DNA from: an uncultured bacterium
Lineage (GTDB): Bacteria > Sysuimicrobiota > Sysuimicrobiia > Sysuimicrobiales > Sysuimicrobiaceae
Direction of reading: 5' to 3'
DNA length: 64,000 nucleotides
Assembly (NCBI GenBank): GCA_938028835.1
Contig: CALIMJ010000006.1
Coordinates: 4,759 to 68,758 of the forward strand
Position numbers and translations under genes: made by a program. Within the stretch, counting starts at the first letter, position 1. Every line of letters begins with the position of its first letter. This document shows, piece by piece, positions 1 through 64,000 of this stretch. Under the pieces are notes generated by a model. That model worked only from the letters and a program-made list of their open reading frames with translations, was not told the DNA's origin and ran no database searches.

Positions 1-324
1 GTCCCCGCGGCCCGCCTCGTACCGGTCCACGGCGTCCGCGATCCCCCGGACCAGCTGGCGCCCCATCTCGTGTTCGGCCAGCATCACCCCGATGGGGCCA
101 CCCTCCCGGGGCACTCCCCGCCGTTCCAGGCACGGGAACAGGCAGCGCTCCTCCTTGCCGTGGTGGCAGCGGTCCACAAAGCCCTGGCTGAAGGCCACCG
201 CCTCCCGCACGTACCCGGGGTCCAGGGTGCCGCCGGACTGCACGGCCCGCAGGCGCGCTTCCAGCCCGTCCAGCACGCCCAGGATTACCTCGTGGTCTCG
301 GACCAGTTCCTCTGTGGACCGCAC
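1..324 (-). CDS. Hemerythrin-like HHE cation-binding domain protein, partial; the 3' part lies beyond the window start
   Basis: Minus-strand translation of 1-324 gives VRSTEELVRDHEVILGVLDGLE...HHGKEERCLFPCLE...VMLAEHEMGRQLV. The H..E/HHG..E/EH spacing is typical of the hemerythrin HHE domain. GTG start at about 324, immediately after the SDR stop. Confidence 0.5.
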   Translation of the reverse strand, partial: MRSTEELVRDHEVILGVLDGLEARLRAVQSGGTLDPGYVREAVAFSQGFVDRCHHGKEERCLFPCLERRGVPREGGPIGVMLAEHEMGRQLVRGIADAVDRYEAGRGD

Positions 325-326
325 GG

Positions 327-1082
327 CTACACCATGGTGAGGCCGCCCGAGACGCTCAGGGTCTGGCCGGTGATGAACGATGCCCGGTCGGAGGCCAGGA
401 ACACCACCGCCTCGGCCACCTCCTCGGGCCGGGCCATGCGGCGCAGGGGGGTGCTGCGGACGATGGCGTCGATGAGCTTCTCGTTGCCCGCCTGGATGAT
501 CTGCTGCAGGAGGGGAGTGTCCGTGATCCCTGGCGCCACCACGTTCACCCGGATGTTGTGGCGCGCCACCTCCCGCGCCAGGGCCTTGCTGAAGGCGATC
601 ACGGCGCCCTTGGCTCCCGAGTAGACGGTCTCGCCTGAAGAGCCCACGCGCCCCGCGTCGGAGCTGATGTTCACCACCACCCCACCCTCCCGCTGCACCA
701 TGTGGGGCAGGACCACGTGACAGGTGTTCAGCACCCCGCGGAAGTTGATGTTGATCACCCGGTCCCACAGGTCCTCGGTGCTCTCCAGGAAGGGCACGAT
801 GCGATCCCAGCCCGCGGCGTTAATGAGGACGTCCACCCGGCCCCAGTGGTCCAGGACCTGCTGCACCGCCTGCGCCACGTGAGCCCGGTTCGTGACGTCC
901 ATCTCCACCGCCAGGGCTTCCCGGTCCTGGCGGCGGATCTCCTCGGCCACCTGCTCGGCGCCCTGCGCGTTGATGTCCGCCACCGCGACCCGCGCACCCC
1001 GGGCGGCCAGGGCCAGGCAGGTCGCCCGGCCGATGCCGCTCGCCCCGCCCGTGACCAGCGCCACGCGATCCTGGAACTCCAT
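327..1082 (-). CDS. Short-chain dehydrogenase/reductase (SDR), 3-oxoacyl-reductase-like
   Basis: TGGASGIGRA Rossmann motif, NAAG motif, and S...YSGAKGAV catalytic tetrad region. 251 aa. Confidence 0.85.
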   Translation of the reverse strand: MEFQDRVALVTGGASGIGRATCLALAARGARVAVADINAQGAEQVAEEIRRQDREALAVEMDVTNRAHVAQAVQQVLDHWGRVDVLINAAGWDRIVPFLESTEDLWDRVININFRGVLNTCHVVLPHMVQREGGVVVNISSDAGRVGSSGETVYSGAKGAVIAFSKALAREVARHNIRVNVVAPGITDTPLLQQIIQAGNEKLIDAIVRSTPLRRMARPEEVAEAVVFLASDRASFITGQTLSVSGGLTMV

Positions 1083-1121
1083 GCTCCCCTCCGCCTCAGG
1101 ATGGTGGGTCCCCGGTCCCGC

Positions 1122-2000
1122 CTACACCTGGCCCGCCCGGGCGGGGACCTCCAGCCGGAACAGTTCGACGGCGTTGTCCCGCACCACCTTCCGGTACACC
1201 TCGGGCTTCAGCCCCAGGGCCCGCAGCTGCTCCAGGCTCTGCTTCCACGGCAGCCCGTTGGTCCCCCACAGGCACCGGTCCTGGCCCAGGCGACTGTTCA
1301 TGAACTGCACCAGCTCCGGCTTCAGGTACTTGGGCATCCACGCGTCGATGCCGATCCACACGGTCTCCCACTTGTAGCAGACGGAGATCAGCTCCTCCAC
1401 CCAGGGCCAGCCGGTGTGGGCGCCCACCACCTTCAGGGTGGGGAAGTCACAAAGGATCCGGTCCAGGTAAATCGGCCGGCCGTGCTCGGAGGGCATCCCC
1501 TCCAGCACGTGGCCCACCTGCATGGAGACGGGGACGTCCAGCTCCACGCACTTGGCATAGAGGGGGTACATCCGGCGGTCGTGCAGGGGGATGTCGAAGC
1601 CGTAGATGTGGACGTAAACCCCCTTGAACCCGTGCTGCGTGACCGCCCGCTCGATCTCCTGCAGGCTCTCCGTAATCCGGTACGGGTTGTAGCCCGCCAG
1701 GCCCACGAACCGTTCGGGGTAGCGGGTCGTGTACTGCAGGACCTCCTCCAGCTGGGTGTCCATATACATCCAGTGGTTCCGGTGGGACCACATCTTGCAC
1801 TGGGTGATGAACACCTTCTCGACCCCGGCCTCGTCCATGGCGGCCAGCATGGCCTCGAAGCTGGGGAAACTGGGCAGGCTGCCCCCCAGGGCCCGCTCCA
1901 TGCGGCACACCAGCTCCCCCTCCTTGGCCTTGTTCCAGCGCGCGATGAACTCCGGGGTAGCCACGTAGTACATGAAGTCGATGGCCCGCACGTCCTCCAT
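1122..2000 (-). CDS. Amidohydrolase-2 family (ACMSD/LigW-like metal-dependent hydrolase/decarboxylase)
   Basis: C-terminal 293 aa of the 605-aa ORF. Starts MEDVRAIDFMYY after a GGAGGTG RBS. Family-like segments include FITQCKMWSHRNHW and GTNGLPW. The upstream 312 codons are GC-rich read-through and are not part of the gene. Confidence 0.75.
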   Translation of the reverse strand: MEDVRAIDFMYYVATPEFIARWNKAKEGELVCRMERALGGSLPSFPSFEAMLAAMDEAGVEKVFITQCKMWSHRNHWMYMDTQLEEVLQYTTRYPERFVGLAGYNPYRITESLQEIERAVTQHGFKGVYVHIYGFDIPLHDRRMYPLYAKCVELDVPVSMQVGHVLEGMPSEHGRPIYLDRILCDFPTLKVVGAHTGWPWVEELISVCYKWETVWIGIDAWMPKYLKPELVQFMNSRLGQDRCLWGTNGLPWKQSLEQLRALGLKPEVYRKVVRDNAVELFRLEVPARAGQV

Positions 2001-2026
2001 CCGCCCACCTCCCTTCCTCGCTCCGT

Positions 2027-2830
2027 TCAGGCGGTGGCCCGCTGCGCGGTACGGCGCAGCCGTTCCTGGGCCAGCTGGGCCGCCCCCAGGGCCGCCGCGT
2101 ACACCCCCTCCTCGTCCGGCGGTACCACGAAGCTCACCCGCAGGTCCTGCTCCAGGCACCGCCGCATCAGGGGGACCCGGGTGAGGCCTCCGGTAAGCAC
2201 GTACCGGGGTTCGCCCCGCAGGCGCTTCACCAGCTGGCCTGCCCGGCCGGCCAGGGCCACGATGGCGCCCGCGCACACGTCCTCCGGGCTGCGGCCGGCC
2301 ACCAGGTGGTTGATCACCTCGCTCTCTGCGAACACCGCGCACACGCTGCTCACCACCGCGGGGTCCTGGGCCGCCTCCGCCAGCCGGGCGATGTCCGCGG
2401 CGGTGTACCCCATGTAGCGCATGGTCTTCTCGAGGAAGGCCCCGCTGCCCGCCGCGCACTTGTCGTTCAGCCGGAAGGCCCGCACCCGGCCCCGCTCGTC
2501 CACCCGGATGGCCTTCACGTTCTGCCCTCCGATGTCCAGGATGGTCCGAGCGTCCGGGTACAGGCGGTGGATGGCCCATGCCTGCGCGGTGAGGTCCGTG
2601 AGCGCGAGGTCCCGGAAGGGGACCATATGCCGACCGTAACCCGTGGCGGCCACGTAGCCCACGTCCTCCCGCCGGAGCCCCGCACTCTCCAGAGCTGCCG
2701 ACAGTCCGCGCTCCGCAGCCCGGGCGAAGTTGAACCCTGTGGGCAGCAGGCTGCGGCCCACCACCTGTCCGTCGTCGCACAGCACCACCTTGGTGTAGGT
2801 AGCGCCCACGTCGATGCCGGCCACCAACAT
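2027..2830 (-). CDS. BadF/BadG/BcrA/BcrD-type ATPase (activase/electron-donor subunit), paralog 1
   Basis: MLVAGIDVGATYTKVV acetate/sugar-kinase-fold N-terminal motif, DIGGQNVKAIRVDERG, and NDKCAAGSGAFLE cluster-helix motif. 267 aa. Confidence 0.85.
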   Translation of the reverse strand: MLVAGIDVGATYTKVVLCDDGQVVGRSLLPTGFNFARAAERGLSAALESAGLRREDVGYVAATGYGRHMVPFRDLALTDLTAQAWAIHRLYPDARTILDIGGQNVKAIRVDERGRVRAFRLNDKCAAGSGAFLEKTMRYMGYTAADIARLAEAAQDPAVVSSVCAVFAESEVINHLVAGRSPEDVCAGAIVALAGRAGQLVKRLRGEPRYVLTGGLTRVPLMRRCLEQDLRVSFVVPPDEEGVYAAALGAAQLAQERLRRTAQRATA

Positions 2831-2832
2831 GG

Positions 2833-3666
2833 CTACTGCCCTCCCGCGGCCGCGGCCACTTCCGCCCGCTCGCCCAGTAGGACGTGGTCCAGGGCGAACA
2901 GGGCGGCGCCGATGGCCCCGCAGAAGTGGGACTCCTCACTCACGTTCACGGGCACCCCGCTCATCTCCCCGATCAGGTGCACCATGGCCACGTTCCGGGC
3001 CACGCCGCCCGTGAAGGTGAGCTCGGGCTCGATCCCGACCCGCCGGAGCAGCGACAGGCTGCGCGAGGCGATGGAGGCGTGCACCCCCATCAGGATGTCC
3101 TCCACCTTGCGGCCCCTCGCCAGCCAGCCCAGGATCTCCGACTCCGCGAATACCGTGCAGGTGGTGGTAATGGTCACAGGGTTGCGGGCCGTCAAAGCCA
3201 GGGGCCCCAGCTCGCCCAGGGGGATCTCCAGGGCCGCGGAGGCCGCCCCCAGGAACCGGCCGGTGCCCGCAGAGCACTTGTCGTTCATGCAGAAGTCCAG
3301 CACCTCGCCGCCGGGCCCCACCCGGATGGCCTTGGTGTCCTGGCCGCCGATGTCCAGGACCGTGCGGGTGTTGGGGAACAGGAAGCAGGCTCCTCGCGCG
3401 TGGCAGCTGATCTCCGTCACCTGGGTGTCCCCGAACTCCACCTTGAAGCGGCCGTACCCGGTGCCCACGGTGTACTGCACGTCCTCGGCGGACAGCCCCG
3501 CTTCCTGGAGCGCGGCCTCGAAGGCGGCCCGCGCCGCCTCGTTCAACCGCGCGCCCGTGTCCACCAGGGCCCGGCCCAGGATCTCCCGCTCCGGGCTCAG
3601 GATCACCGCCTTGGTCTGGGTGGACCCCACGTCCACCCCCGCCACCACCTTCTTGGCACCCCACAT
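2833..3666 (-). CDS. BadF/BadG/BcrA/BcrD-type ATPase, paralog 2
   Basis: [37 protein letters not shown] and [12 protein letters not shown] motifs. ATG at 3666 lies after a GGAGGTGA RBS. 277 aa. The N-terminal part of the 591-aa ORF was discarded. Confidence 0.85.
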
Positions 3667-3674
3667 GTTCACGC

Positions 3675-4973
3675 TCACCTCCCCACTGCAGCCTTGTGCG
3701 CCGCCAGCGCTTCGAAGAAGGCGTCCACGCGGTTCTTGATCTGCGCGTCCGACCACAGCCTCGGGTCCACCAGGTCCGACTGGATGAACAGCCCCGGCAC
3801 GTTCCGCTGCACCCGCATCCACTCCCGCACGTCCGGCAGTCCCGTGCTGGTAGTCCGGCAGCTCTTCACCCCGTGGAAGCAGATGCCGTCCACCTTCCAG
3901 TCCCGCACCACCCGGTCCAGCCACTCCTGCTGGTAGAACATGGCTCCGGTCCAGCCCCAGTAGGTGGCCCGGACCATCTGCTCCGCGAAGCTCTCCAGGG
4001 GCCGGCCCAGGTCGTAGCCGAAGCCCGGCACGAAGCCCCCGCCCGCGAACACCATGTAGGTGCTGTGCACGAACACCCCGCCCCAGGAGCTGAACAGCTC
4101 CACGAACCGGCGGAAGTGGCTGTAGCAGGCGGTCCCCACCAGCACCAGCCGGAACCGCTCGTCCGGCACCGCCGCCATCCCCAGCCGCACCCGCTCCCGC
4201 ATCTCCTCCAGGGCCAGCTCGAAGTACCGGGTGCCCTCCGGGGTCCCCCGGTACAGGTTGGCGATGCCCTGGTAGGTGACCCCCTCCAGGGGCGCGTTGA
4301 AGGGAGCGGGGATGTGCCGGTTCGTGTCGCACACCGCGTGGTACAGCTCCGCCATGCGGTTGGCCTCCCGCAGGTGCTCCCGGAACCGGTCGATGTCGAA
4401 GGACTTCCCGGTGATCCGCTCGCACACCTCGATGAGCTCCCGCAGCTGGCCCAGGACGTAGCGACAGTCGTTCTCGAAGGTCTCCCGGAAGGCCTCCGTG
4501 CCCTCCCGCAACGACTCCCGGCCCCGCCAGCCGGGCAGGTCGAAGGTGAACACCGGACAGCCGTAGTAGTGCTCCCAGAACTCTGCCCACTTGAGGTACG
4601 TGTTGCACACGTTGTTGGTGACCACCAGGGCGGGCCGGGGGACCCGTCCGTAGGGGTGCTCCCCCTCCTTCAGCTGCACCCCCACGTCCGCCTTCACGTA
4701 CCCGCAGATGTCCGGGGAGAAGCCGTAGTCCTCCGCCAGCTGGATGTACGCCTGCGACTGGCCCCGGATGGCGGTCTGCAGGGAGGTGATCTCCGGCGCG
4801 TTGATGACGAAGTCAAAGGTCAGCAGCAGCTCGGAAAGCGGCGCCATCACGAACACGTAGGCGGTGGGGTGTCCGGTCTGGGCCGCCTCCGTCATCCGCT
4901 GCCACCACAGCTCCATCAGCCGCCGGCCCTCGCGCCGGCTGACCCCCAGGATCTCCTGCGCCGATGTACTCAC
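3675..4973 (-). CDS. 2-hydroxyacyl-CoA dehydratase / benzoyl-CoA reductase BcrB(BadE)-like subunit
   Basis: HgdB/BcrB family-like sequence (..CGYVKADVG.., ..[15 protein letters not shown].., ..[11 protein letters not shown]..). Start set at the GTG (VSTSAQEIL) about 10 nt after the upstream stop. An alternative ATG (MELWW) lies at about 4916. Confidence 0.7.
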
Positions 4974-4984
4974 ACCGCACCCCC

Positions 4985-6142
4985 TCACGCGAACTGGAAC
5001 AGCAAAGACTCCGCGAAGGTCTCCACTTCCATGCCCACCTGCTCGAACACCGTCATGGTCTCCTCGAACTCCATCACCAGGTGCGGGATCCCCGCACCAT
5101 CCAGGGCCCGGCTGTAGTGCACCTGCTCCTCCAGCCCCGGTTCGCACATCTTGGCCGCGGCCACGATGGCGGCCTCCGCCCCCGCCTCCCGGATGCGCCG
5201 CAGGAGCATCTCCGCCTTGGGCTTGCGGGGGTCCCGCTGCACCGGGCTGTAGCTGCTGCGGTTGAGGTAGCTGTCCGCCAGGTTCCGCCAGGGGTCACCG
5301 TCCAGGGGGACGTCCTCCGTGATCCACCGCAGCCCGATCATGAGGTCGTCGTCCACGATGTAGCAGGCGTTCTGGATCACCGCCAGCATGTCCAAGGGCG
5401 GCTGCTCGCAGAACCCGCCCTCGAACACCACCCGGATGCGGTCCTGCTTCTTGGCGGGCCGCTGCGGCAGGAGCTCCAGCACCCGTCGCAGCAGAACGTT
5501 GTGCTCCTCGCGGGGCATCAGCCCCGCGGAGCGCACCAGCAGGTAGCTCTCCACCGCGCTGAGCAGCCACGGGCTCTCCCGCTTGATCCGGTACACCTCC
5601 CGCAGCAGCCTGCGGTTCTCGTTGAACAGGGCGATGCTGGCCCGCAGGGCGTCCTCGGTGATGGGGCGGCCGCTCAGTTCCTCGATCACGCGGCCGATCC
5701 GGCGGTACTCCCCCACCAGGTAGTCCACCGCGTGGGCGCTGCTGGCGTTGTGGGGGTGGTAGAGGGTCTCCACCCGCATCTGGGGGAAGCTGCGCACCCA
5801 CACCCCGCAGCCGTTGCGGGCGGCGTCGCAGATGTTGGGCACCACCATGAGGCTCAGGAAGTCTAGCCGCCCCGACAGCGCCAGCTCCAGGGAGCTGCGG
5901 ACGATGGAGCACACGAAGGCGGCGATGCGGGCGTCCGCCTGCCGCACCTGGACCGTTCCGCCCGCGCCCGCGATCTTCACGGGCAGCAGGCCTGCCGCGT
6001 GGGCCACCTCCTCGGGGAAGAACACCTGGAAGTGCCCCACCACTTTGCCCTGGGGATTCGCCTCCAGCCACCGCCGCACCGCGGGAAACGACGGATCCTC
6101 CACCAGGGCCCTCAGGTCGTCGAAGATCCGCTCCAGCTCCAT
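4985..6142 (-). CDS. 2-hydroxyacyl-CoA dehydratase / benzoyl-CoA reductase BcrC(BadD)-like subunit
   Basis: 385 aa, HGD-D family-like (..VVPNICDAARNGCGVW.., ..AAKMCEPGLEE..). ATG lies 8 nt after an AGAGGGG RBS. Confidence 0.7.
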   Translation of the reverse strand: MELERIFDDLRALVEDPSFPAVRRWLEANPQGKVVGHFQVFFPEEVAHAAGLLPVKIAGAGGTVQVRQADARIAAFVCSIVRSSLELALSGRLDFLSLMVVPNICDAARNGCGVWVRSFPQMRVETLYHPHNASSAHAVDYLVGEYRRIGRVIEELSGRPITEDALRASIALFNENRRLLREVYRIKRESPWLLSAVESYLLVRSAGLMPREEHNVLLRRVLELLPQRPAKKQDRIRVVFEGGFCEQPPLDMLAVIQNACYIVDDDLMIGLRWITEDVPLDGDPWRNLADSYLNRSSYSPVQRDPRKPKAEMLLRRIREAGAEAAIVAAAKMCEPGLEEQVHYSRALDGAGIPHLVMEFEETMTVFEQVGMEVETFAESLLFQFA

Positions 6143-6157
6143 GGCGAACCCCTCTTA

Positions 6158-6184
6158 TCCGACCGGTCAGTCAAACCGTACCCC
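6158..6184 (-). promoter_or_regulatory. Second copy of the GACCGGTCAGTC / CGTACCCC motif, upstream of the bcrC-like gene
   Basis: 12-mer at 6161-6172, 19 nt upstream of the ATG at 6142. CGTACCCC at 6177-6184. Confidence 0.35.
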
Positions 6185-6216
6185 GCGCACTGCGCCAGTC
6201 CAATGGTCCGGATGCC

Positions 6217-6939
6217 TCATCTTTCCTGATGCGATTGATCCACCAAAGCGTTGCGGGGGAACAGGCCCTCCTTCAGGGCCCGCGCCACCGCCTCGGCCCG
6301 GGTGTGGGCGCCCAGCTTGCGCATGAGGTTCTGCACGTGGTTGCGCACGGTAGCGGTAGACAGGAACAACGCCCGGGCGATGGCCTGGGTGTCCATCCCC
6401 TGAGCCAGCAGGCTCAGCACCTCCCGTTCCCTCCGGGTGAGGGGCTGGCTGGCGGCGGCCCCGGCGTCGAACCCCTCCCGCGCGGTGAGCAGGTCCACCA
6501 GCTCCTCGACCCGGCGCTGGTGGGAGATGTCCCGGAACAGGTGTACGACCCAGTACTCGTCCTCGTCCGGCCCGAACCGCACCACCAGGGTACTCTGGTT
6601 GACCCACACGTACCGGCCCTCCCGGCTCCGGTAGCAAACGTCCCGGGGCGGGATAGGTTCGCCCGTCCGCGCCATGACGAACTCCGGGCACCCAGGGCAG
6701 CACACCAGGTGCCCGGTGCGGTCGTGTCCGGTGACCACCCGGTAGCAGGGCCGGCCCAGCACGTCCTCCTTCCGCCAGCCCAAAAGCCGCTCCGCGGCCG
6801 TGTTCCACAGCACCACGCGCTGCCGACCGTCCACCACCATGACAGCTTCCCCGGCCCGCTCCAGCGCCTCCCGCAGGACCCGCACTGCGTCCGCGGTCAG
6901 CCGGCCTCCCGGTACGGCCTGTCCTCGCCCCACTCCCAT
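6217..6939 (-). CDS. PAS-domain sensor fused to LuxR/GerE-type HTH transcriptional regulator
   Basis: N-terminal PAS-like region (VVLWNTAAERLLGW...YVWVNQSTLVV). C-terminal LTRREREVLSLLAQGMDTQAIARALFLSTATVRNHVQNLMRKLG. The true start may be the internal Met at about 6840. Confidence 0.8.
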   Translation of the reverse strand: MGVGRGQAVPGGRLTADAVRVLREALERAGEAVMVVDGRQRVVLWNTAAERLLGWRKEDVLGRPCYRVVTGHDRTGHLVCCPGCPEFVMARTGEPIPPRDVCYRSREGRYVWVNQSTLVVRFGPDEDEYWVVHLFRDISHQRRVEELVDLLTAREGFDAGAAASQPLTRREREVLSLLAQGMDTQAIARALFLSTATVRNHVQNLMRKLGAHTRAEAVARALKEGLFPRNALVDQSHQER

Positions 6940-6955
6940 GGCCTGTCGCCTCCTC

Positions 6956-7723
6956 CTACCGGTGTTGCCAGGCGGGCTTGCGTTTTTCGAGAAACGCCCT
7001 CAGGCCCTCGTGAGCGTCCTCGGTTCGCATGAGCTCTTGCGCGTACACGTGTTCGACCTCCTGGAGCTCCTGGTAGAATACCCGCCGGAAGGACCCCAGG
7101 GCCGCGCGCTTGGCCAGGCGCAGTACCGCCGCGCTGTGGGCGCACAGCTGCTCGACGCGCCGGCGCACCGCCTGCTCGAGATCCTCCGCGGCCACCACGT
7201 CCGTGACCAGGCCCAGTTCGCGGGCCTGCCCTGCGGTCAGGACTTCCCCCGTGAGCACCGGGACCACCGCCTGCTTTCCCATCAGGGGAAGGAAAGCCGC
7301 CGCCGCCACGGGCGGGAACACTCCCACCCGAACCTCGGGCTGTCCGAAGGTCGCGCTTTCAGAGGCCACCACCACGTCGCACAGGGCAATCAGCTCGCAC
7401 CCTCCCCCCAGCGCCGCCCCGCCCACCCCGGCTACCGTGGGCACGTCCGAGTCCACGAGGGTACGGCACAAGGCGTGAAAGGCCTCCAGCATCTCGTGAA
7501 CCTTCTCCGCGGTGTGCTCCGCCACGTCCACCCCCGCGCAGAAGGATCGCCCCTCCGCGGTCAGGACCACAGCCCGCGCGGTGGGGTCCGCGAACGCCTC
7601 CCGGAGAATCCCCTCCAGCTCCCGCATCATCGCGATGGTGAGCACGTTGTGGGGCGGGCGGTTCAGGGTGACCCACCACGCCCCCTCCTCCCGCCGGACC
7701 CGTACCGCCTGATCCTGGTTCAC
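6956..7723 (-). CDS. Enoyl-CoA hydratase/isomerase (crotonase) family protein
   Basis: [15 protein letters not shown] and [25 protein letters not shown] crotonase signatures. GTG start overlaps the ACAD stop (GTGA). Confidence 0.8.
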
Positions 7724-8901
7724 CGCGCCACCTCCTGTCGGGCACTCTCCCGCACCACCTGCCGTCCCACCACCAGGGCCTGGATCTCCGAGGTCCCCTC
7801 GTAGATGCGCAGGGCCCTTACGTCCCGGTACAGGCGCTCGGCCGTGCTTCCCGCCACCACACCCCACGCCCCGTGCAGCTGGACCGCCTCGTCCACCACC
7901 CGCTGGGCGGCTTCCGTGGCGTACAGCTTGGCCATGGAGCTGTCCTGGGGCCCCCGGCCCGCGTCGCAGTCGTGGGCCCACGCGGCCCGGTACACCAGGA
8001 GCTCGCTGGCCTCCACCTCCGTGGCCATCCACGCCAGCTTCCACCGCGCCAGCTGGAAGTCCGACAGCGCCTGTCCGAAGGCCACCCGCTGCCGGCTGTG
8101 CCGCACCGCCTCGTCCAGGGCCCTGCGGGCAAAGCCCACCGCCGCGGCACCCACCGTGGCGCGGAAGGTGTCCAGGGTGCGCATGGCCACCGCATACCCC
8201 TCGCCCTCCTCCCCCAGGCGGTGCGTCGCCGGGACCCGGCAGCCGTCCAGGGTCAGGGTGCCGAGCGGGTGCGGGCTCAGGGTGCGGATGCGGCTGGACA
8301 CCCGCAACCCCTGCGCGTGGGCGTCCACCACGAAGGCCGTGAGGTCTTCCTTGCCAGGGCCGGTGCGCGCGAACACCACGTACTGGTGCGCCAGCCCGGC
8401 GTTGGAGATCCACGTCTTGGTGCCCACGAGCTCGTACCCATCCTGTACCCGGCGAGCCGCCGTCTGGATGGCGGCCACATCCGAACCCGCCTGCGGCTCC
8501 GACAGGGCAAAGGCCGCGATGCGCTCGCCCCGGGCCACCGCGGGCAGGTAGCGGGCCCGGAGCTCCTCACTCCCAAACAGGGCGATGGGCAAGCTGCCGA
8601 GCCCCTGCATGGCGAACGCGAAGTCCGCAAGCCCGCTGTGGTACGCCAGGATCTCCCGGGCCAGGCACAGGCTGCGCACGTCCACCCGGGCGTGCACGCC
8701 TCCGTACGCGGCGGGCACACAGTACCGCAGCCAGCCAGCCTCTCCGAGTCTGCGCACCAGCTCCCGTGCCACCCCGTCGGGGTCGAGCTCCTCCCGCTCC
8801 GCCAGGCCCCCGAGCTCCCGGGCGGCCCACGCGCGCAGGTCCTCCGCCAGCGCCCGGTGGTGGGCGTCGAAGAAGGGCCAGCGCAGGGGGTACAGGTCCA
8901 C
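7720..8901 (-). CDS. Acyl-CoA dehydrogenase
   Basis: 393 aa with ..[10 protein letters not shown].., ..QLHGAWGVV.. and ..IYEGTSEIQ.. ACAD motifs. Confidence 0.9.
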
Positions 8902-8903
8902 TC

Positions 8904-9743
8904 CTAGTCCCCCCGGAACTCAGGCGGGCGGCGCTGGACGAAGGCTTCGTAACCGCGGGCGAAATCCTGTGTCAGCATGCACAGCGCCTGCGCCTGGGCC
9001 TCCGACTCCACCGCCTCGTCCAGGGACATGTCCCACTCCTTGTGGAGCATCCGCTTGGTGATGGCGTGGGCGAAGGTGGGCCCCCTGGCCAGCTGGCGGG
9101 CCAGCTCCTGGGCCTCCTGCAGCAGCGTCTCCGGAGGGCACAGGCGGTTGAAGAACCCCCACCGCTCCGCCTCCTCGCCCGACATCTCGCGGCCCGTGTA
9201 CAGCAGCTCCGCGGCCCGGCCCAGCCCGACGATCCGGGGCAGCAGGGCGCAGGCGCCCATGTCGGAGCCCGCAAGCCCCACCCGGTTGAACAGGAAGGCC
9301 AAGCGGCTGCGGGCGGTGCCCAGCCGGAGGTCGCACGCCGCGGCCACCACCGCACCCGCACCCACGCACACCCCGTCCACCGCCGCCACCAGGGGCTGTG
9401 GGCAGTGCCGCATGGCCACCACCAGCTCCCCCGTCATCCGTGTGAAGGCCAGCTTGCGCCGGACATCCATGTCCAGGAGGGGCCGGATGATCTCGTGCAC
9501 GTCCCCGCCGGAGCAGAAGTTGCCGCCAGCACCGGTGATCACCACCACCTTCACGTCCTCCACCCGCCGCAGCAACTCGAAGGTGTCCCGCAGCTCCGCG
9601 TAGCTCTCGAAGGTGAAGGGGTTCTTGCGCTCCGGACGGTTGAAGGTGAGGGTGGCCACCCCGTCCTGGAGGTACCACAGGAAGTGTCGAAGCCGGATGT
9701 CCGACCCGCGCATGATCCCTCCCTGCGCCACGGCCTCAACCAC
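8904..9743 (-). CDS. Enoyl-CoA hydratase/isomerase family protein
   Basis: [17 protein letters not shown] and [27 protein letters not shown] motifs. 279 aa. Confidence 0.85.
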
Positions 9744-11286
9744 CCCCCGCCCGCCCCCGCTCCCGCTCCGCCAGCACCCGCCGCAGGATCTTGCCGACCG
9801 CGGACTTGGGCAACTCGTCCACGAACTCCACCTCGCGCACCCGCTTGTAGGGGGCCACCCGCTCCCCCACGAACCGCAGCAGCTCCTCCAGGCTCACCGG
9901 CGCCCTGCGGACCACGAACGCCTTGGGTACCTCCCCCAGTTCGGGGTCGGGCCGGGGGACCACGCAGGCTTCACGCACCGCGGGGTGTTGACGCAGGACC
10001 TCCTCCAGCTCCGCGGGCGCGATGGAGTAGCCCTTGTACTTGATCATTTCCTTGCGGCGGTCCACCCACCACAGGTAGCCGTCCCCGTCGAACCGCACCA
10101 GGTCTCCCGTGCGGAACCAGCCGTCCGCGAACGCCTCCTGGTTGGCCTGCGGGTTGTTCCAGTAGCCCACGGTGACCATCGGCCCCCGCACCAGCAGCTC
10201 CCCCACTTCTCCCGCCTCCAGGTCCCGACCGGTCTCCGGATCCACCACCCGCTGGTCCAGTCCCGGCACCGGAGGTCCCACCGAACCCCGTTTGATCTTC
10301 ATGGGCGGGACCGCGATGTTCATCGGTCCCGCCGTCTCCGTCATGCCGATGTGCTCGGTGGCGGGGCAGCCGAAAACTTCCTCCGCCCGGCGGGCCAGCT
10401 CCGCGTCCAGGGGCAGGGCCGCGGTGTTCAGGAACCGCAGCCCGCGGTAGGCAAACCCCGTCCGCTCCGCGGCCTCCACCAGCTCCCACAGGGCTGGAGG
10501 CACGGCGAACAGCTCCCGAACCCGGTGCGTCTCCATCAGCCGCAACACCTCCACGGCGTCAAACCGTGGGACCAGCACCTGGCAGGCGCCCAGGCACACC
10601 CCGGCATTCAGCAGGGCCAGCAGGCCCGCGCAGTGGCACAGGGGCAGGAAGTGTACGTAGCGGGAGCGTTCCGTGATGAAGCCCACCGCCCGCCCGGCCA
10701 TCAGGTCCGCCACCACGTTGCGGTGGGTGAGGGCCGCGCCCTTGGGAAGGCCCGTGGTGCCGCTGGAGTACAGGATGCAGGCCAGGTCGTGCTGTGGGTC
10801 CAGGACCACGGGTTCGGGCTGCTGCCAGGGCTCTGCGGCTTCCTCCAGCTCGTCCAGGCTCAGCACGTAGCGCAGGGAAGAAGCCACGCCGGCCTCCCGC
10901 AGCTGGCCGACCCACTCCTTCGAGGCCAGGACCATCTGGGCTCCGGTGTCCAGCAGGCACCGCTGCACCTCCGGGAGCTTGCTGAGGGGGCTCAGAGGTA
11001 CCACAACCCCGCCCGCCCGGAGGACCCCGTAAAAGCCCAGGGGGACCTGCGGGCACGTGGGCGACAGGAACACCACGCGGTCGCCCTTCTCCAGCCCCAG
11101 CTCCTGCAGGGCCCGGGCCACCCTTCCGCTGGTGTCCCACAGCTGCCCGTAGGTGGTCACCCGCTCGGTAGGCCCCCACACCAGGACAGGCCGGTTCGGC
11201 TCCGACCGTGCCCACCGCTCCAGCAGCTGGCAGGAGGTCAGCTTGGGGACCGCCAGAGGATGCGCCGTGGGGTGACGGAACACCAA
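9736..11286 (-). CDS. AMP-dependent acyl/aryl-CoA synthetase (candidate 4-hydroxybenzoate/benzoate-CoA ligase)
   Basis: [15 protein letters not shown]-binding motif, GMTE, and the [15 protein letters not shown] hinge. 516 aa. Confidence 0.85.
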
Positions 11287-11345
11287 CTTCCCTAGACCTC
11301 CTGCCCCACCGCCACCGTACCCGCTGCGGCCCTCAAGGACACCCC

Positions 11346-12347
11346 CTAGGAGGCCAGCGCTTCCAGAGCGCGGCGTACGTGGACGGGTGCCGTGCGCCTG
11401 CGATACAGGACCGTGAAGTCGGTGTTGTCCATGGGGTGCACGGCCCGGTGCACGGCCTGGCTCACCTGCTCCAAGACCTCTCCCTCCAGCCGCCGTCCGA
11501 CCACCAGGGACGCGGCTTCCTCCAGCACGAGGGGCCGGGAGGCAACCCCTCCCAGCACCAGCCGGCAGGACGCCACGGTCCCGTCCGGGTCCTGCCGCAC
11601 GGCTGCCGCCACACCCAGGGCCGCGAAGTCCAACGAACCCCGCCGCCGCACCTTGCGGTAGGTGCTGCGCAGCCCGTCCGCGGGCGGGAGCAGGACCTCC
11701 ACCACCAGCTCATCAGGCGACTTGTCCAGGTAGCGGATGCCGTCGTCCCGGTACAGGTCCTCCAGGGGCAGGACGCGCTCCCCTCGAGCGCCCACCAGCC
11801 GCACCTTCGCGCCCAGCGCGATCAGCGCCGGGGCCCCGTCGCCCGCGCTCACCGCCCAGCACCGCCCGCCGCCCGGCGCCACGCGGCACGGTACTTCCTG
11901 CGGGCTGTGGGGCCCGGGTGCCTTCATGCACCAGCCCACGGCCTCGCGCCAGTGCTCCGTCTGGTCGTAGTAGTTGCAGCGCGTGTCCAGGCACAGGTTC
12001 CCGCCCAACGTGCCCATGCGGTGCAAAATGGGGTTGGAGCACACCGCGACCGCTTGCGCCAGCGCACGGTAGGCGGAGCGCACCGCGGGCTGCGCGGCCA
12101 CCTCCGCCAGGGTGCACCCGGCGCGCAGCACCAGGCCCTGTTCCGGACTCCCGGACCAGCCCCGCAGCTCCCGCAGCCCGCGCAGGCTCACCAGGTACCG
12201 GGGCTGCAGCTGGCGGCGTTTCATCTTCGGGAGCAGGTCGGTGCCGCCCGCCAGCGGCGCCGCCTCCGGGCCCAGCTCCGCCAGCATGCGCGTGGCCTCC
12301 GCCACCGTGGCGGGCCGGAGCAACTGAAAAGCGGGCAGGCGCAGCAT
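11346..12347 (-). CDS. Molybdopterin dehydrogenase FAD-binding subunit (CoxM/HcrB-like) with Cys-rich insertion
   Basis: AGGTDLL FAD motif. Inserted loop CLDTRCNYYDQTEHWREAVGWCMKAPGPHSPQEVPCRVAPGGGRC, with Cys spacing 16/14/9. Confidence 0.8.
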   Translation of the reverse strand: MLRLPAFQLLRPATVAEATRMLAELGPEAAPLAGGTDLLPKMKRRQLQPRYLVSLRGLRELRGWSGSPEQGLVLRAGCTLAEVAAQPAVRSAYRALAQAVAVCSNPILHRMGTLGGNLCLDTRCNYYDQTEHWREAVGWCMKAPGPHSPQEVPCRVAPGGGRCWAVSAGDGAPALIALGAKVRLVGARGERVLPLEDLYRDDGIRYLDKSPDELVVEVLLPPADGLRSTYRKVRRRGSLDFAALGVAAAVRQDPDGTVASCRLVLGGVASRPLVLEEAASLVVGRRLEGEVLEQVSQAVHRAVHPMDNTDFTVLYRRRTAPVHVRRALEALAS

Positions 12348-12357
12348 CGGGCTCCCC

Positions 12358-14766
12358 CTATGCGGGCTGCGCCGCCTCCTCCCAGCTCTGGGGGCGGGGG
12401 ACCCGCTCCGGGGGCGGGAAGGAGAACGGCGGCACCTTGGTCGGGCCCACGCGGCCCGTCCGGCCCTTGCGCTGTTCCTCCAAAGCCTTGAGCACCCTCT
12501 CGGGCGTGGCGGGAACTTCGTCCACCCGCACCTTCAGGGCGTCCGCGATGGCGTTGAGGATGGCGGGCACCACGCACAGCAAAGGACCCTGGCCCACCTC
12601 CTTAGCGCTGAAGGGGGCCCGGGGTTCCTCCGTCTCGACCAGGAAGGTGATCACCTCCGGCATCTCGTACACGGTGGGCACCTTGTAGTCCAGCCAGGAC
12701 GGACCCCGGTGCAGCTCCTTGCGGAAGGCCTGCTCCTCCATCAGGGCCTCGCCCAGGGCCATGTGCACGCTGCCCTCCACCTGGCCCTCCACCAGCACCG
12801 GGTTGAGGGCCCGGCCGATGTCGTGGGCCACCCATACCCGCTCCACCTTCACCTCTCCGGTCTCGGGGTCCGCCTGCACCTCCGCCACGCACGCGGAGAA
12901 GGTGTAGGCGGGCGAGGGCCCCACCCCGGAGCCTTTGTACGTCCCCAGCTTCTGCGGGGGCCGGTAGCTGCCGGAGGTGGCCAGGCACCCGAACCTGGCC
13001 TCGGCCCACTGTGCCGCCTGGGCGAAAGAGCCACCGACTTGCGGGTTCGCCTCATCGAAGATTCGCCGGGACCGCGCCACCAGCCGGCTCCGGGGCACCT
13101 GCAGGCGTTCGGCCACCGCCTCGAACAGCAGGTCCCGCACCCGACAGGCGGCCTCATACGCCGCGTTGCCCACCATGAGCGTCACCCGGCTGCTGTAGCT
13201 GCCGAGGTCGATGGGAGTGAGGTCCGTGTCGGAGGTCACCAGGCTTACGTCCTGGGGCTGCAGTCCCAAAACCTCCGCCACGATGGTGGCCACCGCGGTG
13301 GCCGAGCCCTGCCCGATCTCCGTGGCCATGGTGTACACGGTCACCCCGCCCGAGCGGTCCACCCGCAGGTGAACCTCGGAGTGGGGCATGTCGCTGTAGT
13401 AGATGGAGCCGCCCGCGCCCGTGAGGTAGGCGCTGCACGCAAACCCCAGCCCCCGCCCGTAGGGCAGCCGGCCCCGACGCTCGTGCCACCCGCTGGCCTC
13501 CACCACCTTCTCGATGCACGCCCGCAGCCCGTTGCTGGTGATCTCCAGCCAGTTCACCGTGAGCTCGTTGGGCCCCGTGAGGTTGCGCAGCCGCAGCTCC
13601 ACGGGGTCCAGGCCCAGCTCCTCGCTCAGCTTGTCCAGGTGCACTTCCAGGGCGCAGCGGGCCTGCGGGGTGCCGTGGCCGCGCTTGGGGCCGCACGGCG
13701 GCTTGTTGGTGAACACCCGGACGGCCTGGAACCGGTAGTGGGGAATCCGGTAGGTGACCGGCTGCTGCGTGCCGGCGTAGAGCATGGTGGCGGGGCCGAA
13801 GGAGCAGTACGCCCCACCGTCCAGATAGGCCTCCACGTGCATGGCGGTGATGCGGCCGTCCCGCTTCACCCCCGTCCGGATCCGCAGCAGCTCCGGGTGC
13901 CGGCCCCGGTGCGCGTAGAACACCTCCTCCCTCGTGAGGGTGATCTTCACCGGCCGGCCCGTGAGCATGCTGAGCTTGGCAGCACACACCTCGTGGTGGA
14001 AGATGTCCAGCTTGCCGCCGAACCCCCCGCCTACTGCGGGTACCACCACCCGCACCTGGTGCTCCTCCAGGCCCAGGGCCTTCGCCAGTCCCCGGTGCAG
14101 GTAGTGGGGGCCCTGGTGGGACGTCCACAGGGTGAGCTTCCGCGCCCCGGGGTCCCACCAGGCCAGGGCGCTGTGCGGCTCCAGGGGCGCGTGGGTGCTG
14201 CCCTCGTAGAAGAACAGGTCCTCCCGCACGTGGTCGGCTTCCGCGAAACCCACCTCCACGTCGCCGAACTCCAACGAGGCCAGCCGGTGGACGTTGCCAA
14301 ACGGCCCGTACTCGTGGATGCGGGGCTCCGGGTTCCGCAGGGCCTCCTCCAGGTCCATGCGGGCCGGCAGCGGTTCGTACTCCACCTCCACCAGCCGGGC
14401 GGCCTCCTCCGCGGTGTACGGATCCACCGCCGCCAGGGCGGCCACCGGCTCGCCCACGTAGCGCACCTTGTCCACCGCCAGCGCGGTCTCGTCCTGCCCC
14501 ACGGGGAACACGCTGTAGCGGACCGGGACGTCCCGGCCCGTGATGGCCGCCACCACCCCGGGAAGCTGCAGGGCCCGCTCCAGCCTGACCGACACCAGCT
14601 TGGCGTGCGCGTGCGTGCTGCGCACCAGCTTGCCGAACAGCATGCCCGGAAGGCTGAGGTCGTCGGTGTACTGGGCGCGGCCGGAGACCTTGGCCCAGCC
14701 GTCCACCCGCGGCAGGCGCTGGCCCACCACGTTCCACACGCGTTCCCGCTCCTTCAGGACCCGCAT
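12358..14766 (-). CDS. Xanthine-oxidase-family molybdopterin-binding large subunit (HcrA/CoxL-like)
   Basis: 802 aa starting MRVLKERERVWNVVGQ. Ald_Xan_dh family-like throughout. The N-terminal 122 codons of the 924-aa ORF are rejected. Confidence 0.85.
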   Translation of the reverse strand: MRVLKERERVWNVVGQRLPRVDGWAKVSGRAQYTDDLSLPGMLFGKLVRSTHAHAKLVSVRLERALQLPGVVAAITGRDVPVRYSVFPVGQDETALAVDKVRYVGEPVAALAAVDPYTAEEAARLVEVEYEPLPARMDLEEALRNPEPRIHEYGPFGNVHRLASLEFGDVEVGFAEADHVREDLFFYEGSTHAPLEPHSALAWWDPGARKLTLWTSHQGPHYLHRGLAKALGLEEHQVRVVVPAVGGGFGGKLDIFHHEVCAAKLSMLTGRPVKITLTREEVFYAHRGRHPELLRIRTGVKRDGRITAMHVEAYLDGGAYCSFGPATMLYAGTQQPVTYRIPHYRFQAVRVFTNKPPCGPKRGHGTPQARCALEVHLDKLSEELGLDPVELRLRNLTGPNELTVNWLEITSNGLRACIEKVVEASGWHERRGRLPYGRGLGFACSAYLTGAGGSIYYSDMPHSEVHLRVDRSGGVTVYTMATEIGQGSATAVATIVAEVLGLQPQDVSLVTSDTDLTPIDLGSYSSRVTLMVGNAAYEAACRVRDLLFEAVAERLQVPRSRLVARSRRIFDEANPQVGGSFAQAAQWAEARFGCLATSGSYRPPQKLGTYKGSGVGPSPAYTFSACVAEVQADPETGEVKVERVWVAHDIGRALNPVLVEGQVEGSVHMALGEALMEEQAFRKELHRGPSWLDYKVPTVYEMPEVITFLVETEEPRAPFSAKEVGQGPLLCVVPAILNAIADALKVRVDEVPATPERVLKALEEQRKGRTGRVGPTKVPPFSFPPPERVPRPQSWEEAAQPA

Positions 14767-15251
14767 CCCGATGGCCTCCCCGTCTCGCGAAGCCGCCGCG
14801 CCGCGGCCTGCACCGCCTCCAGGATCTTCACGTAGCCGGTGCAACGGCAGAACACCCCCGCCACCGCCTCCCGCACCTGCTCGCCCGACGGCTCGGGGAC
14901 ACGGTCCAGCAGCGCCTTGGTGACCAGCACCATGGCGGGGGTACAGTAGCCACACTGCAGGGCGCCACTGTCCACGAAGGCCTGTTGCACCGGGTGCAGC
15001 TGACCGTCCGTAGCAAGCCCCTCCACGGTGGTGACCTCGTGGCCTTCGAGCTCTTGGGCCAGGAGCAGGCAGGACAGCGCAGGCTCCCCGTCCACCAGTA
15101 CCGTGCAGATCCCGCACTCCCCCAGCTCGCACCCGTGTTTGGTCCCCACTAGCCCCAGGTCCTCCCGCAGCACCTCCAGGAGCGTGCGGTGGGGCGGCAC
15201 CAGCACCCGGTGCTCCTGCCCGTTCACCCTGAGCCGGACCACACGCTCCAT
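14754..15251 (-). CDS. (2Fe-2S)-binding small subunit (HcrC/CoxS-like)
   Basis: CELGECGICTV ferredoxin-type motif plus CGYCTPAMV...CRCTGY second cluster motif. 165 aa. Overlaps the large-subunit start by 13 nt. Confidence 0.9.
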   Translation of the reverse strand: MERVVRLRVNGQEHRVLVPPHRTLLEVLREDLGLVGTKHGCELGECGICTVLVDGEPALSCLLLAQELEGHEVTTVEGLATDGQLHPVQQAFVDSGALQCGYCTPAMVLVTKALLDRVPEPSGEQVREAVAGVFCRCTGYVKILEAVQAAARRLRETGRPSGCGS

Positions 15252-15266
15252 CCCACCCTCCCTTGA

Positions 15267-15298
15267 ACTGACCGGTCAGTCTAGTCCCTTCGTACCCC
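15267..15298 (-). promoter_or_regulatory. Palindromic operator-like motif ACTGACCGGTCAGT plus CGTACCCC upstream of the hcrC-like gene
   Basis: GACCGGTCAGTC starts 19 nt upstream of the hcrC ATG. The identical 12-mer plus CGTACCCC recurs at the same distance upstream of the bcrC-like gene. Confidence 0.35.
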
Positions 15299-15337
15299 TT
15301 GCCTAGTCCGCCAGCAATCCGGCGCAGGCCGGATGAC

Positions 15338-16741
15338 CTAGGTCCTACGTCCGACGGAGGGCAGGAAGTCCTCCAGGCGCACCCGGTCCCAGCCCATGGG
15401 CTTCAACCGCTGAAACGGCTTTCGCGCGTCCTCCCCCGCGCACAGGGGCGGCTTGGTGGCGTCGATGAGGAGCTTGCCGCCCACCCGGTTCCAGTACGGG
15501 CCGCCGGGTGGTATCAGCTCCCGCGCGGACGGGTCCATGGGGTGCACCCGCACGCCGGGGATCACCACTACGTCTGTCTCGGGGTTGCAGCGGGTATTGA
15601 CGGCCCACAGGACCTCCCAGGGCTGGTAGGGGTCCACGTCCTCGTCCACCGCGATGGCGACCTTGGGGTGTAGCACGGGACTGCTGACCACGCCCAGGAG
15701 CACCTGCTTGGCCTCACCCCAGAAGCGCGGCGTCATCTGGACCACCACCCCGAAGATTCCGGGCAGCACCACCACGTTGTGCAGCTCCACGTGGCCCGCA
15801 ATGCTCCGGATGTGGTTGTAGATGGCCGCCGCCAGCGGCACCTTGTGGAACACACAGCCCTCGACCTCCGACCCGTTCTGCACCGCCTTGTAGATGGCGT
15901 CCTGCCGCAGGGTGATGCAGTCCACCTCCACCACGGGGTTATGCCCCATCCCCGCCACGTAGTAGTCGTGGAACTCGGAAAACGGTCCTTCCGGCTCCCG
16001 CACGTGGGGCAGGACCTTCCCCTCCAGCACGATCTCCGCGTCCGCGGGGACTTCCAGGTCGTTGGTCTCGCACCGGACCACCTGGACCGGCTCGCCCAGC
16101 AAGCCGCCCGCCAGCTCCAGCTCGTCCATCTCGAAGGGCCCGCTGGTGGCAGCGGCCATGTAGTGCAGCGGGTGGTGGCCGATGTAGATGGCCACGGGCA
16201 TCGCCTCGCCCGCGGCCTCGTACGCGTCGTAGATGCGTCGGGTGTGCCGTGGGACCATGAGGATCCCCAGCTTGCGGGGGCCCTTCACCTGCAGGCGGTG
16301 GAAAGCGACGTTGCGCTTGCCCGTGGCCGGATCGCGGCAGACTACCAGACCCGAGGCGATGTAGGGCGGTTCCTCGCTCCCGTTGACGTGCACGGGCAGC
16401 CGGGTCACGTCCGCCTCCGTGCCCTTCCACACCACCTCCTTCACCGGGCCGGAGGCCACCCGCTGCGTAGGGACCCGCCGCTGGGACCGCTCGGCCGCGG
16501 TGGGGGTCAGGCGCTGCAGGGTAGTGCCGTACGCCAGCGCCGCGTGACGCAGGTTCGCGGGCGCCATGCCCAGGCTGCGCCATCCCGGGTAGCCCACCAG
16601 GTTCTCGAACAGCAGGGCTTTCTCCCGGGATTGGTACAGCAGAGCTCCCATCTCCGTGCGGGGATCCACCGGGCTGCGCACCCGCACCAGTTCCCCGACG
16701 TCTTCCAGCTGGGCGATCCACGTGCGCATGTCCGCCGGCAT
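15338..16741 (-). CDS. UbiD-family (de)carboxylase (4-hydroxybenzoate decarboxylase / phenylphosphate carboxylase-like)
   Basis: 467 aa, UbiD-like throughout, with the C-terminal LLIDATKP motif. Confidence 0.9.
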   Translation of the reverse strand: MPADMRTWIAQLEDVGELVRVRSPVDPRTEMGALLYQSREKALLFENLVGYPGWRSLGMAPANLRHAALAYGTTLQRLTPTAAERSQRRVPTQRVASGPVKEVVWKGTEADVTRLPVHVNGSEEPPYIASGLVVCRDPATGKRNVAFHRLQVKGPRKLGILMVPRHTRRIYDAYEAAGEAMPVAIYIGHHPLHYMAAATSGPFEMDELELAGGLLGEPVQVVRCETNDLEVPADAEIVLEGKVLPHVREPEGPFSEFHDYYVAGMGHNPVVEVDCITLRQDAIYKAVQNGSEVEGCVFHKVPLAAAIYNHIRSIAGHVELHNVVVLPGIFGVVVQMTPRFWGEAKQVLLGVVSSPVLHPKVAIAVDEDVDPYQPWEVLWAVNTRCNPETDVVVIPGVRVHPMDPSARELIPPGGPYWNRVGGKLLIDATKPPLCAGEDARKPFQRLKPMGWDRVRLEDFLPSVGRRT

Positions 16742-16748
16742 GGCCGCC

Positions 16749-16886
16749 CTACCGCAGGACCTCCGCCCACTTGGCCAGCACCCGCTCCCGCACCTCGGGG
16801 CTGGAGGCGGCCACGGGCGGGAACCGGTCCTTCCACTCGAAGGGACGGGTGGCGTCGATCACCGCGCGGGAGTTGAACCGTTCTGC
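16749..16886 (-). pseudogene. C-terminal fragment of a second UbiD-family gene, truncated at the insertion-sequence boundary
   Basis: Translation VAERFNSRAVIDATRPFEWKDRFPPVAASSPEVRERVLAKWAEVLR* matches UbiD C-termini (IDAT motif). There is no start codon. The frame is closed by TGA exactly where TnpB-derived sequence begins. Confidence 0.5.
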
Positions 16887-16899
16887 AACTCATGGTCAT

Positions 16900-17427
16900 C
16901 TATTTCCACAGTGGGATAGATAACCGGTTGCTTCCTGCCTCATCGACCCATAGCTCGTAGACCAGCTGCACCGTTCCGCCGCCAGAGGGATCTCCGCAGG
17001 CGTCACTTCCCGGGGAACTCCCGGTAGGGCTGCTTAGGACAGCCAGGCCATATTCTCGCAGGTTCAGCGCGGCGTTCAGGTCCCGGTCTAGTTCTAGACC
17101 GCACGCCGCACACCGGAAAACCCGGCGGGAAGGGTGTAGCCTGGGCCCCACCATCCCGCACCGCCAGCACCGCCTGGTGGACGGGAAGCCCCCAGATGCC
17201 ACGATGAGCTGCGATCCGTACCAGTGGGCCTAGTACTCCAGCATCCGCCGGAAGCTAGCCCAGCTCACATCGGCTGCACGTCGGGACAGCCTCCCCCCGG
17301 CCAGCCCCCGCACGTTCAGGTCTTCCACCACGATGACTGGCTTGGTTCTCACCAGCCATGTAGTGACCTTGTGCAGGAAGTCCCGGCGGATGCAGCGAAC
17401 CCGGCGGTGCAGCCGTGCCAGCCGCAA
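16900..17427 (-). mobile_element. tnpB: Degenerate IS605/IS1341-type TnpB (OrfB) remnant: frameshifted C-terminal half only
   Basis: Fragment 17230-17427 encodes RRDFLHKVTTWLVRTKPVIVVEDLNVRG...FRRMLEY (RuvC-II region). Fragment 16900-17202 encodes RRVFRCAACGLELDRDLNAALNL (zinc finger plus RuvC-III). The two frames differ. The N-terminal approximately 200 aa are absent. AT-richer end sequences flank the remnant. Confidence 0.7.
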
Positions 17428-17488
17428 GGCTGCCGCCAGGCGGTGATGTAGCTGATGCCCTCGAGACGAGCTCAGTCTGAAAGTTTCA

Positions 17489-18589
17489 TCAGTAATAAAC
17501 GATCACAAAGACGGGGCCAGCTGTCACCCCCCGCGCCTCCAACTGCGGGTCCTCCCGGATGTCCCGCGGGTCGGCCACCGGGTAGCCCAGGATCCCCCGG
17601 CGCAGGGCCTCGTGGGTGAACTCCGCCTTGGTCCGCTCCGCCAGGAACGCCGCGATGGCCTCCTCCAGCCGATCGATCTCCTCCTGGGTCGCGGTGACCA
17701 CGTCGAAGGCCTCCCAGTCGCGGCCCCGCAACGCCTCCGGCAACGCCCCACACTCCTCCATCCAGCGCACCAGGGCCGCGTTGGAGTGGCGGCCCGCCTC
17801 CCCGGAGTACAGGATGAAGTTGATGTACCCGTCCCGGCACCGGTACACGGCCCGCACCCGCGCGCCGTGCACGTTGCGGCCCACCATGGCGTTGCCGGCC
17901 CGGCGCAGGTCCCTCCCGAACAGGCTGTAGTACGCGGGCGCGTTGGCCAGGGCGCTCAGCAGGCTGGCCTGAACGGACACGTCCACCAGCTGGCCGCGTC
18001 CGGTCCGCTGGCGGTACAGGTGCGCTACCAGGGCACCCGCGGCCGCGTACAGGCTTCCCCACAGGGGCGCCTGCGGCAACGACACCCGCAACGGCGAGCC
18101 GTCAGGCCTTCCGACCAGCTGCATGAGCCCGCTGGCCGCCATCACCACGAGGTCCGGACCTCGCCACCCGCTGCGGGGACCCGTGCGCCCGAAGGGCGTG
18201 AGGGACACCCACACCACCCGCGGGTTGCTCTCCCGCAGCTGCGGGTAGCCGACACCCAGCTCCTCCAGGAAGCCCGGCGGGTAGGACTCCACCACGAAGT
18301 CCGCGCGCGCCACGAGGCGCGCGAAAAGCTCCCGCCCCCGGGGATCCTCCAACGCCAGGGTGATGCCCCGCTTGTTGGCGTTGTACGCAAGCCACGGGAG
18401 GCTGCGCTCCGGGTGGGGTTCGTCACGGTAAAAAGGACCCCGCCACCGGCCCGGGTCCCCGCCCGGGGGCTCCACCTTCACCACGTCCGCGCCCAGGTCT
18501 CCCAGCAGCCGGCCGCAGAACCAGCCGGCCTCGTCCGTGAGGTCCAGCACCCGGTAGCTGGCCAGCAGGCTGGAGGCTTCCCTCACCAC
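17489..18589 (-). CDS. Family III CoA-transferase (CaiB/BaiF/Frc-like), possibly 3'-altered
   Basis: N-terminal YRVLDLTDEAGWFCGRLLGDLGADVVKVEPPGG is the family III signature. Approximately 366 aa from the GTG, which is short for this family. The last codons (VFVIVYY*) are AT-rich and adjoin the IS remnant. Confidence 0.7.
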   Translation of the reverse strand: MVREASSLLASYRVLDLTDEAGWFCGRLLGDLGADVVKVEPPGGDPGRWRGPFYRDEPHPERSLPWLAYNANKRGITLALEDPRGRELFARLVARADFVVESYPPGFLEELGVGYPQLRESNPRVVWVSLTPFGRTGPRSGWRGPDLVVMAASGLMQLVGRPDGSPLRVSLPQAPLWGSLYAAAGALVAHLYRQRTGRGQLVDVSVQASLLSALANAPAYYSLFGRDLRRAGNAMVGRNVHGARVRAVYRCRDGYINFILYSGEAGRHSNAALVRWMEECGALPEALRGRDWEAFDVVTATQEEIDRLEEAIAAFLAERTKAEFTHEALRRGILGYPVADPRDIREDPQLEARGVTAGPVFVIVYY

Positions 18590-19338
18590 GGAGATCCTAC
18601 CTTCCTCCGCCGGGACAGCCTCTGCACGCGCTCCGCGAAGTACGCCAGGTGCTCCCGCATGAGGGACCGGGCGCGCTCTGAGTCTCGGGCCTGCACCGCG
18701 TCCAGGATGGCCTGGTGATCCTCTACCGCTCGCGCGGCCATGGCGTCGTCGGGCAGCAGGCGCGCCAGCACCTCGTGGAACAGGGCACGGAAGGAGGCCA
18801 GGGCGGCCACCAGCACGGGGTTCCCGGAGGCCTCCGCCAGCGCCGTGTGGAACCCCACGCTGTGGGGGATGAAGTAAGGGTCGCCGCGCTGCCGCCCCGC
18901 ACGGGCCTGCTCCACCGCCGCGCGCATGGCCTCCAGGTCCCTGGGCCGCGCCCGCTGTGCGGCCAGGGCGGCCACCTCCGGCTCCAGGAGCAGCCGGGCC
19001 TCCGCCAGCGCCCGCAGCGACGCCCGGTTCACCCGCAGGAGGTTCGCCAGCGACTCCGTGACGTGCCGCGGCTCGGGCACCGACACGAACACCCCACCCC
19101 TGGCACCGACGCGGATCCGCACGAAGCCCTCGGACTCCAGGATCCGCAGGGCGTCGCGGATGGTCACCCGGCTGAGCCCGAACTGCCGGGCCAGCTCCTT
19201 CTCCGACGGCAGCCGCTGCCCGCTGCGGAGCTGGCCCCTCAGGACCATCTCCTTGATGTGCCGGACCACCGCGTCCGAGGCGCGCACGGGGCGGGGCGGT
19301 TCGACCGGAGTGCGGACGAGGGGTTCCGCTTGCGCCAT
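18583..19338 (-). CDS. GntR-family transcriptional regulator (FadR-type C-terminal domain)
   Basis: LPSEKELARQFGLSRVTIRDALRILESEGFV winged HTH. Start taken at the internal ATG (MAQAEP) rather than the 5' extension. No obvious RBS, so possibly leaderless. Confidence 0.7.
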   Translation of the reverse strand: MAQAEPLVRTPVEPPRPVRASDAVVRHIKEMVLRGQLRSGQRLPSEKELARQFGLSRVTIRDALRILESEGFVRIRVGARGGVFVSVPEPRHVTESLANLLRVNRASLRALAEARLLLEPEVAALAAQRARPRDLEAMRAAVEQARAGRQRGDPYFIPHSVGFHTALAEASGNPVLVAALASFRALFHEVLARLLPDDAMAARAVEDHQAILDAVQARDSERARSLMREHLAYFAERVQRLSRRRKVGSPW

Positions 19339-19473
19339 GGCAAAGGTAATATCGTTCAGATCTCCACCGCCCACCATCGGTCGCGCAGCCGACTTCCTCG
19401 GGTGCGGGCCCGATGTCGTTGACACCCCAGGGCACAGCGCCCATCATGGGGCCGACTGCTGCAGGAGGGTGGG

Positions 19474-20067
19474 ATGGAGGGCGAGGGAAGCCGGCGGCTG
19501 GTGGTGGCCATCACGGGGGCCAGCGGGGCCATCCGGGGGATCCGGCTGCTGGAGGCGGCACGGGAGCTGGGGCTGGAGAACCACCTGGTGGTAAGCGAAT
19601 GGGCGGAGCGTACCATCCCGCACGAGACGGACTACCGCGTGGAGGACGTCCTCGGGCTCGCCAGCGTGGTGCACCGCCGCGACGACCAGGCCGCGGTCAT
19701 CTCCAGCGGCTCGTTTCCCACCCGGGGGATGGCGGTGGTACCGTGCAGCATGAAGACCCTGGCAGCCATGGCCTGCGGGTTCGCGGACGACCTCATCCAC
19801 CGGGCTGCGGACGTCACCCTGAAGGAACGGCGCAGGCTGGTCCTGGTGCCGCGCGAGGCACCCCTGAGCAGCATCCACCTAAAAAATATGCTGAAGCTGT
19901 CCAACCTGGGCGCGGTGATCCTGCCGCCGGTGCCCGCCTTCTACACCCACCCGCGCAGTCTGGACGAGGTGGTGGACCACGTGGTGGCGCGGGTCCTGGA
20001 CCAGTTCGGGTGGAGCTGGAGCCGCGCCCGGCGCTGGGACGGGCGCATGCAACGGAGCCCGGACTGA
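19474..20067 (+). CDS. ubiX: Flavin prenyltransferase UbiX (prFMN synthase)
   Basis: LVVAITGASGA flavoprotein motif, PCSMKTLAAMA, ILPPVPAFY. 197 aa. Confidence 0.9.
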   Translation: MEGEGSRRLVVAITGASGAIRGIRLLEAARELGLENHLVVSEWAERTIPHETDYRVEDVLGLASVVHRRDDQAAVISSGSFPTRGMAVVPCSMKTLAAMACGFADDLIHRAADVTLKERRRLVLVPREAPLSSIHLKNMLKLSNLGAVILPPVPAFYTHPRSLDEVVDHVVARVLDQFGWSWSRARRWDGRMQRSPD

Positions 20068-20095
20068 GGCTCGCGCGCGGATTGTCCGTCCACCC

Positions 20096-20884
20096 ATGAC
20101 CGCGCTTGGGGACGCCCTAGGAGCGGCCAGCCCATGGCCCGCGGCGCTCGCTGCGAGCCTCCTGGCCTCGGCACTGGCGTGGCGGCTGGGTGCCTTGTCC
20201 GGAGACGGGGCGGTTGCCGCGGTGGCGGTGGGTACCGTGGTGGCCGGGGCGGGAGGCTGGAGGTGGGCTGCCCTGCTCCTGGGGTTCGTGACTGCCGCCT
20301 CCGCCGCCAGCGCCCTGCCCCCGCGGCCGCAGGCGCCCCGGCGGAACGCGCGCCAGGTGCTGGCCAACGGGCTGGTGGCGGCTGTGGCCGCGGGGCTGCA
20401 CGGGCTGGGGGTGGCACCCGCGGGGGCGGTGTTCGCGGCCGCGCTGAGCGCCGGGTGGGCCGACACCTGGGCCACGGAGTTCGGGGTGCGCTACGGGGGC
20501 AGGCCGCGCCGTCTGTGGGGCCGCGAGCCCCTGGAGCCGGGCGTCAGCGGCGGCATCACCACCGCCGGCACGGCGGCAGGTGTGCTGGCGGCGGTCTGCT
20601 GCGGTGGGCTGGCGGGCGCGCTGGCTATCGCCCCGACAGGGTGGACCGCCGGAGCGGGACTGGTTGGGATGCTGGTGGACTCGGCGGTGGGAGGAGCTGT
20701 CCAGGGGCACTACCGGTGCAGTACGTGCGGCCGCGAGGGCGAGTCTGTCCGGTGTCCGTGCGGGGGCCGTACCCAGCGGGTGCGGGGGCTGTGGTGGGTG
20801 GACAACGACGCCACCAACCTGCTGGCCACCGCCGCAGCCGGTGCCCTGGGGCTGTGGGGGAGCCTGCCCGGCGGCTTACCATGA
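20096..20884 (+). CDS. DUF92 (TMEM19-like) integral membrane protein
   Basis: Multi-pass hydrophobic protein with the GWADTWATEFG motif characteristic of DUF92. Confidence 0.65.
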   Translation: MTALGDALGAASPWPAALAASLLASALAWRLGALSGDGAVAAVAVGTVVAGAGGWRWAALLLGFVTAASAASALPPRPQAPRRNARQVLANGLVAAVAAGLHGLGVAPAGAVFAAALSAGWADTWATEFGVRYGGRPRRLWGREPLEPGVSGGITTAGTAAGVLAAVCCGGLAGALAIAPTGWTAGAGLVGMLVDSAVGGAVQGHYRCSTCGREGESVRCPCGGRTQRVRGLWWVDNDATNLLATAAAGALGLWGSLPGGLP

Positions 20885-20909
20885 TGGACGGGCGAAGGAG
20901 GAGGCAGAC

Positions 20910-22343
20910 GTGGAACGCGTGCCGCTGGGGCTGACCTTCGACGACGTGCTGCTGGTGCCGCGTCGGTCGCCGGTGGAAAGCCGCGCGGAGGTGGACACCC
21001 GTACCCGCCTGGCCCGCGGGGTGGAGCTGGCGGTCCCCATCGTGAGCGCCAACATGGACGCGGTCACGGAAAGCGAGATGGCCATCGCCATGGCGCGGGA
21101 GGGGGGGATCGGGATCATCCACCGGTTTCTCCCCGTGGACCAGCAGGTGGCGGAGGTCCGGCGGGTGAAGCGGGCGGAGAGCATCGTCATCGAGCAGCCG
21201 TACACCATCCGCCCGGACCAGACGCTGCGGGAGGCGGTGGCGTTTTTGGAGGAGCACGGGTCCGCGGGCCTGCTGGTGGTGCAGGACGGCCGGTTGGTGG
21301 GGATCGTCACCGCCCGTGACCTGTTGTTCGAGGAGGACCTGGACCGGCCCGTGCGGGAGGTGATGACGCCTCGGGAGCGCCTGGTCACGGCACCCCCCGG
21401 GATCAGCATGGAGGAGGCCAAGCGCATCCTGCACGCGCACCGGGTGGAGAAGCTGCCCCTGGTGGACGGGGAGGGCCGGCTGGTGGGCTTGGTGACCAGC
21501 CGGGACATCCGCAGCCGCATGCAGCACCCGAACGCCACCAAGGACGAGCGCGGCCGCCTCCGCGTGGGGGCCGCGGTGGGCGTGCGGGGCGACTACCTGG
21601 AGCGGGCGGAGGCGCTGGTCGAAGAAGGGGTGGATGCGCTGGTGGTGGACGTGGCGCACGGCCACTCGGAGGCCGTACTTCGGGCAGTGCGCACCCTGCG
21701 CCGCCGGTTCCCCGAGGTCCCCATCGTGGCGGGGAACGTGGCCACCGCGGAGGGCACGGTGGACCTCATCGAGGCCGGTGCGGACGCGGTGAAGGTCGGG
21801 GTGGGACCTGGCTCCACCTGCACCACCCGGGTGGTCACGGGGGCAGGGGTGCCGCAGCTTTCCGCCATCCTGGAGTGCGCGCGGGTGGCGCGTCCGAGAG
21901 GAATTCCCATCATCGCGGACGGGGGAATCCGCAGCTCCGGGGACATCACCAAGGCCCTGGCCGCAGGGGCCAGCGCGGTGATGCTGGGCAACCTGCTGGC
22001 GGGCACGGAGGAAAGCCCGGGCGCCACGGTGATCCGCAACGGCCGCCAGTACAAGACGTACCGCGGCATGGCCAGCCTGTGGGCCACCGCCCGCCGCCGG
22101 TCCCTCGACAGCCCCATAGACGAGGAGGAGGTCGGCCAGATCGTGGCCGAGGGCATCGAGGCGCTGGTGCCCTACCGGGGCAAGGTAGCGGACGTGCTGC
22201 ACCAGCTGGTGGGCGGCCTTCGGTCGGGCATGAGCTACTGCGGGGCCCGCACCATCCCCGAGCTGTGGGAAAACGCCCGCTTCGTCCGCATCACCCCCGC
22301 GGGCCTGCGGGAGAGCCTGCCGCACGACGTAGAGCCCCTGTAG
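20910..22343 (+). CDS. guaB: IMP dehydrogenase
   Basis: GTG start 5 nt after a GGAGGAGG RBS ([17 protein letters not shown]). Two CBS domains. [11 protein letters not shown] catalytic loop and GGIRSSGDI motif. The upstream part of the 587-aa ORF overlaps DUF92 and is rejected. Confidence 0.9.
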
Positions 22344-22394
22344 CCGCGCACCAGGCCGCCCTCAGCTCCTCGCGGACTGACCGGGTCCGCAGGG

Positions 22395-23591
22395 TTGGCA
22401 TACTTCTTGCAACCCCTCCTGGCGATGGTCCGCAACCCTCGGCTGCCGGACTCCGAGGCCCGCCGTCGCCGGGCCCAGACCCGCGGCATCCTCATCTCCG
22501 CCCTGGGCTACGCCACAGCCCTGGGGGTCGTGGTGCTGACGGCCCGTCTGTGGCACTCGCCTCTTTCGCTCTCGGTCCTGGCGGAGCTGGCAGCGGCCAC
22601 CGCGGGCGTGCTGGCCGGCCTGTACCTCATGGCCGCCACCGGGGCCACCCGGTGGATCCGGTCCTGGGACCCCCACTTCGTGTACCTGCCCATGCTGGCG
22701 ACGGTTTTCCTCCTCAACCTGTACATGCGAGTGGTCCCGGACGCCCGGTGGGTCCTGGTGCACGGCTGGCTGGGGTCCCTGGGGCTGGTGGCGGGCTTCG
22801 GCGCGGTCTGGCCCCTCCTCGGCCTCACGGCCCTGTACCTGGCCACGTACCTGTGGGTGGCGAGCAGCAGCCCCGCCTTCTACCTGCGCCAGGAGCTCGT
22901 GGTGATCTTCGCGGTGGCGTTCGCGTCGGTGATGTGCAGCGTGGCGTCCGAGCGGTTCCGCCGGCAGCGGGAAAGGTCCAAGCAGCTGGCCCGGCAACTG
23001 GAGGACGCCAACCGCCGGCTGGCGGACCTGGCCCTGCGGGACCCCCTCACGGGCGTGTACAACCGTCGTTACCTGGAGGAGTTCCTGACCCAACAGATCG
23101 CACGGGCGCAGCGACAGCACACACCCCTGGTGGTGGCCATGGTGGACCTGGACGACTTCAAGCTGTACAACGACACCCAGGGCCACCTGGCCGGGGACGA
23201 GCTGCTGCGCCGGGTGGCCGAAGTGATGGGCGCATCTATCCGCCGCAGCGACGTGGTGGCCCGGTACGGCGGCGAGGAGTTCACCGTGGTGCTGGTGGAT
23301 ACCGATCCCCACGACGGCGCCCGCGTGCTGGAGCGGATCCGCAGCGCGGTGGCGTCCCTGCCCGTGCCCGGAACCGACCTGATGCCGTGGGGTGCGGTCA
23401 CGGTGAGTGCGGGCGTGGCCTGTTACCCCCACGACGGCGCCACGGCCCGGGAGCTGCTAGCCAGGGCGGACGACGCTCTTTACCGCGCCAAGATCCTGGG
23501 CAAGAACCGGGTGGAGTTCGCCTCTACCCCAGGACCCGCCGCCCCCGCACCTGAAGGCACACGAGTTGCTCCCGATCTGCCGCGGGGGTAG
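22395..23591 (+). CDS. Membrane-anchored diguanylate cyclase (GGDEF)
   Basis: About five N-terminal TM helices, then RDPLTGVYNRR...YGGEEF. Confidence 0.85.
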   Translation: MAYFLQPLLAMVRNPRLPDSEARRRRAQTRGILISALGYATALGVVVLTARLWHSPLSLSVLAELAAATAGVLAGLYLMAATGATRWIRSWDPHFVYLPMLATVFLLNLYMRVVPDARWVLVHGWLGSLGLVAGFGAVWPLLGLTALYLATYLWVASSSPAFYLRQELVVIFAVAFASVMCSVASERFRRQRERSKQLARQLEDANRRLADLALRDPLTGVYNRRYLEEFLTQQIARAQRQHTPLVVAMVDLDDFKLYNDTQGHLAGDELLRRVAEVMGASIRRSDVVARYGGEEFTVVLVDTDPHDGARVLERIRSAVASLPVPGTDLMPWGAVTVSAGVACYPHDGATARELLARADDALYRAKILGKNRVEFASTPGPAAPAPEGTRVAPDLPRG

Positions 23592-23596
23592 GAACC

Positions 23597-26263
23597 GTGG
23601 CCGGACGGACACAGCGCGCGGCAGAGATCCTGCAGGCCTGCGTGCGGATGGCGGAGTGGCTGCTGGCCAGCCCGGGCTGCGAGAAAAGCTGCGAGGAAGC
23701 CCTACGGTTGCTGGGCGAGGCCGCGGGGGTAAGCCGCGTCTACGTGTTCGAAAACCACGTGGGCGCGGACGGAACCCTGCTGACCAGCCAGCGCCATGAG
23801 TGGTGGGCGCCGGGGATTGAGTCACAGATGGACAACCCCGACCTTCAGGACTTCCCGTGGGAGGAAGGCGGGTTTTCCCGGTGGGCGCGGCTCATGGAGG
23901 AAGGCCGGCCCGTGTTCGGGCTGGTTCGCGACTTCCCTCCCTCGGAGCGGGCGGTGCTGGAACCGCAGCAGATCCGGTCTCTGGCCGCGGTCCCCATCTT
24001 CGCCCACGGCCGCTGGTGGGGGTTTGTGGGGTTCGACGACTGCTGGACGGACCGGGTGTGGGCCCCGGAGGAGATTTCCGCCCTGCAGCTGGCCAGCCGC
24101 CTGATGGGGGCGGCTTTGGATCGCCACCGCGCCGACGACGACCTCCGCCTCACCGCGGAGGTTGCCACCCGCCTGTTGGGTTGCACCTCTTGGCGGGAGG
24201 TCGCGGTCCAGATCCACGCCACCCTCGGAATTCGCCTGCACCCCGACGGCCTGAGTCTGTTCGTCCTGGAGCCTACCGGCACCTACCTGGAACTGGTGGC
24301 GGCGCGGGGCGATCCCCCGGCGTTTTCCCCGGGGAGCGTGCTACCCTTGCTTCCCCCGGAGGCGTGGTGCGGGGCCTGGGCGGTAGCGTACGGGCGGGTG
24401 TACTGGGTGCAGGACGTCAAAAGCCCGGACTTGCCCTTCGGGGTGCCAAACGCCCTGTCCCGGGCGGGGGTGCGGTCGCTCCTCCTCATCCCCCTGACCT
24501 CCGAGGCGCGAACCACTGGATGTCTCGTACTGGACTACCGGTCGCCGGTCCAGCTGGACCCGGCACAGGTCCAGTCCTGCGAGCTCGCTAGGCCCGTGGT
24601 CGCCGTGGCCGTCGAGCGGGTGCGGGAGTACACCACCTACCAGGACCTGTTCCACCGGGTCCCCGTGGGCCTCTACCGCAGTACCCCGGACGGTACGGTG
24701 CTGCAGGCGAACCGGTTCCTGGCCGAACTCCTGGGATATCCCAGCCCTGAAGCCCTTCTGGCCCGCAACGCCCGCGACCTCTACGCACACCCCCAGGACC
24801 GCGAGCGGTGGCGCCAGCTCATGGACGCCGCCGGCCGGGTGGACGATCTGGAGACGCGGATGCGGCGCGTGGACGGACAGCCCGTGTGGGTGCTGGAGTC
24901 CGCGCGGGCGGTCTTCGGACCGGACGGCCGCCCGCTGTACTACGAGGGCTGCGTGGTGGACCACACCGCCCGCAGGGCCCTACAGGACCAGGTCTCCTAC
25001 CTGTCCCGCCACGACCCGCTCACGGGGGTGGCCAATCGCGAAGACTTCCTCCGCCACCTCACGGCCGGGCTGGAGGCCGGCCACAAGCCCGCGGTACTCC
25101 TCGTGGACCTGAACGAGTTCCACCAGGTCAACGAGGAGTTCGGCCCCGCCATCGGCGATCGGGCGCTGCAGTGGGTAGCGCAGACCCTCAAGGCCCACGT
25201 TCGGAGCACGGACGTGGTGGCCAGGGTCGGCGGGGACCGGTTCGCGGTCCTGCTGCCGGACGCGGACGCCCGGGTGGCCCGCAGGACCGCAGAAAGGCTG
25301 CTGCAGGCCCTGCGGGCGCCGGCGCCGCTGCAAGGGATGCAGGTGCGGGTGTGGCCGCGGTGCGGCGCAGCCGTGCTGGGCCGCACCCGTGCGGGGGCGG
25401 TGGAGCTACTCCGAGCGGCGGAGTCTGCCCTGGACCGGGCCAAGTCAGCCCCGGGGCTGTACGTAGCCCACGCCACCTCCCACAGGCGTGGGTTGTCGTG
25501 GACCGACCGGATCCGGCAGGCCCTCCGGGAAGACCGGCTGGGGTTGTTCGCGCAACCCATCCTGGACCTGCGGACCGATCACCTGGAGCGGTGGGAGCTG
25601 CTCCTGCGCGCCCGCGAGAAGTCCCGGTGGGTGGGCCCCGACCGGTTCCTCCATGAAGCCGAGCGCTCCGGGCTGGTGGTGGAGTTGGACCTGTGGGTCC
25701 TGCGGCGGGCCCTGGACCTGGCCGGGAGGCTACCAGGCTACGTGCACGTGAACTTCTCGGGGCGCACCGTCTCCGAACCCCAGGCCGTGGAACGCGCCCT
25801 GGTGCTCCTCCGGTCGAGCCCAGAGGGCGCGGCACGCGTCGTGGTGGAGATCACCGAGACGGCCGTGTTACAGGACCTTCAGCAGGCCGCCCGGTTCATC
25901 CAGGCCCTCAGGGCCGCAGGGGCCTCGGTGGTGCTGGACGACTTCGGCGTGGGCTACTCCTCCCTCGCACACTTGCGCCACCTGCAGGTGGACGGCTTCA
26001 AGATCGACGGGAGCTTCGTCGGGCACATGGGCTCCAACCCCCGCGACCGCCACCTGGTCCGCAGCCTGGTGGAGATGGGCCACGCCCTGGGCTGTCTCGT
26101 GATCGCGGAGTGGGTGGAAGACAGCGGCACCCTGGAGATGCTGCGGGAGTTCGGAGCGGACTGCGCGCAGGGGTTCTACGTGGCGCGGCCTGCACCCCTG
26201 CCGTCCGCGGAAAGGCGCTTCGTACCCTCCCTGCGGGCTGGACGCGTTACCCCGAGCCCTTGA
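23597..26263 (+). CDS. GAF-GAF-PAS-GGDEF-EAL multidomain c-di-GMP signalling protein
   Basis: Two GAF-like regions, a PAS region (RSTPDGTVLQANRF), a GGDEF domain (RHDPLTGVANRE...VGGDRF) and an EAL domain (QPILDL...EITETAVLQD...DDFGVGYSSL). Confidence 0.85.
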   Translation: MAGRTQRAAEILQACVRMAEWLLASPGCEKSCEEALRLLGEAAGVSRVYVFENHVGADGTLLTSQRHEWWAPGIESQMDNPDLQDFPWEEGGFSRWARLMEEGRPVFGLVRDFPPSERAVLEPQQIRSLAAVPIFAHGRWWGFVGFDDCWTDRVWAPEEISALQLASRLMGAALDRHRADDDLRLTAEVATRLLGCTSWREVAVQIHATLGIRLHPDGLSLFVLEPTGTYLELVAARGDPPAFSPGSVLPLLPPEAWCGAWAVAYGRVYWVQDVKSPDLPFGVPNALSRAGVRSLLLIPLTSEARTTGCLVLDYRSPVQLDPAQVQSCELARPVVAVAVERVREYTTYQDLFHRVPVGLYRSTPDGTVLQANRFLAELLGYPSPEALLARNARDLYAHPQDRERWRQLMDAAGRVDDLETRMRRVDGQPVWVLESARAVFGPDGRPLYYEGCVVDHTARRALQDQVSYLSRHDPLTGVANREDFLRHLTAGLEAGHKPAVLLVDLNEFHQVNEEFGPAIGDRALQWVAQTLKAHVRSTDVVARVGGDRFAVLLPDADARVARRTAERLLQALRAPAPLQGMQVRVWPRCGAAVLGRTRAGAVELLRAAESALDRAKSAPGLYVAHATSHRRGLSWTDRIRQALREDRLGLFAQPILDLRTDHLERWELLLRAREKSRWVGPDRFLHEAERSGLVVELDLWVLRRALDLAGRLPGYVHVNFSGRTVSEPQAVERALVLLRSSPEGAARVVVEITETAVLQDLQQAARFIQALRAAGASVVLDDFGVGYSSLAHLRHLQVDGFKIDGSFVGHMGSNPRDRHLVRSLVEMGHALGCLVIAEWVEDSGTLEMLREFGADCAQGFYVARPAPLPSAERRFVPSLRAGRVTPSP

Positions 26264-26822
26264 AGACCGGGAGGATCCCCATGTGGTGCACGTCCGGCCA
26301 GTCCTGCCCTTCCAGGAGCAGCGCCGCCTTGGCCACCACCCGGCCGCCCGCGCGTTCCACGAGCTCCGCCATGGCCTGCAGGGTCTCGCCCGTGCTCACG
26401 ATGTCGTCTACCAGCCCGACCGCGCGGCCGCGCAGCTTCAGGGCGTCCCGGCCGTCCAGGAACAGCTCCTGTTCGGTCTTGGCGGTGATGGGCTTGTAGC
26501 GCACCGACAGCGGGCTCAGCATGAAGGGCCGGATCTCCTTTCGGCAGACCACGTACGGCCGCAGGCCCAGGTAGGTGGCGATGGCGTGGGCCAGCGGGAT
26601 CCCCTTCGTCTCCGTGGTCACGAACAGCTCACAGCCGGCCATCCGCTCGCTGAGGATCCGGGCGGCCCGGTCGATGACCTCGGTGTCGCCCAGGCTGTAG
26701 TAATAGGCGATCCACGTGTCCGGCGCCACCTGGATCAGGGGCAGCTGCCGCCGCGCCCCCGCGATGTCCAGCTCGTAGGTGGACTGCCCGTTGAACGGCA
26801 ACACGTGTGCCACCGCTCTCAC
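26247..26822 (-). CDS. Type I phosphoribosyltransferase (Xpt/Apt-like), last gene of the pur operon
   Basis: VGLVDDIVSTGETL PRPP-binding motif. 191 aa. Begins 40 nt after the purH stop. Confidence 0.7.
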   Translation of the reverse strand: MRAVAHVLPFNGQSTYELDIAGARRQLPLIQVAPDTWIAYYYSLGDTEVIDRAARILSERMAGCELFVTTETKGIPLAHAIATYLGLRPYVVCRKEIRPFMLSPLSVRYKPITAKTEQELFLDGRDALKLRGRAVGLVDDIVSTGETLQAMAELVERAGGRVVAKAALLLEGQDWPDVHHMGILPVFKGSG

Positions 26823-26862
26823 TCCTTCCGCCGCACCGATACTGGATCGTACCGCAGCCCGC

Positions 26863-28375
<1,513 letters not shown>

Positions 28376-28386
<11 letters not shown>

Positions 28387-29029
28387 CGCTTCCTCCTTCA
28401 CCGGGCCAGCTCCCCGCTGGCACCAGCTCCTCGAACCGCACCTGCCCGGTGACCACCCGGCGGATGGCTTCCGGGTACAGCCGGTGTTCCTGCTCCGCCA
28501 CCCGGGCCGCGAGGGTCTCCACCGTGTCGCCCGGCAGGACGGGCACCCGCGCCTGCGTCACCACCGGCCCCGCGTCCACGTCCTCGGTGACGAAGTGCAC
28601 CGTGCAGCCGCTCTCCACCGCACCGGAGGCCAGCACCGCCTGGTGCACCCGCTCGCCGTACATGCCTCTGCCGCCGAAGGCCGGCAGCAGCGAGGGGTGG
28701 ATGTTGAGGATGCGGCCCCGGTACCGTTCCACGAACTCAGGGGGGAGGATCCGCAGGAAGCCCGCCAGGCACACCCACTGCGCCCCGTGGGCCTCCAGCA
28801 CTTCCGCCAGCCGCCGGCCGAACTCCCGGGGGTCCTTGCGCCAGGGGACCACGTACGCAGGGACTCCCGCCTGCCGGGCCCGTTCCAGGGCGTACGCGCC
28901 TGACCTGTCGGAGACCACCACCACCACCTCCGCGGGGTAGTCGGGGTCCCGGGTGGCGTCCAGGATCGCCTGCAGGTTGGTGCCCCGGCCAGACACCAGG
29001 ACCGCCAGCCGCGCGCGACCTTCCCTCAC
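28376..29029 (-). CDS. purN: Phosphoribosylglycinamide formyltransferase
   Basis: LAVLVSGRGTNLQAIL, HPSLLPAFGG and the NIHPSLLP motif. GTG start overlaps the purM stop (GTGA). Confidence 0.85.
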
Positions 29030-30069
29030 GGCCGCTCCTCCACGACCACCCGTACGTCCCGCGGGCCGGCCACTACCTCGCCCACGCGGTACACCGTCTC
29101 CCCGCACGCCCGCAAGACCTCCTCCGCCCTCGCCGCGGCCTCTGGACGCACTGCCACCACCAGGCCCACACCCATGTTGAACACCCGGAACATCTCCCGC
29201 TCGTCCACAGGGCCCCTGCGGGCTACCAGCCAGAACACCGGGGGGACCGGCCACGTCACCCGGACCTCCACGGCGCAGCCCTCGGGCAGGACCCGCGCCA
29301 GGTTCCCCGGGATCCCGCCGCCGGTTACGTGCGCCATGGCCGTCACCTCCCGGCCCACCTCCTCCAGCAGCCGCAGCAGGCTCGGCGCGTAACAGCGGTG
29401 GGGTCGCAGCAGCGCGTCGCCCCGGGTGCAGCCCAGGTCCGGCTCGTAGCGGTCCAGGTCCCCCACTTCCCGCACCAGGACGGTCCGGGCCAGGCTGTAC
29501 CCGTTGGTGTGGAGCCCGTCGGAGGCCAGGCCCAGCAACACGTCGCCGGGCCGCACGGAGCTCCCGTCCACCAGATCCGCCGCCTCCGCCACCCCCACCG
29601 CGCAACCCACCACGTCCCACGCGCCCTCGCGGTACACGCCGGGCATCTCCGCGGTCTCCCCGCCCACCAGCGCCACCCCGTAGCGGGCGCACGCGTCCAC
29701 CACCCCCTCCAGCACCGCCTCCAGAGCTTCCGGCCGCATCCGGCCCGCGGCCACGTAGTCCAGGAAGAACAGGGGCCTTGCGCCGTGCACGGCCACGTCG
29801 TTGAGCCCGTGGGCCACCACGTCGTGTCCTAAGGTCCGGAAGTCCGCGGGGCCGCGGGCCAGCAACGTCTTGGTACCCACCCCGTCCACGGAAGCCACCA
29901 GCACCGGCTCCCGTAAGGGGGGCACCCGCACGATGCCCCCGAACAGGCCGACCCCGCCCACCACCTGCGGGGTAAAGGTGGACTGGATCCTGGGGATCAG
30001 CCGGCGCAGCACCGCCTCGGTGGCCTCCGGGTCCACACCGGCGTCGCGGTAGGTGAGGGTACGGGTCAG
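29026..30069 (-). CDS. purM: Phosphoribosylformylglycinamidine cyclo-ligase (AIR synthetase)
   Basis: LTYRDAGVD, GVGGFGG-like and DGVGTK motifs. The only in-frame start after the purF stop is CTG, 5 nt after GGAGGTG, so the start is uncertain. Confidence 0.8.
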   Translation of the reverse strand: MTRTLTYRDAGVDPEATEAVLRRLIPRIQSTFTPQVVGGVGLFGGIVRVPPLREPVLVASVDGVGTKTLLARGPADFRTLGHDVVAHGLNDVAVHGARPLFFLDYVAAGRMRPEALEAVLEGVVDACARYGVALVGGETAEMPGVYREGAWDVVGCAVGVAEAADLVDGSSVRPGDVLLGLASDGLHTNGYSLARTVLVREVGDLDRYEPDLGCTRGDALLRPHRCYAPSLLRLLEEVGREVTAMAHVTGGGIPGNLARVLPEGCAVEVRVTWPVPPVFWLVARRGPVDEREMFRVFNMGVGLVVAVRPEAAARAEEVLRACGETVYRVGEVVAGPRDVRVVVEERP

Positions 30070-31481
30070 CGTGCCACCTCCAGGGCCATCCGGCCTGCCA
30101 GCTCCTCCTGGGGCTGGTCGGTGGGGTACTGCCCGTCCAGGCACGCCATGCACAGCTCCGCCCGGCTCAGTCCGACGGCCTCCACCAGGCCTTCCTGACT
30201 CAGGTAGCCCAGGGAGTCCGCGCCGATGCGCTCGCGGATCTGCTCGACGTCCAGCTCCGCGGCCACCAGCTGGCGGCGGCTGCTGGTGTCCACCCCGTAG
30301 AAGCACGGCCACCGGATGGGCGGGGACGAGATGCGCACGTGCACCTCCCGCGCTCCGGCCTCCCGCAGCACCTGCACGATCTTGCCGCTGGTGGTGCCCC
30401 GGACGATGCTGTCGTCCACCAGCACCACCCGCTGGCCGGCCACCAGCTCCCGCACGGGGTTCAGCTTGACCCGCACCCCGAGGTCCCGGCGCTGCGGGTC
30501 CGGCTCGATGAAGGTCCGGCCCACGTACCGGTTCTTCACCAGGGCCAGCTCGAACCGCAGGCCGCTCTGCTCCGCGAACCCCAGCGCCGCGGACGTCCCC
30601 GAGTCCGGCACGGGCACCACCAGGTCCGCGTCCGCGGGGTGCTCCCGGGCCAGCACCCGCCCCATGGCGCGCCGTACCCTGTGCACGTTTCGGCCCACCA
30701 GGTTGGTGTCGGGCCGCGCGAAGTAGATGAACTCGAAGACGCAGTGCGCCCGCCTGGGGGAGGGCAGCACCACCTCTCCGTGGAGCTGGCCGTCCCGCAC
30801 CCCCACCAGCTCCCCTGGGAGGACGTCCCGTACGAAGACCGCGCCGATCTGGTCAAACGCGCACGTCTCTGAGGCCACCACCCACCCGTCCCCGATGCGG
30901 CCCAGGACCAGGGGCCGGATGGCCAAGGGATCCCGGAACGCGAACAGCGTCCCGTCCACGAGGGCCACCACGGTGTACGCGCCCTCCAAACGCTCCATGG
31001 CCACCCGGATGGCCGCCTCCGGCGTGCGGCGGGAGCTGGTGGCCACGCACCACGCCAGCACCTCGGTGTCGGAGCTGCCCCGGAAGCGCACCCCGCGACG
31101 CTCGAGCTCCTCCCGCAGCTGCGGGGCGTTAGTGAGGTTGCCGTTGTGGGCCACCGCCAGCGTGCCCCACGGGGACGGCACCGCCACCGGTTGGGCGTTC
31201 TCCAGCACCGCGGACCCCATGGTGGAGTAGCGCACGTGGCCGATCCCCAGGCTCCCGGGCAGCGCCGAGAGCCGCTCGTCGAAGACCCGGCTTGCCAGGC
31301 CCATGCCCTTGTGCAGGTGCAGGCCCGCCTCGCTCCAGGTGGCGATTCCCGCACTCTCCTGGCCCCGGTGCTGCAGCGCCAGCAGGCCCAGGTACACCAG
31401 CGGGGCCACCGTCTGCCCGGGCCAGGCGATGCCGAACACCCCGCACTCCTCGCGGGGGCCCTCACGCCAGGGATCCTTCAT
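30066..31481 (-). CDS. purF: Amidophosphoribosyltransferase
   Basis: [18 protein letters not shown] (Ntn Cys after propeptide). PRT-type VLVDDSIVRGTT motif. C-terminal Cys motifs. ATG overlaps the purL stop (ATGA). Confidence 0.9.
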   Translation of the reverse strand: MKDPWREGPREECGVFGIAWPGQTVAPLVYLGLLALQHRGQESAGIATWSEAGLHLHKGMGLASRVFDERLSALPGSLGIGHVRYSTMGSAVLENAQPVAVPSPWGTLAVAHNGNLTNAPQLREELERRGVRFRGSSDTEVLAWCVATSSRRTPEAAIRVAMERLEGAYTVVALVDGTLFAFRDPLAIRPLVLGRIGDGWVVASETCAFDQIGAVFVRDVLPGELVGVRDGQLHGEVVLPSPRRAHCVFEFIYFARPDTNLVGRNVHRVRRAMGRVLAREHPADADLVVPVPDSGTSAALGFAEQSGLRFELALVKNRYVGRTFIEPDPQRRDLGVRVKLNPVRELVAGQRVVLVDDSIVRGTTSGKIVQVLREAGAREVHVRISSPPIRWPCFYGVDTSSRRQLVAAELDVEQIRERIGADSLGYLSQEGLVEAVGLSRAELCMACLDGQYPTDQPQEELAGRMALEVAR

Positions 31482-33679
31482 CGGTACGCCTCCCACGCCG
31501 ACCGGAGCTCCACCACGGGAACCGCCACCTCCGCGTCCGGCAGCCTCAGGTGCAGCTGGTCTCCGCCCACGTAGCCCAGCAGGCGGAGGGGTACGCCAGC
31601 CCGCGCGCACAGGGCCGCGAACGCCTCGTACCGCTCGGGCGGTACGGACACCAGCACCCGCGACGGCCCCTCCCCGAACAGGCTCAGGTCCGTTTGGATC
31701 CCGAACAACTCGGGGCTGAGGGTGCACCGGGCCCCGATCCCGCCGGCCACGCACGCCTCGGCCAGGGCCACCGCAAGCCCGCCTTCGCTGAGGTCGTGGG
31801 CGGACCGCACTAGCCCCTCCTCCGCGGCGCGCACCAGCACGTCCAGAAGCCGCCGGTGCAGACCCAGGTCCGGCCGCACCGGCGCGCCCGCCACCTTCCC
31901 GTGGAGGGTGCGCAGGTACTCGCTGCCGCCCAGAGAAACGCGGTCCGAGCCCACCAGCGCCACCACGTCCCCCGCGGCCCCGAAGCCCGTGCTCAGGGCC
32001 CGGGTCACGTCCTCCATCACACCCAGGCAGGCCACCACCGGAGTGGGGTAGACGGCGCCGTGCTCGGACTCGTTGTACAGACTCACGTTCCCGCCCACCA
32101 CGGGCACTCCCAGGGCGCGGCAGGCGTCCGCGATTCCGTCCACGACCCCTGCCAGCTCCCACGCCACCTCGGGCCGCTCGGGGTTCCCCAGGTTCAGCCC
32201 GTCGGTGACCGCCACGGGTCTCGCACCCACACACGCCACGTTCAGGGTGGCCTCGCACACCGCAGCCGCCCCACCCGCCCAGGGGTCCAGGTAGGAGATG
32301 CGGCCGTTCCCGTCCACGCTCAGGGCGATCCCTCGGGGTGGAGCTTCCAGGAGCCGCAGCACCGCCGCGTCCGCGCCAGGCGGCACGACCGTCCGCAGCT
32401 GCACCATGTGATCGTACTGCGTGTAGATGGGCCGCTTGCTGACCACAGATGGCGACCGCAGGAGGCTCAGCAGCGCCTGTGCGGGGTCTGGCTTGGGCAG
32501 GCCGCTGAGGTCGGCGTCCCTCAGCGCCCGCCGCGCCTGGGGCTCCTGTTCAGGCACCCGGTAGGTGGGCGCGTCCGTCAGGGCGGAGGGAGGGAGCTCC
32601 ACCACCAACGCGTCGCCGTCGTAGGCGCGCAGCACGGGTTCGGCGGTCACCTGGCCCACCACCTCCGCGTGCAGCCCCCACCGCCGGTACGCCCGCAGGA
32701 CCTCCTCCTCCCGGCCCCGCTGCACCACCAGCAGCATCCGCTCCTGCGACTCCGACAGGAGCACCTCCGCGGGCGTCATCCCGCGCTCGCGCCTGGGGAC
32801 CCGGTCCAGATAGAGGACCATCCCCGTGCGGCCGCGGGCGCTCATCTCCGCGGCCGCGCACGTGATCCCCGCGGCCCCCATGTCCTGCAAGGCCACCACC
32901 GCGCCGGTCTGGAGCGCCTCCAGGGTGGCCTCGATGAGCAGCTTGCCCGCGAACGGGTCCCCGATCTGCACCGCACCGCGGTCCGACTCCGCGGAAGTTT
33001 CCTCCAGCTGTTCGGAAGCGAACGCCGCCCCGCCGATGCCGTCCCGGCCCGTACGGGCGCCCGCGTACACCACAGAGTTTCCGGGCCCCGCGGCCGCCGA
33101 GCCGAACACCCGGGAGGAAGGCAGCAACCCGACACAGGCCACGTTCACCAGGGGGTTGGCCCGGTAGCAGTCCTCGTACAGGACCTCCCCACCGACCACG
33201 GGCACGCCCACGGAGTTGCCGTAGTGGCTGATCCCTGCCACCACGCCTTCCCGCAGCCGGCGGGACTGCGGGTCTTCCGGCGGCCCGAACCGCAGGCTGT
33301 CCAGCAGCGCCACCGGCCGGGCGCCCATGCTCAGCACGTCCCGCAGGATGCCGCCCACACCCGTGGCCGCGCCGTGGAAGGGGTCCACCGCGCTGGGGTG
33401 GTTGTGGCTTTCTACCTTCAGGGCGGCAGCGAGACCGGGTGCTACCTCCACCACCCCCGCGTTCTCCCCGGGGCCCCGCAGAACTCCGGGGCCAGCGGTG
33501 GGCAGACGCTTGAGGTAGGGGCGGGAGTGCTTGTACGCGCAGTGCTCGGACCACATGACCCCGAACATGCGCAGCTCGGTGGGGTTGGGCCGGCGGCCGA
33601 GGAGGGCGCAGACCCGTTCGTACTCCTCCCGCCGCAGCCCCGCGGCCTCCCATTCGGGAATCTGCGTTACCGCCGTCAT
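31478..33679 (-). CDS. purL: Phosphoribosylformylglycinamidine synthase subunit II
   Basis: 733 aa. [23 protein letters not shown]...[12 protein letters not shown] 5 nt after GGGGAGG. Overlaps the purQ stop (ATGA). Confidence 0.9.
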
Positions 33680-34407
33680 CGCGTCCTCCCCGCAGCCAGA
33701 AGTGCCCGGTCCCGCAGCCACCGGTACATGCTCTCGAACAGCCGCCGGCCGTCCTGCCCGCCCAACACCGCCTCCGAGCACCGCTCCGGGTGGGGCATCA
33801 GGCCCAGGACGTTGCCCTCCCGGTTCGCGAGGCCCGCGATGTGGTGCAGTGAGCCGTTCGGGTTGGCCTCCGGGGTGGTGCGGCCGTCCCGGTCCACGTA
33901 CCGGAACACCACCTGGCCGCGCTGCTCCAGCTCCTCCAGCACCTCCGGCGGCGCGTGGTACCGGCCGTCCCCGTGGGCGATGGGCATGCGCACCACCTCC
34001 CCCGGCGCGTACAGGCTGGTGAACGGCGTGTCGGCCCGCTCCACCCTCAGGGTGGTCCACTCGCACCGGAACGTGGCCCCCCGGTTCCGCACCAGCGCGC
34101 CGGGCAGCAGCCCGGCCTCCAGCAGGACCTGGAACCCGTTGCAGATCCCCACCACCAGCCCGCCGGCGCCCGCAAACCGCCGGACCGCCCGCACCACCGG
34201 GCTGGTGGCGGCCACCGCCCCGGGCCGCAGGTAGTCCCCGTAGGAGAACCCGCCTGGCAGCACCACCGCGTCGAAACCTGAGAGGTCCTCCTCCTCATGC
34301 CACACGAACTCCGCGGGGTAGCCCAGCACGTCCCGCAGCACGTGCAGGCAGTCCCGGTCACAGTTGGACCCGGGGAACACCACCACGGCGAAACGCGGGT
34401 CCCGCAT
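33676..34407 (-). CDS. purQ: Phosphoribosylformylglycinamidine synthase subunit I (glutaminase)
   Basis: [16 protein letters not shown] and the HPER triad. Internal ATG ([11 protein letters not shown]) overlaps the purS stop by 1 nt. Confidence 0.9.
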
Positions 34408-34658
34408 CACGGGGTCGGCACCTCCTCCCGCTCGTACACCTCGTAGTCCTCGATGAGCGGGTTGGTGAGGAACCGCTCGCACAGCTCCCGCACCCGCTCC
34501 CGCCACCTTTCCTCGGGCACCGTCAGCTCGAACGCCTTGCCCACCCGGACCTCAGACGCCTCCAGGCCCAGGGCCCGCAGGCCCGTCTGGACCGCCTGTC
34601 CCTGCGCGTCCAGCACACCCGGCTTCAGGAACACCACCACCCGCACGCGCTTGTTCAC
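34407..34658 (-). CDS. purS: Phosphoribosylformylglycinamidine synthase subunit PurS
   Basis: 83 aa ([20 protein letters not shown]...). GTG overlaps the purC stop (GTGA). Confidence 0.8.
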
Positions 34659-35539
34659 AGCTCCACCTCGCGCCCCGTGATCCGCCGGAAGGCCTCCAGG
34701 TACCGCGCCCGCAGCTCCGCCACCAGCTCCGCGGGCAGCTCCGGACCGGGCGGGGCCTTGTCCCAGCCCACCCGCTCCAGGTAGTCCCGCAGCAGCTGCT
34801 TGTCGAAGGGCTCGAGTTCGCCCCGCCGGTACGCCTCCGCGTCCCAGTACCGGGAGGAGTCCGGGGTGCCCACCTCGTCGATGAGCACCAGCTGGCCGTC
34901 GACCCACCCGAACTCGAACTTGGTGTCCGCCAGCAGCAGGCCCCGCGGTTCCACGTGTGCTGCCATGTGGCGGTACAGCCGCACGCTGGCCTCCCGCAGC
35001 CGGGCCGCCAGCTCCTCGCCCACCGCGGCCGCCACGAACTCGAAGGTGACGTTCTCGTCGTGGCCCGAAGCGCTCTTGGTGGCGGGGGTGAACAGGGGCT
35101 CCGGCAGCCGCGCGCCGGGCTGCAGACCCGCGGGCAGCTCCACCCCGCACACCCGGCCGCTTTGCCGGTACTCCTTCCACGCGGAGCCTGCCAGGTAGCC
35201 GCGGACCACGCACTCGAAGTCCACCCGCTGCGCCCGCCGGACCAGCATGCTGCGGCCCCGCAGCGCGCCCAACTCCGATTCGTCCAACCCCGTGGCCTGC
35301 GCGATCCCCCTCAGGTCGGTGGTCACCAGGTGGTTGGGGACGATGGAGCGCGTCCGCTGGAACCAGAAGCTGGACAGCTGCGTCAGGACCTTGCCGCGGT
35401 CCGGCACGGGGGTGGACAGGACCACGTCGAAGGCGCTGATGCGGTCGGTGGCCACCACCAGCAGGTACTCCCCCAGGTCGTACACGTCCCGGACCTTCCC
35501 CCGGCAGAACAGGGGGAGCTCGAGAGCGGTGTGGGTCAC
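34655..35539 (-). CDS. purC: SAICAR synthetase
   Basis: Approximately 295 aa (LFCRGKVRDVYD..., LADTKFEFG). GTG lies 5 nt after GGAGGTG and overlaps the purB stop (GTGA). The N-terminal 450 codons of the 749-aa ORF are rejected. Confidence 0.85.
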   Translation of the reverse strand: MTHTALELPLFCRGKVRDVYDLGEYLLVVATDRISAFDVVLSTPVPDRGKVLTQLSSFWFQRTRSIVPNHLVTTDLRGIAQATGLDESELGALRGRSMLVRRAQRVDFECVVRGYLAGSAWKEYRQSGRVCGVELPAGLQPGARLPEPLFTPATKSASGHDENVTFEFVAAAVGEELAARLREASVRLYRHMAAHVEPRGLLLADTKFEFGWVDGQLVLIDEVGTPDSSRYWDAEAYRRGELEPFDKQLLRDYLERVGWDKAPPGPELPAELVAELRARYLEAFRRITGREVEL

Positions 35540-36870
35540 CGTGCCACCTCCTGCCGCCGGGGAACGCCCACCCGCTCCAGGATCTCGTCCGCGTACTTCA
35601 GGTACGGGGCGGGGTCCAGGCACTCGCGCAGGGCCGCTTCGTCCGCCACCTCCCGCACCGCCGGGTCCTCCACGAGCCGCCGCACCAGGGCGTCCGGCGG
35701 CGGAGCGGGGTCCTCCCATACCGCTGCCGCAGCCCGCTGCACGGCGGCGTAGGCCGCGTCCCGGGACAGCCCCAGCTCCACCAGCCGCAGGAGCACTCGG
35801 TGGGAGTACACGAGCCCGCCCGTGGACTCCAGGTTCCGCCGCATACGGTCCGCGTCCACCCGCAGCCCGTCGAGCACCTGCCGGAGCTTGCGCAGCATGT
35901 AGTGCAGCAACGTGGTGGCTCCGGAGAGGACGACGCGCTCGTTGGACGAGTGGGTGATGTCCCGCTCGCCCCACAGGGCCTGGTTCTCCAGGGCCACCAC
36001 CGCGCAGCCCCGCAGCATCCGGCTCAGCCCCACCACCCGCTCGCTGAGGATGGGGTTGCGCTTGTGGGGCATGGCGGAAGACCCCGTCTGGCCGGCGGCG
36101 AAGGGCTCCTCCAGCTCCCGGATCTCCGTGCGCTGCAGGGACCGCACCTCCGTGGCGATGCGCTCCAGGCTGCCGCCCACTACCGCGAGGGCGGCCAGGT
36201 AGTGGGCGTGCCGGTCCCGTTGGATCACCTGGGAGGAGGCCGGGTCCACGGCGAGCCCCAGCCTGGCGCACACGTACGCCTCCACCTGCGGGGGCAGGTG
36301 CGCGTAGTTGCCCACCTCCCCGGAAAGCTTGCCCACCCGTACGGCCTCCCGCGCCTGTCGCAGGCGCTCCCTTCCGCGTTCCAGCTCCGCGATCCAGGTG
36401 GCCACCTTGCACCCGAAGGTGATGGGTTCTGCCTGGACGCCGTGGGTGCGGCCGGCCATCAGGGTGTAGCGATGACGGTCTGCCAGCTCCCGCAGGACTC
36501 CCAGCAGCCGGTCCAGCTCCTCCAGCAACAGGTCCGCGGCCCGAACCAGGAGCACCGCGGTGGCGGTATCCACCACGTCCGAGGAGCCCAGGCCCCGGTG
36601 CAGGTAGCGGGCGTCCTCCCCCAGCTCCTCCGAGACCACCCGCAGGAACGCCACCACGTCGTGGTGGGTCTCGCGTTCCTCCACCTCCCGGACCCGGTCG
36701 GGGTCTGGGACCCGGGCGCGCTCCCGCATCCTCCGCACGGCTTCCACGGGCACCTGGCCCAGCTGGGCCTGCGCCTCCGCGGCCAGCAGCTCCACCTCCA
36801 GCCAGGTGGCGAGCTTGCTGCGCTCGCTCCACAGCTCGGCCATCTCCGGGGTCGTGTACCGCGGGATCAC
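35536..36870 (-). CDS. purB: Adenylosuccinate lyase
   Basis: 444 aa. GSSAMPHKRNP fumarate-lyase signature. GTG overlaps the purA stop. Confidence 0.9.
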   Translation of the reverse strand: MIPRYTTPEMAELWSERSKLATWLEVELLAAEAQAQLGQVPVEAVRRMRERARVPDPDRVREVEERETHHDVVAFLRVVSEELGEDARYLHRGLGSSDVVDTATAVLLVRAADLLLEELDRLLGVLRELADRHRYTLMAGRTHGVQAEPITFGCKVATWIAELERGRERLRQAREAVRVGKLSGEVGNYAHLPPQVEAYVCARLGLAVDPASSQVIQRDRHAHYLAALAVVGGSLERIATEVRSLQRTEIRELEEPFAAGQTGSSAMPHKRNPILSERVVGLSRMLRGCAVVALENQALWGERDITHSSNERVVLSGATTLLHYMLRKLRQVLDGLRVDADRMRRNLESTGGLVYSHRVLLRLVELGLSRDAAYAAVQRAAAAVWEDPAPPPDALVRRLVEDPAVREVADEAALRECLDPAPYLKYADEILERVGVPRRQEVAR

Positions 36871-38150
36871 AGCACGCCTCCCGGGGTGTACACGGTCTGC
36901 TCACGGCGCGGCCCGGTCCCGATCATGGTCACCGGTGCCCCGCACAGTTCCTGCACCCGCTCCACGAACCGCCGGGCCTGCGGGGGAAGGTCCCCGTACC
37001 GGGTCGCGCCGTGGGTGGAGCTCTTCCACCCCGGCAGCTCCTCGTACACCGGCCGGACGCGCTCCAGCACCGGCGTGGGCGGCACCGTGTTCAGGCGCTC
37101 GCCCCGGTACTCGTAAGCCACGCACACCCGCACGGGGTCGAAGTGGTCTAGCACGTCCAGCTTCATCAGGGCGATCTCCGTGCACCCATTCAGGCGCGAG
37201 GCGAACCGGGCGGCCACCCCGTCGAACCAGCCGCACCGCCGGGGCCGGCCGGTGGTGGCGCCGTACTCCTGCCCCAGCTCCCGGAGCCGGGCGCCGTCGG
37301 GGCCGGCCTCCTCGGTGGGCATGGGGCCGGAGCCCACTGCGGTGGTGTACGACTTCACCACGCCCACCACCCGGGTGATGCGGTGGGGCGGGATGCCGGC
37401 GCCCGAGCACGCGCCGCCCGCCAGGGTCGTGGAGGACGTCACGTAGGGGTAGATGCCCCAGTCCACGTCCCGCATGGTGCCGAGGTGCCCCTCCAGCAGC
37501 ACCGGCTCGTCCCACTCCAGGGCCTGCTGGACCACCTCGAACCCGTCCGTCACGTACGGCCGCAGGCGCTCCGCCCACGCCTGGCAGGCCCGGCGCACCG
37601 CCGCGGGGTCCAGGACCGGCTGCCCGTGCACCCGCTCCAGGTAGGCGTTGTGCCGGCGCAGGGACGCCTCCAGCTGCGCAGCCAGCATCTCCGGGTGGTA
37701 CAGGTCCGCCACCCGAAGCCCTACCCGCGCCACCTTGTCGGTGTACGAGGGCCAGATCCCCTGTCGGGTGGTGCCGTGGGCTCCGGATCCCCGCGCCTCC
37801 TCCTCCAGCACGTCCAGCTGCACGTGGTGCGGCAGGGTGAGGTGGGCCCGGTCGGAAAGCAGCAGCTCCCCCCGGGCTAGGCCCCGCCGGACCAGGTCGT
37901 CGATCTCGTGCAGCAGCAGGTCCGGGTTGACGACACAACCGGGGCCGATGAGGTTGCGGCAGCCTGCGTGGAAGATGCCGGAGGGGACCAGGTGCAGCCG
38001 GAAGGTGCCCCACTCGTTGACGATGGTGTGGCCCGCGTTGGCGCCGCCGTTGAACCGCACCACCAACCGGGCGTGCTGGCTCAGGGCGTCGATGACCTTG
38101 CCCTTGCCCTCGTCGCCCCAGTGCAGGCCGACCACCGCGGTGACGGGCAT
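36867..38150 (-). CDS. purA: Adenylosuccinate synthetase
   Basis: 427 aa. GLHWGDEGKGK P-loop and GGANAGHT motif. ATG overlaps the purD stop by 1 nt. Confidence 0.9.
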   Translation of the reverse strand: MPVTAVVGLHWGDEGKGKVIDALSQHARLVVRFNGGANAGHTIVNEWGTFRLHLVPSGIFHAGCRNLIGPGCVVNPDLLLHEIDDLVRRGLARGELLLSDRAHLTLPHHVQLDVLEEEARGSGAHGTTRQGIWPSYTDKVARVGLRVADLYHPEMLAAQLEASLRRHNAYLERVHGQPVLDPAAVRRACQAWAERLRPYVTDGFEVVQQALEWDEPVLLEGHLGTMRDVDWGIYPYVTSSTTLAGGACSGAGIPPHRITRVVGVVKSYTTAVGSGPMPTEEAGPDGARLRELGQEYGATTGRPRRCGWFDGVAARFASRLNGCTEIALMKLDVLDHFDPVRVCVAYEYRGERLNTVPPTPVLERVRPVYEELPGWKSSTHGATRYGDLPPQARRFVERVQELCGAPVTMIGTGPRREQTVYTPGGVL

Positions 38151-39430
38151 CAGCGTTCCACTCCCGCGGAGTGCACCGCCCGCAGCCCGATGTCGGTCCG
38201 GTAGTGCATGCCCTCGAAGCGCACCTGCCCGAACACGCGGTAGGCAGCCTCGCGCGCGGAACGCACGTCCGGCCCCAGGCCCACCGCGTTCAGCACCCGT
38301 CCGCCCGCGGTCACCAGCCTGCCGTCCTGCTGGTCCACCCCCGCGCAGAAGACCAGGGTGTCCTCCGGGAGCTCGGCGTCCAGTCCGTGGATCGTCCGGC
38401 CCTTCACGGGGGAGTCGGGGTAGCCCTCCGCGGCGGCCACCACGCACACGGCAGCTTTCGGCTTCCACCGCAGCCGCACGTCCCCCAGCTTACCCTCGCA
38501 CGTGGCCCACAGCACCTCCGCGAGGTCACAGTCCAGCAGCGGCAGCAGCACCTGCGCTTCGGGGTCGCCGAACCGCGCGTTGAACTCCAGGACCTTCGGA
38601 CCCTCACGGGTCAGCATCAGCCCCGCGTACAGGACCCCGCGGAACCGCGCGCCGTCCCGGCACAGGGCCTCCGCGGCAGGCTCCAGGATCTCACGCCGCA
38701 CCCGGTCCGCAAGGGAAGCCGGCAGGTGCGAAAGCGGCGCCACCGCCCCCATCCCGCCGGTGTTGGGGCCCCGATCGCCGTCCCGAAGCCGCTTGTGGTC
38801 CTGCGCGAGGACCATGGGGACCACGCACTCACCGTCCACGAAGGCCAGGGCAGAGGCCTCCTCGCCCTCCAGGTACTCCTCCACCACCACCCGGCGCCCG
38901 GCCTCCCCGAACCTCCCTTCCACCATCAACGCACGCACCGCCTCCTCCGCCTCCTGCGGGTGGTTGCAGACTAGGGCGCCCTTCCCCGCGGCCAAGCCGT
39001 CCGCCTTCACCACACACCGCCCGCCCAGGGAACGCACCCACCTCACGGCCTCCTCAGGGGAGTCGAAGGACCGGTGCTCGGGCTGCGGGACCCCTGCCCG
39101 CGACAGCAGGTCCTTGGCGTACACCTTCGACCACTCGATCCGGGCCGCGGCCCGGGTGGGGCCGAAAACCCGGAACCCCTCGGCCTGGAGGGCGTCCACC
39201 AGGCCTTTTGCGAGGGGGTCCTCCGGACCCACCACCACCAGGTCCGGCCGCAGGTCGCGAGCAGCTGCCACCAGACCGGGCACGTCGGAGGAGCTGACCG
39301 GTACGCGGCGGGCCTCCCGCATCCCCGGGTTCCCCGGGGCGCAGTACACCGCCTGGACCAGGGGGCTGCGGCTCAGGGCCCACACCAGGGCGTGTTCCCG
39401 GCCGCCCGACCCCACGACCAGGAGTCTCAC
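38150..39430 (-). CDS. purD: Phosphoribosylamine-glycine ligase
   Basis: Approximately 426 aa. VRLLVVGSGGREHALVWAL N-terminus. ATP-grasp domain. GTG follows GGAGGT. Confidence 0.9.
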   Translation of the reverse strand: MRLLVVGSGGREHALVWALSRSPLVQAVYCAPGNPGMREARRVPVSSSDVPGLVAAARDLRPDLVVVGPEDPLAKGLVDALQAEGFRVFGPTRAAARIEWSKVYAKDLLSRAGVPQPEHRSFDSPEEAVRWVRSLGGRCVVKADGLAAGKGALVCNHPQEAEEAVRALMVEGRFGEAGRRVVVEEYLEGEEASALAFVDGECVVPMVLAQDHKRLRDGDRGPNTGGMGAVAPLSHLPASLADRVRREILEPAAEALCRDGARFRGVLYAGLMLTREGPKVLEFNARFGDPEAQVLLPLLDCDLAEVLWATCEGKLGDVRLRWKPKAAVCVVAAAEGYPDSPVKGRTIHGLDAELPEDTLVFCAGVDQQDGRLVTAGGRVLNAVGLGPDVRSAREAAYRVFGQVRFEGMHYRTDIGLRAVHSAGVER

Positions 39431-39587
39431 GGGACCTCCGACAAAGTTCGCAATATTCGGACGATCCGTCGCTCCCAACAAAGCGTACCAGGAAGATCGC
39501 CCGAACCGGAAGGGCCGACCCGCAGATACGTTCGGCATAGTCGTATGTGACTTGCGCGATAAACGCGCCTGCCAGGCTGAGGGTAGG

Positions 39588-40280
39588 TTGCGGGAGTTGG
39601 CGCAGTCGCTTTTCTCCGGGGCCGCCTACCGCTACGACCGGGTGGCCGCCTGGCTGAGTTATGGTCAGTACCCCCGGTGGCACCGCTTCCTGGTGTCCCG
39701 TATCCCGCCAGAGGCCCGTTGGGTCCTGGACGTGGCCACGGGCACCGCCAGCGTCGCCGTACTCCTGGCCCGCCGTGGCCACCGCGTGGTGGGGCTGGAC
39801 CTCACGGAGCCCATGCTGCGGGAGGCCGCACGCAAGGTCCAAAGCCTCCGCCTGCAGGACCGGGTGCTCCTGGTGCGAGGAGCAGCTGAGCAGCTTCCGT
39901 TTCCGGACGGCGCCTTCCACGCGCTCACGTTCACGTTCCTGCTGCGCTACGTGCAGGACCCACCCCAGGTGGTGGCCGAGCTCGGCCGTGTGGTGCGCCG
40001 CGGTGGCTGGATGGCTTCTTTGGAGTTCGGTGTGCCCGACCCGCCCTGGCGGTGGTGGTGGCGCGTGCACACCCGGGTGGTCCTGCCCGTGGGAGGCCGG
40101 CTGGTTTCGGACGGCTGGCACCGGGTGGGGCGCTTCCTGGGGTCGAGCATCGAGGCCTTCTGCCGCGCCCACCCTTTCCCGGAGGTGCGGGCCTGGTGGC
40201 AGCGAGCAGGGTTTGTGCAGGTGCGCCGCCGGCGGCTCAGCTTCGGGGCCGCGGAGGTGGTGTGGGGGCGCAAGCGGTGA
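39588..40280 (+). CDS. Class I SAM-dependent methyltransferase, UbiE/MenG-like
   Basis: YRYDRVAAWLSYGQYPRWHRF (UbiE-like N-terminal motif). VLDVATGTAS motif I. Start uncertain (TTG/GTG candidates between 39550 and 39600). Confidence 0.65.
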   Translation: MRELAQSLFSGAAYRYDRVAAWLSYGQYPRWHRFLVSRIPPEARWVLDVATGTASVAVLLARRGHRVVGLDLTEPMLREAARKVQSLRLQDRVLLVRGAAEQLPFPDGAFHALTFTFLLRYVQDPPQVVAELGRVVRRGGWMASLEFGVPDPPWRWWWRVHTRVVLPVGGRLVSDGWHRVGRFLGSSIEAFCRAHPFPEVRAWWQRAGFVQVRRRRLSFGAAEVVWGRKR

Positions 40281-41008
40281 GGGAGCTACCAAGCTTCTAC
40301 GCCCTGCCCGCAGGCGGCTGGCGGGACTACGTGACCCTCCTGCACCTCCCGTACACCGCCTGGCACCTCAGCTACGTGGCGCTGGGAGCCTGCGTGAGCT
40401 CCGAGTTCCACCCGGACCGTCTGGTGCAGGCGCTGGTGGCCTTCGCGCTCGGGCTCGGCGTGGCAGCCCACGCCCTGGACGAGTATCGGGGCCGGCCCCT
40501 GCGCACCGCGATCCCCGACCGGGTGCTGCTGGCGCTGGCTGCGGGCTCGCTGGCCGCAGCGGCGGCGGTGGCGGCCCGGGCGGCGCTGACCACGACCCCG
40601 TGGGTGTTGGCGCTGGCTGCTGCCGGTGTGTTCCTGGTGCTCGCGTACAACCTGGAGGGGTGGGGAGGCCGCTTCCACACGGACCGGTGGTTCGCCGTGG
40701 CGTGGGGCGCGTTCCCGGCCTTCGTGGGCCAGTGGTCCCAGAGCCTCCGCGTGGAGCCCGCGGGGCTGGCGGTGGTGCTGGCCGCGTACTTCATCAGCCG
40801 CGCCCAGCGCCACCTGAGCCGCCCTGCCCGCGACCTGCGTCGCCGGGTCCTCTCCGTCTCCGGTGAGCTCCGCTACGGCGACGGCCGCACCGAACCGCTC
40901 ACCGCCCGGAGCCTGCGGGAACCCCTGGAAGCGGCCCTTCGGGCCCTGTCGTGGGCGCTACCCCTCCTGGCCCTGGCCGGCGTCCTGGCCCGGCTGCGGC
41001 AGGTGTGA
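40277..41008 (+). CDS. Polytopic membrane protein of unknown function, translationally coupled to the methyltransferase
   Basis: GTG overlaps the methyltransferase stop (GTGA). Approximately 7 predicted TM helices. Contains HALDEY. No family recognised. Confidence 0.5.
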   Translation: MRELPSFYALPAGGWRDYVTLLHLPYTAWHLSYVALGACVSSEFHPDRLVQALVAFALGLGVAAHALDEYRGRPLRTAIPDRVLLALAAGSLAAAAAVAARAALTTTPWVLALAAAGVFLVLAYNLEGWGGRFHTDRWFAVAWGAFPAFVGQWSQSLRVEPAGLAVVLAAYFISRAQRHLSRPARDLRRRVLSVSGELRYGDGRTEPLTARSLREPLEAALRALSWALPLLALAGVLARLRQV

Positions 41009-41102
41009 GCCTGACCAGGTCTGTGTCCGTCAGCCGGGCGGGGCCGGTGGCAGCCACGGTGCTGAAGTGACGTGGTGCCTGCCGGGAGGCCGGCCGCGCG
41101 CG

Positions 41103-41657
41103 TCATGGCGGTGCCGTCCACGACACCGGAACTTCCCTCAGGCGGCCTTCAGCGTCCCAGTACCGGAGGTAGCCGTTCTCTCGGCCGAACCGGTACAGCT
41201 CCCACGTCAGCTCCACGTCCTGACGGCAGTACTCCACCACACGGTCCACCCAACCACGCCGCCACCACCGCAGCGCCTCCCACCCGTCCGCGGACTTCCC
41301 CCGGCCGAGCGTGGCGAGCGCCAGGTGGTGCAGCCCCACCCGGCGGCGCAGGCTCCTGCGCACCTCCTCCAGGATGTCCACGGTGGGTAGTTCGTGGACG
41401 GAGGGCCCTCCGTACCGCTCCAGCACCAGGTAGTCGAAGGACCGTACCGCGAACCCGACCACCAGCTGCGCCTCCCGCAGCTCCGCCACCAGGCGTTCCG
41501 CCTCGCTTTCCAAGTACGCCCGGTACGTGGCCGACAGCGCGTGGAAGACCACTGCCACCGCAAGCCGCGGCGCCCTCCACACACCTGCGCCGTCCTCCCG
41601 CTCCCAATCGCGGGTTTCCACGTCCAACACGACCAGCCCACCGCTCACGACCGACAC
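41103..41657 (-). CDS. Predicted 3'-5' exonuclease, RNase H-like fold (DEDDy / YprB-like)
   Basis: Exo I LVVLDVET, Exo II FAVRSFDYLVL, Exo III YCRQDVELTWELY. 184 aa. Confidence 0.55.
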   Translation of the reverse strand: MSVVSGGLVVLDVETRDWEREDGAGVWRAPRLAVAVVFHALSATYRAYLESEAERLVAELREAQLVVGFAVRSFDYLVLERYGGPSVHELPTVDILEEVRRSLRRRVGLHHLALATLGRGKSADGWEALRWWRRGWVDRVVEYCRQDVELTWELYRFGRENGYLRYWDAEGRLREVPVSWTAPP

Positions 41658-42110
41658 TGCCCCCTCGACCTATTCCCCACGTTGCCAGACACGCCACAGA
41701 CGAACCCCGAACCGTAGACTGGTGCGTTGAGCAGCCCCGGTCCGAGTCGTGCACCAGGCCGGGTGCAGGCTTCCGCCGCCACAGGGCCATCTCCAGGGCG
41801 TCTGTCACCAGCTCCGCCCGGGCGTCATTCCGCATCTCGCAGCCCACCACAGCCCGGCTCCAGCTGATCCAGCACCACCCCCAGATACAGCCAGCCCTCC
41901 CCCGTGGGAATCTGCTTCACGTCCGCCACCCACAGCCCATCCGGCCCTGCGGCCCGGAACTGCCGTCTCACCGCCTCCGGGCCAGTGCACCGATTCCTCC
42001 CGAGGCTCTTGCCTCTCCGTCTCAGGGTATCCACGAAACCCTGGGAAGACCACCTGCGTGCCCCCCGGACGTCTCCAGCACCGGCCCCGGTACGCTACAA
42101 TGCCCGTGAG

Positions 42111-43289
42111 ATGCCCTTCACCGTGAAAGACTTCCAGAGCCTGCTCCGGCTGCTGGACCGGCAGCCTCAGTGGAAGGACGCCCTCCGGGCAAGCCTGCTG
42201 GGCGAGGAGTTCCTCGAGCTCCCCAGTCTGGTCCGCAGCCTCCTCCAGGCCCAGCGGGCTGCGCAGCGGGAGCTCCGCGCCCTCGCGGACTCCCACCGCC
42301 AGACTCAGCAGGAGCTCCGGGCGCTGGCCGAGGCCCAGACGCGTCTTGCGGAAGCCCAGGCCGGCACCGACCAGCGCGTCGCCAGACTCGAGGAGGCCGT
42401 CGCGCGCCTCACGGAAGCCCAACAGCGCAGCGACGAGCGGGGAGCCCGCCTCGAGCAGGCTCTCGCACGTCTCGCGGAAGCCCAGGCCGGCACCGACCAG
42501 CGCGTCGCCAGACTCGAGGAGGCCGTCGCACGCCTCACAGAAGCCCAACAGCGCAGCGACGAGCGGGGAGCCCGCCTCGAGCAGGCTCTCGCACGTCTCG
42601 CGGAAGCCCAGGCCGGCACCGACCAGCGCGTCGCCAGACTCGAGGAGGCCGTCGCGCGCCTCACAGAAGCCCAACAGCGCAGCGACGAGCGGGGAGCCCG
42701 CCTCGAGCAGGCCCTCGCACGTCTCGGGGAAGCCCAGGCCGGCACCGACCAGCGCGTCGCCAGACTCGAGGAGGCCGTCGCACGCCTCACGGAAGCCCAA
42801 CAGCGCAGCGACGAGCGGGGAGCCCGCCTCGAGCAGGCTCTCGCACGTCTCGCGGAAGCCCAGGCCCGGCTGGAGGAACGCATGGGGGAACTCGCCACCC
42901 AGGTGGGCAGACTGTCCGACGCCCTGGGCTTCAGCCTCGAAGAGCTCGCCCGGGAGCTGGCGCCCGCATACTTCGAAAAACACCACGGCATCCGCGTACC
43001 CTCGTTCCAGCGGCGCTTTTTCACCGTGGACGCAGAGGACGTCGAGGTGGACTTCTACGGGGAAGGGACACGCGACGGCGAGGCAGTGGTGGTCGTGGGG
43101 GAGGTCCGCAGCCGCATTTACGGTCGAGACATAGAGGCTCTGCTCCGGAAGGTCCAGCTACTTTCCCCTCTGCTTCCGGCCCCTCCCCTGCCCGTCCTCT
43201 TCGGCTTTGTCATCCACCCCTCCGCGGCCCAGCTGGCAGCTCAAAAAGGCGTGCTCGTCTTCACCCCCGTCGGCCCGCACCGCTTCTAA
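42111..43289 (+). CDS. Coiled-coil protein with four 42-aa tandem repeats and a conserved C-terminal globular domain (function unknown)
   Basis: MPFTVKDFQSLLRLL..., then four copies of AEAQAGTDQRVARLEEAVARLTEAQQRSDERGARLEQALARL, then ...FFTVDAEDVEVDFYGEGTRDGEAVVVVGEVRSRIYGRDIEAL. The ATG lies 10 nt downstream of a TACAAT -10-like box, giving a near-leaderless transcript. Confidence 0.6.
   Translation: MPFTVKDFQSLLRLLDRQPQWKDALRASLLGEEFLELPSLVRSLLQAQRAAQRELRALADSHRQTQQELRALAEAQTRLAEAQAGTDQRVARLEEAVARLTEAQQRSDERGARLEQALARLAEAQAGTDQRVARLEEAVARLTEAQQRSDERGARLEQALARLAEAQAGTDQRVARLEEAVARLTEAQQRSDERGARLEQALARLGEAQAGTDQRVARLEEAVARLTEAQQRSDERGARLEQALARLAEAQARLEERMGELATQVGRLSDALGFSLEELARELAPAYFEKHHGIRVPSFQRRFFTVDAEDVEVDFYGEGTRDGEAVVVVGEVRSRIYGRDIEALLRKVQLLSPLLPAPPLPVLFGFVIHPSAAQLAAQKGVLVFTPVGPHRF
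42351..42854. repeat. 4 x 126-bp near-identical tandem direct repeats (in-frame, inside the coiled-coil gene), plus a partial 5th copy
   Basis: Repeat unit gaagcccaggccggcaccgaccagcgcgtcgccagactcgaggaggccgtcgc... recurs at 42351, 42477, 42603 and 42729 with 1-3 substitutions per copy. Confidence 0.9.
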
Positions 43290-44090
43290 AGACCGCCCCG
43301 TCGGGCCACCCTCCCCGCCTCGCGTCTGTCCCAGCAGCCGGCGCAGGATCAGGGCGTTACGCACCGCGTGGCCGGCCACGTCGTTGTTGAAGAACACGTA
43401 GCCTTCCCGGCCCGCGGCCAGCTGCCCGGATACCCAGCGGGCATCCGCCCGCAGGCTGCTGAGCGGGTAGCAGCCGGAGTACGCGTCCCCGGGCCCGTGG
43501 CGCCGCAGGTACCACCAGCCCGCCGTGTCTGGCACCCGTACCACCGGCCGGCCCACCCGCCGCGGCCGCATGCCGGGAGGGAGGACCTGGAAGGGCCAGT
43601 CCGCGCAGACCACCGCCGCCCCGTACTCTCCCAGCAGCTCGTACACGGGTTCCGCAAACCATGAAGCGTCCCGGAACTCGAAGGCGTGCAGCACCGTCCT
43701 CGGCAACGCCGAGAGGAAAGCGCGCAGGCGCTGCAGGTCGGCCCGGAAGCGCGGCGGGAGCTGCCAGAGCACGCACCGCAGCCGGTCCCCGAGCGGCCGG
43801 CAGGCGTCCATCAGCACCCGCAGGGGCTCCCGTGGGTCGCGCAGCCGTCGCACGTGGGTCAGGTAGCGGCTCCCTTTGACCACGAAGGCGAAGTCCCGCG
43901 GGGCGCGGCGGGCCCAGCCCTCGAAGGTCTTCGACGCGGGCAGGCGGTAGAAGGTCACGTTCAGCTCCACCGCGTCGAACACTTCCGCGTACCGCTCGAA
44001 CCACCGGGAAGACGGCAGGTCCTCCGGGTACAGCACACCCACCCAGTGGGGGTAGGTGTAGCCGGAGGTCCCCACCCACGCCCGCGCCAC
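43158..44090 (-). CDS. DUF72 (YecE/UPF0759) family protein
   Basis: GTSGYTYPHWVGVLYP...VELNVTFYRLP...FEFRDASW...YVFFNNDVAGHAVRNA. GTG 5 nt after GGAGG. There is no in-frame stop until 43158, so the about 70-aa low-complexity tail may be read-through. Confidence 0.7.
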   Translation of the reverse strand: MARAWVGTSGYTYPHWVGVLYPEDLPSSRWFERYAEVFDAVELNVTFYRLPASKTFEGWARRAPRDFAFVVKGSRYLTHVRRLRDPREPLRVLMDACRPLGDRLRCVLWQLPPRFRADLQRLRAFLSALPRTVLHAFEFRDASWFAEPVYELLGEYGAAVVCADWPFQVLPPGMRPRRVGRPVVRVPDTAGWWYLRRHGPGDAYSGCYPLSSLRADARWVSGQLAAGREGYVFFNNDVAGHAVRNALILRRLLGQTRGGEGGPTGRSLEAVRADGGEDEHAFLSCQLGRGGVDDKAEEDGQGRGRKQRGK

Positions 44091-44104
44091 GGCAGCCTCC
44101 GGGG

Positions 44105-45328
44105 TCAGTCCAGCCGCACGCGCGCGAACCGCCGCCGGCCCACCCGCACTACCAGCCCCGGGCGCACCTCGACCCGTTCCTCGGCGTCGGTGACCCTCCT
44201 GCCGTCCACGCTGACGCCGCCCTGGGCCACCAGCCGCCTCGCCTCGCTGTTGGAGACGACCAGCCGCACCAGCCGCAGCAGGCGCACGATGCCCACGCGG
44301 CCGTCCGGGTCTAGGTCTTCTGCCCTCACGCGCACCTCCGGAATTTCCGAGGGCAGCTCCTCCCGCGCGAAGACCCGGTCGAACTCCTCCTCCGCGGCCC
44401 GGGCGGCTTCTGGCCCGTGCCAGACCGCCACGATCTCCCGGGCCAGGCGCCGTTTGACGTCCCGAGGGTGCAGCCGGCCAGCCCGCAGCCCCTCGTCGAT
44501 CGCCCGCACCTCCTCCATGGGAACTTCCGTACACAGCTCGAAGTAGGTGACCATGAGGGGGTCGGGCAGGGACATCACCTTCCCGTACATCTCCTGGGGC
44601 GGCTCGTTGATCCCAATGTAGTTGCCCAGCGACTTGCTCATCTTCTCCACGCCGTCCAGGCCGGGCAACAGGGGAGTCAGCAGCACCACCTGCGGGGGCT
44701 GGCCGAACTCCCGTTGCAGGTCGCGGCCCATCAGGTTGTTGAACTTCTGATCGGTCCCGCCCAACTCCACGTCCGCTTCCAGGGCCACCGAGTCGTAGGC
44801 CTGGCACAGGGGGTACAGCAGCTCGTGCAGGCCGATGGGGCTGCCTTCCTTCCAGCGCGCGGTGAAGTCGTCCCGCTCCAGGATGCGGGCCACGGTGGTC
44901 TTGCTGCACAGCCGCACCACGTCCGCAAAGCTCAGCGACCCCAGCCACTGGCTGTTGAAGGTCACCCGCGTGCGCTCGGGGTCCAGGATTCGGCTGTACT
45001 GCTCCCGGTAGGTGGCCGCGTTGCGCTCCACCTCCTCCCGGGTCAGCATGGGGCGGGTCTGCTTCTTGCCCGTGGGGTCGCCGATGAGCGCGGTGAAGTC
45101 CCCGATCACCAGGATGGCCTCGTGACCCAGGTCCTGGAACTGCCGGAGCTTGCGCAGCACCACCGCGAAGCCGATGTGGATGTCGGGCGCGGTGGGGTCC
45201 AGACCCAGCTTCACGCGGAGCGGCCGGCCCTCCTGTAGCTTGGCCAGCAGCTCCTCCTCCGTGATGATCTCCGCGGCGCCGCGCCGCAGCAGCTCCAGCT
45301 GTCGTTCGGGTGGAAGGAACGGGGTCAT
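44105..45328 (-). CDS. tyrS: Tyrosine--tRNA ligase
   Basis: HIGF (HIGH-type) motif, KMSKS, and C-terminal S4 domain. 407 aa. Confidence 0.9.
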
Positions 45329-45350
45329 CCTCTACGCACCGCCCGCACCG

Positions 45351-46454
45351 TCAGGGTATCGAGAACAGCAGCTCCAACGCGGACCGTTGGACCTCCACGC
45401 CCAGGCCGGGACCCGGGGGCAGGGTGCCCTGGCCGGCCTCGCTGCGCGGGAGCCCACCCGCCACGTGCTCCAGGTTCCAGTCGTTCATGAAGGAGGCCGC
45501 CAGCAGGGAGCGCGGCGGCGTGCTGGCCGCCACGTGGGCGGTGGCCGCGGTCGCGAGATCCCCGCCCCAGGTGTCCTCCACCACCACTTGCAGCCCCAGC
45601 GCCACCGCCAGGTCCCGCAGGACGCGCCCGGCCGCCAGCCCGCCCACGCGGCTGATTTTCAGGTTGACCGCCGCGGCTTGCCCCTCCTGCGCCGCCCGCA
45701 CCAGACTGCGCACGTCCGTCACCACCTCGTCGTACACCATGGGGAGGGTGGTGCGCGCCCGCACGGTCAGGCACTCCTCCAGGCTCGCACAGGGCTGCTC
45801 CAGCAGCACCTGCGGGTAGCGTTCCAGCAGGCGGGCAGCCACCACCGCCTGCTGGACGGTGTAGCCTCCGTTGGCGTCGGCCAGGATCCAGCAGGACGAC
45901 CCCACCGCCTCGGCCACCGCGGCCACGCGGTCTGAGTCCGCAAACGGATCGGTGCCCAGCTTCAGCTGGAACACCCCCACGCCCTGCGCGCGGTGGCGTG
46001 CCGCGAAGTCCGCCATGGCCTCCGCGGGTCCGAGGGGTACCGCCACGTACAGGGGGAAGCGCTCCCGGTACGCGCCACCCAGCAGCGCCGCCACCGGCAG
46101 CCCCGCCGATTTGCCCAGCAGGTCCCAGCACGCCACGTCCACCACGCTCTTGGCGTAGGGGTGGCCTGCCAGGGCGGCGTCCATGCGGGCGTGGACATCT
46201 GCCAGGTTCCCTGGGTCCGCGCCCACCACCGCGGGCGCCAGCTCCCGCAAGGCGGCCCGCGCGCCGCCCGCGAAGGCGGGCAGGTACGTGCTGCCCAGCG
46301 GACACACCTCGCCCCAGCCGTCCACACCCTCGTCCGCCACCAACCTCACCACGGTACTGGGCAGGCGTTCCACCGCGCGGCCGCCCGACATGACGTAGCG
46401 ACCGTGGGCGTAGGTGAGCTCGTACCCGTACACCTCCACCGCTCGGACCCGCAC
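45351..46454 (-). CDS. Enolase-superfamily protein (mandelate racemase / muconate lactonizing enzyme / dipeptide epimerase-like)
   Basis: N-terminal capping domain (VADEGVDGWGE). Barrel with ..KLGTDP.., ..ILADANGGYT.., ..EQPC.., ..DEVV... The N-terminal 35 codons of the ORF are rejected. Confidence 0.7.
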   Translation of the reverse strand: MRVRAVEVYGYELTYAHGRYVMSGGRAVERLPSTVVRLVADEGVDGWGEVCPLGSTYLPAFAGGARAALRELAPAVVGADPGNLADVHARMDAALAGHPYAKSVVDVACWDLLGKSAGLPVAALLGGAYRERFPLYVAVPLGPAEAMADFAARHRAQGVGVFQLKLGTDPFADSDRVAAVAEAVGSSCWILADANGGYTVQQAVVAARLLERYPQVLLEQPCASLEECLTVRARTTLPMVYDEVVTDVRSLVRAAQEGQAAAVNLKISRVGGLAAGRVLRDLAVALGLQVVVEDTWGGDLATAATAHVAASTPPRSLLAASFMNDWNLEHVAGGLPRSEAGQGTLPPGPGLGVEVQRSALELLFSIP

Positions 46455-46491
46455 CGCCACCTCCTGACGCGAAATTTCGAGGCCGACCCGG

Positions 46492-47361
46492 CTACCCGGG
46501 GTGTGCCACCACGGGATTCCGCAGGACGCCCACCCCCTCCACCTCCGCCTCCACCACATCCCCGGGGGCCAGGGGGCCCACGCCCGCGGGAGTCCCGGTG
46601 GCGATCACGTCCCCCGGCTCCAGGGACATGTAGCGGCTCACGTACTCGATGATGCGCGGCACGGACAGGATCATGTCGGCGGTGGAGGCGTCCTGCCGCA
46701 CCTGCCCGTTCACCCGCAACCTCACCCGCACGCGGTCGGGGTCCGGCAGGGAGCGCGGGGTGACCAGCACGGGACCCAGGGGACAGAAGGTGTCGAAGCT
46801 CTTGGCCCGGTCAAAGGGCCTGCCGCGCTGGATGTCCTCCCGCTGCAGGTCCCGGGCGGTGACGTCGTTCAGCACCGTGTAGCCGCCCACCAGGTCCAGG
46901 GCGTGCTCCGCGGGCACCCGCACGCCCCGGCGGGCGATCACCACCGCCAGCTCCACCTCGTGGTGCACCTCCCGGCTTTCCGGCGGGATCACGATGGCCT
47001 CCTCCGGCCCCACGATGGAGCTCGGCGCCTTGAAGAAGATGGGCGGGTCCTCCGTGGCCTCGTTGCCCAGCTCCCGCGCGTGCTCCACGTAGTTGCGGCC
47101 CAGCGCGACGATCTTCGGGGGGTGCGGCAGCGGGGCGAGGAAGGTCAGCTCCGAGAGGGGTCGTACCTGTGACCCCAGATCCAGGCCCTCGGGGACCTGG
47201 TGCGCTTCCAGCCGCTCCACCAGCTCCTCCATGCGGTCCACCACGTCCCGGCGACCGAGAAGCTGCGGGATGCTGCGAACCCCGTCCAGCAGCACCGCGT
47301 GGTGGGCCAGCACGATGGCCACCGCCTCCTGGTCCTTGTACCGAACCCTCGCAAGCCGCAT
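46492..47361 (-). CDS. Fumarylacetoacetate hydrolase (FAH) family protein
   Basis: FAH fold markers (..GRNYVEHARE.., ..ELAVVIAR.., ..GYTVLNDVTARD.., ..GTPAGVG..). Confidence 0.8.
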   Translation of the reverse strand: MRLARVRYKDQEAVAIVLAHHAVLLDGVRSIPQLLGRRDVVDRMEELVERLEAHQVPEGLDLGSQVRPLSELTFLAPLPHPPKIVALGRNYVEHARELGNEATEDPPIFFKAPSSIVGPEEAIVIPPESREVHHEVELAVVIARRGVRVPAEHALDLVGGYTVLNDVTARDLQREDIQRGRPFDRAKSFDTFCPLGPVLVTPRSLPDPDRVRVRLRVNGQVRQDASTADMILSVPRIIEYVSRYMSLEPGDVIATGTPAGVGPLAPGDVVEAEVEGVGVLRNPVVAHPG

Positions 47362-47372
47362 GCGCCCCTCCC

Positions 47373-49706
47373 TCACTGGGTGAACTCCACCACCGTGACC
47401 CCGTCGCCGCCTTCCTCCGGGGCCGCCAGGGAGAACCGGACGCCGGGGAAGCCCCGCAGCGCCTCGTGCACCGCCCGTCGCAGCGCTCCCGTGCCCTTGC
47501 CGTGCACCACCACCACCCGCGGCAACCCGGCCAGCAGCGCGTCATCCAGGTACTTCTCCAGCTGGGCCACCGCCTCGTCCGAGGTGAGGCCACGCAGGTC
47601 CAGCTTCGGCGACACCCGGGGCGCCTCCGACCACGCCCTCCGTGTCCCCCGCGAACCCGCCGCACTCGCCACCGGGGCCCGCAGCTCCTCCCGCGGCACC
47701 CGGACTTTCGCGGAACCCACCTGCACCTCCGCATGTTCGTCCGACAGCCCCACCACCACCCCGTCCGCGCCCAGGGAAGCCACCCGCACCGCCTGGCCCA
47801 CCGCCACTTCCTCGAGGGGCGGGCCCGGGGCCGCGCGGCGGACCTCTTCCAGGACCTGCGCGAGGGCTGCCAGCTTGCGGCGCGCCTCCTCCGCGGCCCG
47901 CTCCCGACGCTCGGTGCGCAGCGCCTGCAACAGCGCCTCGACCTCCTGGCGGGCGCGCTCCACCACGCGCCGCGCGTCCTCCCGCGCGCGGTCCAGCAGG
48001 CGCTGCCGATCCTCCTCCAGGCGCCGCAGGCGGTCCTCGTAACGGGCCCGCAGGGCCTCCAGCTCCGCCCGCAGCCGCTCCGCCTCCTGTCGGTCCAGCT
48101 CCGCGGCGCGCCGCTGGCGCTCCATCCCCTCCAGCACCAGATCCGCCTCCCGGACGTCGCGGGCCAGGTACGAACGGGCGCGCTCCACCACCGCCTGCTC
48201 CAGGCCCAACCGGGCCGCGATCACCAGCGCGTTGCTGCGGCCGGGCGTGCCGATCCGCAGCCGGTACGTGGGCTGCAGGGTCTCCGAGTCGAACTCCACC
48301 GAAGCGTTCTCCACCCCGTCTAGCCGGTAGGCCAGGGCCTTGAGCTCTCCGTAGTGGGTGGTGACCACGGTACAGGCACCCCGCTCGTGCAGCGTCTCCA
48401 CCACCGCCCGCGCCAGCGCACAGCCCTCCGCGGGGTCGGTGCCCGCTCCCACCTCGTCCAGCAGCACCAGCCAGCCGGGCCCGGCGCGCCGGACCACCTC
48501 CACCACCGCCCGCATGTGGGAGGAGAAGGTGGACAGGTTCTGCTGGATGCTCTGCTCGTCGCCGATGTCGGCGAACACCGCGGCAAAGCAGCCGGCCCGG
48601 CTACCGTCCGCCGCGGGGATGGGCAGGCCGCACTGGGCCATGAGGGTCAGCAGCCCTACCGTCTTCAGGGTGACGGTCTTGCCGCCGGTGTTGGGCCCCG
48701 TGATCACCAGGGTGCGGAAGTCCTCGCCCAGACGCACGTCCACGGGGACCACGGGACTGCCGTCCCGGCGCGACCGCTCCACCAGAAGGGGGTGGCGGGC
48801 GGAGCGGAAGTCCAGCAGGGGACCGCGGACCAGCACCGGACGGCAGGCGTCCAGTTCTTCCGCCAGCGCCGCCTTGGCCAGGGCGAAGTCCAGCCGCCCC
48901 AGGATCGCGGCCAGTCGCTCCCACTCGGCCCTGCGGATTCCCACCTCTGCGGACAGCTCTGCGAGGACCCGTTCCACCTCGCGGGCTTCCTGGCCCTGCA
49001 GCTGGCGCAGCCGGTTGCCCAGCTGCAGGACCACCAGCGGCTCCATGAACACGGTGGCGCCGGTGGCGGACTGGTCGTGCACCACGCCGGGGAACTGGCC
49101 CGCGTACGCCTGCTTGACGGGCACCACGTACCGGTCGCCCCGCACCGTCACGATGGGGTCCTGCAGCATGCGGGCCCAGCGCGGGGAGCGGACGATCTGT
49201 TCCAGCTGGCTGCGCAGCCGGTCCTGCGTGGCGCGGATCTCCCTCCGCAGGCGGGTCAGGTCCGGGCTGGCGCCGTCCAGCACCTGTCCGTCCTCGCCCA
49301 GCGAGCGCTCCAGCCGCGCCTCCAGGGGTTCGAAGGTGGGCAGGTCACGGACCAGAGCCGCCAGCAGGGGCAGGCGCTCCGCGCGGGAGGCCACCGCGGC
49401 CTTCGCCAGGCGGCCTGCCCGGGCCGCGCGCCACAGGTCCACCAGGGCCCTGGAATCCAGGCTCCCGCCCAGAGCCGCGCGCTGTACCGAGGGGCGGAAG
49501 TCCACCACGCCCCGCAGGTTCACTCGGCCTTCCCGCCACAGCAGCCGGGCCTCCGCGGTCTCCTGCTGCAGCTCCTCCACGCGGGCGAAGTCCACCTCCG
49601 GACTGAGGCGCTGGGCCAGCTCCTCGCCCAGTGGGGTGGCGCACAGGTCGCGCAGGCGCCTGCGCACCCAGTCGAACTCCAGGACCCTCAGGGTACGCTC
49701 GTCCAC
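47373..49706 (-). CDS. mutS2: Endonuclease MutS2 (MutS domain plus C-terminal Smr)
   Basis: 777 aa. Walker A GPNTGGKT. C-terminal Smr (LDLRGLTSDEA...VVHGKGTG). GTG lies 2 nt after the upstream TAG. The N-terminal 295 codons of the 1072-aa ORF are rejected. Confidence 0.9.
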   Translation of the reverse strand: MDERTLRVLEFDWVRRRLRDLCATPLGEELAQRLSPEVDFARVEELQQETAEARLLWREGRVNLRGVVDFRPSVQRAALGGSLDSRALVDLWRAARAGRLAKAAVASRAERLPLLAALVRDLPTFEPLEARLERSLGEDGQVLDGASPDLTRLRREIRATQDRLRSQLEQIVRSPRWARMLQDPIVTVRGDRYVVPVKQAYAGQFPGVVHDQSATGATVFMEPLVVLQLGNRLRQLQGQEAREVERVLAELSAEVGIRRAEWERLAAILGRLDFALAKAALAEELDACRPVLVRGPLLDFRSARHPLLVERSRRDGSPVVPVDVRLGEDFRTLVITGPNTGGKTVTLKTVGLLTLMAQCGLPIPAADGSRAGCFAAVFADIGDEQSIQQNLSTFSSHMRAVVEVVRRAGPGWLVLLDEVGAGTDPAEGCALARAVVETLHERGACTVVTTHYGELKALAYRLDGVENASVEFDSETLQPTYRLRIGTPGRSNALVIAARLGLEQAVVERARSYLARDVREADLVLEGMERQRRAAELDRQEAERLRAELEALRARYEDRLRRLEEDRQRLLDRAREDARRVVERARQEVEALLQALRTERRERAAEEARRKLAALAQVLEEVRRAAPGPPLEEVAVGQAVRVASLGADGVVVGLSDEHAEVQVGSAKVRVPREELRAPVASAAGSRGTRRAWSEAPRVSPKLDLRGLTSDEAVAQLEKYLDDALLAGLPRVVVVHGKGTGALRRAVHEALRGFPGVRFSLAAPEEGGDGVTVVEFTQ

Positions 49707-49708
49707 GC

Positions 49709-50656
49709 CTACAGGATAGCGGAATCCGGTCCGGCTCCACGGAACGGACGGCCCGCGAGCAGTTCCTCCAGCGCGGGCGCGACGTCCGCCAGGGTTTTGC
49801 ACCGGGCGGCCACCGCGTGCGCACGACAACCGGCCAGGATCAGGGGGACCGGGTTGGTGGTGTGGCCGCCGTCCGGGGACTCCACCCCGCCGTGGTCGCT
49901 GGTCAGCACCAGCAGCTGATCTTCGAGGTCCAGCCGGTCCAGGGCCGCGCCCAGGGCCCGGTCCAGCTGCTCCAGCACCACGGGTACGGGAGCCGGCCAA
50001 CGGCCGTGGGCCGCCAGGTCCAGGGCGAAGAACTCGAACGCGGTAAACGCGTAGCGCGAAGCCAACGCCGCGAGCCGACGGCCGGCCTCCTCCGGCGCCA
50101 CCACGTCCACGGGATACCCGCGGGCGGCAAGTCCCTCCCCTGTGAGGTCTGCGGCTACCGCGCGGCCGGCTCGCAGGTGCTCCAGGTCCCGCAGCGGGAC
50201 CCCCGCGGACCGGGCGGCCAGCACGAACGCACCGCGAGGCCGGCGCCGGTCCTCCAGGTAAGCCCGAGGGTAGGCGTTGGCCAGGGCCACGGGCAGGCCG
50301 CGCGCCCGCAGCCGGCGGAACAGGTTGCGGCCTCGCAGCACCGCCCGCAGCCGTGCGGTGGGGAAGGCGGGAACGTGGCGGCCCTCCAGCGCCGCGGCGT
50401 TGCAGCCCGCCAGCAGGGCCACCTGGCCGGTGCCGCTCTGCGGCCGGCCTGGCACCCCCAGGGTGGCGTCCAGGGCCACCGCCGCGCACCGCCCGTCCTG
50501 AACCGGGAAGGACGTCGCGCACAGCGGGCCACCCAGCAACCGCCGCAGGGTGGGGGTGGCGGCGCGCAGCAGAGGGTTGGCGTCCCCACACGGCCCCAGG
50601 CCCAGGCCGTCCACGAACCAGAACAGCACCCGGGGCACCACGCCCTTCCGCCCCAT
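49709..50656 (-). CDS. Metalloenzyme (alkaline-phosphatase superfamily) protein, cofactor-independent phosphoglycerate mutase / phosphopentomutase-like
   Basis: VLFWFVDGLGLG and LVLTSDHGG core motifs. ATG overlaps the mpg stop by 1 nt. N-terminal extension rejected. Confidence 0.55.
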   Translation of the reverse strand: MGRKGVVPRVLFWFVDGLGLGPCGDANPLLRAATPTLRRLLGGPLCATSFPVQDGRCAAVALDATLGVPGRPQSGTGQVALLAGCNAAALEGRHVPAFPTARLRAVLRGRNLFRRLRARGLPVALANAYPRAYLEDRRRPRGAFVLAARSAGVPLRDLEHLRAGRAVAADLTGEGLAARGYPVDVVAPEEAGRRLAALASRYAFTAFEFFALDLAAHGRWPAPVPVVLEQLDRALGAALDRLDLEDQLLVLTSDHGGVESPDGGHTTNPVPLILAGCRAHAVAARCKTLADVAPALEELLAGRPFRGAGPDSAIL

Positions 50657-51282
50657 CACCGCGACACGAAGGGGCTTTGGGGGTCGAAGAACCGCCAGGG
50701 CCGGTCCGCGGCGCGCCGGATGCCGATGCGGGGCGAGGTGGCCACCCGCGCGGGCGGCTGCCCGGCTGCCAGGTACAGGGGCCCGGGCTGGGTCAGGTCC
50801 CACCCGTTGAAGCGTCGGTCCACGGCCAGGGCCTTCGTGAGTCTGCCCGGCCCCCGCAGCAGCTGGCGGACGTCGTGGGTGCCGCGCAGCTTTTGCATCA
50901 CCTCCAGGCCCTCCAGGGGTTCTGCCGCCCGCAGCAGCACCGCGCCCGCCACCCCCTCGGGCTCGGCCACCACGTTCATGCAGTAGTGGTTCCCGTACGA
51001 GAAGTACACGTACGCCCGGCCGGGCGGGCCCCACATGATGGCGCTACGCGGGGTGCGCCGGTACGCGTGGCTGGCGGGGTCCGCTGGGCCCAGGTAGGCC
51101 TCCACTTCCACGAGCCTCGCCACCAGCACCACAGGACCCTCCGCCCCTCCGGGCACCTCCTGGGGCTCCAACACCCTCACCAGCCGGCAGCCCAAAAGCT
51201 CGCGCGCCACCTGCAGGGTGGGCCGCTCGAAAAACGAGCGCGGTAGAGGAGGAGCGAAGGCCGGGTGGACCTGGGGCCTCAT
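50656..51282 (-). CDS. mpg: DNA-3-methyladenine glycosylase (Mpg/AAG family)
   Basis: FFERPTLQVARELLGCRLV...YFSYGNHYCMNVV family signature. 208 aa. Confidence 0.8.
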   Translation of the reverse strand: MRPQVHPAFAPPLPRSFFERPTLQVARELLGCRLVRVLEPQEVPGGAEGPVVLVARLVEVEAYLGPADPASHAYRRTPRSAIMWGPPGRAYVYFSYGNHYCMNVVAEPEGVAGAVLLRAAEPLEGLEVMQKLRGTHDVRQLLRGPGRLTKALAVDRRFNGWDLTQPGPLYLAAGQPPARVATSPRIGIRRAADRPWRFFDPQSPFVSR

Positions 51283-53006
51283 CCCCCGCGCTTCTGCCGG
51301 AGGCGGGCCAGCAGCTTCTTCAGGGGCAGGGTGTTCACCACGTCCTGGGGCTCCAGCCAGCCCCGGCGGGCAGTACCCACCCCGAACTCCATGAAACGCA
51401 GCTCCGCCGGGCTGTGGGCGTCGGTCCCGATGGCCACCTGCACCCCGTGCTCCTTTGCCAGCCGCACGTGCGCGTCCTTCAGATCCAGCCGGTCGGGCTG
51501 CGCGTTCAGTTCCAGGATTGTGCCCGTCTCCCGGGCGCCTGCCACCAGCCGCTCCACGTCCACGGAGTAGGGATCGCGCTGGCCCAGCAGTCGGCCCGTG
51601 GGGTGGCCGATCAGGGTGACGTAGCGGTTCTGCATGGCCCGCAGGATCCGGTCGGTCATCGCCTGGGTGTCCATGCGGAACCGGCTGTGCACCGAAGCGA
51701 TGACCACGTCCAGCTCCCGCAGGACCTCGTCGGGGTAGTCCAGGCTGCCGTCCGCGAGGATGTCCACCTCCGACCCGATGAGCACCGTGATCCCGTCCAG
51801 GCGCTCAGAGAGCCGGCGGACCTGCCGGATGTGGTCCCGCAGGTCGTCGATGCTGACCCCGCCCGCGAACTTCAGGGATTGCGAGTGGTCCGTGATGCAG
51901 ATGTACTCGTACCCCAGCTGGCGGGCCGCGTGCGCCATCTCCTCCGCGGTGGCCTGACCGTCGCTCCACTTGGTGTGCATGTGCAGGTCCCCGCGGATGT
52001 CCTCCCGGGTGACCAGGCGCGGCAGCCTGCCCCGCTCCGCGGCCTCGATCTCGCCCTGGTCCTCCCGCAGCTCCGGCGGGATCCACGGCAGCTTCACCGC
52101 GGCGTAGACCTCCTCCTCCGTGCGGCCCGCCACCCGGCGGTCGTCCTCGGTGCGGAAGACCCCGTACTCGTTCACCTTCAGCCCCATGCGGACCGCCCGT
52201 TCCCGCAGCTTCACGTTGTGGTCCTTGGAACCCGTGAAGTACTGCAGCGCGGCCCCGAAGCTGCTCCGCTCCACCACCCGCAGGTCCGCCTGCATCCCGT
52301 TGCGCAGCACCACGCTGCTGCGGGTGGTGCCGCGGGAGAGGACCTGAGCTACCAGGGGGTGCGTGGTGAACACCTCCATGGCGTGCTCCGGTCGGCTGGC
52401 GGTGGCCAGCACGTCGATGTCCCCGATGGTGTCCCGCATCCGGCGCAGGCTGCCCGCCACGCTTACCTCGCCCACCCCGCGCGCCTCCCGCAGAGCCGCC
52501 ACAAGCTCCTGCGCCACCGGCAGGACCGCGCCCAGCGGCAGCCGGGTGGACTGACGCCGCACCTGCTCGATCCCGCGGAGGATGTTCTCCTCGGTCTTCC
52601 TGCCCATGCGGGGCAGGCCCCGGAGACGGCCCTCCCGCGCCGCCCGCTCCAGCTCGTCCAGGGTGGTGATCCCCAGGTGTTCGTACAGCAGCAGGGCGGT
52701 CTTGGGTCCCAGCCCGGGTACCCGCATCAGGGTGGTGATCCCGTGGGGCAGCTCCCGCACGAGCTCCTGGTGGTAGGCGATCTTGCCCGTGCGCAGGTAC
52801 TCGGAGATCTTCTCCGCGAGACTCCTGCCCACTCCCGGGATCTGGTCCAGCTCCCCGCGGTCGGCGACCGCCTCCACGTCCTCCGCCAGGTTCTCCAGGG
52901 ACCGCGCCGCCCGGCGGTAGGCGTTGACCCGGAAGGTGGACTCCCCCTTGATCTCCAGGAGGTCCGCGATCTCGTTGAAGAGGGCGGCGATCTCCAGGTT
53001 CTTCAT
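51279..53006 (-). CDS. polX: DNA polymerase/3'-5' exonuclease PolX (PolX core plus PHP domain)
   Basis: HhH (GVGRSLAEKI), GS...DxD Pol-beta-like core, C-terminal PHP (HMHTKWSDG...ITDHS). Confidence 0.85.
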   Translation of the reverse strand: MKNLEIAALFNEIADLLEIKGESTFRVNAYRRAARSLENLAEDVEAVADRGELDQIPGVGRSLAEKISEYLRTGKIAYHQELVRELPHGITTLMRVPGLGPKTALLLYEHLGITTLDELERAAREGRLRGLPRMGRKTEENILRGIEQVRRQSTRLPLGAVLPVAQELVAALREARGVGEVSVAGSLRRMRDTIGDIDVLATASRPEHAMEVFTTHPLVAQVLSRGTTRSSVVLRNGMQADLRVVERSSFGAALQYFTGSKDHNVKLRERAVRMGLKVNEYGVFRTEDDRRVAGRTEEEVYAAVKLPWIPPELREDQGEIEAAERGRLPRLVTREDIRGDLHMHTKWSDGQATAEEMAHAARQLGYEYICITDHSQSLKFAGGVSIDDLRDHIRQVRRLSERLDGITVLIGSEVDILADGSLDYPDEVLRELDVVIASVHSRFRMDTQAMTDRILRAMQNRYVTLIGHPTGRLLGQRDPYSVDVERLVAGARETGTILELNAQPDRLDLKDAHVRLAKEHGVQVAIGTDAHSPAELRFMEFGVGTARRGWLEPQDVVNTLPLKKLLARLRQKRGG

Positions 53007-53046
53007 CGCCGACGCCCGCCCCACCCCTCCCCGGCTGGCAAGGGCG

Positions 53047-53571
53047 CTAGAACTTCTCCCCCCCGGGGCCCAGGGCCGGCAGGCGGACCGGGAGAAGGGG
53101 AGCCAGGGCGCGGTGCAGCGCCACCTGCCAGCCCGCCAGGTACGGCCCCGCGACCGAACGCTCCACGTCCCGCTGGACGGCGGGCGCGAAGGGGGCCGCC
53201 AGCAGGAACGTCACCAGCACGATCCCCAGCAGCACCCCCTTGACCACGCCGCTCAGCCCGCCCAGCACGATGGCCCCGCCCGTGGCCGCCCTGCGGCCCG
53301 CGATCCACGCGGTCAGGTAGTTGCCGACCACCACGAACAGCAGAAACAGCACCGCGAAGGACACGGTGGCGGCCCAGTCGGGCCAGGGGAAGCCGGTTCC
53401 GAAGAAGGTCTCTGCGGCAGGCCGGAACAGCAGCGCCGCGGCCAGGTAGCTGAGCAGCACGAACAGCGACTCCAGGAGCGTCCGCACCGGACCCCGCTGC
53501 AGGCCCAGCAGGATCGTCAGCAGCAGCACCGCGAGGAAGACCCAGTCCAGCCACGTAGGGGCCATGACCAC
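53047..53571 (-). CDS. cvpA: CvpA-family membrane protein
   Basis: 174 aa with 4 TM helices. This position, between pheT and polX, is where cvpA sits in Bacillota (yshB-polX-mutS2 synteny). Confidence 0.75.
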   Translation of the reverse strand: MVMAPTWLDWVFLAVLLLTILLGLQRGPVRTLLESLFVLLSYLAAALLFRPAAETFFGTGFPWPDWAATVSFAVLFLLFVVVGNYLTAWIAGRRAATGGAIVLGGLSGVVKGVLLGIVLVTFLLAAPFAPAVQRDVERSVAGPYLAGWQVALHRALAPLLPVRLPALGPGGEKF

Positions 53572-53619
53572 CTCCCGTCCGCGGACTGCTTCGCGGCGGC
53601 CGGCGGGGTTCCTCCCGCG

Positions 53620-55686
53620 TCAGCGGAAGCTGGCCGCCAGCTGGTCCCGCAGGGCCCCCCGCACCCGCTCCAGCAGACGGTCCACCTCCTCAGACTGCAG
53701 CGTCCGACCGGGGTCCCGGAACCGCATCCGCACCGCGACGCTCTTCCGGCCGGGCGGGACCGGCGGCCCCGTGTAAACGTCGAAGGGCTCGCAAGCTTCC
53801 AGCAGCCCGCCTGCCACCCCGCGCACCACCCGCACCACCTCGCCCGCGGGGACCGAGCTGTCCACCACCACCGCCAGGTCGCGCTCCACCGCCGGGGTGT
53901 ACGCCAGCGGTCGGTACTGGGGGATCGCCCGTGCAGCCTCAACCAGAGGCTCAAGCTCCAGCTCCGCCACGTAGGCGCGACCCCGCAGGTCGAACCGGTC
54001 GCACACCTCAGGGTGCAGCTCCCCCAGCCAGCCCACCCGCCGCCCGTTTACCCGTAGGGCCGCGGCCCGGTACGGGTGCAGCCACGGAAACGGCTCCGCC
54101 TCGATCTCCCACCCTTGCAGGTGCAGGCCCTCCAGCAGCGCCTCCACCACCCCCTTTAGGCCGTGGAAGCTGGCCTGCACCGCCTCCTGCGGGAGGTTCC
54201 ACGTCCCCCGCAGGCTCCGGCCCATCTGCGCGATCCCCACCGCCTTCCGCTCCCTCCACCCTGCCTCGGAGGCGAAAAACACCCGGCCCACCTCGAAGAC
54301 GTGCACGTCGCCGTTACCCCGGGCGCGGTTCGTCCGCAGCACGTCTACCAGGGACAGCAGCAGCGTGGTCCGGAGGTGGGTGTGTTCCTGGGTCAGGGGG
54401 TTGCGGAGTGGAATGGCCCGGCGCAGGGGGTGGTCCGGCGGGATGCCCACCCGCTCCAGGTGGTCCGCGCGGATGAGGCTCAGGGTCAGGACCTCCGTGA
54501 GGCCTGCCCGTAGCAGCAGCTCCCGGACGCGCCGTTCGGCGTCCACCTCGGGCGCCAGGGCGCCCACACCCATCACCTCCACCGGCAGGGTCTCGGGAAC
54601 GCGGTCGTAGCCGTAGATGCGGGCCACCTCCTCGATGAGGTCTTCTTCCCGCTCCACGTCGCGCCGGTGGCTGGGCACGGTGACCACCCATCGGTCAGGC
54701 CCCCGCTCCACCTGGAACTCCAGCCGCTGCAGGATGTCCGCGGCCTCCTCGTCCGCTACGTCCACACCCAGCACCCGGCGCATGCGCGCCGGCCGCAGAG
54801 ACACCCGGCGCGGTGGCTGGGGGTCGGGACAGACGTCCAGCTCGCCCCGCAGCACGCGGCCCCCCGCCAGCTGCTGGATCAGCTGGGCCGCCCGGGCCGC
54901 GGCAAAACGCGCCCGCTCCGGGTCCCCGCCCCGCTCGTGGCGGGTGCTTCCCTCCGTGCGGATGCCCAGGGCCCGCGCGGTCCGACGAACCGCCACGGGG
55001 TGAAACCACGCGGACTCCAGCAGCACCCGGCGCGTCTCGGGACGGATCTCGGTGTCGAGCCCTCCCATGATCCCCCCCAGGGCCACCACCCGTTCGCGGT
55101 CCGCGATCACCAGGGCTCCCGGGTGGAGCCGGCGCTCCTGCCCGTCCAGGGTGACCAGGACCTCGCCCGGGCGGGCGGCCCGTACCACCACCCCGCCGCC
55201 TGCCAGCCGGTCCAGGTCGAAGGCGTGCAGAGGCTGGCCGGTCTCCAGCATCACGTAGTTGGTGACGTCCACCACGTTGTTGATGCTGCGGATCCCGCAC
55301 CGCTCCAGCCGCTCGGCCATCCACGGCGGAGACGGGCCCACCCGCACGTCCACCACCACCCGCCCCACGTAGCGGTGGCACAAGCCGGGACCCGCCACCT
55401 CCACCCACGCCACCTCCCAAGCCGGCGGGTCGGACTCCTCCAGGTGCACCTCAGGAGCCCTGAACCGCCCTCGGCACGCGGCGGCCACCTCCCGGGCCAC
55501 CCCCAACAACCCCAGCCAGTCCGGCCGGTTCGTGGTGGTCTCCAGGTCGAAGACCCAGTCGTCGCCCTCCCGTTCCACCGCTTCCACGCCCAGGCCCAGC
55601 ATCGAGAACCGTTCCTCCCACTCCGCGGGGTCCTGCGGGGTGGGCAGGTCCACCAGTTCCATCAACCAGCTCCACAAAACGCGCAC
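53620..55686 (-). CDS. pheT: Phenylalanine--tRNA ligase beta subunit, lacking the N-terminal EMAP-like tRNA-binding domain
   Basis: GTG (VRVLWSWLMELV, compare canonical MRVPFSWL) lies 5 nt after GAGG. B3/4 and B5 domains, then C-terminal FDX-ACB. Approximately 688 aa. Confidence 0.9.
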   Translation of the reverse strand: MRVLWSWLMELVDLPTPQDPAEWEERFSMLGLGVEAVEREGDDWVFDLETTTNRPDWLGLLGVAREVAAACRGRFRAPEVHLEESDPPAWEVAWVEVAGPGLCHRYVGRVVVDVRVGPSPPWMAERLERCGIRSINNVVDVTNYVMLETGQPLHAFDLDRLAGGGVVVRAARPGEVLVTLDGQERRLHPGALVIADRERVVALGGIMGGLDTEIRPETRRVLLESAWFHPVAVRRTARALGIRTEGSTRHERGGDPERARFAAARAAQLIQQLAGGRVLRGELDVCPDPQPPRRVSLRPARMRRVLGVDVADEEAADILQRLEFQVERGPDRWVVTVPSHRRDVEREEDLIEEVARIYGYDRVPETLPVEVMGVGALAPEVDAERRVRELLLRAGLTEVLTLSLIRADHLERVGIPPDHPLRRAIPLRNPLTQEHTHLRTTLLLSLVDVLRTNRARGNGDVHVFEVGRVFFASEAGWRERKAVGIAQMGRSLRGTWNLPQEAVQASFHGLKGVVEALLEGLHLQGWEIEAEPFPWLHPYRAAALRVNGRRVGWLGELHPEVCDRFDLRGRAYVAELELEPLVEAARAIPQYRPLAYTPAVERDLAVVVDSSVPAGEVVRVVRGVAGGLLEACEPFDVYTGPPVPPGRKSVAVRMRFRDPGRTLQSEEVDRLLERVRGALRDQLAASFR

Positions 55687-55693
55687 GGCAGCC

Positions 55694-56677
55694 TCAGAAC
55701 TGCGCCAAGAAGCGCACGTCGTTCTCCCAGAACAGCCGGATGTCGTCAATGCCGTAGCGAACCATGGCGGGTCGGTCCACCCCACACCCGAAGGCGAAGG
55801 CGGTGTACCGCTCGGGGTCGATCCCCGCCATCTCCAGCACCCGAGGGTGGAACATCCCGCAGCCTCCGATCTCCAGCCACCGCCCCCGGAAGGACACCGC
55901 GATCTCCGCGCTGGGTTCCGTGAAGGGGAAGTAGGAGGGCTGGAAGCGCACGCGGGTCTCGGGCCCCCACAGCTGCCGGGCGAACTCTGCCAGCACTCCC
56001 TTCAGATCCGAGAACCGGATCCCTTCCCCCACCATGAAGCCGTCCACTTGGTGGAACACGGGCATGTGGGTGCTGTCCACCACGTCCCGCCGGTAGCAAC
56101 GACCCACGGTCACCACCCGGATGGGGGGCGTTCGGTGGGGCATCACGCGCACGTCCACCGCGGTGCACTGGGTCCGCAGCAGGTGCTCGTCGTCCAGGTA
56201 GAAGGAGTCCTGAGCGTCCCGGGCGGGGTGGTCGTCGGGGATGTTCAGGCGCCGGAAGTTGAACTCCTCGGTCTCCAGCTCTGGGCCCTCCACCACCTCG
56301 AAGCCCATGGACCGGAAGATGTCCCGGATCTCCTCCATCATCCGGCCCAGGACGTGCTCCCGGCCCACCAGGGGCCGGCGGCCGGGTAGGGTCACGTCCA
56401 CCGCCTCCGCCCGAAGCCGGTCGTCCCGCTCGCGGGCCCGCAGCTGGTCCGCGCGCTCCTGCAACCGCTCCTCGAGCCACTCCTTCAGCTCGTTGAGGGC
56501 CGCGCCGGCGGCCACCCGTTGCGGCGGCGACAGCTGCGGCAGGGACCGGAGGAGCTGGGTCAGCTCCCCCTTCCGGCCCAGGTACCTGCGCCGGACGGCC
56601 TCCACTTCCTCGGTGGTGGACGCCGACTCCAGCTCCCGCGCCACGCGCTGGCGCAGGGCGTTCACCCGCTCTTCCAT
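55694..56677 (-). CDS. pheS: Phenylalanine--tRNA ligase alpha subunit
   Basis: Class II motifs (..FRRLNIPDDHPARD.., ..GRCYRRD.., ..GCGMFHP..). Start at the Met preceding EERVNALRQ. Confidence 0.9.
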   Translation of the reverse strand: MEERVNALRQRVARELESASTTEEVEAVRRRYLGRKGELTQLLRSLPQLSPPQRVAAGAALNELKEWLEERLQERADQLRARERDDRLRAEAVDVTLPGRRPLVGREHVLGRMMEEIRDIFRSMGFEVVEGPELETEEFNFRRLNIPDDHPARDAQDSFYLDDEHLLRTQCTAVDVRVMPHRTPPIRVVTVGRCYRRDVVDSTHMPVFHQVDGFMVGEGIRFSDLKGVLAEFARQLWGPETRVRFQPSYFPFTEPSAEIAVSFRGRWLEIGGCGMFHPRVLEMAGIDPERYTAFAFGCGVDRPAMVRYGIDDIRLFWENDVRFLAQF

Positions 56678-56687
56678 CTCCGGACCC

Positions 56688-56938
56688 CCACACGCGGGCG
56701 CGCCTCCGCCACAAGGGCGGAGGCGCGCCTCCGCGGTACCACCTTGCTTCCGGGAGCCCACGGCTCCCAGCGCTCCGACCGCTGTCCCGGGCGGACCCCG
56801 GCGGGCATTACCTGCGGCCGAACCCGCGGCCGCGCTCCTCCCGCGGCTCCGGAGCGAACCCCTGCGGCTCCCGTCGGCCGGGGACTCCCACCGGCTCCCC
56901 TCGCTGCAGGCCCGAAAGCCGCCGCGCTCTCCGTCCTC
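56688..56938 (-). ncRNA. T-box riboswitch leader (Phe) of pheST
   Basis: mRNA sense contains AGAGCG, a GGUUCGC specifier-like UUC codon, the T-box sequence AGCAAGGUGGUACCGCGG (56731-56749 on plus), then a GC-rich hairpin GGAGGCGCGCCUCCG...CGGAGGCGCGCC before the pheS RBS. Confidence 0.6.
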
Positions 56939-56941
56939 GCC

Positions 56942-57061
56942 TCAGTTCCAGATGAACCGGGCGTACGCGTGGGCCCGGCGCAGCCTGCGGTACACCACGT
57001 ACGCCCACGTGGCGCCGGTCCTCTGGAACACGTTCCAGAAGAACTCCGACGTCCAGAACAT
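56942..57061 (-). CDS. Candidate 39-aa aromatic-rich small protein
   Basis: MFWTSEFFWNVFQRTGATWAYVVYRRLRRAHAYARFIWN. A TGGTATACT extended -10-like box and a GGGGA RBS lie within 50 nt upstream. Locally lower GC. Confidence 0.3.
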   Translation of the reverse strand: MFWTSEFFWNVFQRTGATWAYVVYRRLRRAHAYARFIWN

Positions 57062-57111
57062 CGCGTCCCCGCCGAAGGCGGCGCTTTGCCCGCAGTATAC
57101 CAACCGGCCCA

Positions 57112-57918
57112 CTAGCCCGTCCACGCGCGGCGGGCCTCGTACAGCAGCACCGCGGCCGCCGCGGTGACGTTCAGGGACTCCACCCCGGCTGCCAGGGGCA
57201 CGCGGACGGTGCGGGCCTCCGGCCAGCTGTGCCGCGCGCCCGAGGCCTCGCTGCCGAACACCAGCGCCACCGGTGGGGCGTAGTCCGCGCGCCGGTAGTC
57301 CACCTCGCCCCGCGGATCCGCCACCCACACCCGTGCGGCTTGCGAGATCTCCTCCGGCGTGGCGGACGCCAAAGGCAGGGCCAGGCAGGAGCCTGCGCTA
57401 CCCCGCAAAGCGCGGGGGTGGAAGGGGTCGGTGGTGTTGGGCAGGACCACCACCGCGTCGAACCCCGCGGCGTGGGCGGTGCGGACGAGGGCACCCAGGT
57501 TGCCGGGATCCTGAAGGCCGTCCGCCACCGCCAGCCACCGCCAGCGCAGCCGCGACAGCGGTACCACCTCCGGGAGCCGCACCACCGCAGCCGCCGGCTG
57601 CGGGGTCTTCACGTCGGAGATCGCCTCCACCACCCTCGGGGACACCCACCGCACGGGAACGCGCAGCTGTTCCGCCTGCTGCGCCAGCCGGTCCACCTCC
57701 GGACCCGCCTCAGGGACCACCAGCAGCTCCTCCGCCCGCTCCAGGCGCAGCGCGGTCTCCACCAACCGCACACCGGTGACCACCGCGCGGCCCGCCCGGG
57801 CCCGCTCCCGGCGGTCCAGCAGCGCCCGGAGGGCGCGCACGTGCGGGTTGCGGGGGCTCGACCAATCCAGCCGCGGCTGCGGCGACGGCTGAGGTTCCCG
57901 GTCCGGTGCGGTCCTCAC
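57112..57918 (-). CDS. TrmH/SpoU-family RNA 2'-O-methyltransferase
   Basis: SPOUT motifs (DGLQDPGNLGALVRTA, LVFGSEASG, LNVTAAAAVLLYE). Confidence 0.8.
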   Translation of the reverse strand: MRTAPDREPQPSPQPRLDWSSPRNPHVRALRALLDRRERARAGRAVVTGVRLVETALRLERAEELLVVPEAGPEVDRLAQQAEQLRVPVRWVSPRVVEAISDVKTPQPAAAVVRLPEVVPLSRLRWRWLAVADGLQDPGNLGALVRTAHAAGFDAVVVLPNTTDPFHPRALRGSAGSCLALPLASATPEEISQAARVWVADPRGEVDYRRADYAPPVALVFGSEASGARHSWPEARTVRVPLAAGVESLNVTAAAAVLLYEARRAWTG

Positions 57919-57934
57919 GCTTCCGTGGAGGGTT

Positions 57935-58288
57935 TCAGGACCGGCCCGTCACCCGCCGGACGATCTCTGCGAAGGCCTCCCGGTCTCGCACCGCCAGGTC
58001 TGCCAGGATCTTGCGGTTGATGGCCACCCCGTTGGCCCGCAGCGCGTGGATCAGTCGGCTGTACGAAAGCCCATGCTGCCGGGCCGCGGCGTTGATGCGG
58101 GCGATCCACAGGCGCCGGAAGTCCCGCTTGCGCTGGCGGCGGTGGCGGTACGCGGCCGCCAGGGCGCGGATCACGTACTGGTTGGCCAGCTTGAACCACC
58201 GACTCTTCTTCCCCCAGAAGCCCTTCGCGAGCTTGAGGATCTTCTTGTGACGGGCGCGGACGGTCTTGCCGCGCTTGACCCTTGCCAT
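57935..58288 (-). CDS. rplT: 50S ribosomal protein L20
   Basis: [26 protein letters not shown]... Confidence 0.95.
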
Positions 58289-58316
58289 GGCGCAACCTCC
58301 TCCGGAAGCCCAGCCC

Positions 58317-58514
58317 TCAGTCGTACGGCAGCAGGCGGCGCACGCGGTCCGTGTCCACCGGGGAAACCAGGACCTGCCGGCCCAGGTCCCGTCGCCGACG
58401 CGGGCTCTTCTTCTGCTTCAGGTGACCGCCGCCCTGACGGCCCCGCAGGAGCTTCCCGGTCCCGGTGATCCGGATGCGCTTGCGCGTCCCCTGGTGCGTT
58501 TTGGCTTTCGGCAT
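58317..58514 (-). CDS. rpmI: 50S ribosomal protein L35
   Basis: [22 protein letters not shown]... Confidence 0.95.
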
Positions 58515-58535
58515 CGGTGGCTCCCTCCTTGCGCC

Positions 58536-59048
58536 CTACCGGCGGGCCGGGCTCAACACCATGACCATGTTCCGGCCCTCCATGGCGGGCGGCCGCTCCA
58601 CGTGTGCGATCTCCGAAACGTACTCCGCAAGCCGATCCAGGATCTGACGCCCCAGCTCCGGGTGCACCATCTCCCGGCCCCGAAACCACATCTCCACCTT
58701 CACCTTGTGCCCCTCCTGCAGGAAGGAGTAGATGAGCTTCGCCTTGGTCTGGAAGTCGTGGTCGCCGATCTTGGGTGTCATGCGCATCCGCTTGACCTCG
58801 GAGGCCCGCTGCTTGCGGTGGGCCTCCCGGTCCCGCTTGCTCTGCTCGTACTTGTACCGCCCGTAGTCCATGATCTTCGCCACGGGCGGCGAAGCGGTGG
58901 GAGCCACCTCCACCAGATCCAACCCCATCTCCCGGGCCCGCCGCAGGGCTTCCTGGACGGGCACGATCCCCAGCTGCTCCCCGTTCGGTCCGATCAACCG
59001 CACCTCGCGGATGCGGATGCGCTCATTCACCCTCGGCTCGCGCTCTAT
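58536..59048 (-). CDS. infC: Translation initiation factor IF-3, apparent non-canonical AUA start
   Basis: IEREPRVNERIRIREVRLIGPNGEQ... The only plausibly spaced start, 5 nt after AAGGAGGGG, is ATA. There is no ATG/GTG/TTG. 170 aa. Confidence 0.85.
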   Translation of the reverse strand: MEREPRVNERIRIREVRLIGPNGEQLGIVPVQEALRRAREMGLDLVEVAPTASPPVAKIMDYGRYKYEQSKRDREAHRKQRASEVKRMRMTPKIGDHDFQTKAKLIYSFLQEGHKVKVEMWFRGREMVHPELGRQILDRLAEYVSEIAHVERPPAMEGRNMVMVLSPARR

Positions 59049-59210
59049 GCTATCCCCTCCTTCGGTGCCCCGGGGCACCAGGAAAATGAAAGCGGGCGCA
59101 GAAAGCCTCCACGCCCGCACCTGTCGACCGGTCGGACCCGGCTGGCCGAGGCCGCCGGGTGAGAAGCGTGGCGCTTCTGCTTCGGCGGTGTCACCATAGC
59201 ACGGTGGGGG

Positions 59211-59984
59211 ATGGCCGTCAACGTGACCCTGGAGAAGCTGGGAGAGGCGACCCTGCGGCGCCTGGAGGAGGTGGGGGAGGCCAGCCGCTTCGTGGCACGG
59301 GTGGCTGCAAGCCTCGTCCGCGTGCGGTGGGAGGCCGGCCAGACGGTGCTGCAGATGGCCCGGGCGGGCGTGGACTCGGTCCCCCTGGTCCTGCTGACCG
59401 GCCTGTTCTCGGGCATGGTGCTGGCGTACCAGACCGCCAACCAGCTCCTGCGTCTGGGGGGCGAGGGCTTCGTGGGCGGCCTGATCGCGGTGTCCATGGC
59501 GCGGGAGGCGGCGCCGGTGTTCACCGCGGTCACTGTGGCGGGCCGCGTGGGCGCGGGCTTCGCCGCGGAGCTGGGGACCATGGTGGTCACCGAGCAGGTG
59601 GACGCCCTGACGGTGATGGGCACCGACCCCCTGGACTACCTGGTGGTGCCCCGTACCCTCGCGTTGGGGGTCATGCTACCGGTGCTGGTGGTCCTGGCCA
59701 ACGCGGTCGGCTCCCTGGGCGGCTACGCGGTGAGTCTGGTGGTGGGGGTTCCGGGATCGGTCTACGTGGACTCCGTGCGACAGTTCCTGGACCTGCACGA
59801 CGTGGTGGGCGGGCTGGTGAAGTCCGCGGTGTTCGGGCTGCTGATCGCGCTGGTGGCCTGCCACAAGGGGCTGCGGGCCTCCGGGGGGGCCGCGGGGGTA
59901 GGTCAGGCGACCACCGGGGCGGTGGTGGCGGCCATCGCGTGGGTGCTGGCGGCCAACTACTTCCTCGACGTGCTGCTGTTCTGA
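59211..59984 (+). CDS. MlaE-family ABC transporter permease
   Basis: 257 aa. MlaE-like TM layout with the ..EQVDAL.. motif. Confidence 0.85.
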   Translation: MAVNVTLEKLGEATLRRLEEVGEASRFVARVAASLVRVRWEAGQTVLQMARAGVDSVPLVLLTGLFSGMVLAYQTANQLLRLGGEGFVGGLIAVSMAREAAPVFTAVTVAGRVGAGFAAELGTMVVTEQVDALTVMGTDPLDYLVVPRTLALGVMLPVLVVLANAVGSLGGYAVSLVVGVPGSVYVDSVRQFLDLHDVVGGLVKSAVFGLLIALVACHKGLRASGGAAGVGQATTGAVVAAIAWVLAANYFLDVLLF

Positions 59985-60760
59985 TGGAGCTGTCAGGCCG
60001 CGTGGACGTGGTGGACCTGCACAAGGCGCTGGGCGGCCAGCCGGTCCTGCAGGGCGTCTCCCTGCGGGTGGAGCCGGGCGAGGCCGTGGCCATCCTGGGG
60101 CCGAGCGGGTGCGGCAAGACCGTCCTGCTCCGCCACCTGGTGGGCTTGCTGGTCCCGGATCGAGGCGAAGTCCGAATGGACGGGGAAGCCCTCCACCGGC
60201 TGCCGCCCCGCCGGCTGCGGGAGGTGCGGTCGCAGGTGGGCGTGGTGTTCCAGGGTGCGGCGCTGTTCGACTCCCTCACGGTGGCGGAGAACGTGGCCTT
60301 CCCCCTGCGGCGGCACCGACGGTTGCCGGAGTCTCGCATCCAGGAGATCGTGGCGGAGAAGCTGAACCTGGTGGGCATGGGGGGCACGCAGGACAAGATG
60401 CCCGCGGAGCTCAGCGGCGGGATGCGCAAGCGGGTAGGGATCGCCCGGGCGCTGGCCCTGGACCCCAAGATCGTGCTGTACGACGAGCCGACCGCGGGTC
60501 TGGACCCCGTGACCGCCCGCGCGGTGGACCGCCTCATGATGGAGGTGCGGGCCAGGACCCGGACCACCACCGTGCTGGTGACCCATGACCTGTTGACCGC
60601 GTTCGCGGTGGCGGACCGCGTGGCGGTCATGGACGCGGGTCGCTTCGTGATGACGGGGACCCGGGAGGAGGTCCGCGCGAGTCCGCACCCCCTCGTGCAG
60701 GCGTTTTTGCGCAGCTCGGCACTCGGGGGTGTCGTGGAGGAGGCGACCCGTGAAGCCTGA
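59984..60760 (+). CDS. MlaF-family ABC transporter ATP-binding protein
   Basis: GPSGCGKT Walker A, LSGGMRKRV signature, LYDEPTAGLD Walker B. ATG overlaps the mlaE stop by 1 nt. Confidence 0.9.
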   Translation: MELSGRVDVVDLHKALGGQPVLQGVSLRVEPGEAVAILGPSGCGKTVLLRHLVGLLVPDRGEVRMDGEALHRLPPRRLREVRSQVGVVFQGAALFDSLTVAENVAFPLRRHRRLPESRIQEIVAEKLNLVGMGGTQDKMPAELSGGMRKRVGIARALALDPKIVLYDEPTAGLDPVTARAVDRLMMEVRARTRTTTVLVTHDLLTAFAVADRVAVMDAGRFVMTGTREEVRASPHPLVQAFLRSSALGGVVEEATREA

Positions 60761-62153
60761 GGCGCGGGTGGGTCTGGTGGTCCTCATCGCCGCGGTGCTG
60801 TTCGCAGCCCTGGTAGTGTTCCTGGGTCAGGGGCTGGTCCGGCCCCGCGGGTACGAGCTGCGGGTGGTCTTCCCTGACGCGGAGGGCTTGAGCCCGGGTA
60901 GCGCCGTGCACCTGGCGGGCGTGCAGATCGGGGCGGTGGAGTCCCTGCGCCTCACGGACGACCACCGGGCGGAGGTGCGGGTACGGATCCGGCCCGAGGT
61001 GCGGGTGCCGCGGGGATCCACGTTCCGCGTGGCCAGCAGCACCCTGTTGGGCAACCGGTTCCTGGCGGTGGTCCCAGGGCCGGGGCCGGACACGCTGGCC
61101 CCGGGAGAAGTGGTGGAGGGCCAGCCGCCCTACTCCGTGGACGTGGTGTTCCGGCGGGTGGACGAGCTGGCCGGAGACCTGCGCCAGGCGGTGGCGGACG
61201 TGCGGCGGACGGTGCAGGCCGCGCAGCGGCTGGTGGACAACCTGGACGCCACGGTGACGGCGGTGCGGGGCGTGGTGACGGACCCGCGGCTGGTGGGCAG
61301 CTTGGTGCGCGCGGCAGGGTACGTGGAGGCGGCCGCGGCGCAGGTGGACCGGGTGGTTACGGACGCGGGCGAGGACGTGCGGACCACGGCCCGGCGGCTG
61401 CGGGAGCTCGCGGAGCACCTGCGGGACACCGCCCGGGAGGTGCAGCGCTTCGTGGAGGAGGCGGCGGCGGAGGGGGAGCTGAGCAGCCGGATCCGGCGCA
61501 CCGCGGCCTCCGTGGAGAGCCTGGCGGGCCGTCTGGACGAGATGGCCCGCACCCTGCAGGAGGGCCTGGTGCGCGAGGACCAGATGCGGGAGGTGCGGGG
61601 ACTGGTGCAGGACGCCCGCCGCGCCATCCGGCAGGCGGAGGACGCCGCGCGGGAAGTCGGCACCGCTGCCCGCCGGGTGGGCGAGGTGGCGGAGCGGGCT
61701 GCGCCCGCCTTGGAACGCATCGGCGGCGTGCTCCGCGCCCCGGAGGGCATTCCCCTTCTGCCCAACCTGCAGCTGACCTACGAGCTGGGCTACGACACCC
61801 GCACCCGTTTCCGGCACGACCTCGACCTGTGGGTGGCGCTGGGCGAGCCGCGCTTCTACCGGCTCGGGCTGCACGACGTGGGCGGCAGCAACTGGCTCAA
61901 CCTGCAGGTGGGCTTCCGGCTGTCCGACACCCTGAGCGGGCGGGTAGGCATTTTGCAGTCCCAGGTGGGTGTGGGGCTGGACTACCGGCCCGAGGCGCCG
62001 TGGTGGCTCTCTCTGGACCTGTACAACCTGAACCGACTGACCCTCGACCTGTCCGGGTACTACGGGTGGACGCCCCACTGGACCGTGGGGGTGCACGTAC
62101 GGGACGTGCTGCAGTCTCCCTCGTACGGGCTCGGCGTGAAGTACCGGTTCTAG
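60750..62153 (+). CDS. MCE/MlaD-family substrate-binding protein with long C-terminal coiled-coil/beta extension
   Basis: GTG lies 6 nt after GGAGGAGG. N-terminal TM, then MCE domain (VVFPDAEGLSPGSAVHLAGVQIG). 467 aa. Confidence 0.8.
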   Translation: MKPEARVGLVVLIAAVLFAALVVFLGQGLVRPRGYELRVVFPDAEGLSPGSAVHLAGVQIGAVESLRLTDDHRAEVRVRIRPEVRVPRGSTFRVASSTLLGNRFLAVVPGPGPDTLAPGEVVEGQPPYSVDVVFRRVDELAGDLRQAVADVRRTVQAAQRLVDNLDATVTAVRGVVTDPRLVGSLVRAAGYVEAAAAQVDRVVTDAGEDVRTTARRLRELAEHLRDTAREVQRFVEEAAAEGELSSRIRRTAASVESLAGRLDEMARTLQEGLVREDQMREVRGLVQDARRAIRQAEDAAREVGTAARRVGEVAERAAPALERIGGVLRAPEGIPLLPNLQLTYELGYDTRTRFRHDLDLWVALGEPRFYRLGLHDVGGSNWLNLQVGFRLSDTLSGRVGILQSQVGVGLDYRPEAPWWLSLDLYNLNRLTLDLSGYYGWTPHWTVGVHVRDVLQSPSYGLGVKYRF

Positions 62154-62165
62154 AAAGAAAGCATC

Positions 62166-62191
62166 GGGGGTGCCGGCTGGCCGGCACCCCC
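62166..62191. terminator. GC-rich hairpin (GGGGGUGCCGG-cugg-CCGGCACCCCC) between convergent mlaD and the small basic-protein gene
   Basis: Perfect 11-bp stem. On the minus strand it is followed by GAUGCUUUCUUUCU (U-rich). On the plus strand it is preceded by an A-rich tract. Confidence 0.5.
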
Positions 62192-62214
62192 GAGACCTCC
62201 AGCACCCCCCGCGT

Positions 62215-62304
62215 CTACCGCTTCTTGCGGGCGGCCTTCTTCGCCGTCTTCTTGGCGGAGGTCTTCTTGGCGGTGGCCTTCTTGGCCGCCTTCTTCGCCG
62301 CCAT
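62215..62304 (-). CDS. 29-aa Lys/Ala-rich basic protein (histone H1-tail-like)
   Basis: MAAKKAAKKATAKKTSAKKTAKKAARKKR*. ATG lies 8 nt after AAAGGAGGT. Followed by the hairpin terminator. Too short for the ORF table. Confidence 0.45.
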   Translation of the reverse strand: MAAKKAAKKATAKKTSAKKTAKKAARKKR

Positions 62305-62402
62305 GGCTCGGTACCTCCTTTCCTGTGGTTTGAGGTACCCTTACGCGCAGTCGCCCGGAACTCCTGCTGGCGCCGGAAAAATTTTTCCGTCCCCGCCCGG
62401 CC

Positions 62403-63428
62403 CTACCCCGCCACCGCGGCGCGCATCGCCCGCACCGCACGTTCCACGCCTCCGTCGTCCACGTGGCGGTGCGTGACGAACCGGATCGTGCGGGCGTCCA
62501 AGGCGAGGGCCAGAACCCCGTGCGCCCGCAGCCGTTCCACCACCCCGGGCGCGTCCGCCACCCGCGCCAGCACGATGTTGGTCTGCACGCGGTCCGGATC
62601 CACCTCCACTCCCGGGATCTCCGCCAGCCCCTCCGCCAGCACCCGCGCACGCCGGTGGTCTTCCCACAGGCGGTCCACCATCTCCCGCAGGGCCACCAGC
62701 CCCGCCGCGGCCAGAACCCCCACCTGGCGCATGCCCCCGCCCAACGCCTTTCGCCACCGGCGCGCCTCCTCCACGAACGCTTCCGACCCGCACAGCACGG
62801 AACCGGCTGGCGCGCTGAGCCCTTTCGACAGGGACACCATGACGCTGTCCACGGGCGCGGCCAGGTCCGCGGCGGCGACGCCCAACGCCACCGCGGCGTT
62901 AAAGAGCCGCGCGCCGTCCAGGTGGACCCGCAGGCCCCGGGCGTGGGCCCACCGTGCTACGGCCGCGGTGCGGTCCGGTCGATACGCCACGCCGCCCGCG
63001 CGGTTGTGGGTGTTCTCCAGCCACACCAGACGCGCGGGCGGCCGGTGTACGTCGGGCGGGCCCACCGCCGCCTCCAGCTCCTCCAAGGTGGGGTGGCCGT
63101 CCCCGGTCCGCAGCGGTTGGGGGAAAGCGCCCGCGAGCACGCTCATCCCGCCCGCCTCGTAGTGCAGCACGTGGGCCTCCGCGTCCGCGAGCACGGCGTC
63201 CCCGCGCCGGCAGTGCGTCAGCACCGCTACCAGATTGGCCATCGTCCCGCTGGCGCAGAACAGCCCTGCCGGGTGTCCCACCATCCGCGCCGCGAACCCC
63301 TCCAGCTCGGCCACCGTGGGGTCCTCGCGGAACACGTCGTCGCCCACCCGGGCTGTGGCCATGGCCTCCCGCATCCGGTCGGTGGGCTGCGTGACGGTGT
63401 CGCTGCGCAGGTCGACGGTGCCCCCCAC
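62403..63428 (-). CDS. ltaE: Low-specificity L-threonine aldolase
   Basis: DLRSDTVTQPT N-terminus. PLP lysine context SVMVSLSKGLSAP. 341 aa. Confidence 0.85.
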   Translation of the reverse strand: MGGTVDLRSDTVTQPTDRMREAMATARVGDDVFREDPTVAELEGFAARMVGHPAGLFCASGTMANLVAVLTHCRRGDAVLADAEAHVLHYEAGGMSVLAGAFPQPLRTGDGHPTLEELEAAVGPPDVHRPPARLVWLENTHNRAGGVAYRPDRTAAVARWAHARGLRVHLDGARLFNAAVALGVAAADLAAPVDSVMVSLSKGLSAPAGSVLCGSEAFVEEARRWRKALGGGMRQVGVLAAAGLVALREMVDRLWEDHRRARVLAEGLAEIPGVEVDPDRVQTNIVLARVADAPGVVERLRAHGVLALALDARTIRFVTHRHVDDGGVERAVRAMRAAVAG

Positions 63429-63432
63429 GGCC

Positions 63433-63723
63433 TCACTCCGCGGGTTCGCCGCGCGAGGCCTGGTACAGGCCGATCCCCCTCCCCGCGATCCCCGAGGCCA
63501 GGTAGCCGAGCAGAAACAGGAAGATGGCCTTCAGGACCAGGGCCAGGGCCAGCCCCATGTCCGGCCCTCCCTGCGGCGGCCGCGCCACCTGGCTCAAACT
63601 GTTGCCGGTGAGCTCCGTGTACGCCACGTAGAAGACGAACAGCAACAGCACCACCCCCAGCACGAACACCGCCAGTCCCAGGACGCGCCCGGGCGCGTCG
63701 GTCCCTCTCGCCGTCTGGTTCAT
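63433..63723 (-). CDS. Small two-TM membrane protein, unknown function
   Basis: 96 aa with two hydrophobic helices. 4-nt gap to ltaE. Confidence 0.45.
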   Translation of the reverse strand: MNQTARGTDAPGRVLGLAVFVLGVVLLLFVFYVAYTELTGNSLSQVARPPQGGPDMGLALALVLKAIFLFLLGYLASGIAGRGIGLYQASRGEPAE

Positions 63724-63784
63724 CCCTGCACCTCGTCGGAAGTGTATCCCCGCCCTGGAAAGACCCTCACCGACCCGACCTCCG

Positions 63785-63991
63785 CTAGCCCACCCGAGCG
63801 TGGTCCAGGGCCCGCGGGCACAAAGGACAGGTGTTGGTCTCCGGCAGGCGCGCGATGCTCTCCAGGATGAGGTCCCGCAGCTTGGCGTTGTTGGCCGCGA
63901 ACTGCCGCATCACCTCCTCCGCGGTCACCGGGGTCGCGGTGGGGTCGCCTTCCACGCCCACGTCGTAGTCGGTGACCAGGGAGATGTTCAC
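63785..63991 (-). CDS. Hypothetical protein with C-terminal CPLCP motif; may start beyond the window end
   Basis: VNISLVTDYDVGVEGD...ETNTCPLCPRALDHARVG*. GTG at 63991 lacks an RBS. The frame remains open to 64000. Confidence 0.3.
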   Translation of the reverse strand: MNISLVTDYDVGVEGDPTATPVTAEEVMRQFAANNAKLRDLILESIARLPETNTCPLCPRALDHARVG

Positions 63992-64000
63992 GTAACACAG

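Follow-up and report, generated by a model that had tools for sequence, protein, structure and literature searches.

[quoted passage not shown] Sysuimicrobiota bacterium

A co-directional gene cluster for probable aromatic-acid degradation

The window studied here, a 64-kb stretch of DNA from an uncultured bacterium, carries sixteen minus-strand genes at positions 1-16741 that quite likely form one operon-like unit for the O2-independent, CoA-dependent conversion of an aromatic acid, either para-hydroxylated or unsubstituted, into aliphatic CoA esters (Table 1). The enzymes of the cluster belong to known kinds; the usual ring-opening enzyme is absent, and an uncharacterised hydrolase stands in its slot. 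Genes were framed by third-position GC, families were assigned with Pfam and NCBIfam, and solved homologues were taken from the PDB. All sixteen genes are co-directional, the intergenic gaps range from -13 to 86 bp, and no terminator-like site was found on the minus strand inside the run, in agreement with a sequence-only reading of this DNA that had proposed tight spacing and few transcription units. The gene inventory of that reading is real, every family named there being recovered by Pfam, but it left out a GntR/FCD regulator, a truncated CoA-transferase and a TnpB scar between UbiX and UbiD. The GC of the cluster (0.69-0.72) does not differ from that of the housekeeping genes on either side, so the word "island" used earlier is a figure of speech.

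Scores against the equivalog-level NCBIfam models for BcrA-D, BzdNOQ, HcrABC, BadH and Dch all fell below the curated cut-offs, so these proteins are relatives rather than certified orthologues. The overall logic of the 4-hydroxybenzoate/benzoate pathway proposed earlier (activation, dehydroxylation, ring reduction and modified beta-oxidation) fits the cluster, but its substrate is a point that we infer. Neither a ferredoxin nor a ferredoxin-regenerating system (2-oxoglutarate:ferredoxin oxidoreductase) is encoded in the 64-kb window, which also lacks a thiolase, an MDR-type Had and a ring hydrolase of the Oah/BadI type, so the "complete" set proposed earlier is not borne out; a search of the window for a transporter also found none.

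The PAS-LuxR protein is probably the regulator of the 16-gene unit, and the position of its gene is kept in sister genomes (L010-L012, L094, L096, L111). The hemerythrin-like gene, whose full-length form on contigs L001/L002 encodes 168-180 aa, has homologues with 44-60% identity downstream of benzoyl-CoA reductase (BCR) clusters in L013, L056 and L073; its product probably serves in O2 sensing or buffering for the oxygen-labile enzymes of the cluster.

Table 1. Features of the cluster and the adjoining peripheral module, in window coordinates
Feature	Position	Strand	Supporting match
Hemerythrin-like, N-terminal 108 aa, cut by window edge	1..324	-	PF01814 50.9 bits
BadH-like SDR, proposed hydroxy-cyclohex(en)ecarbonyl-CoA dehydrogenase	327..1082	-	adh_short 223 bits
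Amidohydrolase-2 (TIM-barrel) protein	1122..2000	-	PF04909 117 bits
BCR delta-type ATPase (MbdP/BcrD-like)	2027..2830	-	PF01869 173 bits
BCR alpha-type ATPase (MbdQ-like; short form, 277 aa)	2833..3666	-	PF01869 225 bits
BCR beta-type catalytic (MbdO/BcrB-like)	3675..4973	-	HGD-D 211 bits
BCR gamma-type (MbdN/BcrC-like)	4985..6142	-	HGD-D 236 bits
PAS-LuxR (GerE) regulator, within cluster	6217..6939	-	PAS 47 bits, GerE 74 bits
Crotonase ECH_a	6956..7723	-	ECH_1 170 bits
Acyl-CoA dehydrogenase (ACAD)	7720..8901	-	ACAD N, M, C domains
Crotonase ECH_b (PRK08258 family)	8904..9713	-	ECH_1 166 bits
Acyl/aryl-CoA ligase	9736..11283	-	AMP-binding 290 bits
4-HBCR beta-type FAD subunit with [4Fe-4S] loop	11346..12347	-	FAD_binding_5/CO_deh_flav_C
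4-HBCR alpha-type molybdopterin subunit	12358..14766	-	Ald_Xan_dh_C/MoCoBD
4-HBCR gamma-type 2x[2Fe-2S] subunit	14754..15251	-	Fer2, Fer2_2
UbiD-family (prFMN) decarboxylase UbiD4	15338..16741	-	UbiD N, core, C domains
Leftover 3' end of deleted UbiD paralogue (UbiD3 of sister strains)	16770..16879	-	blastn colinearity with L094
Deletion scar with TnpB (IS200/605- or IS607-type) C-terminal pseudogene	16880..17527	-	PF07282 44 bits; NF038280, NF040570
Family-III CoA-transferase, 3'-truncated	17489..18589	-	PF02515 253 bits
GntR/FCD regulator, head of peripheral module	18583..19377	-	GntR, FCD
UbiX flavin prenyltransferase (prFMN for UbiD)	19474..20067	+	PF02441 152 bits

The ring reductase

Sequence places the four-gene module among the ATP-dependent (class I) enzymes of the benzoyl-CoA-reductase type, more precisely the MBR/Thauera type, with a predicted activity to match. 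Its subunits correspond one to one with those of the solved 3-methylbenzoyl-CoA reductase MbdONQP (221-423 bits). The gamma subunit scores 423 bits against MbdN (9g87_B) versus 168 for HadC and 125 for BzdN, and the beta subunit 392 bits with 45.5% identity against MbdO (9g87_A), HadB and BzdO reaching 90 and 89 bits; the alpha subunit scores 375 bits against MbdQ (9gai_D) versus 230 for HadI and 217 for HgdC, and the delta subunit 221 bits against MbdP (9gai_C) versus 155 for HadI. BzdNO score 89-125 bits. A 2-hydroxyacyl-CoA dehydratase identity was rejected, since such enzymes and their activators reach 90-230 bits versus 221-423 for MbdONQP, and the earlier BCR-like assignment stands. Against the BcrC model TIGR02263, the gamma subunit reaches 314 bits (cut-off 421).

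Five cysteines of the gamma subunit are invariant among homologues. In the beta subunit, Cys90, Cys123 and Cys372, invariant in 72/72 homologues, align with the cluster ligands Cys95, Cys128 and Cys380 of BzdO, and Tyr92, the counterpart of BzdO Tyr97, is retained; the three cluster cysteines and Tyr97 of BzdO are described in PMC11971306. The proposed proton relay of BzdO, His131, is replaced by Tyr here and by Phe in MbdO.

The molybdenum enzyme and the CoA ligase

Sequence comparison also identifies the Mo enzyme as one of the 4-hydroxybenzoyl-CoA-reductase (4-HBCR) type. Its alpha subunit scores 830 bits against TIGR03194 (cut-off 995), with XdhA next at 525 bits, and among solved structures 605 bits against 1rm6_A, CoxL being the next family at 309. 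The beta subunit reaches 299 bits against TIGR03195 (cut-off 405) and 188 bits against 1rm6_B, versus at most 93 for other Mo-hydroxylase flavoproteins; the gamma subunit reaches 178 bits against TIGR03193 (cut-off 258), with another model ranking first. An insertion of ~48 aa in the beta subunit carries four cysteines, which by count in the 1rm6_B alignment fall on Cys122, Cys138, Cys146 and Cys155, reported by Unciuleac et al. 2004 to be the [4Fe-4S] cluster ligands. This four-cysteine loop is specific to the FAD subunit of 4-hydroxybenzoyl-CoA reductase and is retained here. Together with the CoxL score (309 versus 605 bits), it led us to reject a CO or xanthine dehydrogenase identity, which upholds the HcrCAB-like assignment made earlier.

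The Mo enzyme may nevertheless act on something other than 4-hydroxybenzoyl-CoA, as its closest relatives outside the phylum (63-73% identity) adjoin PaaABCD-type oxygenase genes rather than BCR genes. Hcr and BCR genes are neighbours in MAGs of Gaiellales/Actinomycetota and Acidimicrobiaceae as well (L015, L016, L019). A ligase gene for the CoA-activation step proposed earlier is present and fits the pathway logic, but the protein lies outside the benzoate/4-hydroxybenzoate-CoA ligase family (TIGR02262 230 bits, cut-off 375); its top match is PRK06187, at 367 bits versus a cut-off of 476.

Beta-oxidation genes and a candidate ring opener

Two of the modified beta-oxidation genes proposed earlier have fitting best family matches, both below cut-off: the SDR matches BadH best (TIGR03206, 301 bits, cut-off 431), and ECH_a matches cyclohexa-1,5-diene-1-carbonyl-CoA hydratase, Dch (TIGR03189, 172 bits, cut-off 292). 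SDR orthologues with 55-69% identity adjoin BCR genes across many phyla, and the gene immediately preceding that of the gamma subunit encodes an ECH_a homologue (38-52% identity) in many phyla. ECH_b exceeds the cut-off of NF006107 (460 versus 330 bits), a model that carries no specific function. The ACAD falls below cut-off against acryloyl-CoA reductase (251 bits), cyclohexane-1-carbonyl-CoA dehydrogenase (227) and glutaryl-CoA dehydrogenase (213); its pairing with ECH_b is found also in L013 and L051.

Gene neighbourhood suggests the amidohydrolase-2 protein as a candidate for the lower-pathway enzyme that opens the ring, be it a hydrolase or a hydratase. It is 77-81% identical across phyla and travels with SDR and BCR genes, being adjacent to them in L034, L069, L083, L091, L092 and L093; L092 holds a trio of Dch-like ECH, SDR and Amidohydro_2. 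Among 84 BCR loci, Amidohydro_2 orthologues occur in 10 and BadI/Oah-like crotonases in 23, with no locus shared (p ~0.03, uncorrected for phylogeny), and in L013 and L033 a BadI/MenB/Oah-class crotonase of 325-332 aa occupies the corresponding slot. An NCBIfam search with the protein gave no match, and its sequence lacks the N-terminal HxH motif. The AF2 model (pLDDT 87) has the uncharacterised BB4693 (3irs) as its nearest fold, followed by LigW and LigJ, and its fold matches include decarboxylases and hydratases besides hydrolases.

Remnant of a peripheral module

Of the four UbiDs and two CoA-transferases that made up a peripheral module, only UbiD4 has survived, and together with UbiX it is the remnant of that module. 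The intact module, carried by six sister loci (L094, L096, L097, L099, L111, L123), comprises GntR, two CoA-transferase genes, four UbiDs (UbiD4 last) and a PNPOx-like protein. The GntR/FCD regulator holds the same position in all six, and the divergent orientation of UbiX and GntR is conserved in sister loci. Where these six hold 6.3 kb, the window has the TnpB scar, in which an in-frame stop, a Zn-finger and the motif DRDLNAALN were read directly. Homology of the CoA-transferase to L094 stops at window position 17528 (L094 1574, gene 516-1769), and blastn colinearity resumes at 16879 (L094 7886), within the UbiD3 gene of L094 (6565-8013). An IS-associated deletion has taken the 6.3 kb out of this strain; the truncated CoA-transferase, of 366 aa versus 417 aa in sister strains, is probably inactive.

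The best PDB match of UbiD4 is HmfF of P. thermopropionicum (6h6x, 241 bits), ahead of Fdc1/UbiD (148), the vanillate-type 7ae4 (145) and phthaloyl-CoA decarboxylase (64); positions 296, 304 and 331 of HmfF, a furandicarboxylate decarboxylase, are Gly, Leu and Ile in UbiD4. With HmfF closest, and as the last gene of a separate, deleted module, it is not recognisable as the 4-hydroxybenzoate/phenol (de)carboxylase proposed earlier. UbiX (TIGR00421 260 bits, exceeding its cut-off, 109) does lie near the cluster, 2.7 kb from UbiD, but on the opposite strand.

Proposed pathway

The CoA ligase would form an aryl-CoA thioester, from which the three-subunit Mo/FAD/Fe-S enzyme would reductively strip the para-hydroxyl, like 4-hydroxybenzoyl-CoA reductase, using low-potential electrons delivered via the extra [4Fe-4S] cluster of the FAD subunit. 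In the gamma-beta-alpha-delta reductase, ATP hydrolysis by alpha-delta would then push electrons to the [4Fe-4S] cluster of the beta subunit, and the enzyme would convert the aromatic ring of the benzoyl-CoA type into a cyclic dienoyl-CoA. Judging from best matches, Dch-like ECH_a would hydrate the diene and the BadH-like SDR would oxidise the alcohol. The amidohydrolase-2 protein may open the ring, in the slot of the BadI/Oah-class crotonase of other lineages, and ECH_b and ACAD could act in beta-oxidation of the product or in the intake of alicyclic acids. In the intact sister strains, the peripheral module probably decarboxylates aromatic di- or hydroxy-acids into this funnel by a phthalate-like logic.

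Distribution and host

Relatives of the gamma subunit sought in a species-representative genome collection gave 558 matched stretches, from which 80 loci were kept. These span Gemmatimonadota, Dormibacterota, Chloroflexota, Acidobacteriota, Actinomycetota and others, and the same reductase type is present in MAGs from at least 10 phyla. Every full-module locus among the 80 has the order bcrCBAD, with two different ATPase genes and two HGD-D genes. Class I BCRs have already been reported from Chloroflexi and the archaeon Ferroglobus (PMC5736913).

The gamma subunit is closest to that of Ca. Tepidifontimicrobium thermophilum (98% aa), followed by Ca. Sysuimicrobium calidum (92%). Both belong to the phylum Ca. 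Sysuimicrobiota, and these matches identify the host as Ca. Tepidifontimicrobium (Sysuimicrobiota/CSP1-3), an uncultured, thermophilic hot-spring bacterium; "Bacillota-like" was wrong. With a probably facultatively anaerobic host, a spread over at least 10 phyla and earlier reports, the case for calling the co-localisation and the class I reductase "unusual" is weak. Facultative anaerobes are the typical carriers of class I BCRs (PMC11971306), and since CSP1-3 bacteria are described as likely facultative anaerobes in PMC11604079, an ATP-dependent class I reductase would be expected in this host.

Organisation and host of the cluster

The window contains a real, well-organised anaerobic aryl-CoA catabolic cluster of known enzyme kinds, and every gene family named in the sequence-only reading was matched by Pfam in the order it had given. 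After UbiD come the Mo-hydroxylase subunit genes, an AMP-binding ligase (CoA ligase), ECH_b, an ACAD, ECH_a, a PAS-GerE regulator, the HGD-D pair, the BcrAD_BadFG pair, Amidohydro_2, the SDR and the hemerythrin. As G+C is 69-74% throughout the window, raw ORF lists were useless, and genes were called by third-position GC framing. Sixteen minus-strand genes run unbroken from 16741 to the window edge, and the tight spacing claimed for them is borne out by gaps of -13 to 86 bp. No terminator-like site was found on the minus strand within this run, and a promoter and terminator scan of the window stayed at chance level. Identical copies on three metagenome contigs confirm the gene-cluster observation. 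The GC content and skew of the cluster are the same as those of its flanks; it is therefore not a compositional island, and a horizontally transferred "island" was rejected. The coordinates of the features are collected in the table.

Features of the window; bit scores of the reductase subunits are against all solved structures
Feature	Position	Strand	Description
Hemerythrin	window edge, gene cut by edge	minus	Pfam
SDR	327-1082	minus	BadH-like
Amidohydrolase-2	1122-2000	minus	Amidohydro_2
Reductase delta	2027-2830	minus	MbdP 221 bits; HadI 155
Reductase alpha	2833-3666	minus	MbdQ 375 bits; HadI 230, HgdC 217
Reductase beta	3675-4973	minus	MbdO 392 bits; HadB 90, BzdO 89
Reductase gamma	4985-6142	minus	MbdN 423 bits; HadC 168, BzdN 125
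ECH_a	6956-7723	minus	Dch-like crotonase
ECH_b	8904-9713	minus	PRK08258-family crotonase
UbiD4	15338-16741	minus	HmfF 241 bits, Fdc1/UbiD 148, vanillate-type decarboxylase 145, phthaloyl-CoA decarboxylase 64
UbiD3 stub	16770-16879		3' stub of lost UbiD3
TnpB C-terminal pseudogene	16880-17527	minus	in-frame stop, Zn finger, DRDLNAALN motif; marks 6.3-kb deletion vs L094, L111
Stem-loop	17530-17513		followed by T-rich stretch
UbiX	19474-20067	plus	
DUF92 (PF01940) protein	20096-20884	plus	integral membrane protein
Two GGDEF-type proteins	22395-26263	plus	signalling proteins

The remaining window is core chromosome, with IMPDH, two GGDEF proteins and a purine operon (20.9-39.4 kb) together with TyrRS, MutS2, PolX, PheRS, IF3 and Mla genes, and Rfam returned no RNA families in the window. 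The GGDEF proteins are encoded between IMPDH and the purine operon, and one of the two has GAF, PAS, GGDEF and EAL domains (873-888 aa).

When species-representative genomes were scanned with gamma, a subunit of the reductase module, the closest matches came from Ca. Tepidifontimicrobium thermophilum (98%), an uncultured relative (93%) and Ca. Sysuimicrobium calidum (92%). All three are hot-spring MAGs of Ca. Sysuimicrobiota (CSP1-3), kingdom Bacillati, and the earlier description of the genome as Bacillota-like is thus wrong at the phylum level. The two phylum-level papers picture CSP1-3 as chemoautotrophic or carbon-cycling generalists (PMC11604079; PNAS paper), and PMC11604079 regards these organisms as likely facultative anaerobes. 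The words "aromatic", "benzoyl" and "benzoate" are absent from both papers.

A four-gene module related to 3-methylbenzoyl-CoA reductase

Two different BcrAD_BadFG ATPase genes and two HGD-D genes (Pfam) lie adjacent, 2-11 bp apart. In pairwise scoring against all solved structures, each of the four subunits best matches a different subunit of the 3-methylbenzoyl-CoA reductase (MBR) MbdONQP (PDB 9g87/9gai), with beta being 45.5% identical to MbdO over 415 residues. The gene order gamma-beta-alpha-delta is kept in every locus with a full module among the 80 related genome loci retained, and is also that of Thauera bcrCBAD. Beta Cys90, Cys123 and Cys372, invariant in 72 homologues, align with BzdO Cys95, Cys128 and Cys380, which are the ligands of the catalytic aqua-[4Fe-4S] cluster, and beta Tyr92 aligns with the thioester-binding Tyr97 of BzdO (PMC11971306). 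The position of BzdO His131 is occupied by Tyr in beta and by Phe in MbdO, and the change is thus a trait of the MBR-like branch.

The module also differs from MbdONQP and BcrCBAD. Its catalytic subunit is ~45% identical, and its scores fall below the NCBIfam equivalog cut-offs for benzoyl-CoA reductase (BCR; TIGR02259-02263 and TIGR03190-03192), namely BcrC 314/421, BcrB 215/487, BcrA 210/578, BcrD 139/313 and BzdQ 197/380. Alpha is short, with 277 aa against the 432 positions of the BcrA model. No ferredoxin or 2-oxoglutarate:ferredoxin oxidoreductase (KGOR) genes adjoin the module, and a low-potential ferredoxin with its regenerating system is not encoded in the 64-kb window. It comes from a thermophilic Sysuimicrobiota MAG instead of a denitrifying betaproteobacterium, and the genes downstream are Amidohydro_2 and SDR, where the mbd cluster carries MbdW/X/Y-type genes. 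Judged by sequence, we assign the module as a relative of the MBR/Thauera-type class I BCRs, with a predicted ATP-dependent activity; the two-electron reduction of benzoyl-CoA to cyclohexa-1,5-diene-1-carbonyl-CoA that defines this class may be its reaction too.

The presence of such an enzyme in a Gram-positive-type thermophile had been called unusual. This argument fails, since class I BCRs are the type usually met in facultative anaerobes (PMC11971306), the lifestyle proposed for CSP1-3. They have also been reported from single-cell genomes of Chloroflexi and from an archaeon, Ferroglobus (PMC5736913), and in the species-representative genome collection 558 matched stretches encode relatives of the gamma subunit.

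A molybdenum enzyme with the hallmarks of 4-hydroxybenzoyl-CoA reductase

The genes for the small Fe-S, large Mo and medium FAD subunits stand in this order, overlapping or 10 bp apart, and encode two [2Fe-2S] clusters, a Mo-pterin and an FAD domain (Pfam). The large subunit scores 605 bits to the alpha subunit of 4-hydroxybenzoyl-CoA reductase (HBCR; 1rm6_A) and 309 to CoxL, with the rest lower, in a structure set without any furoyl-CoA dehydrogenase; NCBIfam ranks HcrA (830) ahead of XdhA (525). Within FAD_binding_5, the 333-aa FAD subunit has an insertion of ~48 residues, whose four Cys all align at the positions of 1rm6_B Cys122, Cys138, Cys146 and Cys155. These four residues reportedly bind the extra [4Fe-4S] cluster of HBCR, which lets the enzyme run reductively. 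With these scores, this ranking and the 4-Cys loop, placement among the CO or xanthine dehydrogenases, the other outcome named beforehand as counting against the reading, fails, and the enzyme was rightly described as hcrCAB-like.

The likeness to Thauera aromatica HcrCAB (1rm6/1sb3) covers the three subunits, an alpha subunit to which the large subunit scores about twice as high as to any other solved structure, the extra loop with its aligned Cys and the adjacency to CoA ligase and BCR genes. However, the loop is 6 aa longer in the window, and the scores are below the Hcr equivalog cut-offs (TIGR03193-03195; 830/995, 299/405 and 178/258). Reductive dehydroxylation of 4-hydroxybenzoyl-CoA may be the reaction.

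The closest Hcr-like relatives outside the phylum (63-73% identity; HR24, Blastocatellia and a Bipolaricaulota-labelled MAG) adjoin PaaABCD-like oxygenase genes and have no BCR beside them. Members of this clade may thus take part in more than one aryl-CoA route, and the range of aryl-CoA substrates may be wider or different. Such PaaABCD-neighboured enzymes were seen at loci L006 (9457-16041) and L008 (6747-12370), in HR24 and other MAGs, with only the Hcr-like large subunit at L008, and they hint at a reductive dehydroxylation step ahead of an aerobic route that depends on CoA. In favour of the HBCR-type reading, BCR genes adjoin Hcr-like genes in MAGs of Gaiellales/Actinomycetota and Acidimicrobiaceae too (L015, L016, L019). 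On five soil contigs (L154, L158, L159, L162, L167), two UbiD paralogues, 31% and 47% identical to UbiD2 and UbiD3 of the sister strains described below, are followed by two XDH-family large subunits and by FAD and 2Fe-2S subunits, these Mo-hydroxylase parts being 33-55% identical to the Hcr proteins. This recurring arrangement is a distinct association of UbiD with Mo-hydroxylase genes.

UbiD4 and strain-level decay of a peripheral module

The UbiD-family protein UbiD4 had been read as a 4-hydroxybenzoate or phenol (de)carboxylase. That assignment is unsupported: UbiD4 is nearest to HmfF (HmfF/HmfG, PDB 6h6v/6h6x), scores far below the NCBIfam cut-offs for VdcC and phenylphosphate carboxylase, and is a gene of a peripheral module. 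UbiX is indeed nearby, but on the plus strand and separated from UbiD4 by three features that the first reading had missed, a TnpB pseudogene, a family-III CoA-transferase and a GntR/FCD regulator.

The full peripheral layout is found upstream of hcrC in sister genomes, including the near-identical strain L111 (97% identity). It consists of a divergent UbiX, GntR, two CoA_transf_3 proteins (417 and 403 aa), UbiD1 (519 aa, divergent), UbiD2 (495 aa), a PNPOx-like protein, UbiD3 (482 aa) and UbiD4, with UbiD2 and UbiD3 resembling the beta subunit of phenylphosphate carboxylase (266-281 bits, below cut-off). [quoted passage not shown] In the window, by contrast, UbiD4 has only 64 bits to phthaloyl-CoA decarboxylase, and the CoA-transferases and the three other UbiDs have been lost or cut short.

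By blastn, the window is colinear with the sister strain L094 to 17528 and again from 16879, and in place of the 6.3 kb that L094 has between the two blocks there are about 650 bp, which hold the TnpB pseudogene. The deletion took out three UbiDs along with the PNPOx gene and the second subunit of the transferase, and the remaining CoA-transferase is 3'-truncated, leaving UbiD4 as the sole UbiD survivor of the module. The comparison documents a strain-level, IS-mediated loss. Part of UbiD3 persists upstream of UbiD4, and a stem-loop lies exactly at the left deletion junction.

Orthologues of UbiD4 (71-74% identity) are present on at least 15 other metagenome contigs with no Hcr or BCR genes in reach, the lower-GC contigs being searched by tblastn with the cluster's proteins only, and locus L132 carries UbiD4 with UbiD1 and both CoA-transferases and no Hcr or BCR. 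UbiD4 is thus part of the peripheral decarboxylase module rather than a partner of Hcr.

Further variation was seen around the cluster. On an otherwise identical ENA contig (L001, 1-805), UbiD4 is called as two genes of 335 and 132 aa, reflecting either an assembly frameshift or a true disruption in that population. Some sister strains have an extra SDR between the ligase and ECH_b (L094 14989-15771, L111, L123) with 35-38% identity to the BadH-like SDR; as it is missing from the window, cluster content varies further at the strain level. The DUF92 protein is encoded 28 bp downstream of UbiX, and a tie to the supply of UbiX's prenyl phosphate is conceivable.

A lower pathway with an amidohydrolase in the ring-hydrolase slot

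CoA activation was proposed for the ligase, which is an AMP-binding ligase but falls outside the family of benzoate-CoA ligases (230 bits against a cut-off of 375). As for the proposed beta-oxidation and ring hydrolysis, the SDR best matches BadH (301 bits, cut-off 431) and ECH_a dienoyl-CoA hydratase (Dch; 172 bits, cut-off 292), both below cut-off, and ECH_b falls in the PRK08258 family, whose model has no functional name. The ring-hydrolysis part did not hold up: BadI and Oah are absent from the best 25 NCBIfam hits of either crotonase, and the BadI/Oah-like protein of loci L013/L033, used as a tblastn query, found only 29% identity in the window.

With an SDR and a crotonase whose best matches are BadH and Dch, an ACAD and a second crotonase, the window resembles BadK-BadH-BadI of R. 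palustris and Dch-Had-Oah of Thauera and would share their chemical logic of hydration, oxidation and hydrolytic ring opening. It differs in having no BadI/MenB-class or Oah/BamA-class ring hydrolase and no MDR-type Had. Calling the set complete was therefore an overstatement, as ferredoxin, KGOR and thiolase genes are likewise missing from the 64-kb window, which beyond the cluster holds purine biosynthesis and housekeeping genes.

Dch-like crotonases directly flank the BCR module in most phyla. Other lineages (Dormibacterota, Actinomycetota and an Armatimonadota-labelled MAG) carry, between delta and SDR, a 325-332 aa BadI/Oah-like crotonase (best families BadI 200, MenB 197 and Oah 192 bits) and two PF01144 CoA-transferase-fold subunits, whereas the window has amidohydrolase-2 in this slot. 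The crotonase and PF01144 pair follow the BCR genes at L013 (7042-9683), L033 (14300-16901) and L019 (14163-15799), and the pair has no NCBIfam match at these loci. The two PF01144 subunits may be IpdAB-like ring hydrolases and hence a second alternative lower-pathway architecture in Dormibacterota and Actinomycetota.

Amidohydrolase-2 itself has no NCBIfam match, and its sole sizeable PDB relative is the uncharacterised BB4693 (87 bits). An AF2 model (pLDDT 87) gave matches at the superfamily level only, to an uncharacterised protein and to LigW, LigJ, dihydroxybenzoate decarboxylases and LigI-like proteins, a set that includes decarboxylases and a hydratase as well as a lactonase-like fold. 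The N-terminal HxH motif is absent from the family. Hundreds of metagenome proteins from distant lineages are nonetheless 77-81% identical to it. In each of the three contexts sampled (L091, L092, L093), and likewise at L034, L069 and L083, its neighbours are the four reductase genes and an orthologue of the SDR, the order at L092 being Dch-like crotonase, SDR, amidohydrolase. A minimal six-gene unit of Amidohydro_2, SDR and the four reductase genes, with no crotonase or ligase nearby, is found at L091 and L093, and the amidohydrolase-2/SDR/reductase unit is spread over Sysuimicrobiota, Acidobacteriota, Methylomirabilota-like and other lineages. Among 84 BCR loci, 10 have amidohydrolase orthologues and 23 have BadI/Oah-like crotonases, with an overlap of 0 (hypergeometric p ~0.03, ignoring relatedness). 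At L091 and L093 (1-5700), the neighbours of the minimal unit are a large molybdopterin oxidoreductase, accompanied by genes for Fer4_11, Nitrate_red_del and an ethylbenzene-dehydrogenase gamma-like EB_dh protein, and a sigma-54 activator.

A literature search for amidohydrolases linked to benzoyl-CoA reductase clusters returned nothing relevant. Given its neighbourhoods, its conservation and the fact that it never shares a locus with BadI/Oah, we hypothesize that amidohydrolase-2 would supply the ring-opening step, or else the hydration step. It is possible, if doubtful, that amidohydrolase-2 joins the SDR and the MBR-type reductase in a conserved, as yet uncharacterised unit where a TIM-barrel enzyme of the amidohydrolase superfamily, not a crotonase, opens or hydrates the dearomatised ring; this would be a non-orthologous replacement of Oah/BadI and a third lower-pathway variant.

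Alternative substrates and functions

The reductase might instead act on another CoA ester (3-methyl-, 3-hydroxy- or halobenzoyl-CoA, or a non-benzenoid ring) and form, with the SDR and amidohydrolase-2, a self-contained non-classical pathway, which we consider improbable. Such a pathway would be consistent with a nearest characterised enzyme that is 3-methylbenzoyl-CoA reductase and not BcrCBAD (BcrB/BcrC below cut-off), with the recurrence of the six-gene unit away from crotonases and ligases, and with the unusual conservation of amidohydrolase-2 across phyla. Nevertheless, the beta active-site motifs are near-identical to those of MbdO (PEIx..., NNxCNT and VKSCRT are conserved), Dch-like crotonases flank most modules, and an Hcr-type enzyme lies upstream here, the known Hcr product being benzoyl-CoA.

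Distinctly less probable still is a Trudgill-type heteroaromatic route for furan-2,5-dicarboxylate/2-furoate. UbiD4/UbiX would decarboxylate the diacid, the ligase would form furoyl-CoA, the Mo enzyme would be hydroxylating and furoyl-CoA-dehydrogenase-like, amidohydrolase-2 would be a lactonase, and the reductase module would work on a product further down the route. Among solved structures, UbiD4 comes nearest to the FDCA decarboxylase HmfF, all others scoring 148 bits or less, and hmfFG/hmfABCDE reportedly have the same combination as this cluster, in which a three-subunit Mo hydroxylase is found with UbiD, UbiX, a crotonase and a CoA ligase. N-heterocycle clusters with Mo-hydroxylase, UbiD, UbiX and amidohydrolase occur on Ensifer plasmids, and Amidohydro_2 includes lactonases (LigI-like fold match 4i6k). 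However, the FAD subunit has the 4-Cys [4Fe-4S] loop of the reductive HBCR, whereas the flavoprotein of the Ensifer relative is short (287 aa) and its large subunit only 38% identical. Positions 296, 304 and 331 of HmfF (6h6x) align with Gly, Leu and Ile in UbiD4; His296, Arg304 and Arg331 of HmfF (P. thermopropionicum numbering) are said to be branch-specific and to bind the second carboxylate, and are thus not kept in UbiD4. In addition, most UbiD4 orthologues are without Hcr/BCR neighbours, UbiD4 of the sister strains sits in a four-UbiD and CoA-transferase module, and Hcr and BCR co-localise in three other lineages without UbiD4 in reach. A plasmid search for named HmfA/HcrA relatives returned only 37-38%-identical XDH-family proteins in N-heterocycle-type clusters, and no literature joining furoyl-CoA dehydrogenase and 4-hydroxybenzoyl-CoA reductase was found.

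A third reading, in which the four genes would encode a 2-hydroxyacyl-CoA dehydratase and its activator for the fermentation of amino acids, is scarcely credible and was rejected. HGD-D and BcrAD_BadFG are common to both and HadB, HadC and HadI are detectable at 90-230 bits, but the module has two different genes for ATPases where dehydratase systems have a single activator gene (homodimer), every subunit scores 1.4-4.3 times as high to MbdONQP as to Had/Hgd proteins, NCBIfam ranks BcrC above HadC (314 vs 212) and BcrB above HadB (215 vs 111), and the neighbours are aromatic-CoA enzymes. This dehydratase placement, named beforehand as the one that would count against a BCR-like module, fails, and the BCR-like assignment stands.

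Implications

The initial interpretation as an anaerobic aromatic-acid cluster is right in outline, although wrong on taxonomy and overstated on completeness and rarity, and the substrate is unproven. What is new is the host phylum, a non-canonical lower pathway with a conserved amidohydrolase-2 partner and the documented strain-level decay of a peripheral module. A capacity for anaerobic aromatic-acid degradation, predicted from genes, is thereby assigned to Ca. Sysuimicrobiota/CSP1-3. MBR-type class I BCRs are common in uncultured soil and hot-spring phyla, which bears on estimates of anoxic aromatic turnover. The strain-level IS-mediated loss of UbiD and CoA-transferase genes is a caution that a "complete pathway" called from a single MAG need not hold for strains that are nearly identical to it. 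Amidohydrolase-2 is a concrete and cheap biochemical target, and if it is the ring-opening enzyme, marker-gene surveys with bamA/oah would miss such organisms.

Follow-up and report, generated by a model that had tools for sequence, protein, structure and literature searches.

A cluster of four closely spaced genes in a Sysuimicrobiaceae (CSP1-3) metagenome-assembled genome pairs two large subunits of the HGD-D family with two activator-type ATPases, and raises the question of whether it encodes a 2-hydroxyacyl-CoA dehydratase or an ATP-dependent benzoyl-CoA reductase and, if the latter, of which type and for which substrate. Class I enzymes of the latter kind fall into three recognised types, BCR, MBR, and BZD (PMC11971306). 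Comparison of the encoded proteins and of the 64-kb stretch of DNA around them (the window) indicates that the four genes very probably encode a heterotetrameric (αβγδ) class I ATP-dependent benzoyl-CoA reductase of the methylbenzoyl-CoA reductase (MBR) type, to which the nearest characterised enzyme is 44–65% identical.

Gene layout and subunit orthology

All four open reading frames are found on the minus strand at 6142–2027, where a sequence-only reading had described two HGD-D subunits followed by two different BcrA/BcrD-type ATPases: γ (6142–4985, 385 aa; Pfam HGD-D, E = 1e-69), β (4973–3675, 432 aa; HGD-D, E = 6e-62), α (3666–2833, 277 aa; BcrAD_BadFG, E = 2e-66), and δ (2830–2027, 267 aa; BcrAD_BadFG, E = 8e-51). 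The order γ-β-α-δ is, as that reading also held, that of bcrCBAD; the genes are separated by gaps of 11, 8, and 2 nt, and no terminator-like site was found on the minus strand within positions 1–7200. The start of the β gene, previously left ambiguous between GTG 4973 and ATG 4916, can be settled in favor of the GTG, because β residues 8–19, lying upstream of the ATG, align with residues 14–25 of MbdO, G10, R13, and L19 are invariant (13 homologues), a Shine–Dalgarno-like GAGGGGG run directly precedes the GTG, and public gene calls also give a length of 432 aa. Among 80 species-representative genomes from many phyla, the γ-β-α-δ order is kept in every sufficiently complete locus, which argues for an obligate four-subunit unit.

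Each gene product has its own orthologue in the solved MBR heterotetramer, bearing out the reductase subunit logic that had been proposed: γ matches MbdN (PDB 9g87_B; 51% identity, 423 bits), β matches MbdO (9g87_A; 44%, 392 bits), and α and δ are assigned reciprocally to MbdQ (9gai_D; 65%, 375 bits, versus 171 bits for α with MbdP) and MbdP (9gai_C; 45%, 221 bits, versus 168 bits for δ with MbdQ), with E-values from 1e-64 to 1e-125, far past chance. A neighbor-joining tree in which HadB and BzdO served as the outgroups puts MbdO among the 80 homologues. On the NCBIfam profiles, the one means by which the BCR type (Thauera BcrCBAD) was compared and which place MBR relative to BCR only approximately, γ scores 314 bits with the BcrC model (HadC, 211; BzdN, 134), exceeding MbdN itself (231 bits), and the best match of β is the BcrB model (215 bits), above HadB; for α, the match to the BcrA model is confined to its C-terminal half (positions 221–432). 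None of the four subunits reaches the BcrCBAD or Bzd equivalog cut-offs, but the biochemically validated MBR subunits also fall short of these cut-offs, their scores following the same pattern, and the misses are therefore not evidence against the reductase assignment.

Cluster ligands and predicted electron path

The cysteines expected to ligate clusters in the two large subunits, one of the checks suggested earlier, are all conserved (74–80 family members). In γ the four invariant cysteines are C78, C105, C245, and C333 (74 members), of which C245 is shared with MbdN but absent from HadC; the additional cysteines with which BzdN holds its double-cubane cluster were looked for in γ and are absent. 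In β the predicted [4Fe–4S] ligands C90, C123, and C372 align with Cys95, Cys128, and Cys380, the cluster ligands described for BzdO (PMC11971306), and E61, invariant in 80 homologues, aligns with a Glu of both MbdO and HadB. Beside a cluster ligand and next to the active site, residue 126 is Tyr in 80 of 80 homologues, whereas it is Phe in MbdO and His131 in BzdO. We predict γ to be the MbdN/BcrC-like electron-transfer subunit of the catalytic dimer, and β its MbdO/BcrB-like, substrate-binding active-site subunit.

The two ATPases are paralogous but distinct, as had been noted, being 42% identical and each carrying the cluster-helix motif (LNDKCAAGSG in the 267-aa δ and the corresponding ten residues in the 277-aa α). 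The [4Fe–4S]-bridging Cys pair is conserved in both: in α, C131 and C170 together with the ATP-binding motifs in at least 97% of 78 homologues, and in δ, C125 and C164 together with D7/G9/T13/K14 and D99/G101/G102/Q103 (79 homologues). The pair is predicted to constitute two non-identical halves of an ATP-driven electron activator.

By analogy with characterised relatives, the α and δ heterodimer would hold one [4Fe–4S] cluster between them, each subunit contributing one Cys pair. Reduced ferredoxin would load this cluster, and MgATP hydrolysis would push the electron to a very low potential, for transfer through the four-Cys cluster of γ to the three-Cys [4Fe–4S] cluster of β, where the ring of benzoyl-CoA, or of a meta- or para-substituted analogue, would be reduced to give the cyclohexa-1,5-diene-1-carbonyl-CoA. 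The complex would in this way dearomatise benzoyl-CoA-type compounds in an oxygen-independent, ATP-driven reaction.

Neighboring genes and the putative pathway

On the minus strand 26 nt downstream of δ, in the same operon, lies the gene of an Amidohydro_2 protein (1122–2000, 292 aa; PF04909) that has no NCBIfam match and whose best PDB match is the uncharacterised protein 3irs. It is without the usual HxH and strand-8 Asp, a loss common to it and its seven orthologues, and its gene comes after δ only within the Sysuimicrobiota clade, where most loci have it at this place. The next gene (327–1082, minus, 251 aa; best NCBIfam match TIGR03206 BadH, 301 bits, cut-off 431) encodes a BadH-like short-chain dehydrogenase, probably a hydroxy-(cyclohexane/ene)carbonyl-CoA dehydrogenase of ring β-oxidation; homologues with 54–99% identity stand within a few kilobases of the reductase genes in about half of the related loci.

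Directly upstream of the reductase genes, a PAS and LuxR/GerE transcriptional regulator (6217–6939, 240 aa; Pfam PAS and GerE), conserved in position in the closest loci, begins a further series of minus-strand genes. An enoyl-CoA hydratase (6956–7723, 255 aa; best NCBIfam match TIGR03189, 172 bits, cut-off 292) most resembles cyclohexa-1,5-diene-1-carbonyl-CoA hydratase (Dch), and many other lineages likewise have Dch-like hydratases (36–48% identity) beside their reductase genes. It is followed by an acyl-CoA dehydrogenase (7720–8901, 393 aa) with NCBIfam matches all below cut-off (acryloyl-CoA reductase, 251 bits; cyclohexane-1-carbonyl-CoA dehydrogenase, 227; glutaryl-CoA dehydrogenase, 213), an enoyl-CoA hydratase family protein of the PRK08258 type (8904–9743, 279 aa; NF006107, 461 bits, exceeding its cut-off of 330), and an AMP-forming acyl/aryl-CoA ligase (9736–11286, 516 aa), best matched by generic acyl-CoA ligase models and scoring 230 bits on the benzoate-CoA ligase family model (cut-off 375). 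A 4-hydroxybenzoyl-CoA-reductase-like trimer comes next (11346–15251; gamma subunit HcrC, 15251–14754; alpha subunit HcrA, 14766–12358; beta subunit HcrB, 12347–11346), its scores all below cut-off (TIGR03194 for HcrA, 830 bits against 995; TIGR03195, 299 against 405; TIGR03193, 178 against 258). The HcrA- and HcrB-like subunits match the Hcr models best, and the HcrC-like subunit scores marginally higher on two related 2Fe–2S models (192 and 178.0 bits); the HcrB-like subunit follows the HcrB model end to end and the XdhB model in two pieces, consistent with a Cys-rich inserted loop. Farther along are a UbiD-family (de)carboxylase (15338–16741, 467 aa; TIGR00148, 283 bits, above cut-off; VdcC-like model, 264 bits, below), a family III CoA-transferase (17489–18589, 366 aa; Pfam CoA_transf_3, 253 bits, profile positions 1–328 of 366), possibly truncated at its C-terminus, and, on the plus strand, a UbiX flavin prenyltransferase (19474–20067, 197 aa; TIGR00421, 260 bits, above cut-off), the cofactor supplier of the UbiD enzyme.

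Although every context gene pointing to benzoyl-CoA metabolism scores under its equivalog cut-off, the surroundings appear to fit anaerobic hydroxybenzoate/benzoate breakdown, of which the reductase would be the central step in the host genome. The UbiD/UbiX (de)carboxylase, the CoA ligase or transferase, and the 4-hydroxybenzoyl-CoA-reductase-like molybdenum enzyme may feed it, and the Dch-like hydratase, the BadH-like dehydrogenase, and further β-oxidation enzymes may act on its product. Among its NCBIfam matches, the reductase gene cluster shows no ring hydrolase of the BadI/Oah type, which leaves the annotated downstream pathway incomplete; in other lineages, BadI/Oah-like hydrolases and HcrABC-like trimers adjoin the same reductase genes. 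The CxxCxxCxxxC[PAG] motif, searched for in any frame, reveals no ferredoxin gene in the window, and a Pfam scan of the window ORFs, several small ones lying outside it, yielded no ferredoxin-regenerating oxidoreductase.

Alternative readings and relation to known systems

The grouping of the B/C-like subunits with the dehydratases had been set beforehand as a refuting test; β and γ instead score far higher with MbdO/MbdN and BcrB/BcrC than with HadB/HadC. A 2-hydroxyacyl-CoA dehydratase of the HgdAB/HadBC/LcdAB type with two redundant activator genes, to which the shared Pfam families of both subunit kinds, the NCBI label of the relatives ("2-hydroxyacyl-CoA dehydratase family protein"), and the 42–45% identity of α to HadI and HgdC might point, is extremely improbable: the large subunits are 23–29% identical to HadB/C versus 44–51% to MbdO/N, both ATPases have their own orthologues and are retained in order in every sufficiently complete locus among the 80 genomes, C245 of γ is not found in HadC, and the neighbors are aromatic-pathway genes, with amino-acid fermentation genes absent nearby. 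The earlier idea that the enzyme might be a distinct one of Bzd type or form a new subclass, which rested on both ATPases being about 30 kDa, unlike Thauera BcrA, and which the missed BcrCBAD and Bzd cut-offs might also favor, did not hold up and is now very improbable, since ATPases of about 270 aa are normal for the solved MBR (chains of 269 and 273 residues), whose subunits miss the same cut-offs, identity to BzdN/O is 23–28%, MbdO nests inside the homologue tree, and γ is devoid of the BzdN-specific Cys for the [8Fe–9S] cluster (PMC11971306).

More weight can be given to a further reading, itself still unlikely, in which a reductase of the BCR family has this architecture but its physiological substrate is not benzoyl-CoA: candidates are a specific substituted aryl-CoA (methyl-, hydroxy-, or halo-benzoyl-CoA) and a different kind of aryl or alicyclic CoA thioester. 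The adjacent molybdenum enzyme and UbiD would then have substrates different from 4-hydroxybenzoyl-CoA and 4-hydroxybenzoate. The nearest enzyme with known activity takes its name from 3-methylbenzoyl-CoA and is only moderately identical, Tyr126 differs from its counterparts in MbdO and BzdO, and the CoA ligase, HcrABC-like, UbiD (on the VdcC-like model), Dch-like, and BadH-like genes can all be counted below equivalog cut-offs. However, the context genes mostly score best on benzoyl-CoA-pathway models (HcrA, BadH, and Dch), and a strict non-benzoyl specificity would be unusual if MBR is broad; the enzyme reportedly is, and reduces benzoyl-CoA itself too.

The MBR-type reductase favored here shares with 2-hydroxyisocaproyl-CoA dehydratase HadBC and the activators HadI (PDB 3o3m, 4eht) and HgdC (1hux) the BCR/HAD radical enzyme superfamily, the folds of both subunit kinds, cysteines of the clusters, and the PE-motif Glu, which is conserved, whereas the dehydratases have a single homodimeric activator, use ATP catalytically rather than stoichiometrically, and, for HadBC, occur in an amino-acid fermentation context. 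With BzdNOPQ of Aromatoleum sp. CIB (BZD type; BzdNO structure, PDB 8s02; PMC11971306), it has in common the enzyme family, the reaction type, short ATPases, the three β cluster ligands, and Tyr92 (Tyr97 in BzdO), the double-cubane cysteines and His131 of BzdNO setting the two apart. BcrCBAD of Thauera aromatica and BadDEFG of Rhodopseudomonas palustris (BCR type) agree in gene order and general architecture; BcrC and BcrB are the top-ranking profiles for the large subunits and a BadH-like dehydrogenase stands in the operon, but by profile comparison all four equivalog cut-offs are missed, and α (277 aa) is without the N-terminal half of the 432-position BcrA model.

The closest parallel is the 3-methylbenzoyl-CoA reductase MbdONQP of Thauera chlorobenzoica (PDB 9g87, 9gai, 9gal, 9gba), with one-to-one orthology of four subunits at moderate identity, short α and δ ATPases with a Cys pair in each, a four-Cys γ, and a three-Cys plus Glu β. 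The mbd operon is written mbdONQP, β first, in contrast to the γ-first order in the window, which also differs in Tyr126 (Phe in MbdO), in being without a nearby mbdM-like ferredoxin or 2-oxoglutarate:ferredoxin oxidoreductase gene, and in its flanks, formed by the Amidohydro_2 protein, the LuxR-PAS regulator, and the HcrABC-like trimer. The four-gene reductase is a fairly ordinary addition to the MBR subclass, whose structure is already solved, and is noteworthy chiefly for its host, which is not a denitrifying betaproteobacterium, as for MbdONQP, but an uncultured Sysuimicrobiaceae bacterium from a hot-spring phylum.

Identity of the four-gene unit

The sequence-only reading of this DNA had described two dehydratase-like subunits followed by two different ATPases, and four such genes are indeed found as open reading frames on the minus strand of the window (G+C, ~71%), with Pfam assignments in agreement: gamma (385 aa, 6142–4985; HGD-D, E 1e-69), beta (432 aa, GTG start, 4973–3675; HGD-D, E 6e-62), alpha (277 aa, 3666–2833; BcrAD_BadFG, E 2e-66), and delta (267 aa, 2830–2027; BcrAD_BadFG, E 8e-51), separated by gaps of 11, 8, and 2 nt. 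Alpha and delta share 42% identity, two non-identical ATPases being encoded together with the two HGD-D large subunits, and both of the ATPase cluster-helix motifs quoted earlier, one of ten residues and LNDKCAAGSG, are present. The start of beta, previously left ambiguous between GTG at 4973 and ATG at 4916, can be assigned to the GTG, because beta residues 8–19 align with MbdO residues 14–25, 13 homologues all retain G10, R13, and L19, which precede the alternative ATG, a GAGGGGG run lies just 5′ of the GTG, and public gene calls also give 432 aa. A promoter and terminator scan of 1–7200 found neither a sigma-70-like site nor a minus-strand terminator, a result compatible with a single transcription unit and otherwise uninformative.

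Class I benzoyl-CoA reductases comprise three recognized types, BCR (BcrCBAD/BadDEFG), MBR (methylbenzoyl-CoA reductase, MbdONQP of Thauera chlorobenzoica), and BZD (BzdNOPQ), the MBR type being a stable heterotetramer (Fuchs et al. 2025, PMC11971306). When each of the four proteins was used in a PDB sequence search, with identities taken from BLASTP, the best characterized match of every subunit was the corresponding MBR subunit of the 3-methylbenzoyl-CoA reductase structures (PDB 9g87, 9gai, 9gal, and 9gba): gamma matched MbdN (423 bits, E 1e-125, 51% identity), beta MbdO (392 bits, E 4e-116, 44%), alpha MbdQ (375 bits, E 2e-111, 65%), and delta MbdP (221 bits, E 2e-64, 45%). The assignment of the two ATPases is reciprocal, alpha scoring 375 bits with MbdQ versus 171 with MbdP, and delta 221 bits with MbdP versus 168 with MbdQ. 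Alpha is also close in length to the 269-residue MbdQ chain and, since it matches the BcrA profile at positions 221–432 only, lacks the N-terminal half of BcrA, as does MbdQ. Judged from these comparisons, the four genes are predicted to encode a class I reductase of the MBR type, each gene being orthologous to one subunit of the solved heterotetramer.

Conserved residues and alternative assignments

When the subunit sets of 80 related loci are aligned with the PDB sequences, all of the cluster-associated Cys residues that had been proposed for checking, in the ATPases as well as in the large subunits, are retained. In gamma, C78, C105, and C333 are invariant (74 sequences) and common to HadC (a 2-hydroxyisocaproyl-CoA dehydratase subunit, as is HadB), BzdN, and MbdN, whereas C245, also invariant, is common to MbdN only. 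The catalytic aqua-[4Fe–4S] cluster of BzdO is held by three ligands, Cys95, Cys128, and Cys380 (PMC11971306), and their aligned counterparts in beta, the predicted active-site subunit, are C90, C123, and C372, none of which varies among 80 sequences; beta Y92 aligns with BzdO Tyr97, a hydrogen-bond donor to the thioester (PMC11971306). Beta E61, in a PE motif, does not vary either, with a Glu at the same aligned position in MbdO and HadB (the BzdO sequence was aligned from residue 82, beyond Glu65), so that beta has both a three-Cys [4Fe–4S] site and a conserved Glu. Alpha C131/C170 and delta C125/C164, invariant in 78–79 homologues, fall on the conserved, cluster-bridging Cys pair of the dehydratase activators HgdC and HadI, and the nucleotide-binding motifs DxGxT..K, DxGGQ, and GG are conserved in both ATPases. 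At residue 126 of beta, three after the ligand C123, all 80 homologues have Tyr, MbdO has Phe, and BzdO has His131, which adjoins the catalytic water and cluster; Tyr126 may bear on proton delivery or on the substrate range.

The relatives of beta are labelled “dehydratase-family proteins” at NCBI and often “benzoyl-CoA reductase subunit B” at JGI. The reading behind the former label, a 2-hydroxyacyl-CoA dehydratase served by one homodimeric activator, is rejected because the two ATPase genes are distinct and each is conserved as a separate orthologue group. The large subunits are also nearer to the reductases than to the dehydratases: gamma scored 423 bits with MbdN versus 168 with HadC, and beta 392 bits with MbdO versus 90 with HadB, the identities to HadB/HadC and BzdO/BzdN being only 23–29%. 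The NCBIfam models rank the large subunits in agreement with the PDB search (gamma: BcrC 314 bits, HadC 211, BzdN 134; beta: BcrB 215 bits, HadB 111, BzdO 98). In a neighbor-joining tree of the 80 beta homologues, which contains no BCR-type sequences, MbdO nests inside the family and HadB and BzdO are outgroups at ~26%, so the clustering with dehydratases that would have spoken against the sequence-only reading is not seen. Its preference for a benzoyl-CoA reductase over a dehydratase is thus borne out, as is the bcrCBAD-like order of the genes, gamma-beta-alpha-delta, which recurs wherever the locus is covered by enough sequence in the 80 related genomes.

The same reading had taken the short ATPases as a sign of a Bzd-type enzyme or a new subclass, an interpretation that does not hold, since short ATPases are typical of the MBR type, already described and structurally solved. 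A BZD-type enzyme, with which beta has its three cluster ligands in common, is rejected on the cofactor residues, on Tyr126 at the position of His131, and on the identity of the large subunits to BzdN/BzdO (23–28%). Six Cys of BzdN ligate an [8Fe–9S] double cubane (PMC11971306); only three of the nine Cys in the partial BzdN sequence have a Cys counterpart in gamma, so that the BZD-type cofactor set is absent, and gamma carries instead the MbdN set of four Cys including C245. A new subclass might be read from the failure of all four proteins to reach the NCBIfam equivalog cut-offs of the BcrC, BcrB, BcrA, and BcrD models or the Bzd models (BzdN/O/Q). As a control, the validated MBR subunits were run through the same library; they missed the same cut-offs with the same score pattern (MbdN 231 on BcrC; MbdO 221 on BcrB; MbdP 118 on BcrD; MbdQ 221 on BcrA and 196 on BzdQ). 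It follows that the NCBIfam models do not cover the MBR type and that the missed cut-offs do not exclude class I membership, which removes this argument for a new subclass and leaves the MBR-type assignment as the preferred one.

Predicted reaction, distribution, and host

Class I benzoyl-CoA reductases carry out the key step of aromatic ring destruction without O2 in facultative anaerobes: using MgATP and ferredoxin, they reduce benzoyl-CoA by two electrons to cyclohexa-1,5-diene-1-carbonyl-CoA at ~2 ATP per 2 electrons. Their great lability has kept the number isolated to a handful. By analogy to the family (PMC11971306), the alpha-delta heterodimer would carry a bridging [4Fe–4S] cluster that takes an electron from ferredoxin, ATP hydrolysis would lower the potential of this cluster, and the electron would pass through the gamma cluster to the beta cluster, where the ring of the bound aryl-CoA would be converted to the 1,5-dienoyl-CoA by hydrogen-atom and electron transfer. 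Most likely, the physiological substrate is benzoyl-CoA, partly derived from 4-hydroxybenzoyl-CoA. The MBR type prefers benzoyl-CoA substituted with methyl or chloro groups at the meta or para position, and a substituted benzoyl-CoA analogue is a conceivable, less probable substrate. The ferredoxin motif CxxCxxCxxxC[PAG] does not occur in any of the six frames of the whole 64-kb window, indicating that the electron donor is not encoded nearby; likewise, no 2-oxoacid:ferredoxin oxidoreductase was found among the window open reading frames scanned with Pfam, which comprise most of the remaining genes.

Scanning one genome per species with beta gave 112 relatives, of which 80 were kept (46–96% identity). 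The nearest are those of Candidatus Tepidifontimicrobium thermophilum (96%), a member of the phylum Ca. Sysuimicrobiota (formerly CSP1-3), followed by Ca. Sysuimicrobium calidum (80%) and Ca. Fervidifonticultor secundus (70%); more distant ones belong to Actinomycetota, Dormibacterota, Chloroflexota, Gemmatimonadota, KSB1, and others, and identical proteins occur on metagenome contigs of the ENA sample ERZ6863514. MbdO is up to 57% identical to some members of the family, and the other MBR subunits up to 70%, 77%, and 66%. A tblastn search of a plasmid collection with gamma found no BcrC, the only hits being distant (26–33%) dehydratase-family genes. The genome scan shows a wide spread of the four-gene unit among uncultured Actinomycetota, Chloroflexota, Dormibacterota, Gemmatimonadota, and others. 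The locus changes nothing known about the enzyme class itself; it contributes a clear MBR-type orthologue from a lineage of hot springs (Sysuimicrobiaceae, CSP1-3), and the words aromatic, benzoyl, and benzoate are absent from the text of the Sysuimicrobiota phylum description. Its modest interest lies in this host lineage and in the unexplained Amidohydro_2 gene adjoining delta, and a reductase derived from a thermophile might prove more robust in biochemical work or biocatalysis.

Genes surrounding the reductase

Upstream of gamma, on the same minus strand, lie in order genes for a PAS-LuxR regulator, a hydratase (best match, a dienoyl-CoA hydratase model), an acyl-CoA dehydrogenase, a PRK08258-type hydratase, and a CoA ligase, and further upstream a 4-hydroxybenzoyl-CoA reductase-like trimer (11346–15251), a UbiD decarboxylase, a family III CoA-transferase, and a GntR regulator, beyond which UbiX is encoded on the opposite strand. 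All three subunits of the trimer fall below the NCBIfam equivalog cut-offs (HcrA-like alpha, 830 bits vs a cut-off of 995); its alpha and beta subunits match the Hcr models best, and for its gamma subunit two related models score about the same. For the HcrB-like beta subunit (333 aa), the match to the HcrB model covers the full length and that to XdhB only two pieces, and the Cys-rich stretch of this subunit, with five Cys around LCLDTRCNYY...GWCMK...PCRV...RCWAV, is consistent with the extra [4Fe–4S] loop of HcrB. Downstream of delta follow the Amidohydro_2 protein, a BadH-like dehydrogenase (301 bits, cut-off 431), and a hemerythrin, the hemerythrin-domain gene (1–324, minus strand) beginning 2 nt past the dehydrogenase. 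Elsewhere, the reductase family is flanked by BadI/Oah-like hydrolases, BadH-like dehydrogenases, and HcrABC-like trimers. The gene content is as would be expected for anaerobic breakdown of hydroxybenzoate or benzoate via benzoyl-CoA, although the scores fall short of every specific model. A furan-degradation (hmf-like) cluster was considered as another reading of the ligase, hydratase, UbiD/UbiX, and molybdenum-enzyme genes and was set aside in view of the best matches of the Hcr alpha and beta subunits and the presence of a dearomatizing reductase in the cluster.

Between the UbiD and CoA-transferase genes, a 65-aa open reading frame (17230–17427, minus strand) matches only the end of OrfB_IS605 (TnpB) with 40 bits and is a remnant of an IS200/IS605-type element within the aromatic cluster; the family III CoA-transferase beside it matches its profile to position 328 of 366 only and may be truncated. 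UbiD is an intact 467-aa open reading frame in the window (15338–16741) versus two genes (335 + 132 aa) at 1–805 of L001, the public contig, a discrepancy probably due to an assembly or frameshift difference. Most of the window from 20 to 64 kb was scanned with Pfam and contains housekeeping genes, including those for purine biosynthesis, tRNA synthetases, and DNA repair. Beside the aromatic cluster, at 20910–39430, is a long series of purine-biosynthesis genes, IMP dehydrogenase, purH, purN, purM, purF, purL, purQ, purS, purC, purB, purA, and purD, a run broken by two GGDEF/EAL signalling genes (22395–26263).

The Amidohydro_2 gene (292 aa, 1122–2000, minus strand), directly 3′ of delta, occupies this position in most loci of the Sysuimicrobiota clade, and its orthologues in seven related loci (L005-L010 and L040) are 79–99% identical. 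Neither the window protein nor any of the seven orthologues has the N-terminal HxH, which is replaced by IDFMYY, or the strand-8 Asp, where WGTN stands in place of GSDWP. The strand-8 motif is intact in the 27–32% identical homologues that neighbor reductase genes in Chloroflexota and Actinomycetes, and HxH is present in the sole one of them whose match extends to the N-terminus; in distant Chloroflexota homologues beside the reductase, both IDFHIH and GSDWP are retained. The best PDB relative is an uncharacterized Bordetella protein (3irs). A role as a straightforward ring hydrolase is weakened by the loss of the canonical metal and catalytic motifs. We regard as rather unlikely the joint proposal that the Sysuimicrobiaceae have an MBR-type reductase with a non-canonical downstream module, that the Amidohydro_2 protein opens or processes rings as a new kind of enzyme or serves the reductase as an accessory subunit, and that a thermophilic, facultatively anaerobic, uncultured phylum performs previously unreported anaerobic aromatic degradation.

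The region 3′ of delta differs among lineages. The Sysuimicrobiota clade has only the Amidohydro_2 and dehydrogenase genes there (2000–327 in the window). In the next-nearest lineages, a BadI/Oah-like hydratase-family gene stands at the Amidohydro_2 position, often followed by two CoA_trans genes, and many loci of Actinomycetota, Dormibacterota, and others have a BadI/Oah/MenB-like gene, two CoA_trans (PF01144) genes, a BadH-like dehydrogenase, and a TetR regulator (module with BadI/Oah/MenB-like and CoA_trans genes in L011, L017-L020, L023, L024, L036, L039, L043-L048, and L051). Instead of a transferase, the CoA_trans pair, which has no NCBIfam name, might form an IpdAB-like enzyme that cleaves rings.

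Compared with the betaproteobacterial mbd and bzd clusters, in which an electron-donor system is linked to the reductase, the present cluster shows no such linkage. A TetR regulator is encoded next after the hemerythrin on the public contig (region L001 15855–16990) and also after the dehydrogenase in L023, reminiscent of MbdR, which regulates the mbd cluster and is likewise of the TetR family (PMC4424350).

Follow-up and report, generated by a model that had tools for sequence, protein, structure and literature searches.

Two operons in the window, the whole 64,000-nucleotide (64-kb) stretch of DNA from an uncultured bacterium that was analyzed here, are preceded by the same palindromic 12-mer, GACCGGTCAGTC. 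The question raised by this locus is whether the two copies belong to one regulatory site and, if so, which protein recognizes it. The comparisons described below make it probable that the 12-mers are the cores of two operators of a TetR-family repressor, which would control the bcr and hcr operons, both with predicted roles in the anaerobic degradation of benzoate-type compounds. The genes and proposed sites are as follows:

1..326, minus strand: hemerythrin gene, 5′ part, cut by the window edge
4985..6142, minus strand: bcrC-like gene (Pfam HGD-D), first gene of the bcr operon
6155..6174, minus strand: proposed bcr operator, gene strand TTGACTGACCGGTCGGATAA, containing the 12-mer at 6161-6172
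6217..6939, minus strand: PAS-LuxR gene (Pfam PAS and GerE)
11346-15251, minus strand: hcrCAB-like operon, beginning with the hcrC-like gene
14754..15251, minus strand: hcrC-like [2Fe-2S] small-subunit gene (Pfam Fer2_2/Fer2), first gene of its operon
15264..15283, minus strand: proposed hcr operator, gene strand TAGACTGACCGGTCAGTTCA, containing the 12-mer at 15270-15281
18583-19425: GntR gene, a regulator proposed in the first-pass annotation

Sequence and layout of the two sites

The bcr operon runs from bcrCB through two BcrA/D-type ATPase genes, an amidohydrolase gene, and a BadH-like SDR gene to the hemerythrin gene, and in relatives it has tetR as its final gene. Among NCBIfam families, the bcrC-like product scores best with benzoyl-CoA reductase subunit C (314 bits, with a cut-off of 421 bits that is not reached). 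The large and FAD subunits of the hcr operon best match the alpha and beta subunits of 4-hydroxybenzoyl-CoA reductase (830 and 299 bits, respectively), both also under the cut-off.

The 12-mer lies on the + strand at 6161-6172 and 15270-15281, and all coordinates reported for it in the first-pass annotation were confirmed. Each copy starts 19 nt from the ATG of its gene, leaving a gap of 18 nt, and both are located immediately 5′ of Shine-Dalgarno-like runs (AAGAGGGG and GGGAGGGTGGG). At the hcrC-like gene the sequence extends to the perfect 14-bp palindrome ACTGACCGGTCAGT (15267-15280). A second shared word, CGTACCCC, follows 4 and 9 nt further upstream (6177-6184 and 15291-15298). The matching distance and the shared 8-mer had been read in favor of a common operator. 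Among the three closest relatives (L001-L003), the distance amounts to 17-19 nt. The exact spacing is thus not conserved, and its equality in the window is a coincidence inside a constrained promoter/operator/ribosome-binding-site layout. The 8-mer is mostly chance, as the relatives keep only its TA(N)G part, which fits the −10 hexamer at bcr (TACGGT/TAGGGT/TAAGGT).

As had been cautioned, the recurrence of the 12-mer is not significant by itself. Word counts within the window are at chance level for GACCGGTCAGTC with up to two mismatches (9 matches, 12.6 expected), for CGTACCCC (4 occurrences, 3.6 expected), and for GACCGGTC (4 occurrences, 2.7 expected), which taken alone would suit a GC-rich palindromic word that recurs by chance in two intergenic regions. 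The significance of the sites comes from their conservation outside the window. A 28-column matrix, for which only sites preceding bcrC/hcrC homologues of other genomes were used and the window was left out, scores the bcr site at 30.5 bits and the hcr site at 29.5 bits. The third-best position in the 64 kb reaches −2.8, and 200 random windows with matched dinucleotide content reach 18 at most. With the site also kept at the same gene boundaries across phyla, the chance reading is effectively refuted.

The 12-mer forms the core of a 20-bp palindrome with the consensus TTGACTGACCGGTCAGTCAA, which is built of two overlapping TGAC-N6-GTCA inverted repeats that are offset by 4 bp. The cross-phylum consensus TGACTGAC..GTCAGTCA carries both registers, and a single register only is found in sites before tetR genes and in Gaiellales-type sites. 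In each of the two window sites, one register fits well, with 1 mismatch, and the other less well, with 2 mismatches. The bcr site matches the left half of the 20-bp consensus perfectly and has three mismatches in the right half, so that it is only half palindromic. In the hcr site, the central 14 bp (15267-15280) are perfectly palindromic. The pattern TGACYRNNYRGTCA with at most one mismatch occurs in the window at 6160-6173 and 15269-15282 only, with one mismatch each; the 14-bp TGAC-N6-GTCA repeat with Y/R inner positions, which characterizes the SbtR/PfmR site class, is thus present.

Putative promoter positions and action at the DNA level

A simple promoter scan did not find a sigma-70 consensus in the bcr or hcr upstream region. 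The promoter positions in the window genome are inferred from the conservation of hexamers:

6175..6180, minus strand: putative −10 of the bcr promoter, TACGGT, abutting the operator and part of the 8-mer CGTACCCC
6198..6203, minus strand: putative −35 of the bcr promoter, TTGGAC, 17 nt upstream of the −10
15278-15283, minus strand: alternative −10 of the hcr promoter, TAGACT, within the operator
15289..15294, minus strand: candidate −10 of the hcr promoter, TACGAA
15312..15317, minus strand: candidate −35 of the hcr promoter, TTGCTG

The −10 column at bcr reads TACGGT, TAGGGT, and TAAGGT in L001, L002, and L003, respectively, while the spacer varies, and the same −10/operator layout recurs in three further loci (L082, L010, and L011) with TATGAT, GAGAAT, and CACAAT. 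The CATTG(G/T) block at the putative bcr −35 is conserved in L001 and L003 and moved by 1 nt in L002. At hcr the −10 assignment is weak; TACGAA has a conserved TA and lacks the usual final T. The candidate −35 lies within the block GCCGGATTGC, which is invariant across the window and L001-L003 and whose would-be hairpin partner sequence is not conserved. A separate conserved 7-2-7 repeat, TGATGCA-N2-TGCATCA, is located upstream of the −35.

With these assignments, the operator would directly follow a putative sigma-70-type −10 and sit just ahead of the ribosome-binding site in both operons, and it would therefore span the transcription start region of the bcrCBAD-type and hcrCAB-type operons. 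Both copies, 18 nt ahead of the ATG, would then also be transcribed, which leaves room for the suggestion that the palindrome acts as RNA, as a 5′-UTR hairpin that precedes the ribosome-binding site and regulates translation or the stability of the mRNA. This suggestion is highly improbable. The predicted folds are weak (−6.3 and −5.1 kcal/mol) and not more stable than those of shuffled sequences (z = +0.5 and +1.4), and the bcr copy is just half palindromic. In Dormibacterota, moreover, the motif occupies the 17-nt spacer of a sigma-70-type promoter, TTGACT-N17-TAAGAT, and several of the bcrC genes with such a spacer-located site are leaderless, so that the site lies upstream of the transcript. 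Because the Dormibacterota copy fills the promoter spacer, the motif is taken to act as DNA and not as an RNA hairpin.

Conservation of the proposed operator and its link to a TetR gene

The 20-bp palindrome precedes bcrC homologues by 10-150 nt in at least five phyla, in genomes of Sysuimicrobiota, Armatimonadota, Acidimicrobiia, Gaiellales-type bacteria, and Dormibacterota. It is present upstream of hcrC and of tetR itself as well, and the fetched loci, 1.24 Mb in total, contain 41 matrix matches that reach 10 bits or more, nearly all of them upstream of one of these three genes. The bcr site is conserved in L001-L003, and about 25 loci of other phyla have it ahead of bcrC. The hcr site is kept upstream of hcrC in L001-L003, with the inverted repeat of L003 shifted by 4 bp to the second register.

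Across 80 bcrC loci, a TetR-family gene accompanies 23 of the 26 motif-positive loci and none of the 54 motif-negative ones (Fisher p = 3.8e-17). In an unbiased ORF-family profile of the same loci, TetR was the only family present in motif-positive (23/26) and absent from motif-negative loci. Six more TetR homologues, fetched by protein identity, all have an operator-like site before their operon (6/6). Among 120 metagenome contigs with the exact 18-mer, 84 carry a TetR-like ORF within 400 nt, and in 78 of these 84 the motif is on the 5′ side of the ORF. The TetR genes beside the 18-mer in metagenomes are diverse, and many are about 25-30% identical to the bcr-linked TetR. The latter carries its own site in Dormibacterota, and homologues occur also in hcrCAB and benzoate-CoA-ligase clusters.

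The common operator proposed in the first-pass annotation is supported by these data; the proposed binders, PAS-LuxR (6217-6939) or GntR (18583-19425), are not, as the motif tracks the TetR-family gene across the 80 loci. By its position the PAS-LuxR gene is the natural choice, as it adjoins the bcr site on the upstream side both in the window and in L001-L003. A PAS-LuxR gene is found, however, in only 3 of 26 motif-positive loci (the three closest relatives) and in 1 of 54 motif-negative loci (L005). More than 20 motif-positive loci have no homologue of either regulator within 10 kb. A GntR homologue was not found in any of the 80 bcrC loci, of which L001-L003 are uninformative, as the sequence fetched for them does not extend as far as the GntR position. 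The motif, moreover, fits an experimentally defined TetR site class, and a LuxR/NarL-type protein would more plausibly bind the 7-2-7 repeat that precedes the −35. PAS-LuxR is probably not the binder, and the reading that assigns the motif to either of the two regulators is very unlikely. A natural misassignment is thereby corrected, with the better candidate most likely encoded outside the window.

The candidate repressor and its known counterparts

No TetR-like ORF is present in the 64-kb window at E ≤ 1. The three closest relatives have tetR at the end of the bcr operon, at a place that corresponds to about 250 bp to the left of window position 1. Position 16143 of L001 aligns with window position 1 at 93% identity; its hemerythrin ORF ends at 16362, and tetR (16389-16991) starts 27 nt past the hemerythrin gene. 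The hemerythrin-tetR order is the same in L002, L003, and L081. From this synteny with relatives that are 80-93% identical, tetR of the window genome most likely lies just outside the left edge. Its orthologues combine Pfam TetR_N and TetR_C_6, that is, the N-terminal HTH and all-helical C-terminal ligand domain of a TetR protein of about 200 aa. Nine helices are seen in the AlphaFold model (pLDDT 92), for which Foldseek gives TetR proteins throughout as top matches, with generic folds only. The nearest solved sequence relatives include MbdR, FadR, and KstR2, all of them CoA-thioester sensors, with the MbdR structure 4uds as third-best (E = 5e-9). The HTH region matches the SbtR structure 3vuq (E = 2e-6), and many homologues are annotated by JGI as FadR (YsiA) type.

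The closest match to the site itself is known from Thermus. For two TetR repressors of Thermus, SbtR and PfmR, binding in vitro to TGACYRNNYRGTCA has been established by experiment (PMC4948773, PMC7022988). The SbtR consensus is TGACYrnnyRGTCA with TGACTGGCCAGTCA as the best binder; the natural Thermus sites TGACTGACCGGTCA, bound by SbtR, and CTGACTGACCGGTCAT, bound by PfmR, include the 12-mer, in the latter case exactly. The sites overlap −35, −10, or +1, and both proteins repress transcription (PMC4948773, PMC7022988). SbtR (TTHA0167) and PfmR (TTHB023) of Thermus thermophilus HB8 thus use the same site class as the window operators, but they are not orthologues of the bcr-linked TetR, and the likeness is mainly in the DNA-binding domain. 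Their regulons cover fatty-acid and phenylacetate-type metabolism and an efflux gene, with no benzoyl-CoA reductase, and the full site here is a 20-bp double-register palindrome, unlike theirs.

Since many unrelated TetR proteins use the TGAC-N6-GTCA class, a different TetR with its gene at another place in the genome could bind the window sites; a global regulator of acyl-CoA metabolism resembling SbtR/PfmR would be one such protein. The same 18-mer adjoins many diverse TetR genes, only about 25-30% identical to the bcr-linked family, and Thermus has two TetR proteins that use common sites (PMC7022988). Against such a protein, which we consider unlikely, stand the almost perfect co-occurrence of the motif and the bcr-linked TetR orthologue across phyla and the site that the bcr-linked tetR gene has of its own in Dormibacterota.

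The repressor would most likely be the TetR_N + TetR_C_6 protein from the last gene of the bcr operon, which would make this operon self-regulating. With one dimer bound, or two, open-complex formation or promoter escape would be prevented. The repressor would be released by an aryl-CoA thioester that arises when substrate is present (benzoyl-CoA or 4-hydroxybenzoyl-CoA), and both reductases would be turned on jointly. An aryl-CoA such as benzoyl-CoA as the inducer is pure inference, drawn from gene context, with homologues in bcr, hcr, and benzoate-CoA-ligase clusters.

With the matching repressor gene likely just off the left edge, the locus appears to hold a real yet fairly ordinary genetic switch. 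Catabolic promoters covered by palindromic operators of TetR repressors are textbook knowledge, and the site class is already characterized in Thermus, so that the gain in general knowledge is modest. What is obtained is a concrete, testable model of an anaerobic aromatic-acid degradation switch in phyla without cultured or tractable members, such as Sysuimicrobiota and Dormibacterota. It names a candidate protein and its two predicted DNA targets, with one operator type common to both of the pathway's aryl-CoA reductases. Should benzoyl-CoA prove to be the inducer, a compact and possibly thermostable biosensor for this metabolite could be built from the TetR-operator pair. A wider proposal, somewhat short of an even chance, is that the protein represents an undescribed TetR repressor, "BcrR", which responds to benzoyl-CoA or another aryl-CoA and which, along with its 20-bp operator, accompanies ATP-dependent benzoyl-CoA-reductase-type clusters in at least five phyla that are for the most part uncultured (Sysuimicrobiota, Armatimonadota, Dormibacterota, and Acidimicrobiia and Gaiellales-type Actinomycetota). 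Here it would coordinate the 4-hydroxybenzoyl-CoA-reductase-like and benzoyl-CoA-reductase-like operons, and it may act jointly with a second factor that would bind the 7-2-7 repeat TGATGCA-N2-TGCATCA.

BzdR, BoxR, BadR, BadM, and BgeR regulate genes of the benzoyl-CoA pathway, and BzdR and BoxR respond to benzoyl-CoA. They share the role proposed here, substrate-dependent control of benzoyl-CoA reductase genes, but belong to other families (BzdR/BoxR type, MarR, and Rrf2) with other operators, and none of the five was found adjoining the motif. MbdR from Azoarcus sp. CIB is a TetR-family repressor of the 3-methylbenzoyl-CoA reductase cluster, and its inducer is the first CoA thioester of the pathway, 3-methylbenzoyl-CoA (PMC4424350). 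The likeness, putative on the side of the window, is that an ATP-dependent aryl-CoA reductase cluster has a TetR-family repressor of its own, with several operators per cluster over −10/+1 and with autoregulation. The sequence identity of the two proteins is low, however, and the MbdR operator ATAC-N10-GTAT (PMC4424350) is unrelated to the TGAC-N6-GTCA double register, so that the window sites are not of the MbdR type.

The double register of the cross-phylum consensus has its counterpart in FadR (YsiA) of Bacillus subtilis and B. halodurans, whose 20-bp operator ATGAATGAATACTCATTCAT combines two inverted repeats, shifted by 4 bp against each other, that bind one dimer each (PMC5397183). The FadR operator is AT-rich with other specificity bases, and the regulon is that of fatty-acid beta-oxidation. 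Its skeleton TGAnTGA-N4-TCAnTCA, however, is the same as in the window-type site, and the ligand is an acyl-CoA. By analogy, it is hypothesized that two dimers may bind at the window sites as in FadR.

A palindrome shared by the bcr and hcr operons

The minus-strand gene array at window 1-16741 (17 kb) suggests that Sysuimicrobiaceae degrade benzoate or 4-hydroxybenzoate anaerobically, and the main text of the paper describing Sysuimicrobiota makes no mention of aromatic degradation. The array runs from a UbiD-family decarboxylase through hcrCAB-like genes, an acyl-CoA ligase, an acyl-CoA dehydrogenase and a dienoyl-CoA-hydratase-like gene to PAS-LuxR, bcrC, bcrB, two BcrA/D-type ATPases, an amidohydrolase, a BadH-like SDR and a hemerythrin gene. 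The large and FAD subunits of the hcrCAB-like set find their best NCBIfam match in 4-hydroxybenzoyl-CoA reductase alpha and beta. All enzyme matches in the array lie below the NCBIfam equivalog cut-offs, so the enzyme names are only "-like" and unproven. The nearest genomes are two from the phylum Sysuimicrobiota/CSP1-3: that of Candidatus Tepidifontimicrobium thermophilum (L001), with 98% identity in BcrC and 93% in DNA, and that of Candidatus Sysuimicrobium calidum (L003).

4985-6142, minus strand: bcrC-like ORF (Pfam HGD-D; top NCBIfam family, benzoyl-CoA reductase subunit C)
14754-15251, minus strand: hcrC-like ORF ([2Fe-2S] small subunit, xanthine-dehydrogenase family)
1-326, minus strand: hemerythrin gene, cut by the window edge

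The first-pass annotation had placed the 12-mer GACCGGTCAGTC at 6161-6172 and 15270-15281, each 19 nt upstream of the first base of the start codon, with the perfect palindrome ACTGACCGGTCAGT at 15267-15280 and a shared CGTACCCC 4 nt (bcr) and 9 nt (hcr) further upstream, all of which is confirmed (gene-strand sequences of the two motif regions: GGGGTACGGTTTGACTGACCGGTCGGATAAGAGGGGTTCGCCATG; GGGGTACGAAGGGACTAGACTGACCGGTCAGTTCAAGGGAGGGTGGGATG). The bcr copy lies in a 74-nt gap behind the PAS-LuxR gene and the hcr copy in an 86-nt gap behind the UbiD-family gene, both between co-directional genes. The annotation was also right that recurrence of the 12-mer alone is not decisive. Word counts inside the window are at chance level, as a chance recurrence would have it, and within-window word statistics were for that reason dropped as sole evidence.

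The comparison set consists of 80 fetched loci encoding BcrC relatives (1.24 Mb). The three Sysuimicrobiota relatives (L001-L003) carry TTGACTGACCGGTCGGA(T/C)AA before bcrC, and Acidimicrobiia-type contigs carry CTGACTGACCGGTCAGTCAG and TTGACTGACCGTTTAGTCAG upstream of the gene. The bcrC-upstream core is TTGACTGACYRGTCAGTCTA in about 15 Dormibacterota contigs and TTGACTATCCGGACAGTCAA in one Armatimonadota contig, and TTGACCGNNCGGTCAA boxes occur in pairs upstream of bcrC in Gaiellales-type contigs. The consensus of these sites is the 20-bp palindrome TTGACTGACCGGTCAGTCAA. A scoring matrix made from the sites of other genomes, with the window excluded, finds 41 matches that reach 10 bits or more across the 1.24 Mb, nearly all just 5′ of bcrC, hcrC or a TetR gene. 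In the window, 6155-6174 reaches 30.5 bits and 15264-15283 reaches 29.5 bits, against -2.8 for the third-best position. The top score across 200 random windows is 18, which makes a chance recurrence unlikely; the recurrence of the motif at the bcrC-like and hcrC-like genes is real. Each window site fits one register of the palindrome with one mismatch and a second register with two. The equal distance to the ATG holds for the two window genes, but in relatives the operator lies 17-19 nt from the ATG, and the exact equality is incidental.

A candidate TetR-family repressor

In Dormibacterota, the gene directly upstream of the site encodes a protein with TetR_N and TetR_C_6 domains. Orthologs of this TetR protein, 45-54% identical between phyla, accompany the motif in 23 of the 26 motif-positive loci and occur in none of the 54 motif-negative ones (Fisher p = 3.8e-17). 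The exceptions are L004 and L011 (little flank on one side) and L007, which has a weak TetR-like match at its extreme contig end. When every high-GC3 ORF from three reference loci was checked across the loci, no family other than TetR tracked the presence or absence of the motif. An operator for the PAS-LuxR or GntR regulator, as the annotation had proposed, is unlikely, as their homologs do not follow the motif among the 80 loci: those of PAS-LuxR are confined to the three close relatives and one motif-negative locus, and GntR has none in any fetched locus (the L001-L003 stretches end before the GntR position).

The window holds no TetR-like ORF, which put this regulator beyond the annotation's reach. 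In L001-L003, tetR is the final gene of the bcr operon, and in L001 it starts 27 nt past the hemerythrin gene. As L001 position 16143 aligns to window position 1 and tetR occupies L001 16389-16991, synteny places the gene about 250-850 bp left of the window. The likely regulator of both sites would thus be encoded some 250 bp outside the left edge. The hemerythrin gene belongs to the same operon in L001-L003 and in the bcr clusters L081 and L206, with tetR directly next in L001 and L081.

The TetR protein at the end of the bcr operon quite probably serves both sites: it would bind the bcr and hcr operators, block initiation at the two internal promoters and, being encoded in the bcr operon, also limit its own synthesis. 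From context, the inducer is probably an aryl-CoA, because 4-hydroxybenzoyl-CoA and benzoyl-CoA are the substrates of the two regulated enzymes, the regulator's homologs occur in bcr, hcr and benzoate-CoA-ligase clusters, and its nearest characterized relatives (MbdR, FadR and KstR2) sense CoA thioesters. The bcr-linked TetR itself is without a characterized equivalent. Its top NCBIfam matches (BetI, RutR and FadR) are all far below the cut-offs, and an AlphaFold model searched with Foldseek against the PDB for a ligand clue returned generic TetR folds only. In a subgroup of the homologs (P0013-P0030; L048:1525-2481), which includes several proteins annotated as Armatimonadota, an additional HTH_17 (excisionase-type) domain is fused to the N-terminus of the TetR; these fusions have about 270-320 aa versus about 200-220 aa for the remaining homologs.

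Putative promoter layout and a second element

In Dormibacterota, the operator forms the 17-nt spacer of what is, by sequence, a good sigma-70-type promoter (TTGACT-TGACTGACYRGTCAGTC-TAAGAT). The ATG follows 6 nt past the -10 in L018, L019 and L024, so the mRNA would be leaderless and the site untranscribed there. The other reading offered by the annotation, a hairpin in the 5′-UTR, is unlikely given this position in the promoter spacer, and the hairpins predicted for both window leaders are no more stable than shuffled controls. The evidence indicates a site that works as DNA. Apparently leaderless bcrC genes (TTGACT-N17-TAAGAT, 6 nt, then ATG or GTG) are found in the following Dormibacterota contigs; in sister contigs, the gene is preceded by a leader of roughly 50 nt that contains AAGGAGC, and the operator sits in the promoter spacer in both types.

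L018:3161-3240; L019; L024:9917-9990; L027; L049: apparently leaderless Dormibacterota bcrC

Consensus promoter and terminator scans of both window regions found none, so the hexamers below are proposed from conservation alone. When the window is aligned with L001-L003, conserved blocks alternate with spacers that vary.

6203-6198, minus strand: putative bcr -35, TTGGAC, from conservation, 17 nt before the -10
6180-6175, minus strand: putative bcr -10, TACGGT, from conservation, with the operator directly after it
15317-15312, minus strand: putative hcr -35, TTGCTG, suggested by the invariant GCCGGATTGC
15294-15289, minus strand: candidate hcr -10, TACGAA, or else TAGACT within the operator; weaker than at bcr

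With these hexamers, the bcr operator would span about -6 to +14. The relatives read TACGGT, TAGGGT or TAAGGT at the bcr -10 position, and Acidimicrobiia-type loci have TATGAT, GAGAAT or CACAAT at this place, 0-1 nt before the operator. The CGTACCCC shared by the window sites is largely the -10 region at bcr, but its GGGG part is unconserved in relatives. A Dormibacterota-like arrangement, in which TTGACT within the bcr site acts as the -35 of a leaderless start, was rejected because the window has no -10 at the right distance and TAAGAG is unconserved (CAAGAG in L002). Directly after the UbiD stop codon lies a hairpin-like ATCCGGC-CTGC-GCCGGAT (15317-15334, minus strand) without a T-run. Its right arm (GCCGGATTGC) alone is invariant in relatives, so the stretch is more likely the hcr -35 region than a terminator. 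In the Armatimonadota locus L081, whose genome belongs to the same hot-spring data set, operator and bcrC are held apart by an unusual stretch of some 140 nt rich in GGCAGGT-like repeats (2415-2555).

Upstream of the bcr -35 lies a second conserved element, the 7-2-7 inverted repeat TGATGCA-N2-TGCATCA, with a third half-site (ATGATGC) about 6 nt past it.

Window 6210-6240, minus strand: 7-2-7 element
L010:9887-9902; L011:3044-3059; L082:~1404-1419; L005:9182, 9750, 9840: 7-2-7 elements in comparison loci

Two Acidimicrobiia-type loci have a perfect copy of the repeat, whereas the window copy (GCATCAggaaagATGAGGCATCC) is degenerate and overlaps the stop codon of PAS-LuxR. NarL/LuxR-type HTH dimers typically recognize sites of such a geometry, so PAS-LuxR or an unlinked activator may have its real target here. 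Among the loci, no conserved neighbor qualifies as a locally encoded regulator for it.

Known TetR systems and the wider operator class

A literature search with the exact 18-mer of the palindrome returned no paper; the 10-mer core turned up two, both on TetR repressors of Thermus thermophilus HB8. SbtR (TTHA0167, PDB 3VUQ) selects TGACTGGCCAGTCA from random DNA (general form TGACYrnnyRGTCA), and in the genome its best site, TGACTGACCGGTCA, lies between TTHA1315 and TTHA1316, where PfmR (TTHB023) binds CTGACTGACCGGTCAT with nanomolar affinity (PMC4948773, PMC7022988). These natural Thermus sites include the exact window 12-mer, and within the window TGACYRNNYRGTCA occurs at up to one mismatch in the two sites only. 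SbtR is a distant relative of the bcr-linked TetR in the HTH region (3vuq, E = 2e-6); full-length relatives are MbdR (4uds, 5e-9), Bacillus FadR (~1e-8) and KstR2. FadR of B. halodurans places two dimers on ATGAATGAATACTCATTCAT, whose inverted repeats are offset by 4 bp (PMC5397183). Its operator shares the skeleton TGAnTGA-N4-TCAnTCA with the consensus found here, which would explain 14-16-bp single repeats at some sites and 20-bp double repeats at others. The site class (SbtR/PfmR) and the logic (MbdR, in an aryl-CoA reductase cluster) are already known. The novelty lies in the regulator family, in its association with bcr and hcr clusters of the Thauera type in several uncultured phyla and in the pairing of both operons in the window's genome; the literature search found no paper describing a bcr-linked TetR/operator system.

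On the motif side, a metagenome scan with the exact 18-mer YTGACTGACCGGTCAGTC yielded 120 contigs (L084-L203), of which only about 7 carry bcrC or a bcr-type TetR. A TetR-like ORF lies within 400 nt of the motif in 84 of the 120, with the motif at its 5′ side in 78 of these 84; among contigs with at least 800 nt on each side, one is nearby in 46 of 62. These neighbors are diverse TetR proteins, none with a curated name. The palindrome is thus an operator type of the TetR family at large, with the bcr-linked family as one user. Use of the window sites by a different TetR protein, the main rival to the bcr-operon TetR, is accordingly conceivable but has only an outside chance. The 18-mer TGACTGACCGGTCAGTCA occurs widely, in most cases directly 5′ of diverse TetR genes and with AT-rich, -10-like sequence at its flanks. 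It represents a large operator class that seems barely described outside Thermus.

On the regulator side, six further TetR homologs were picked by protein identity, and operator-like sites precede the operon in all six loci. L081, L082 and L206 are bcr clusters, L083 is an IclR-hcrCAB-tetR cluster with the single-register site TTGGCCGATCGGTCAAA, and L204 and L205 are aldehyde-dehydrogenase/enoyl-CoA-hydratase/tetR clusters. The L205 cluster is adjoined by a benzoate-CoA-ligase-family gene (562 bits, above the cut-off), beside which lie two TetR paralogs; two tandem operator-like sites precede a tannase-family gene.

L205:13725-13770; 5864-6484, 12882-13622: TetR paralogs and tandem sites

These tandem sites are a hint that earlier steps in aromatic ester breakdown can also belong to the regulon.
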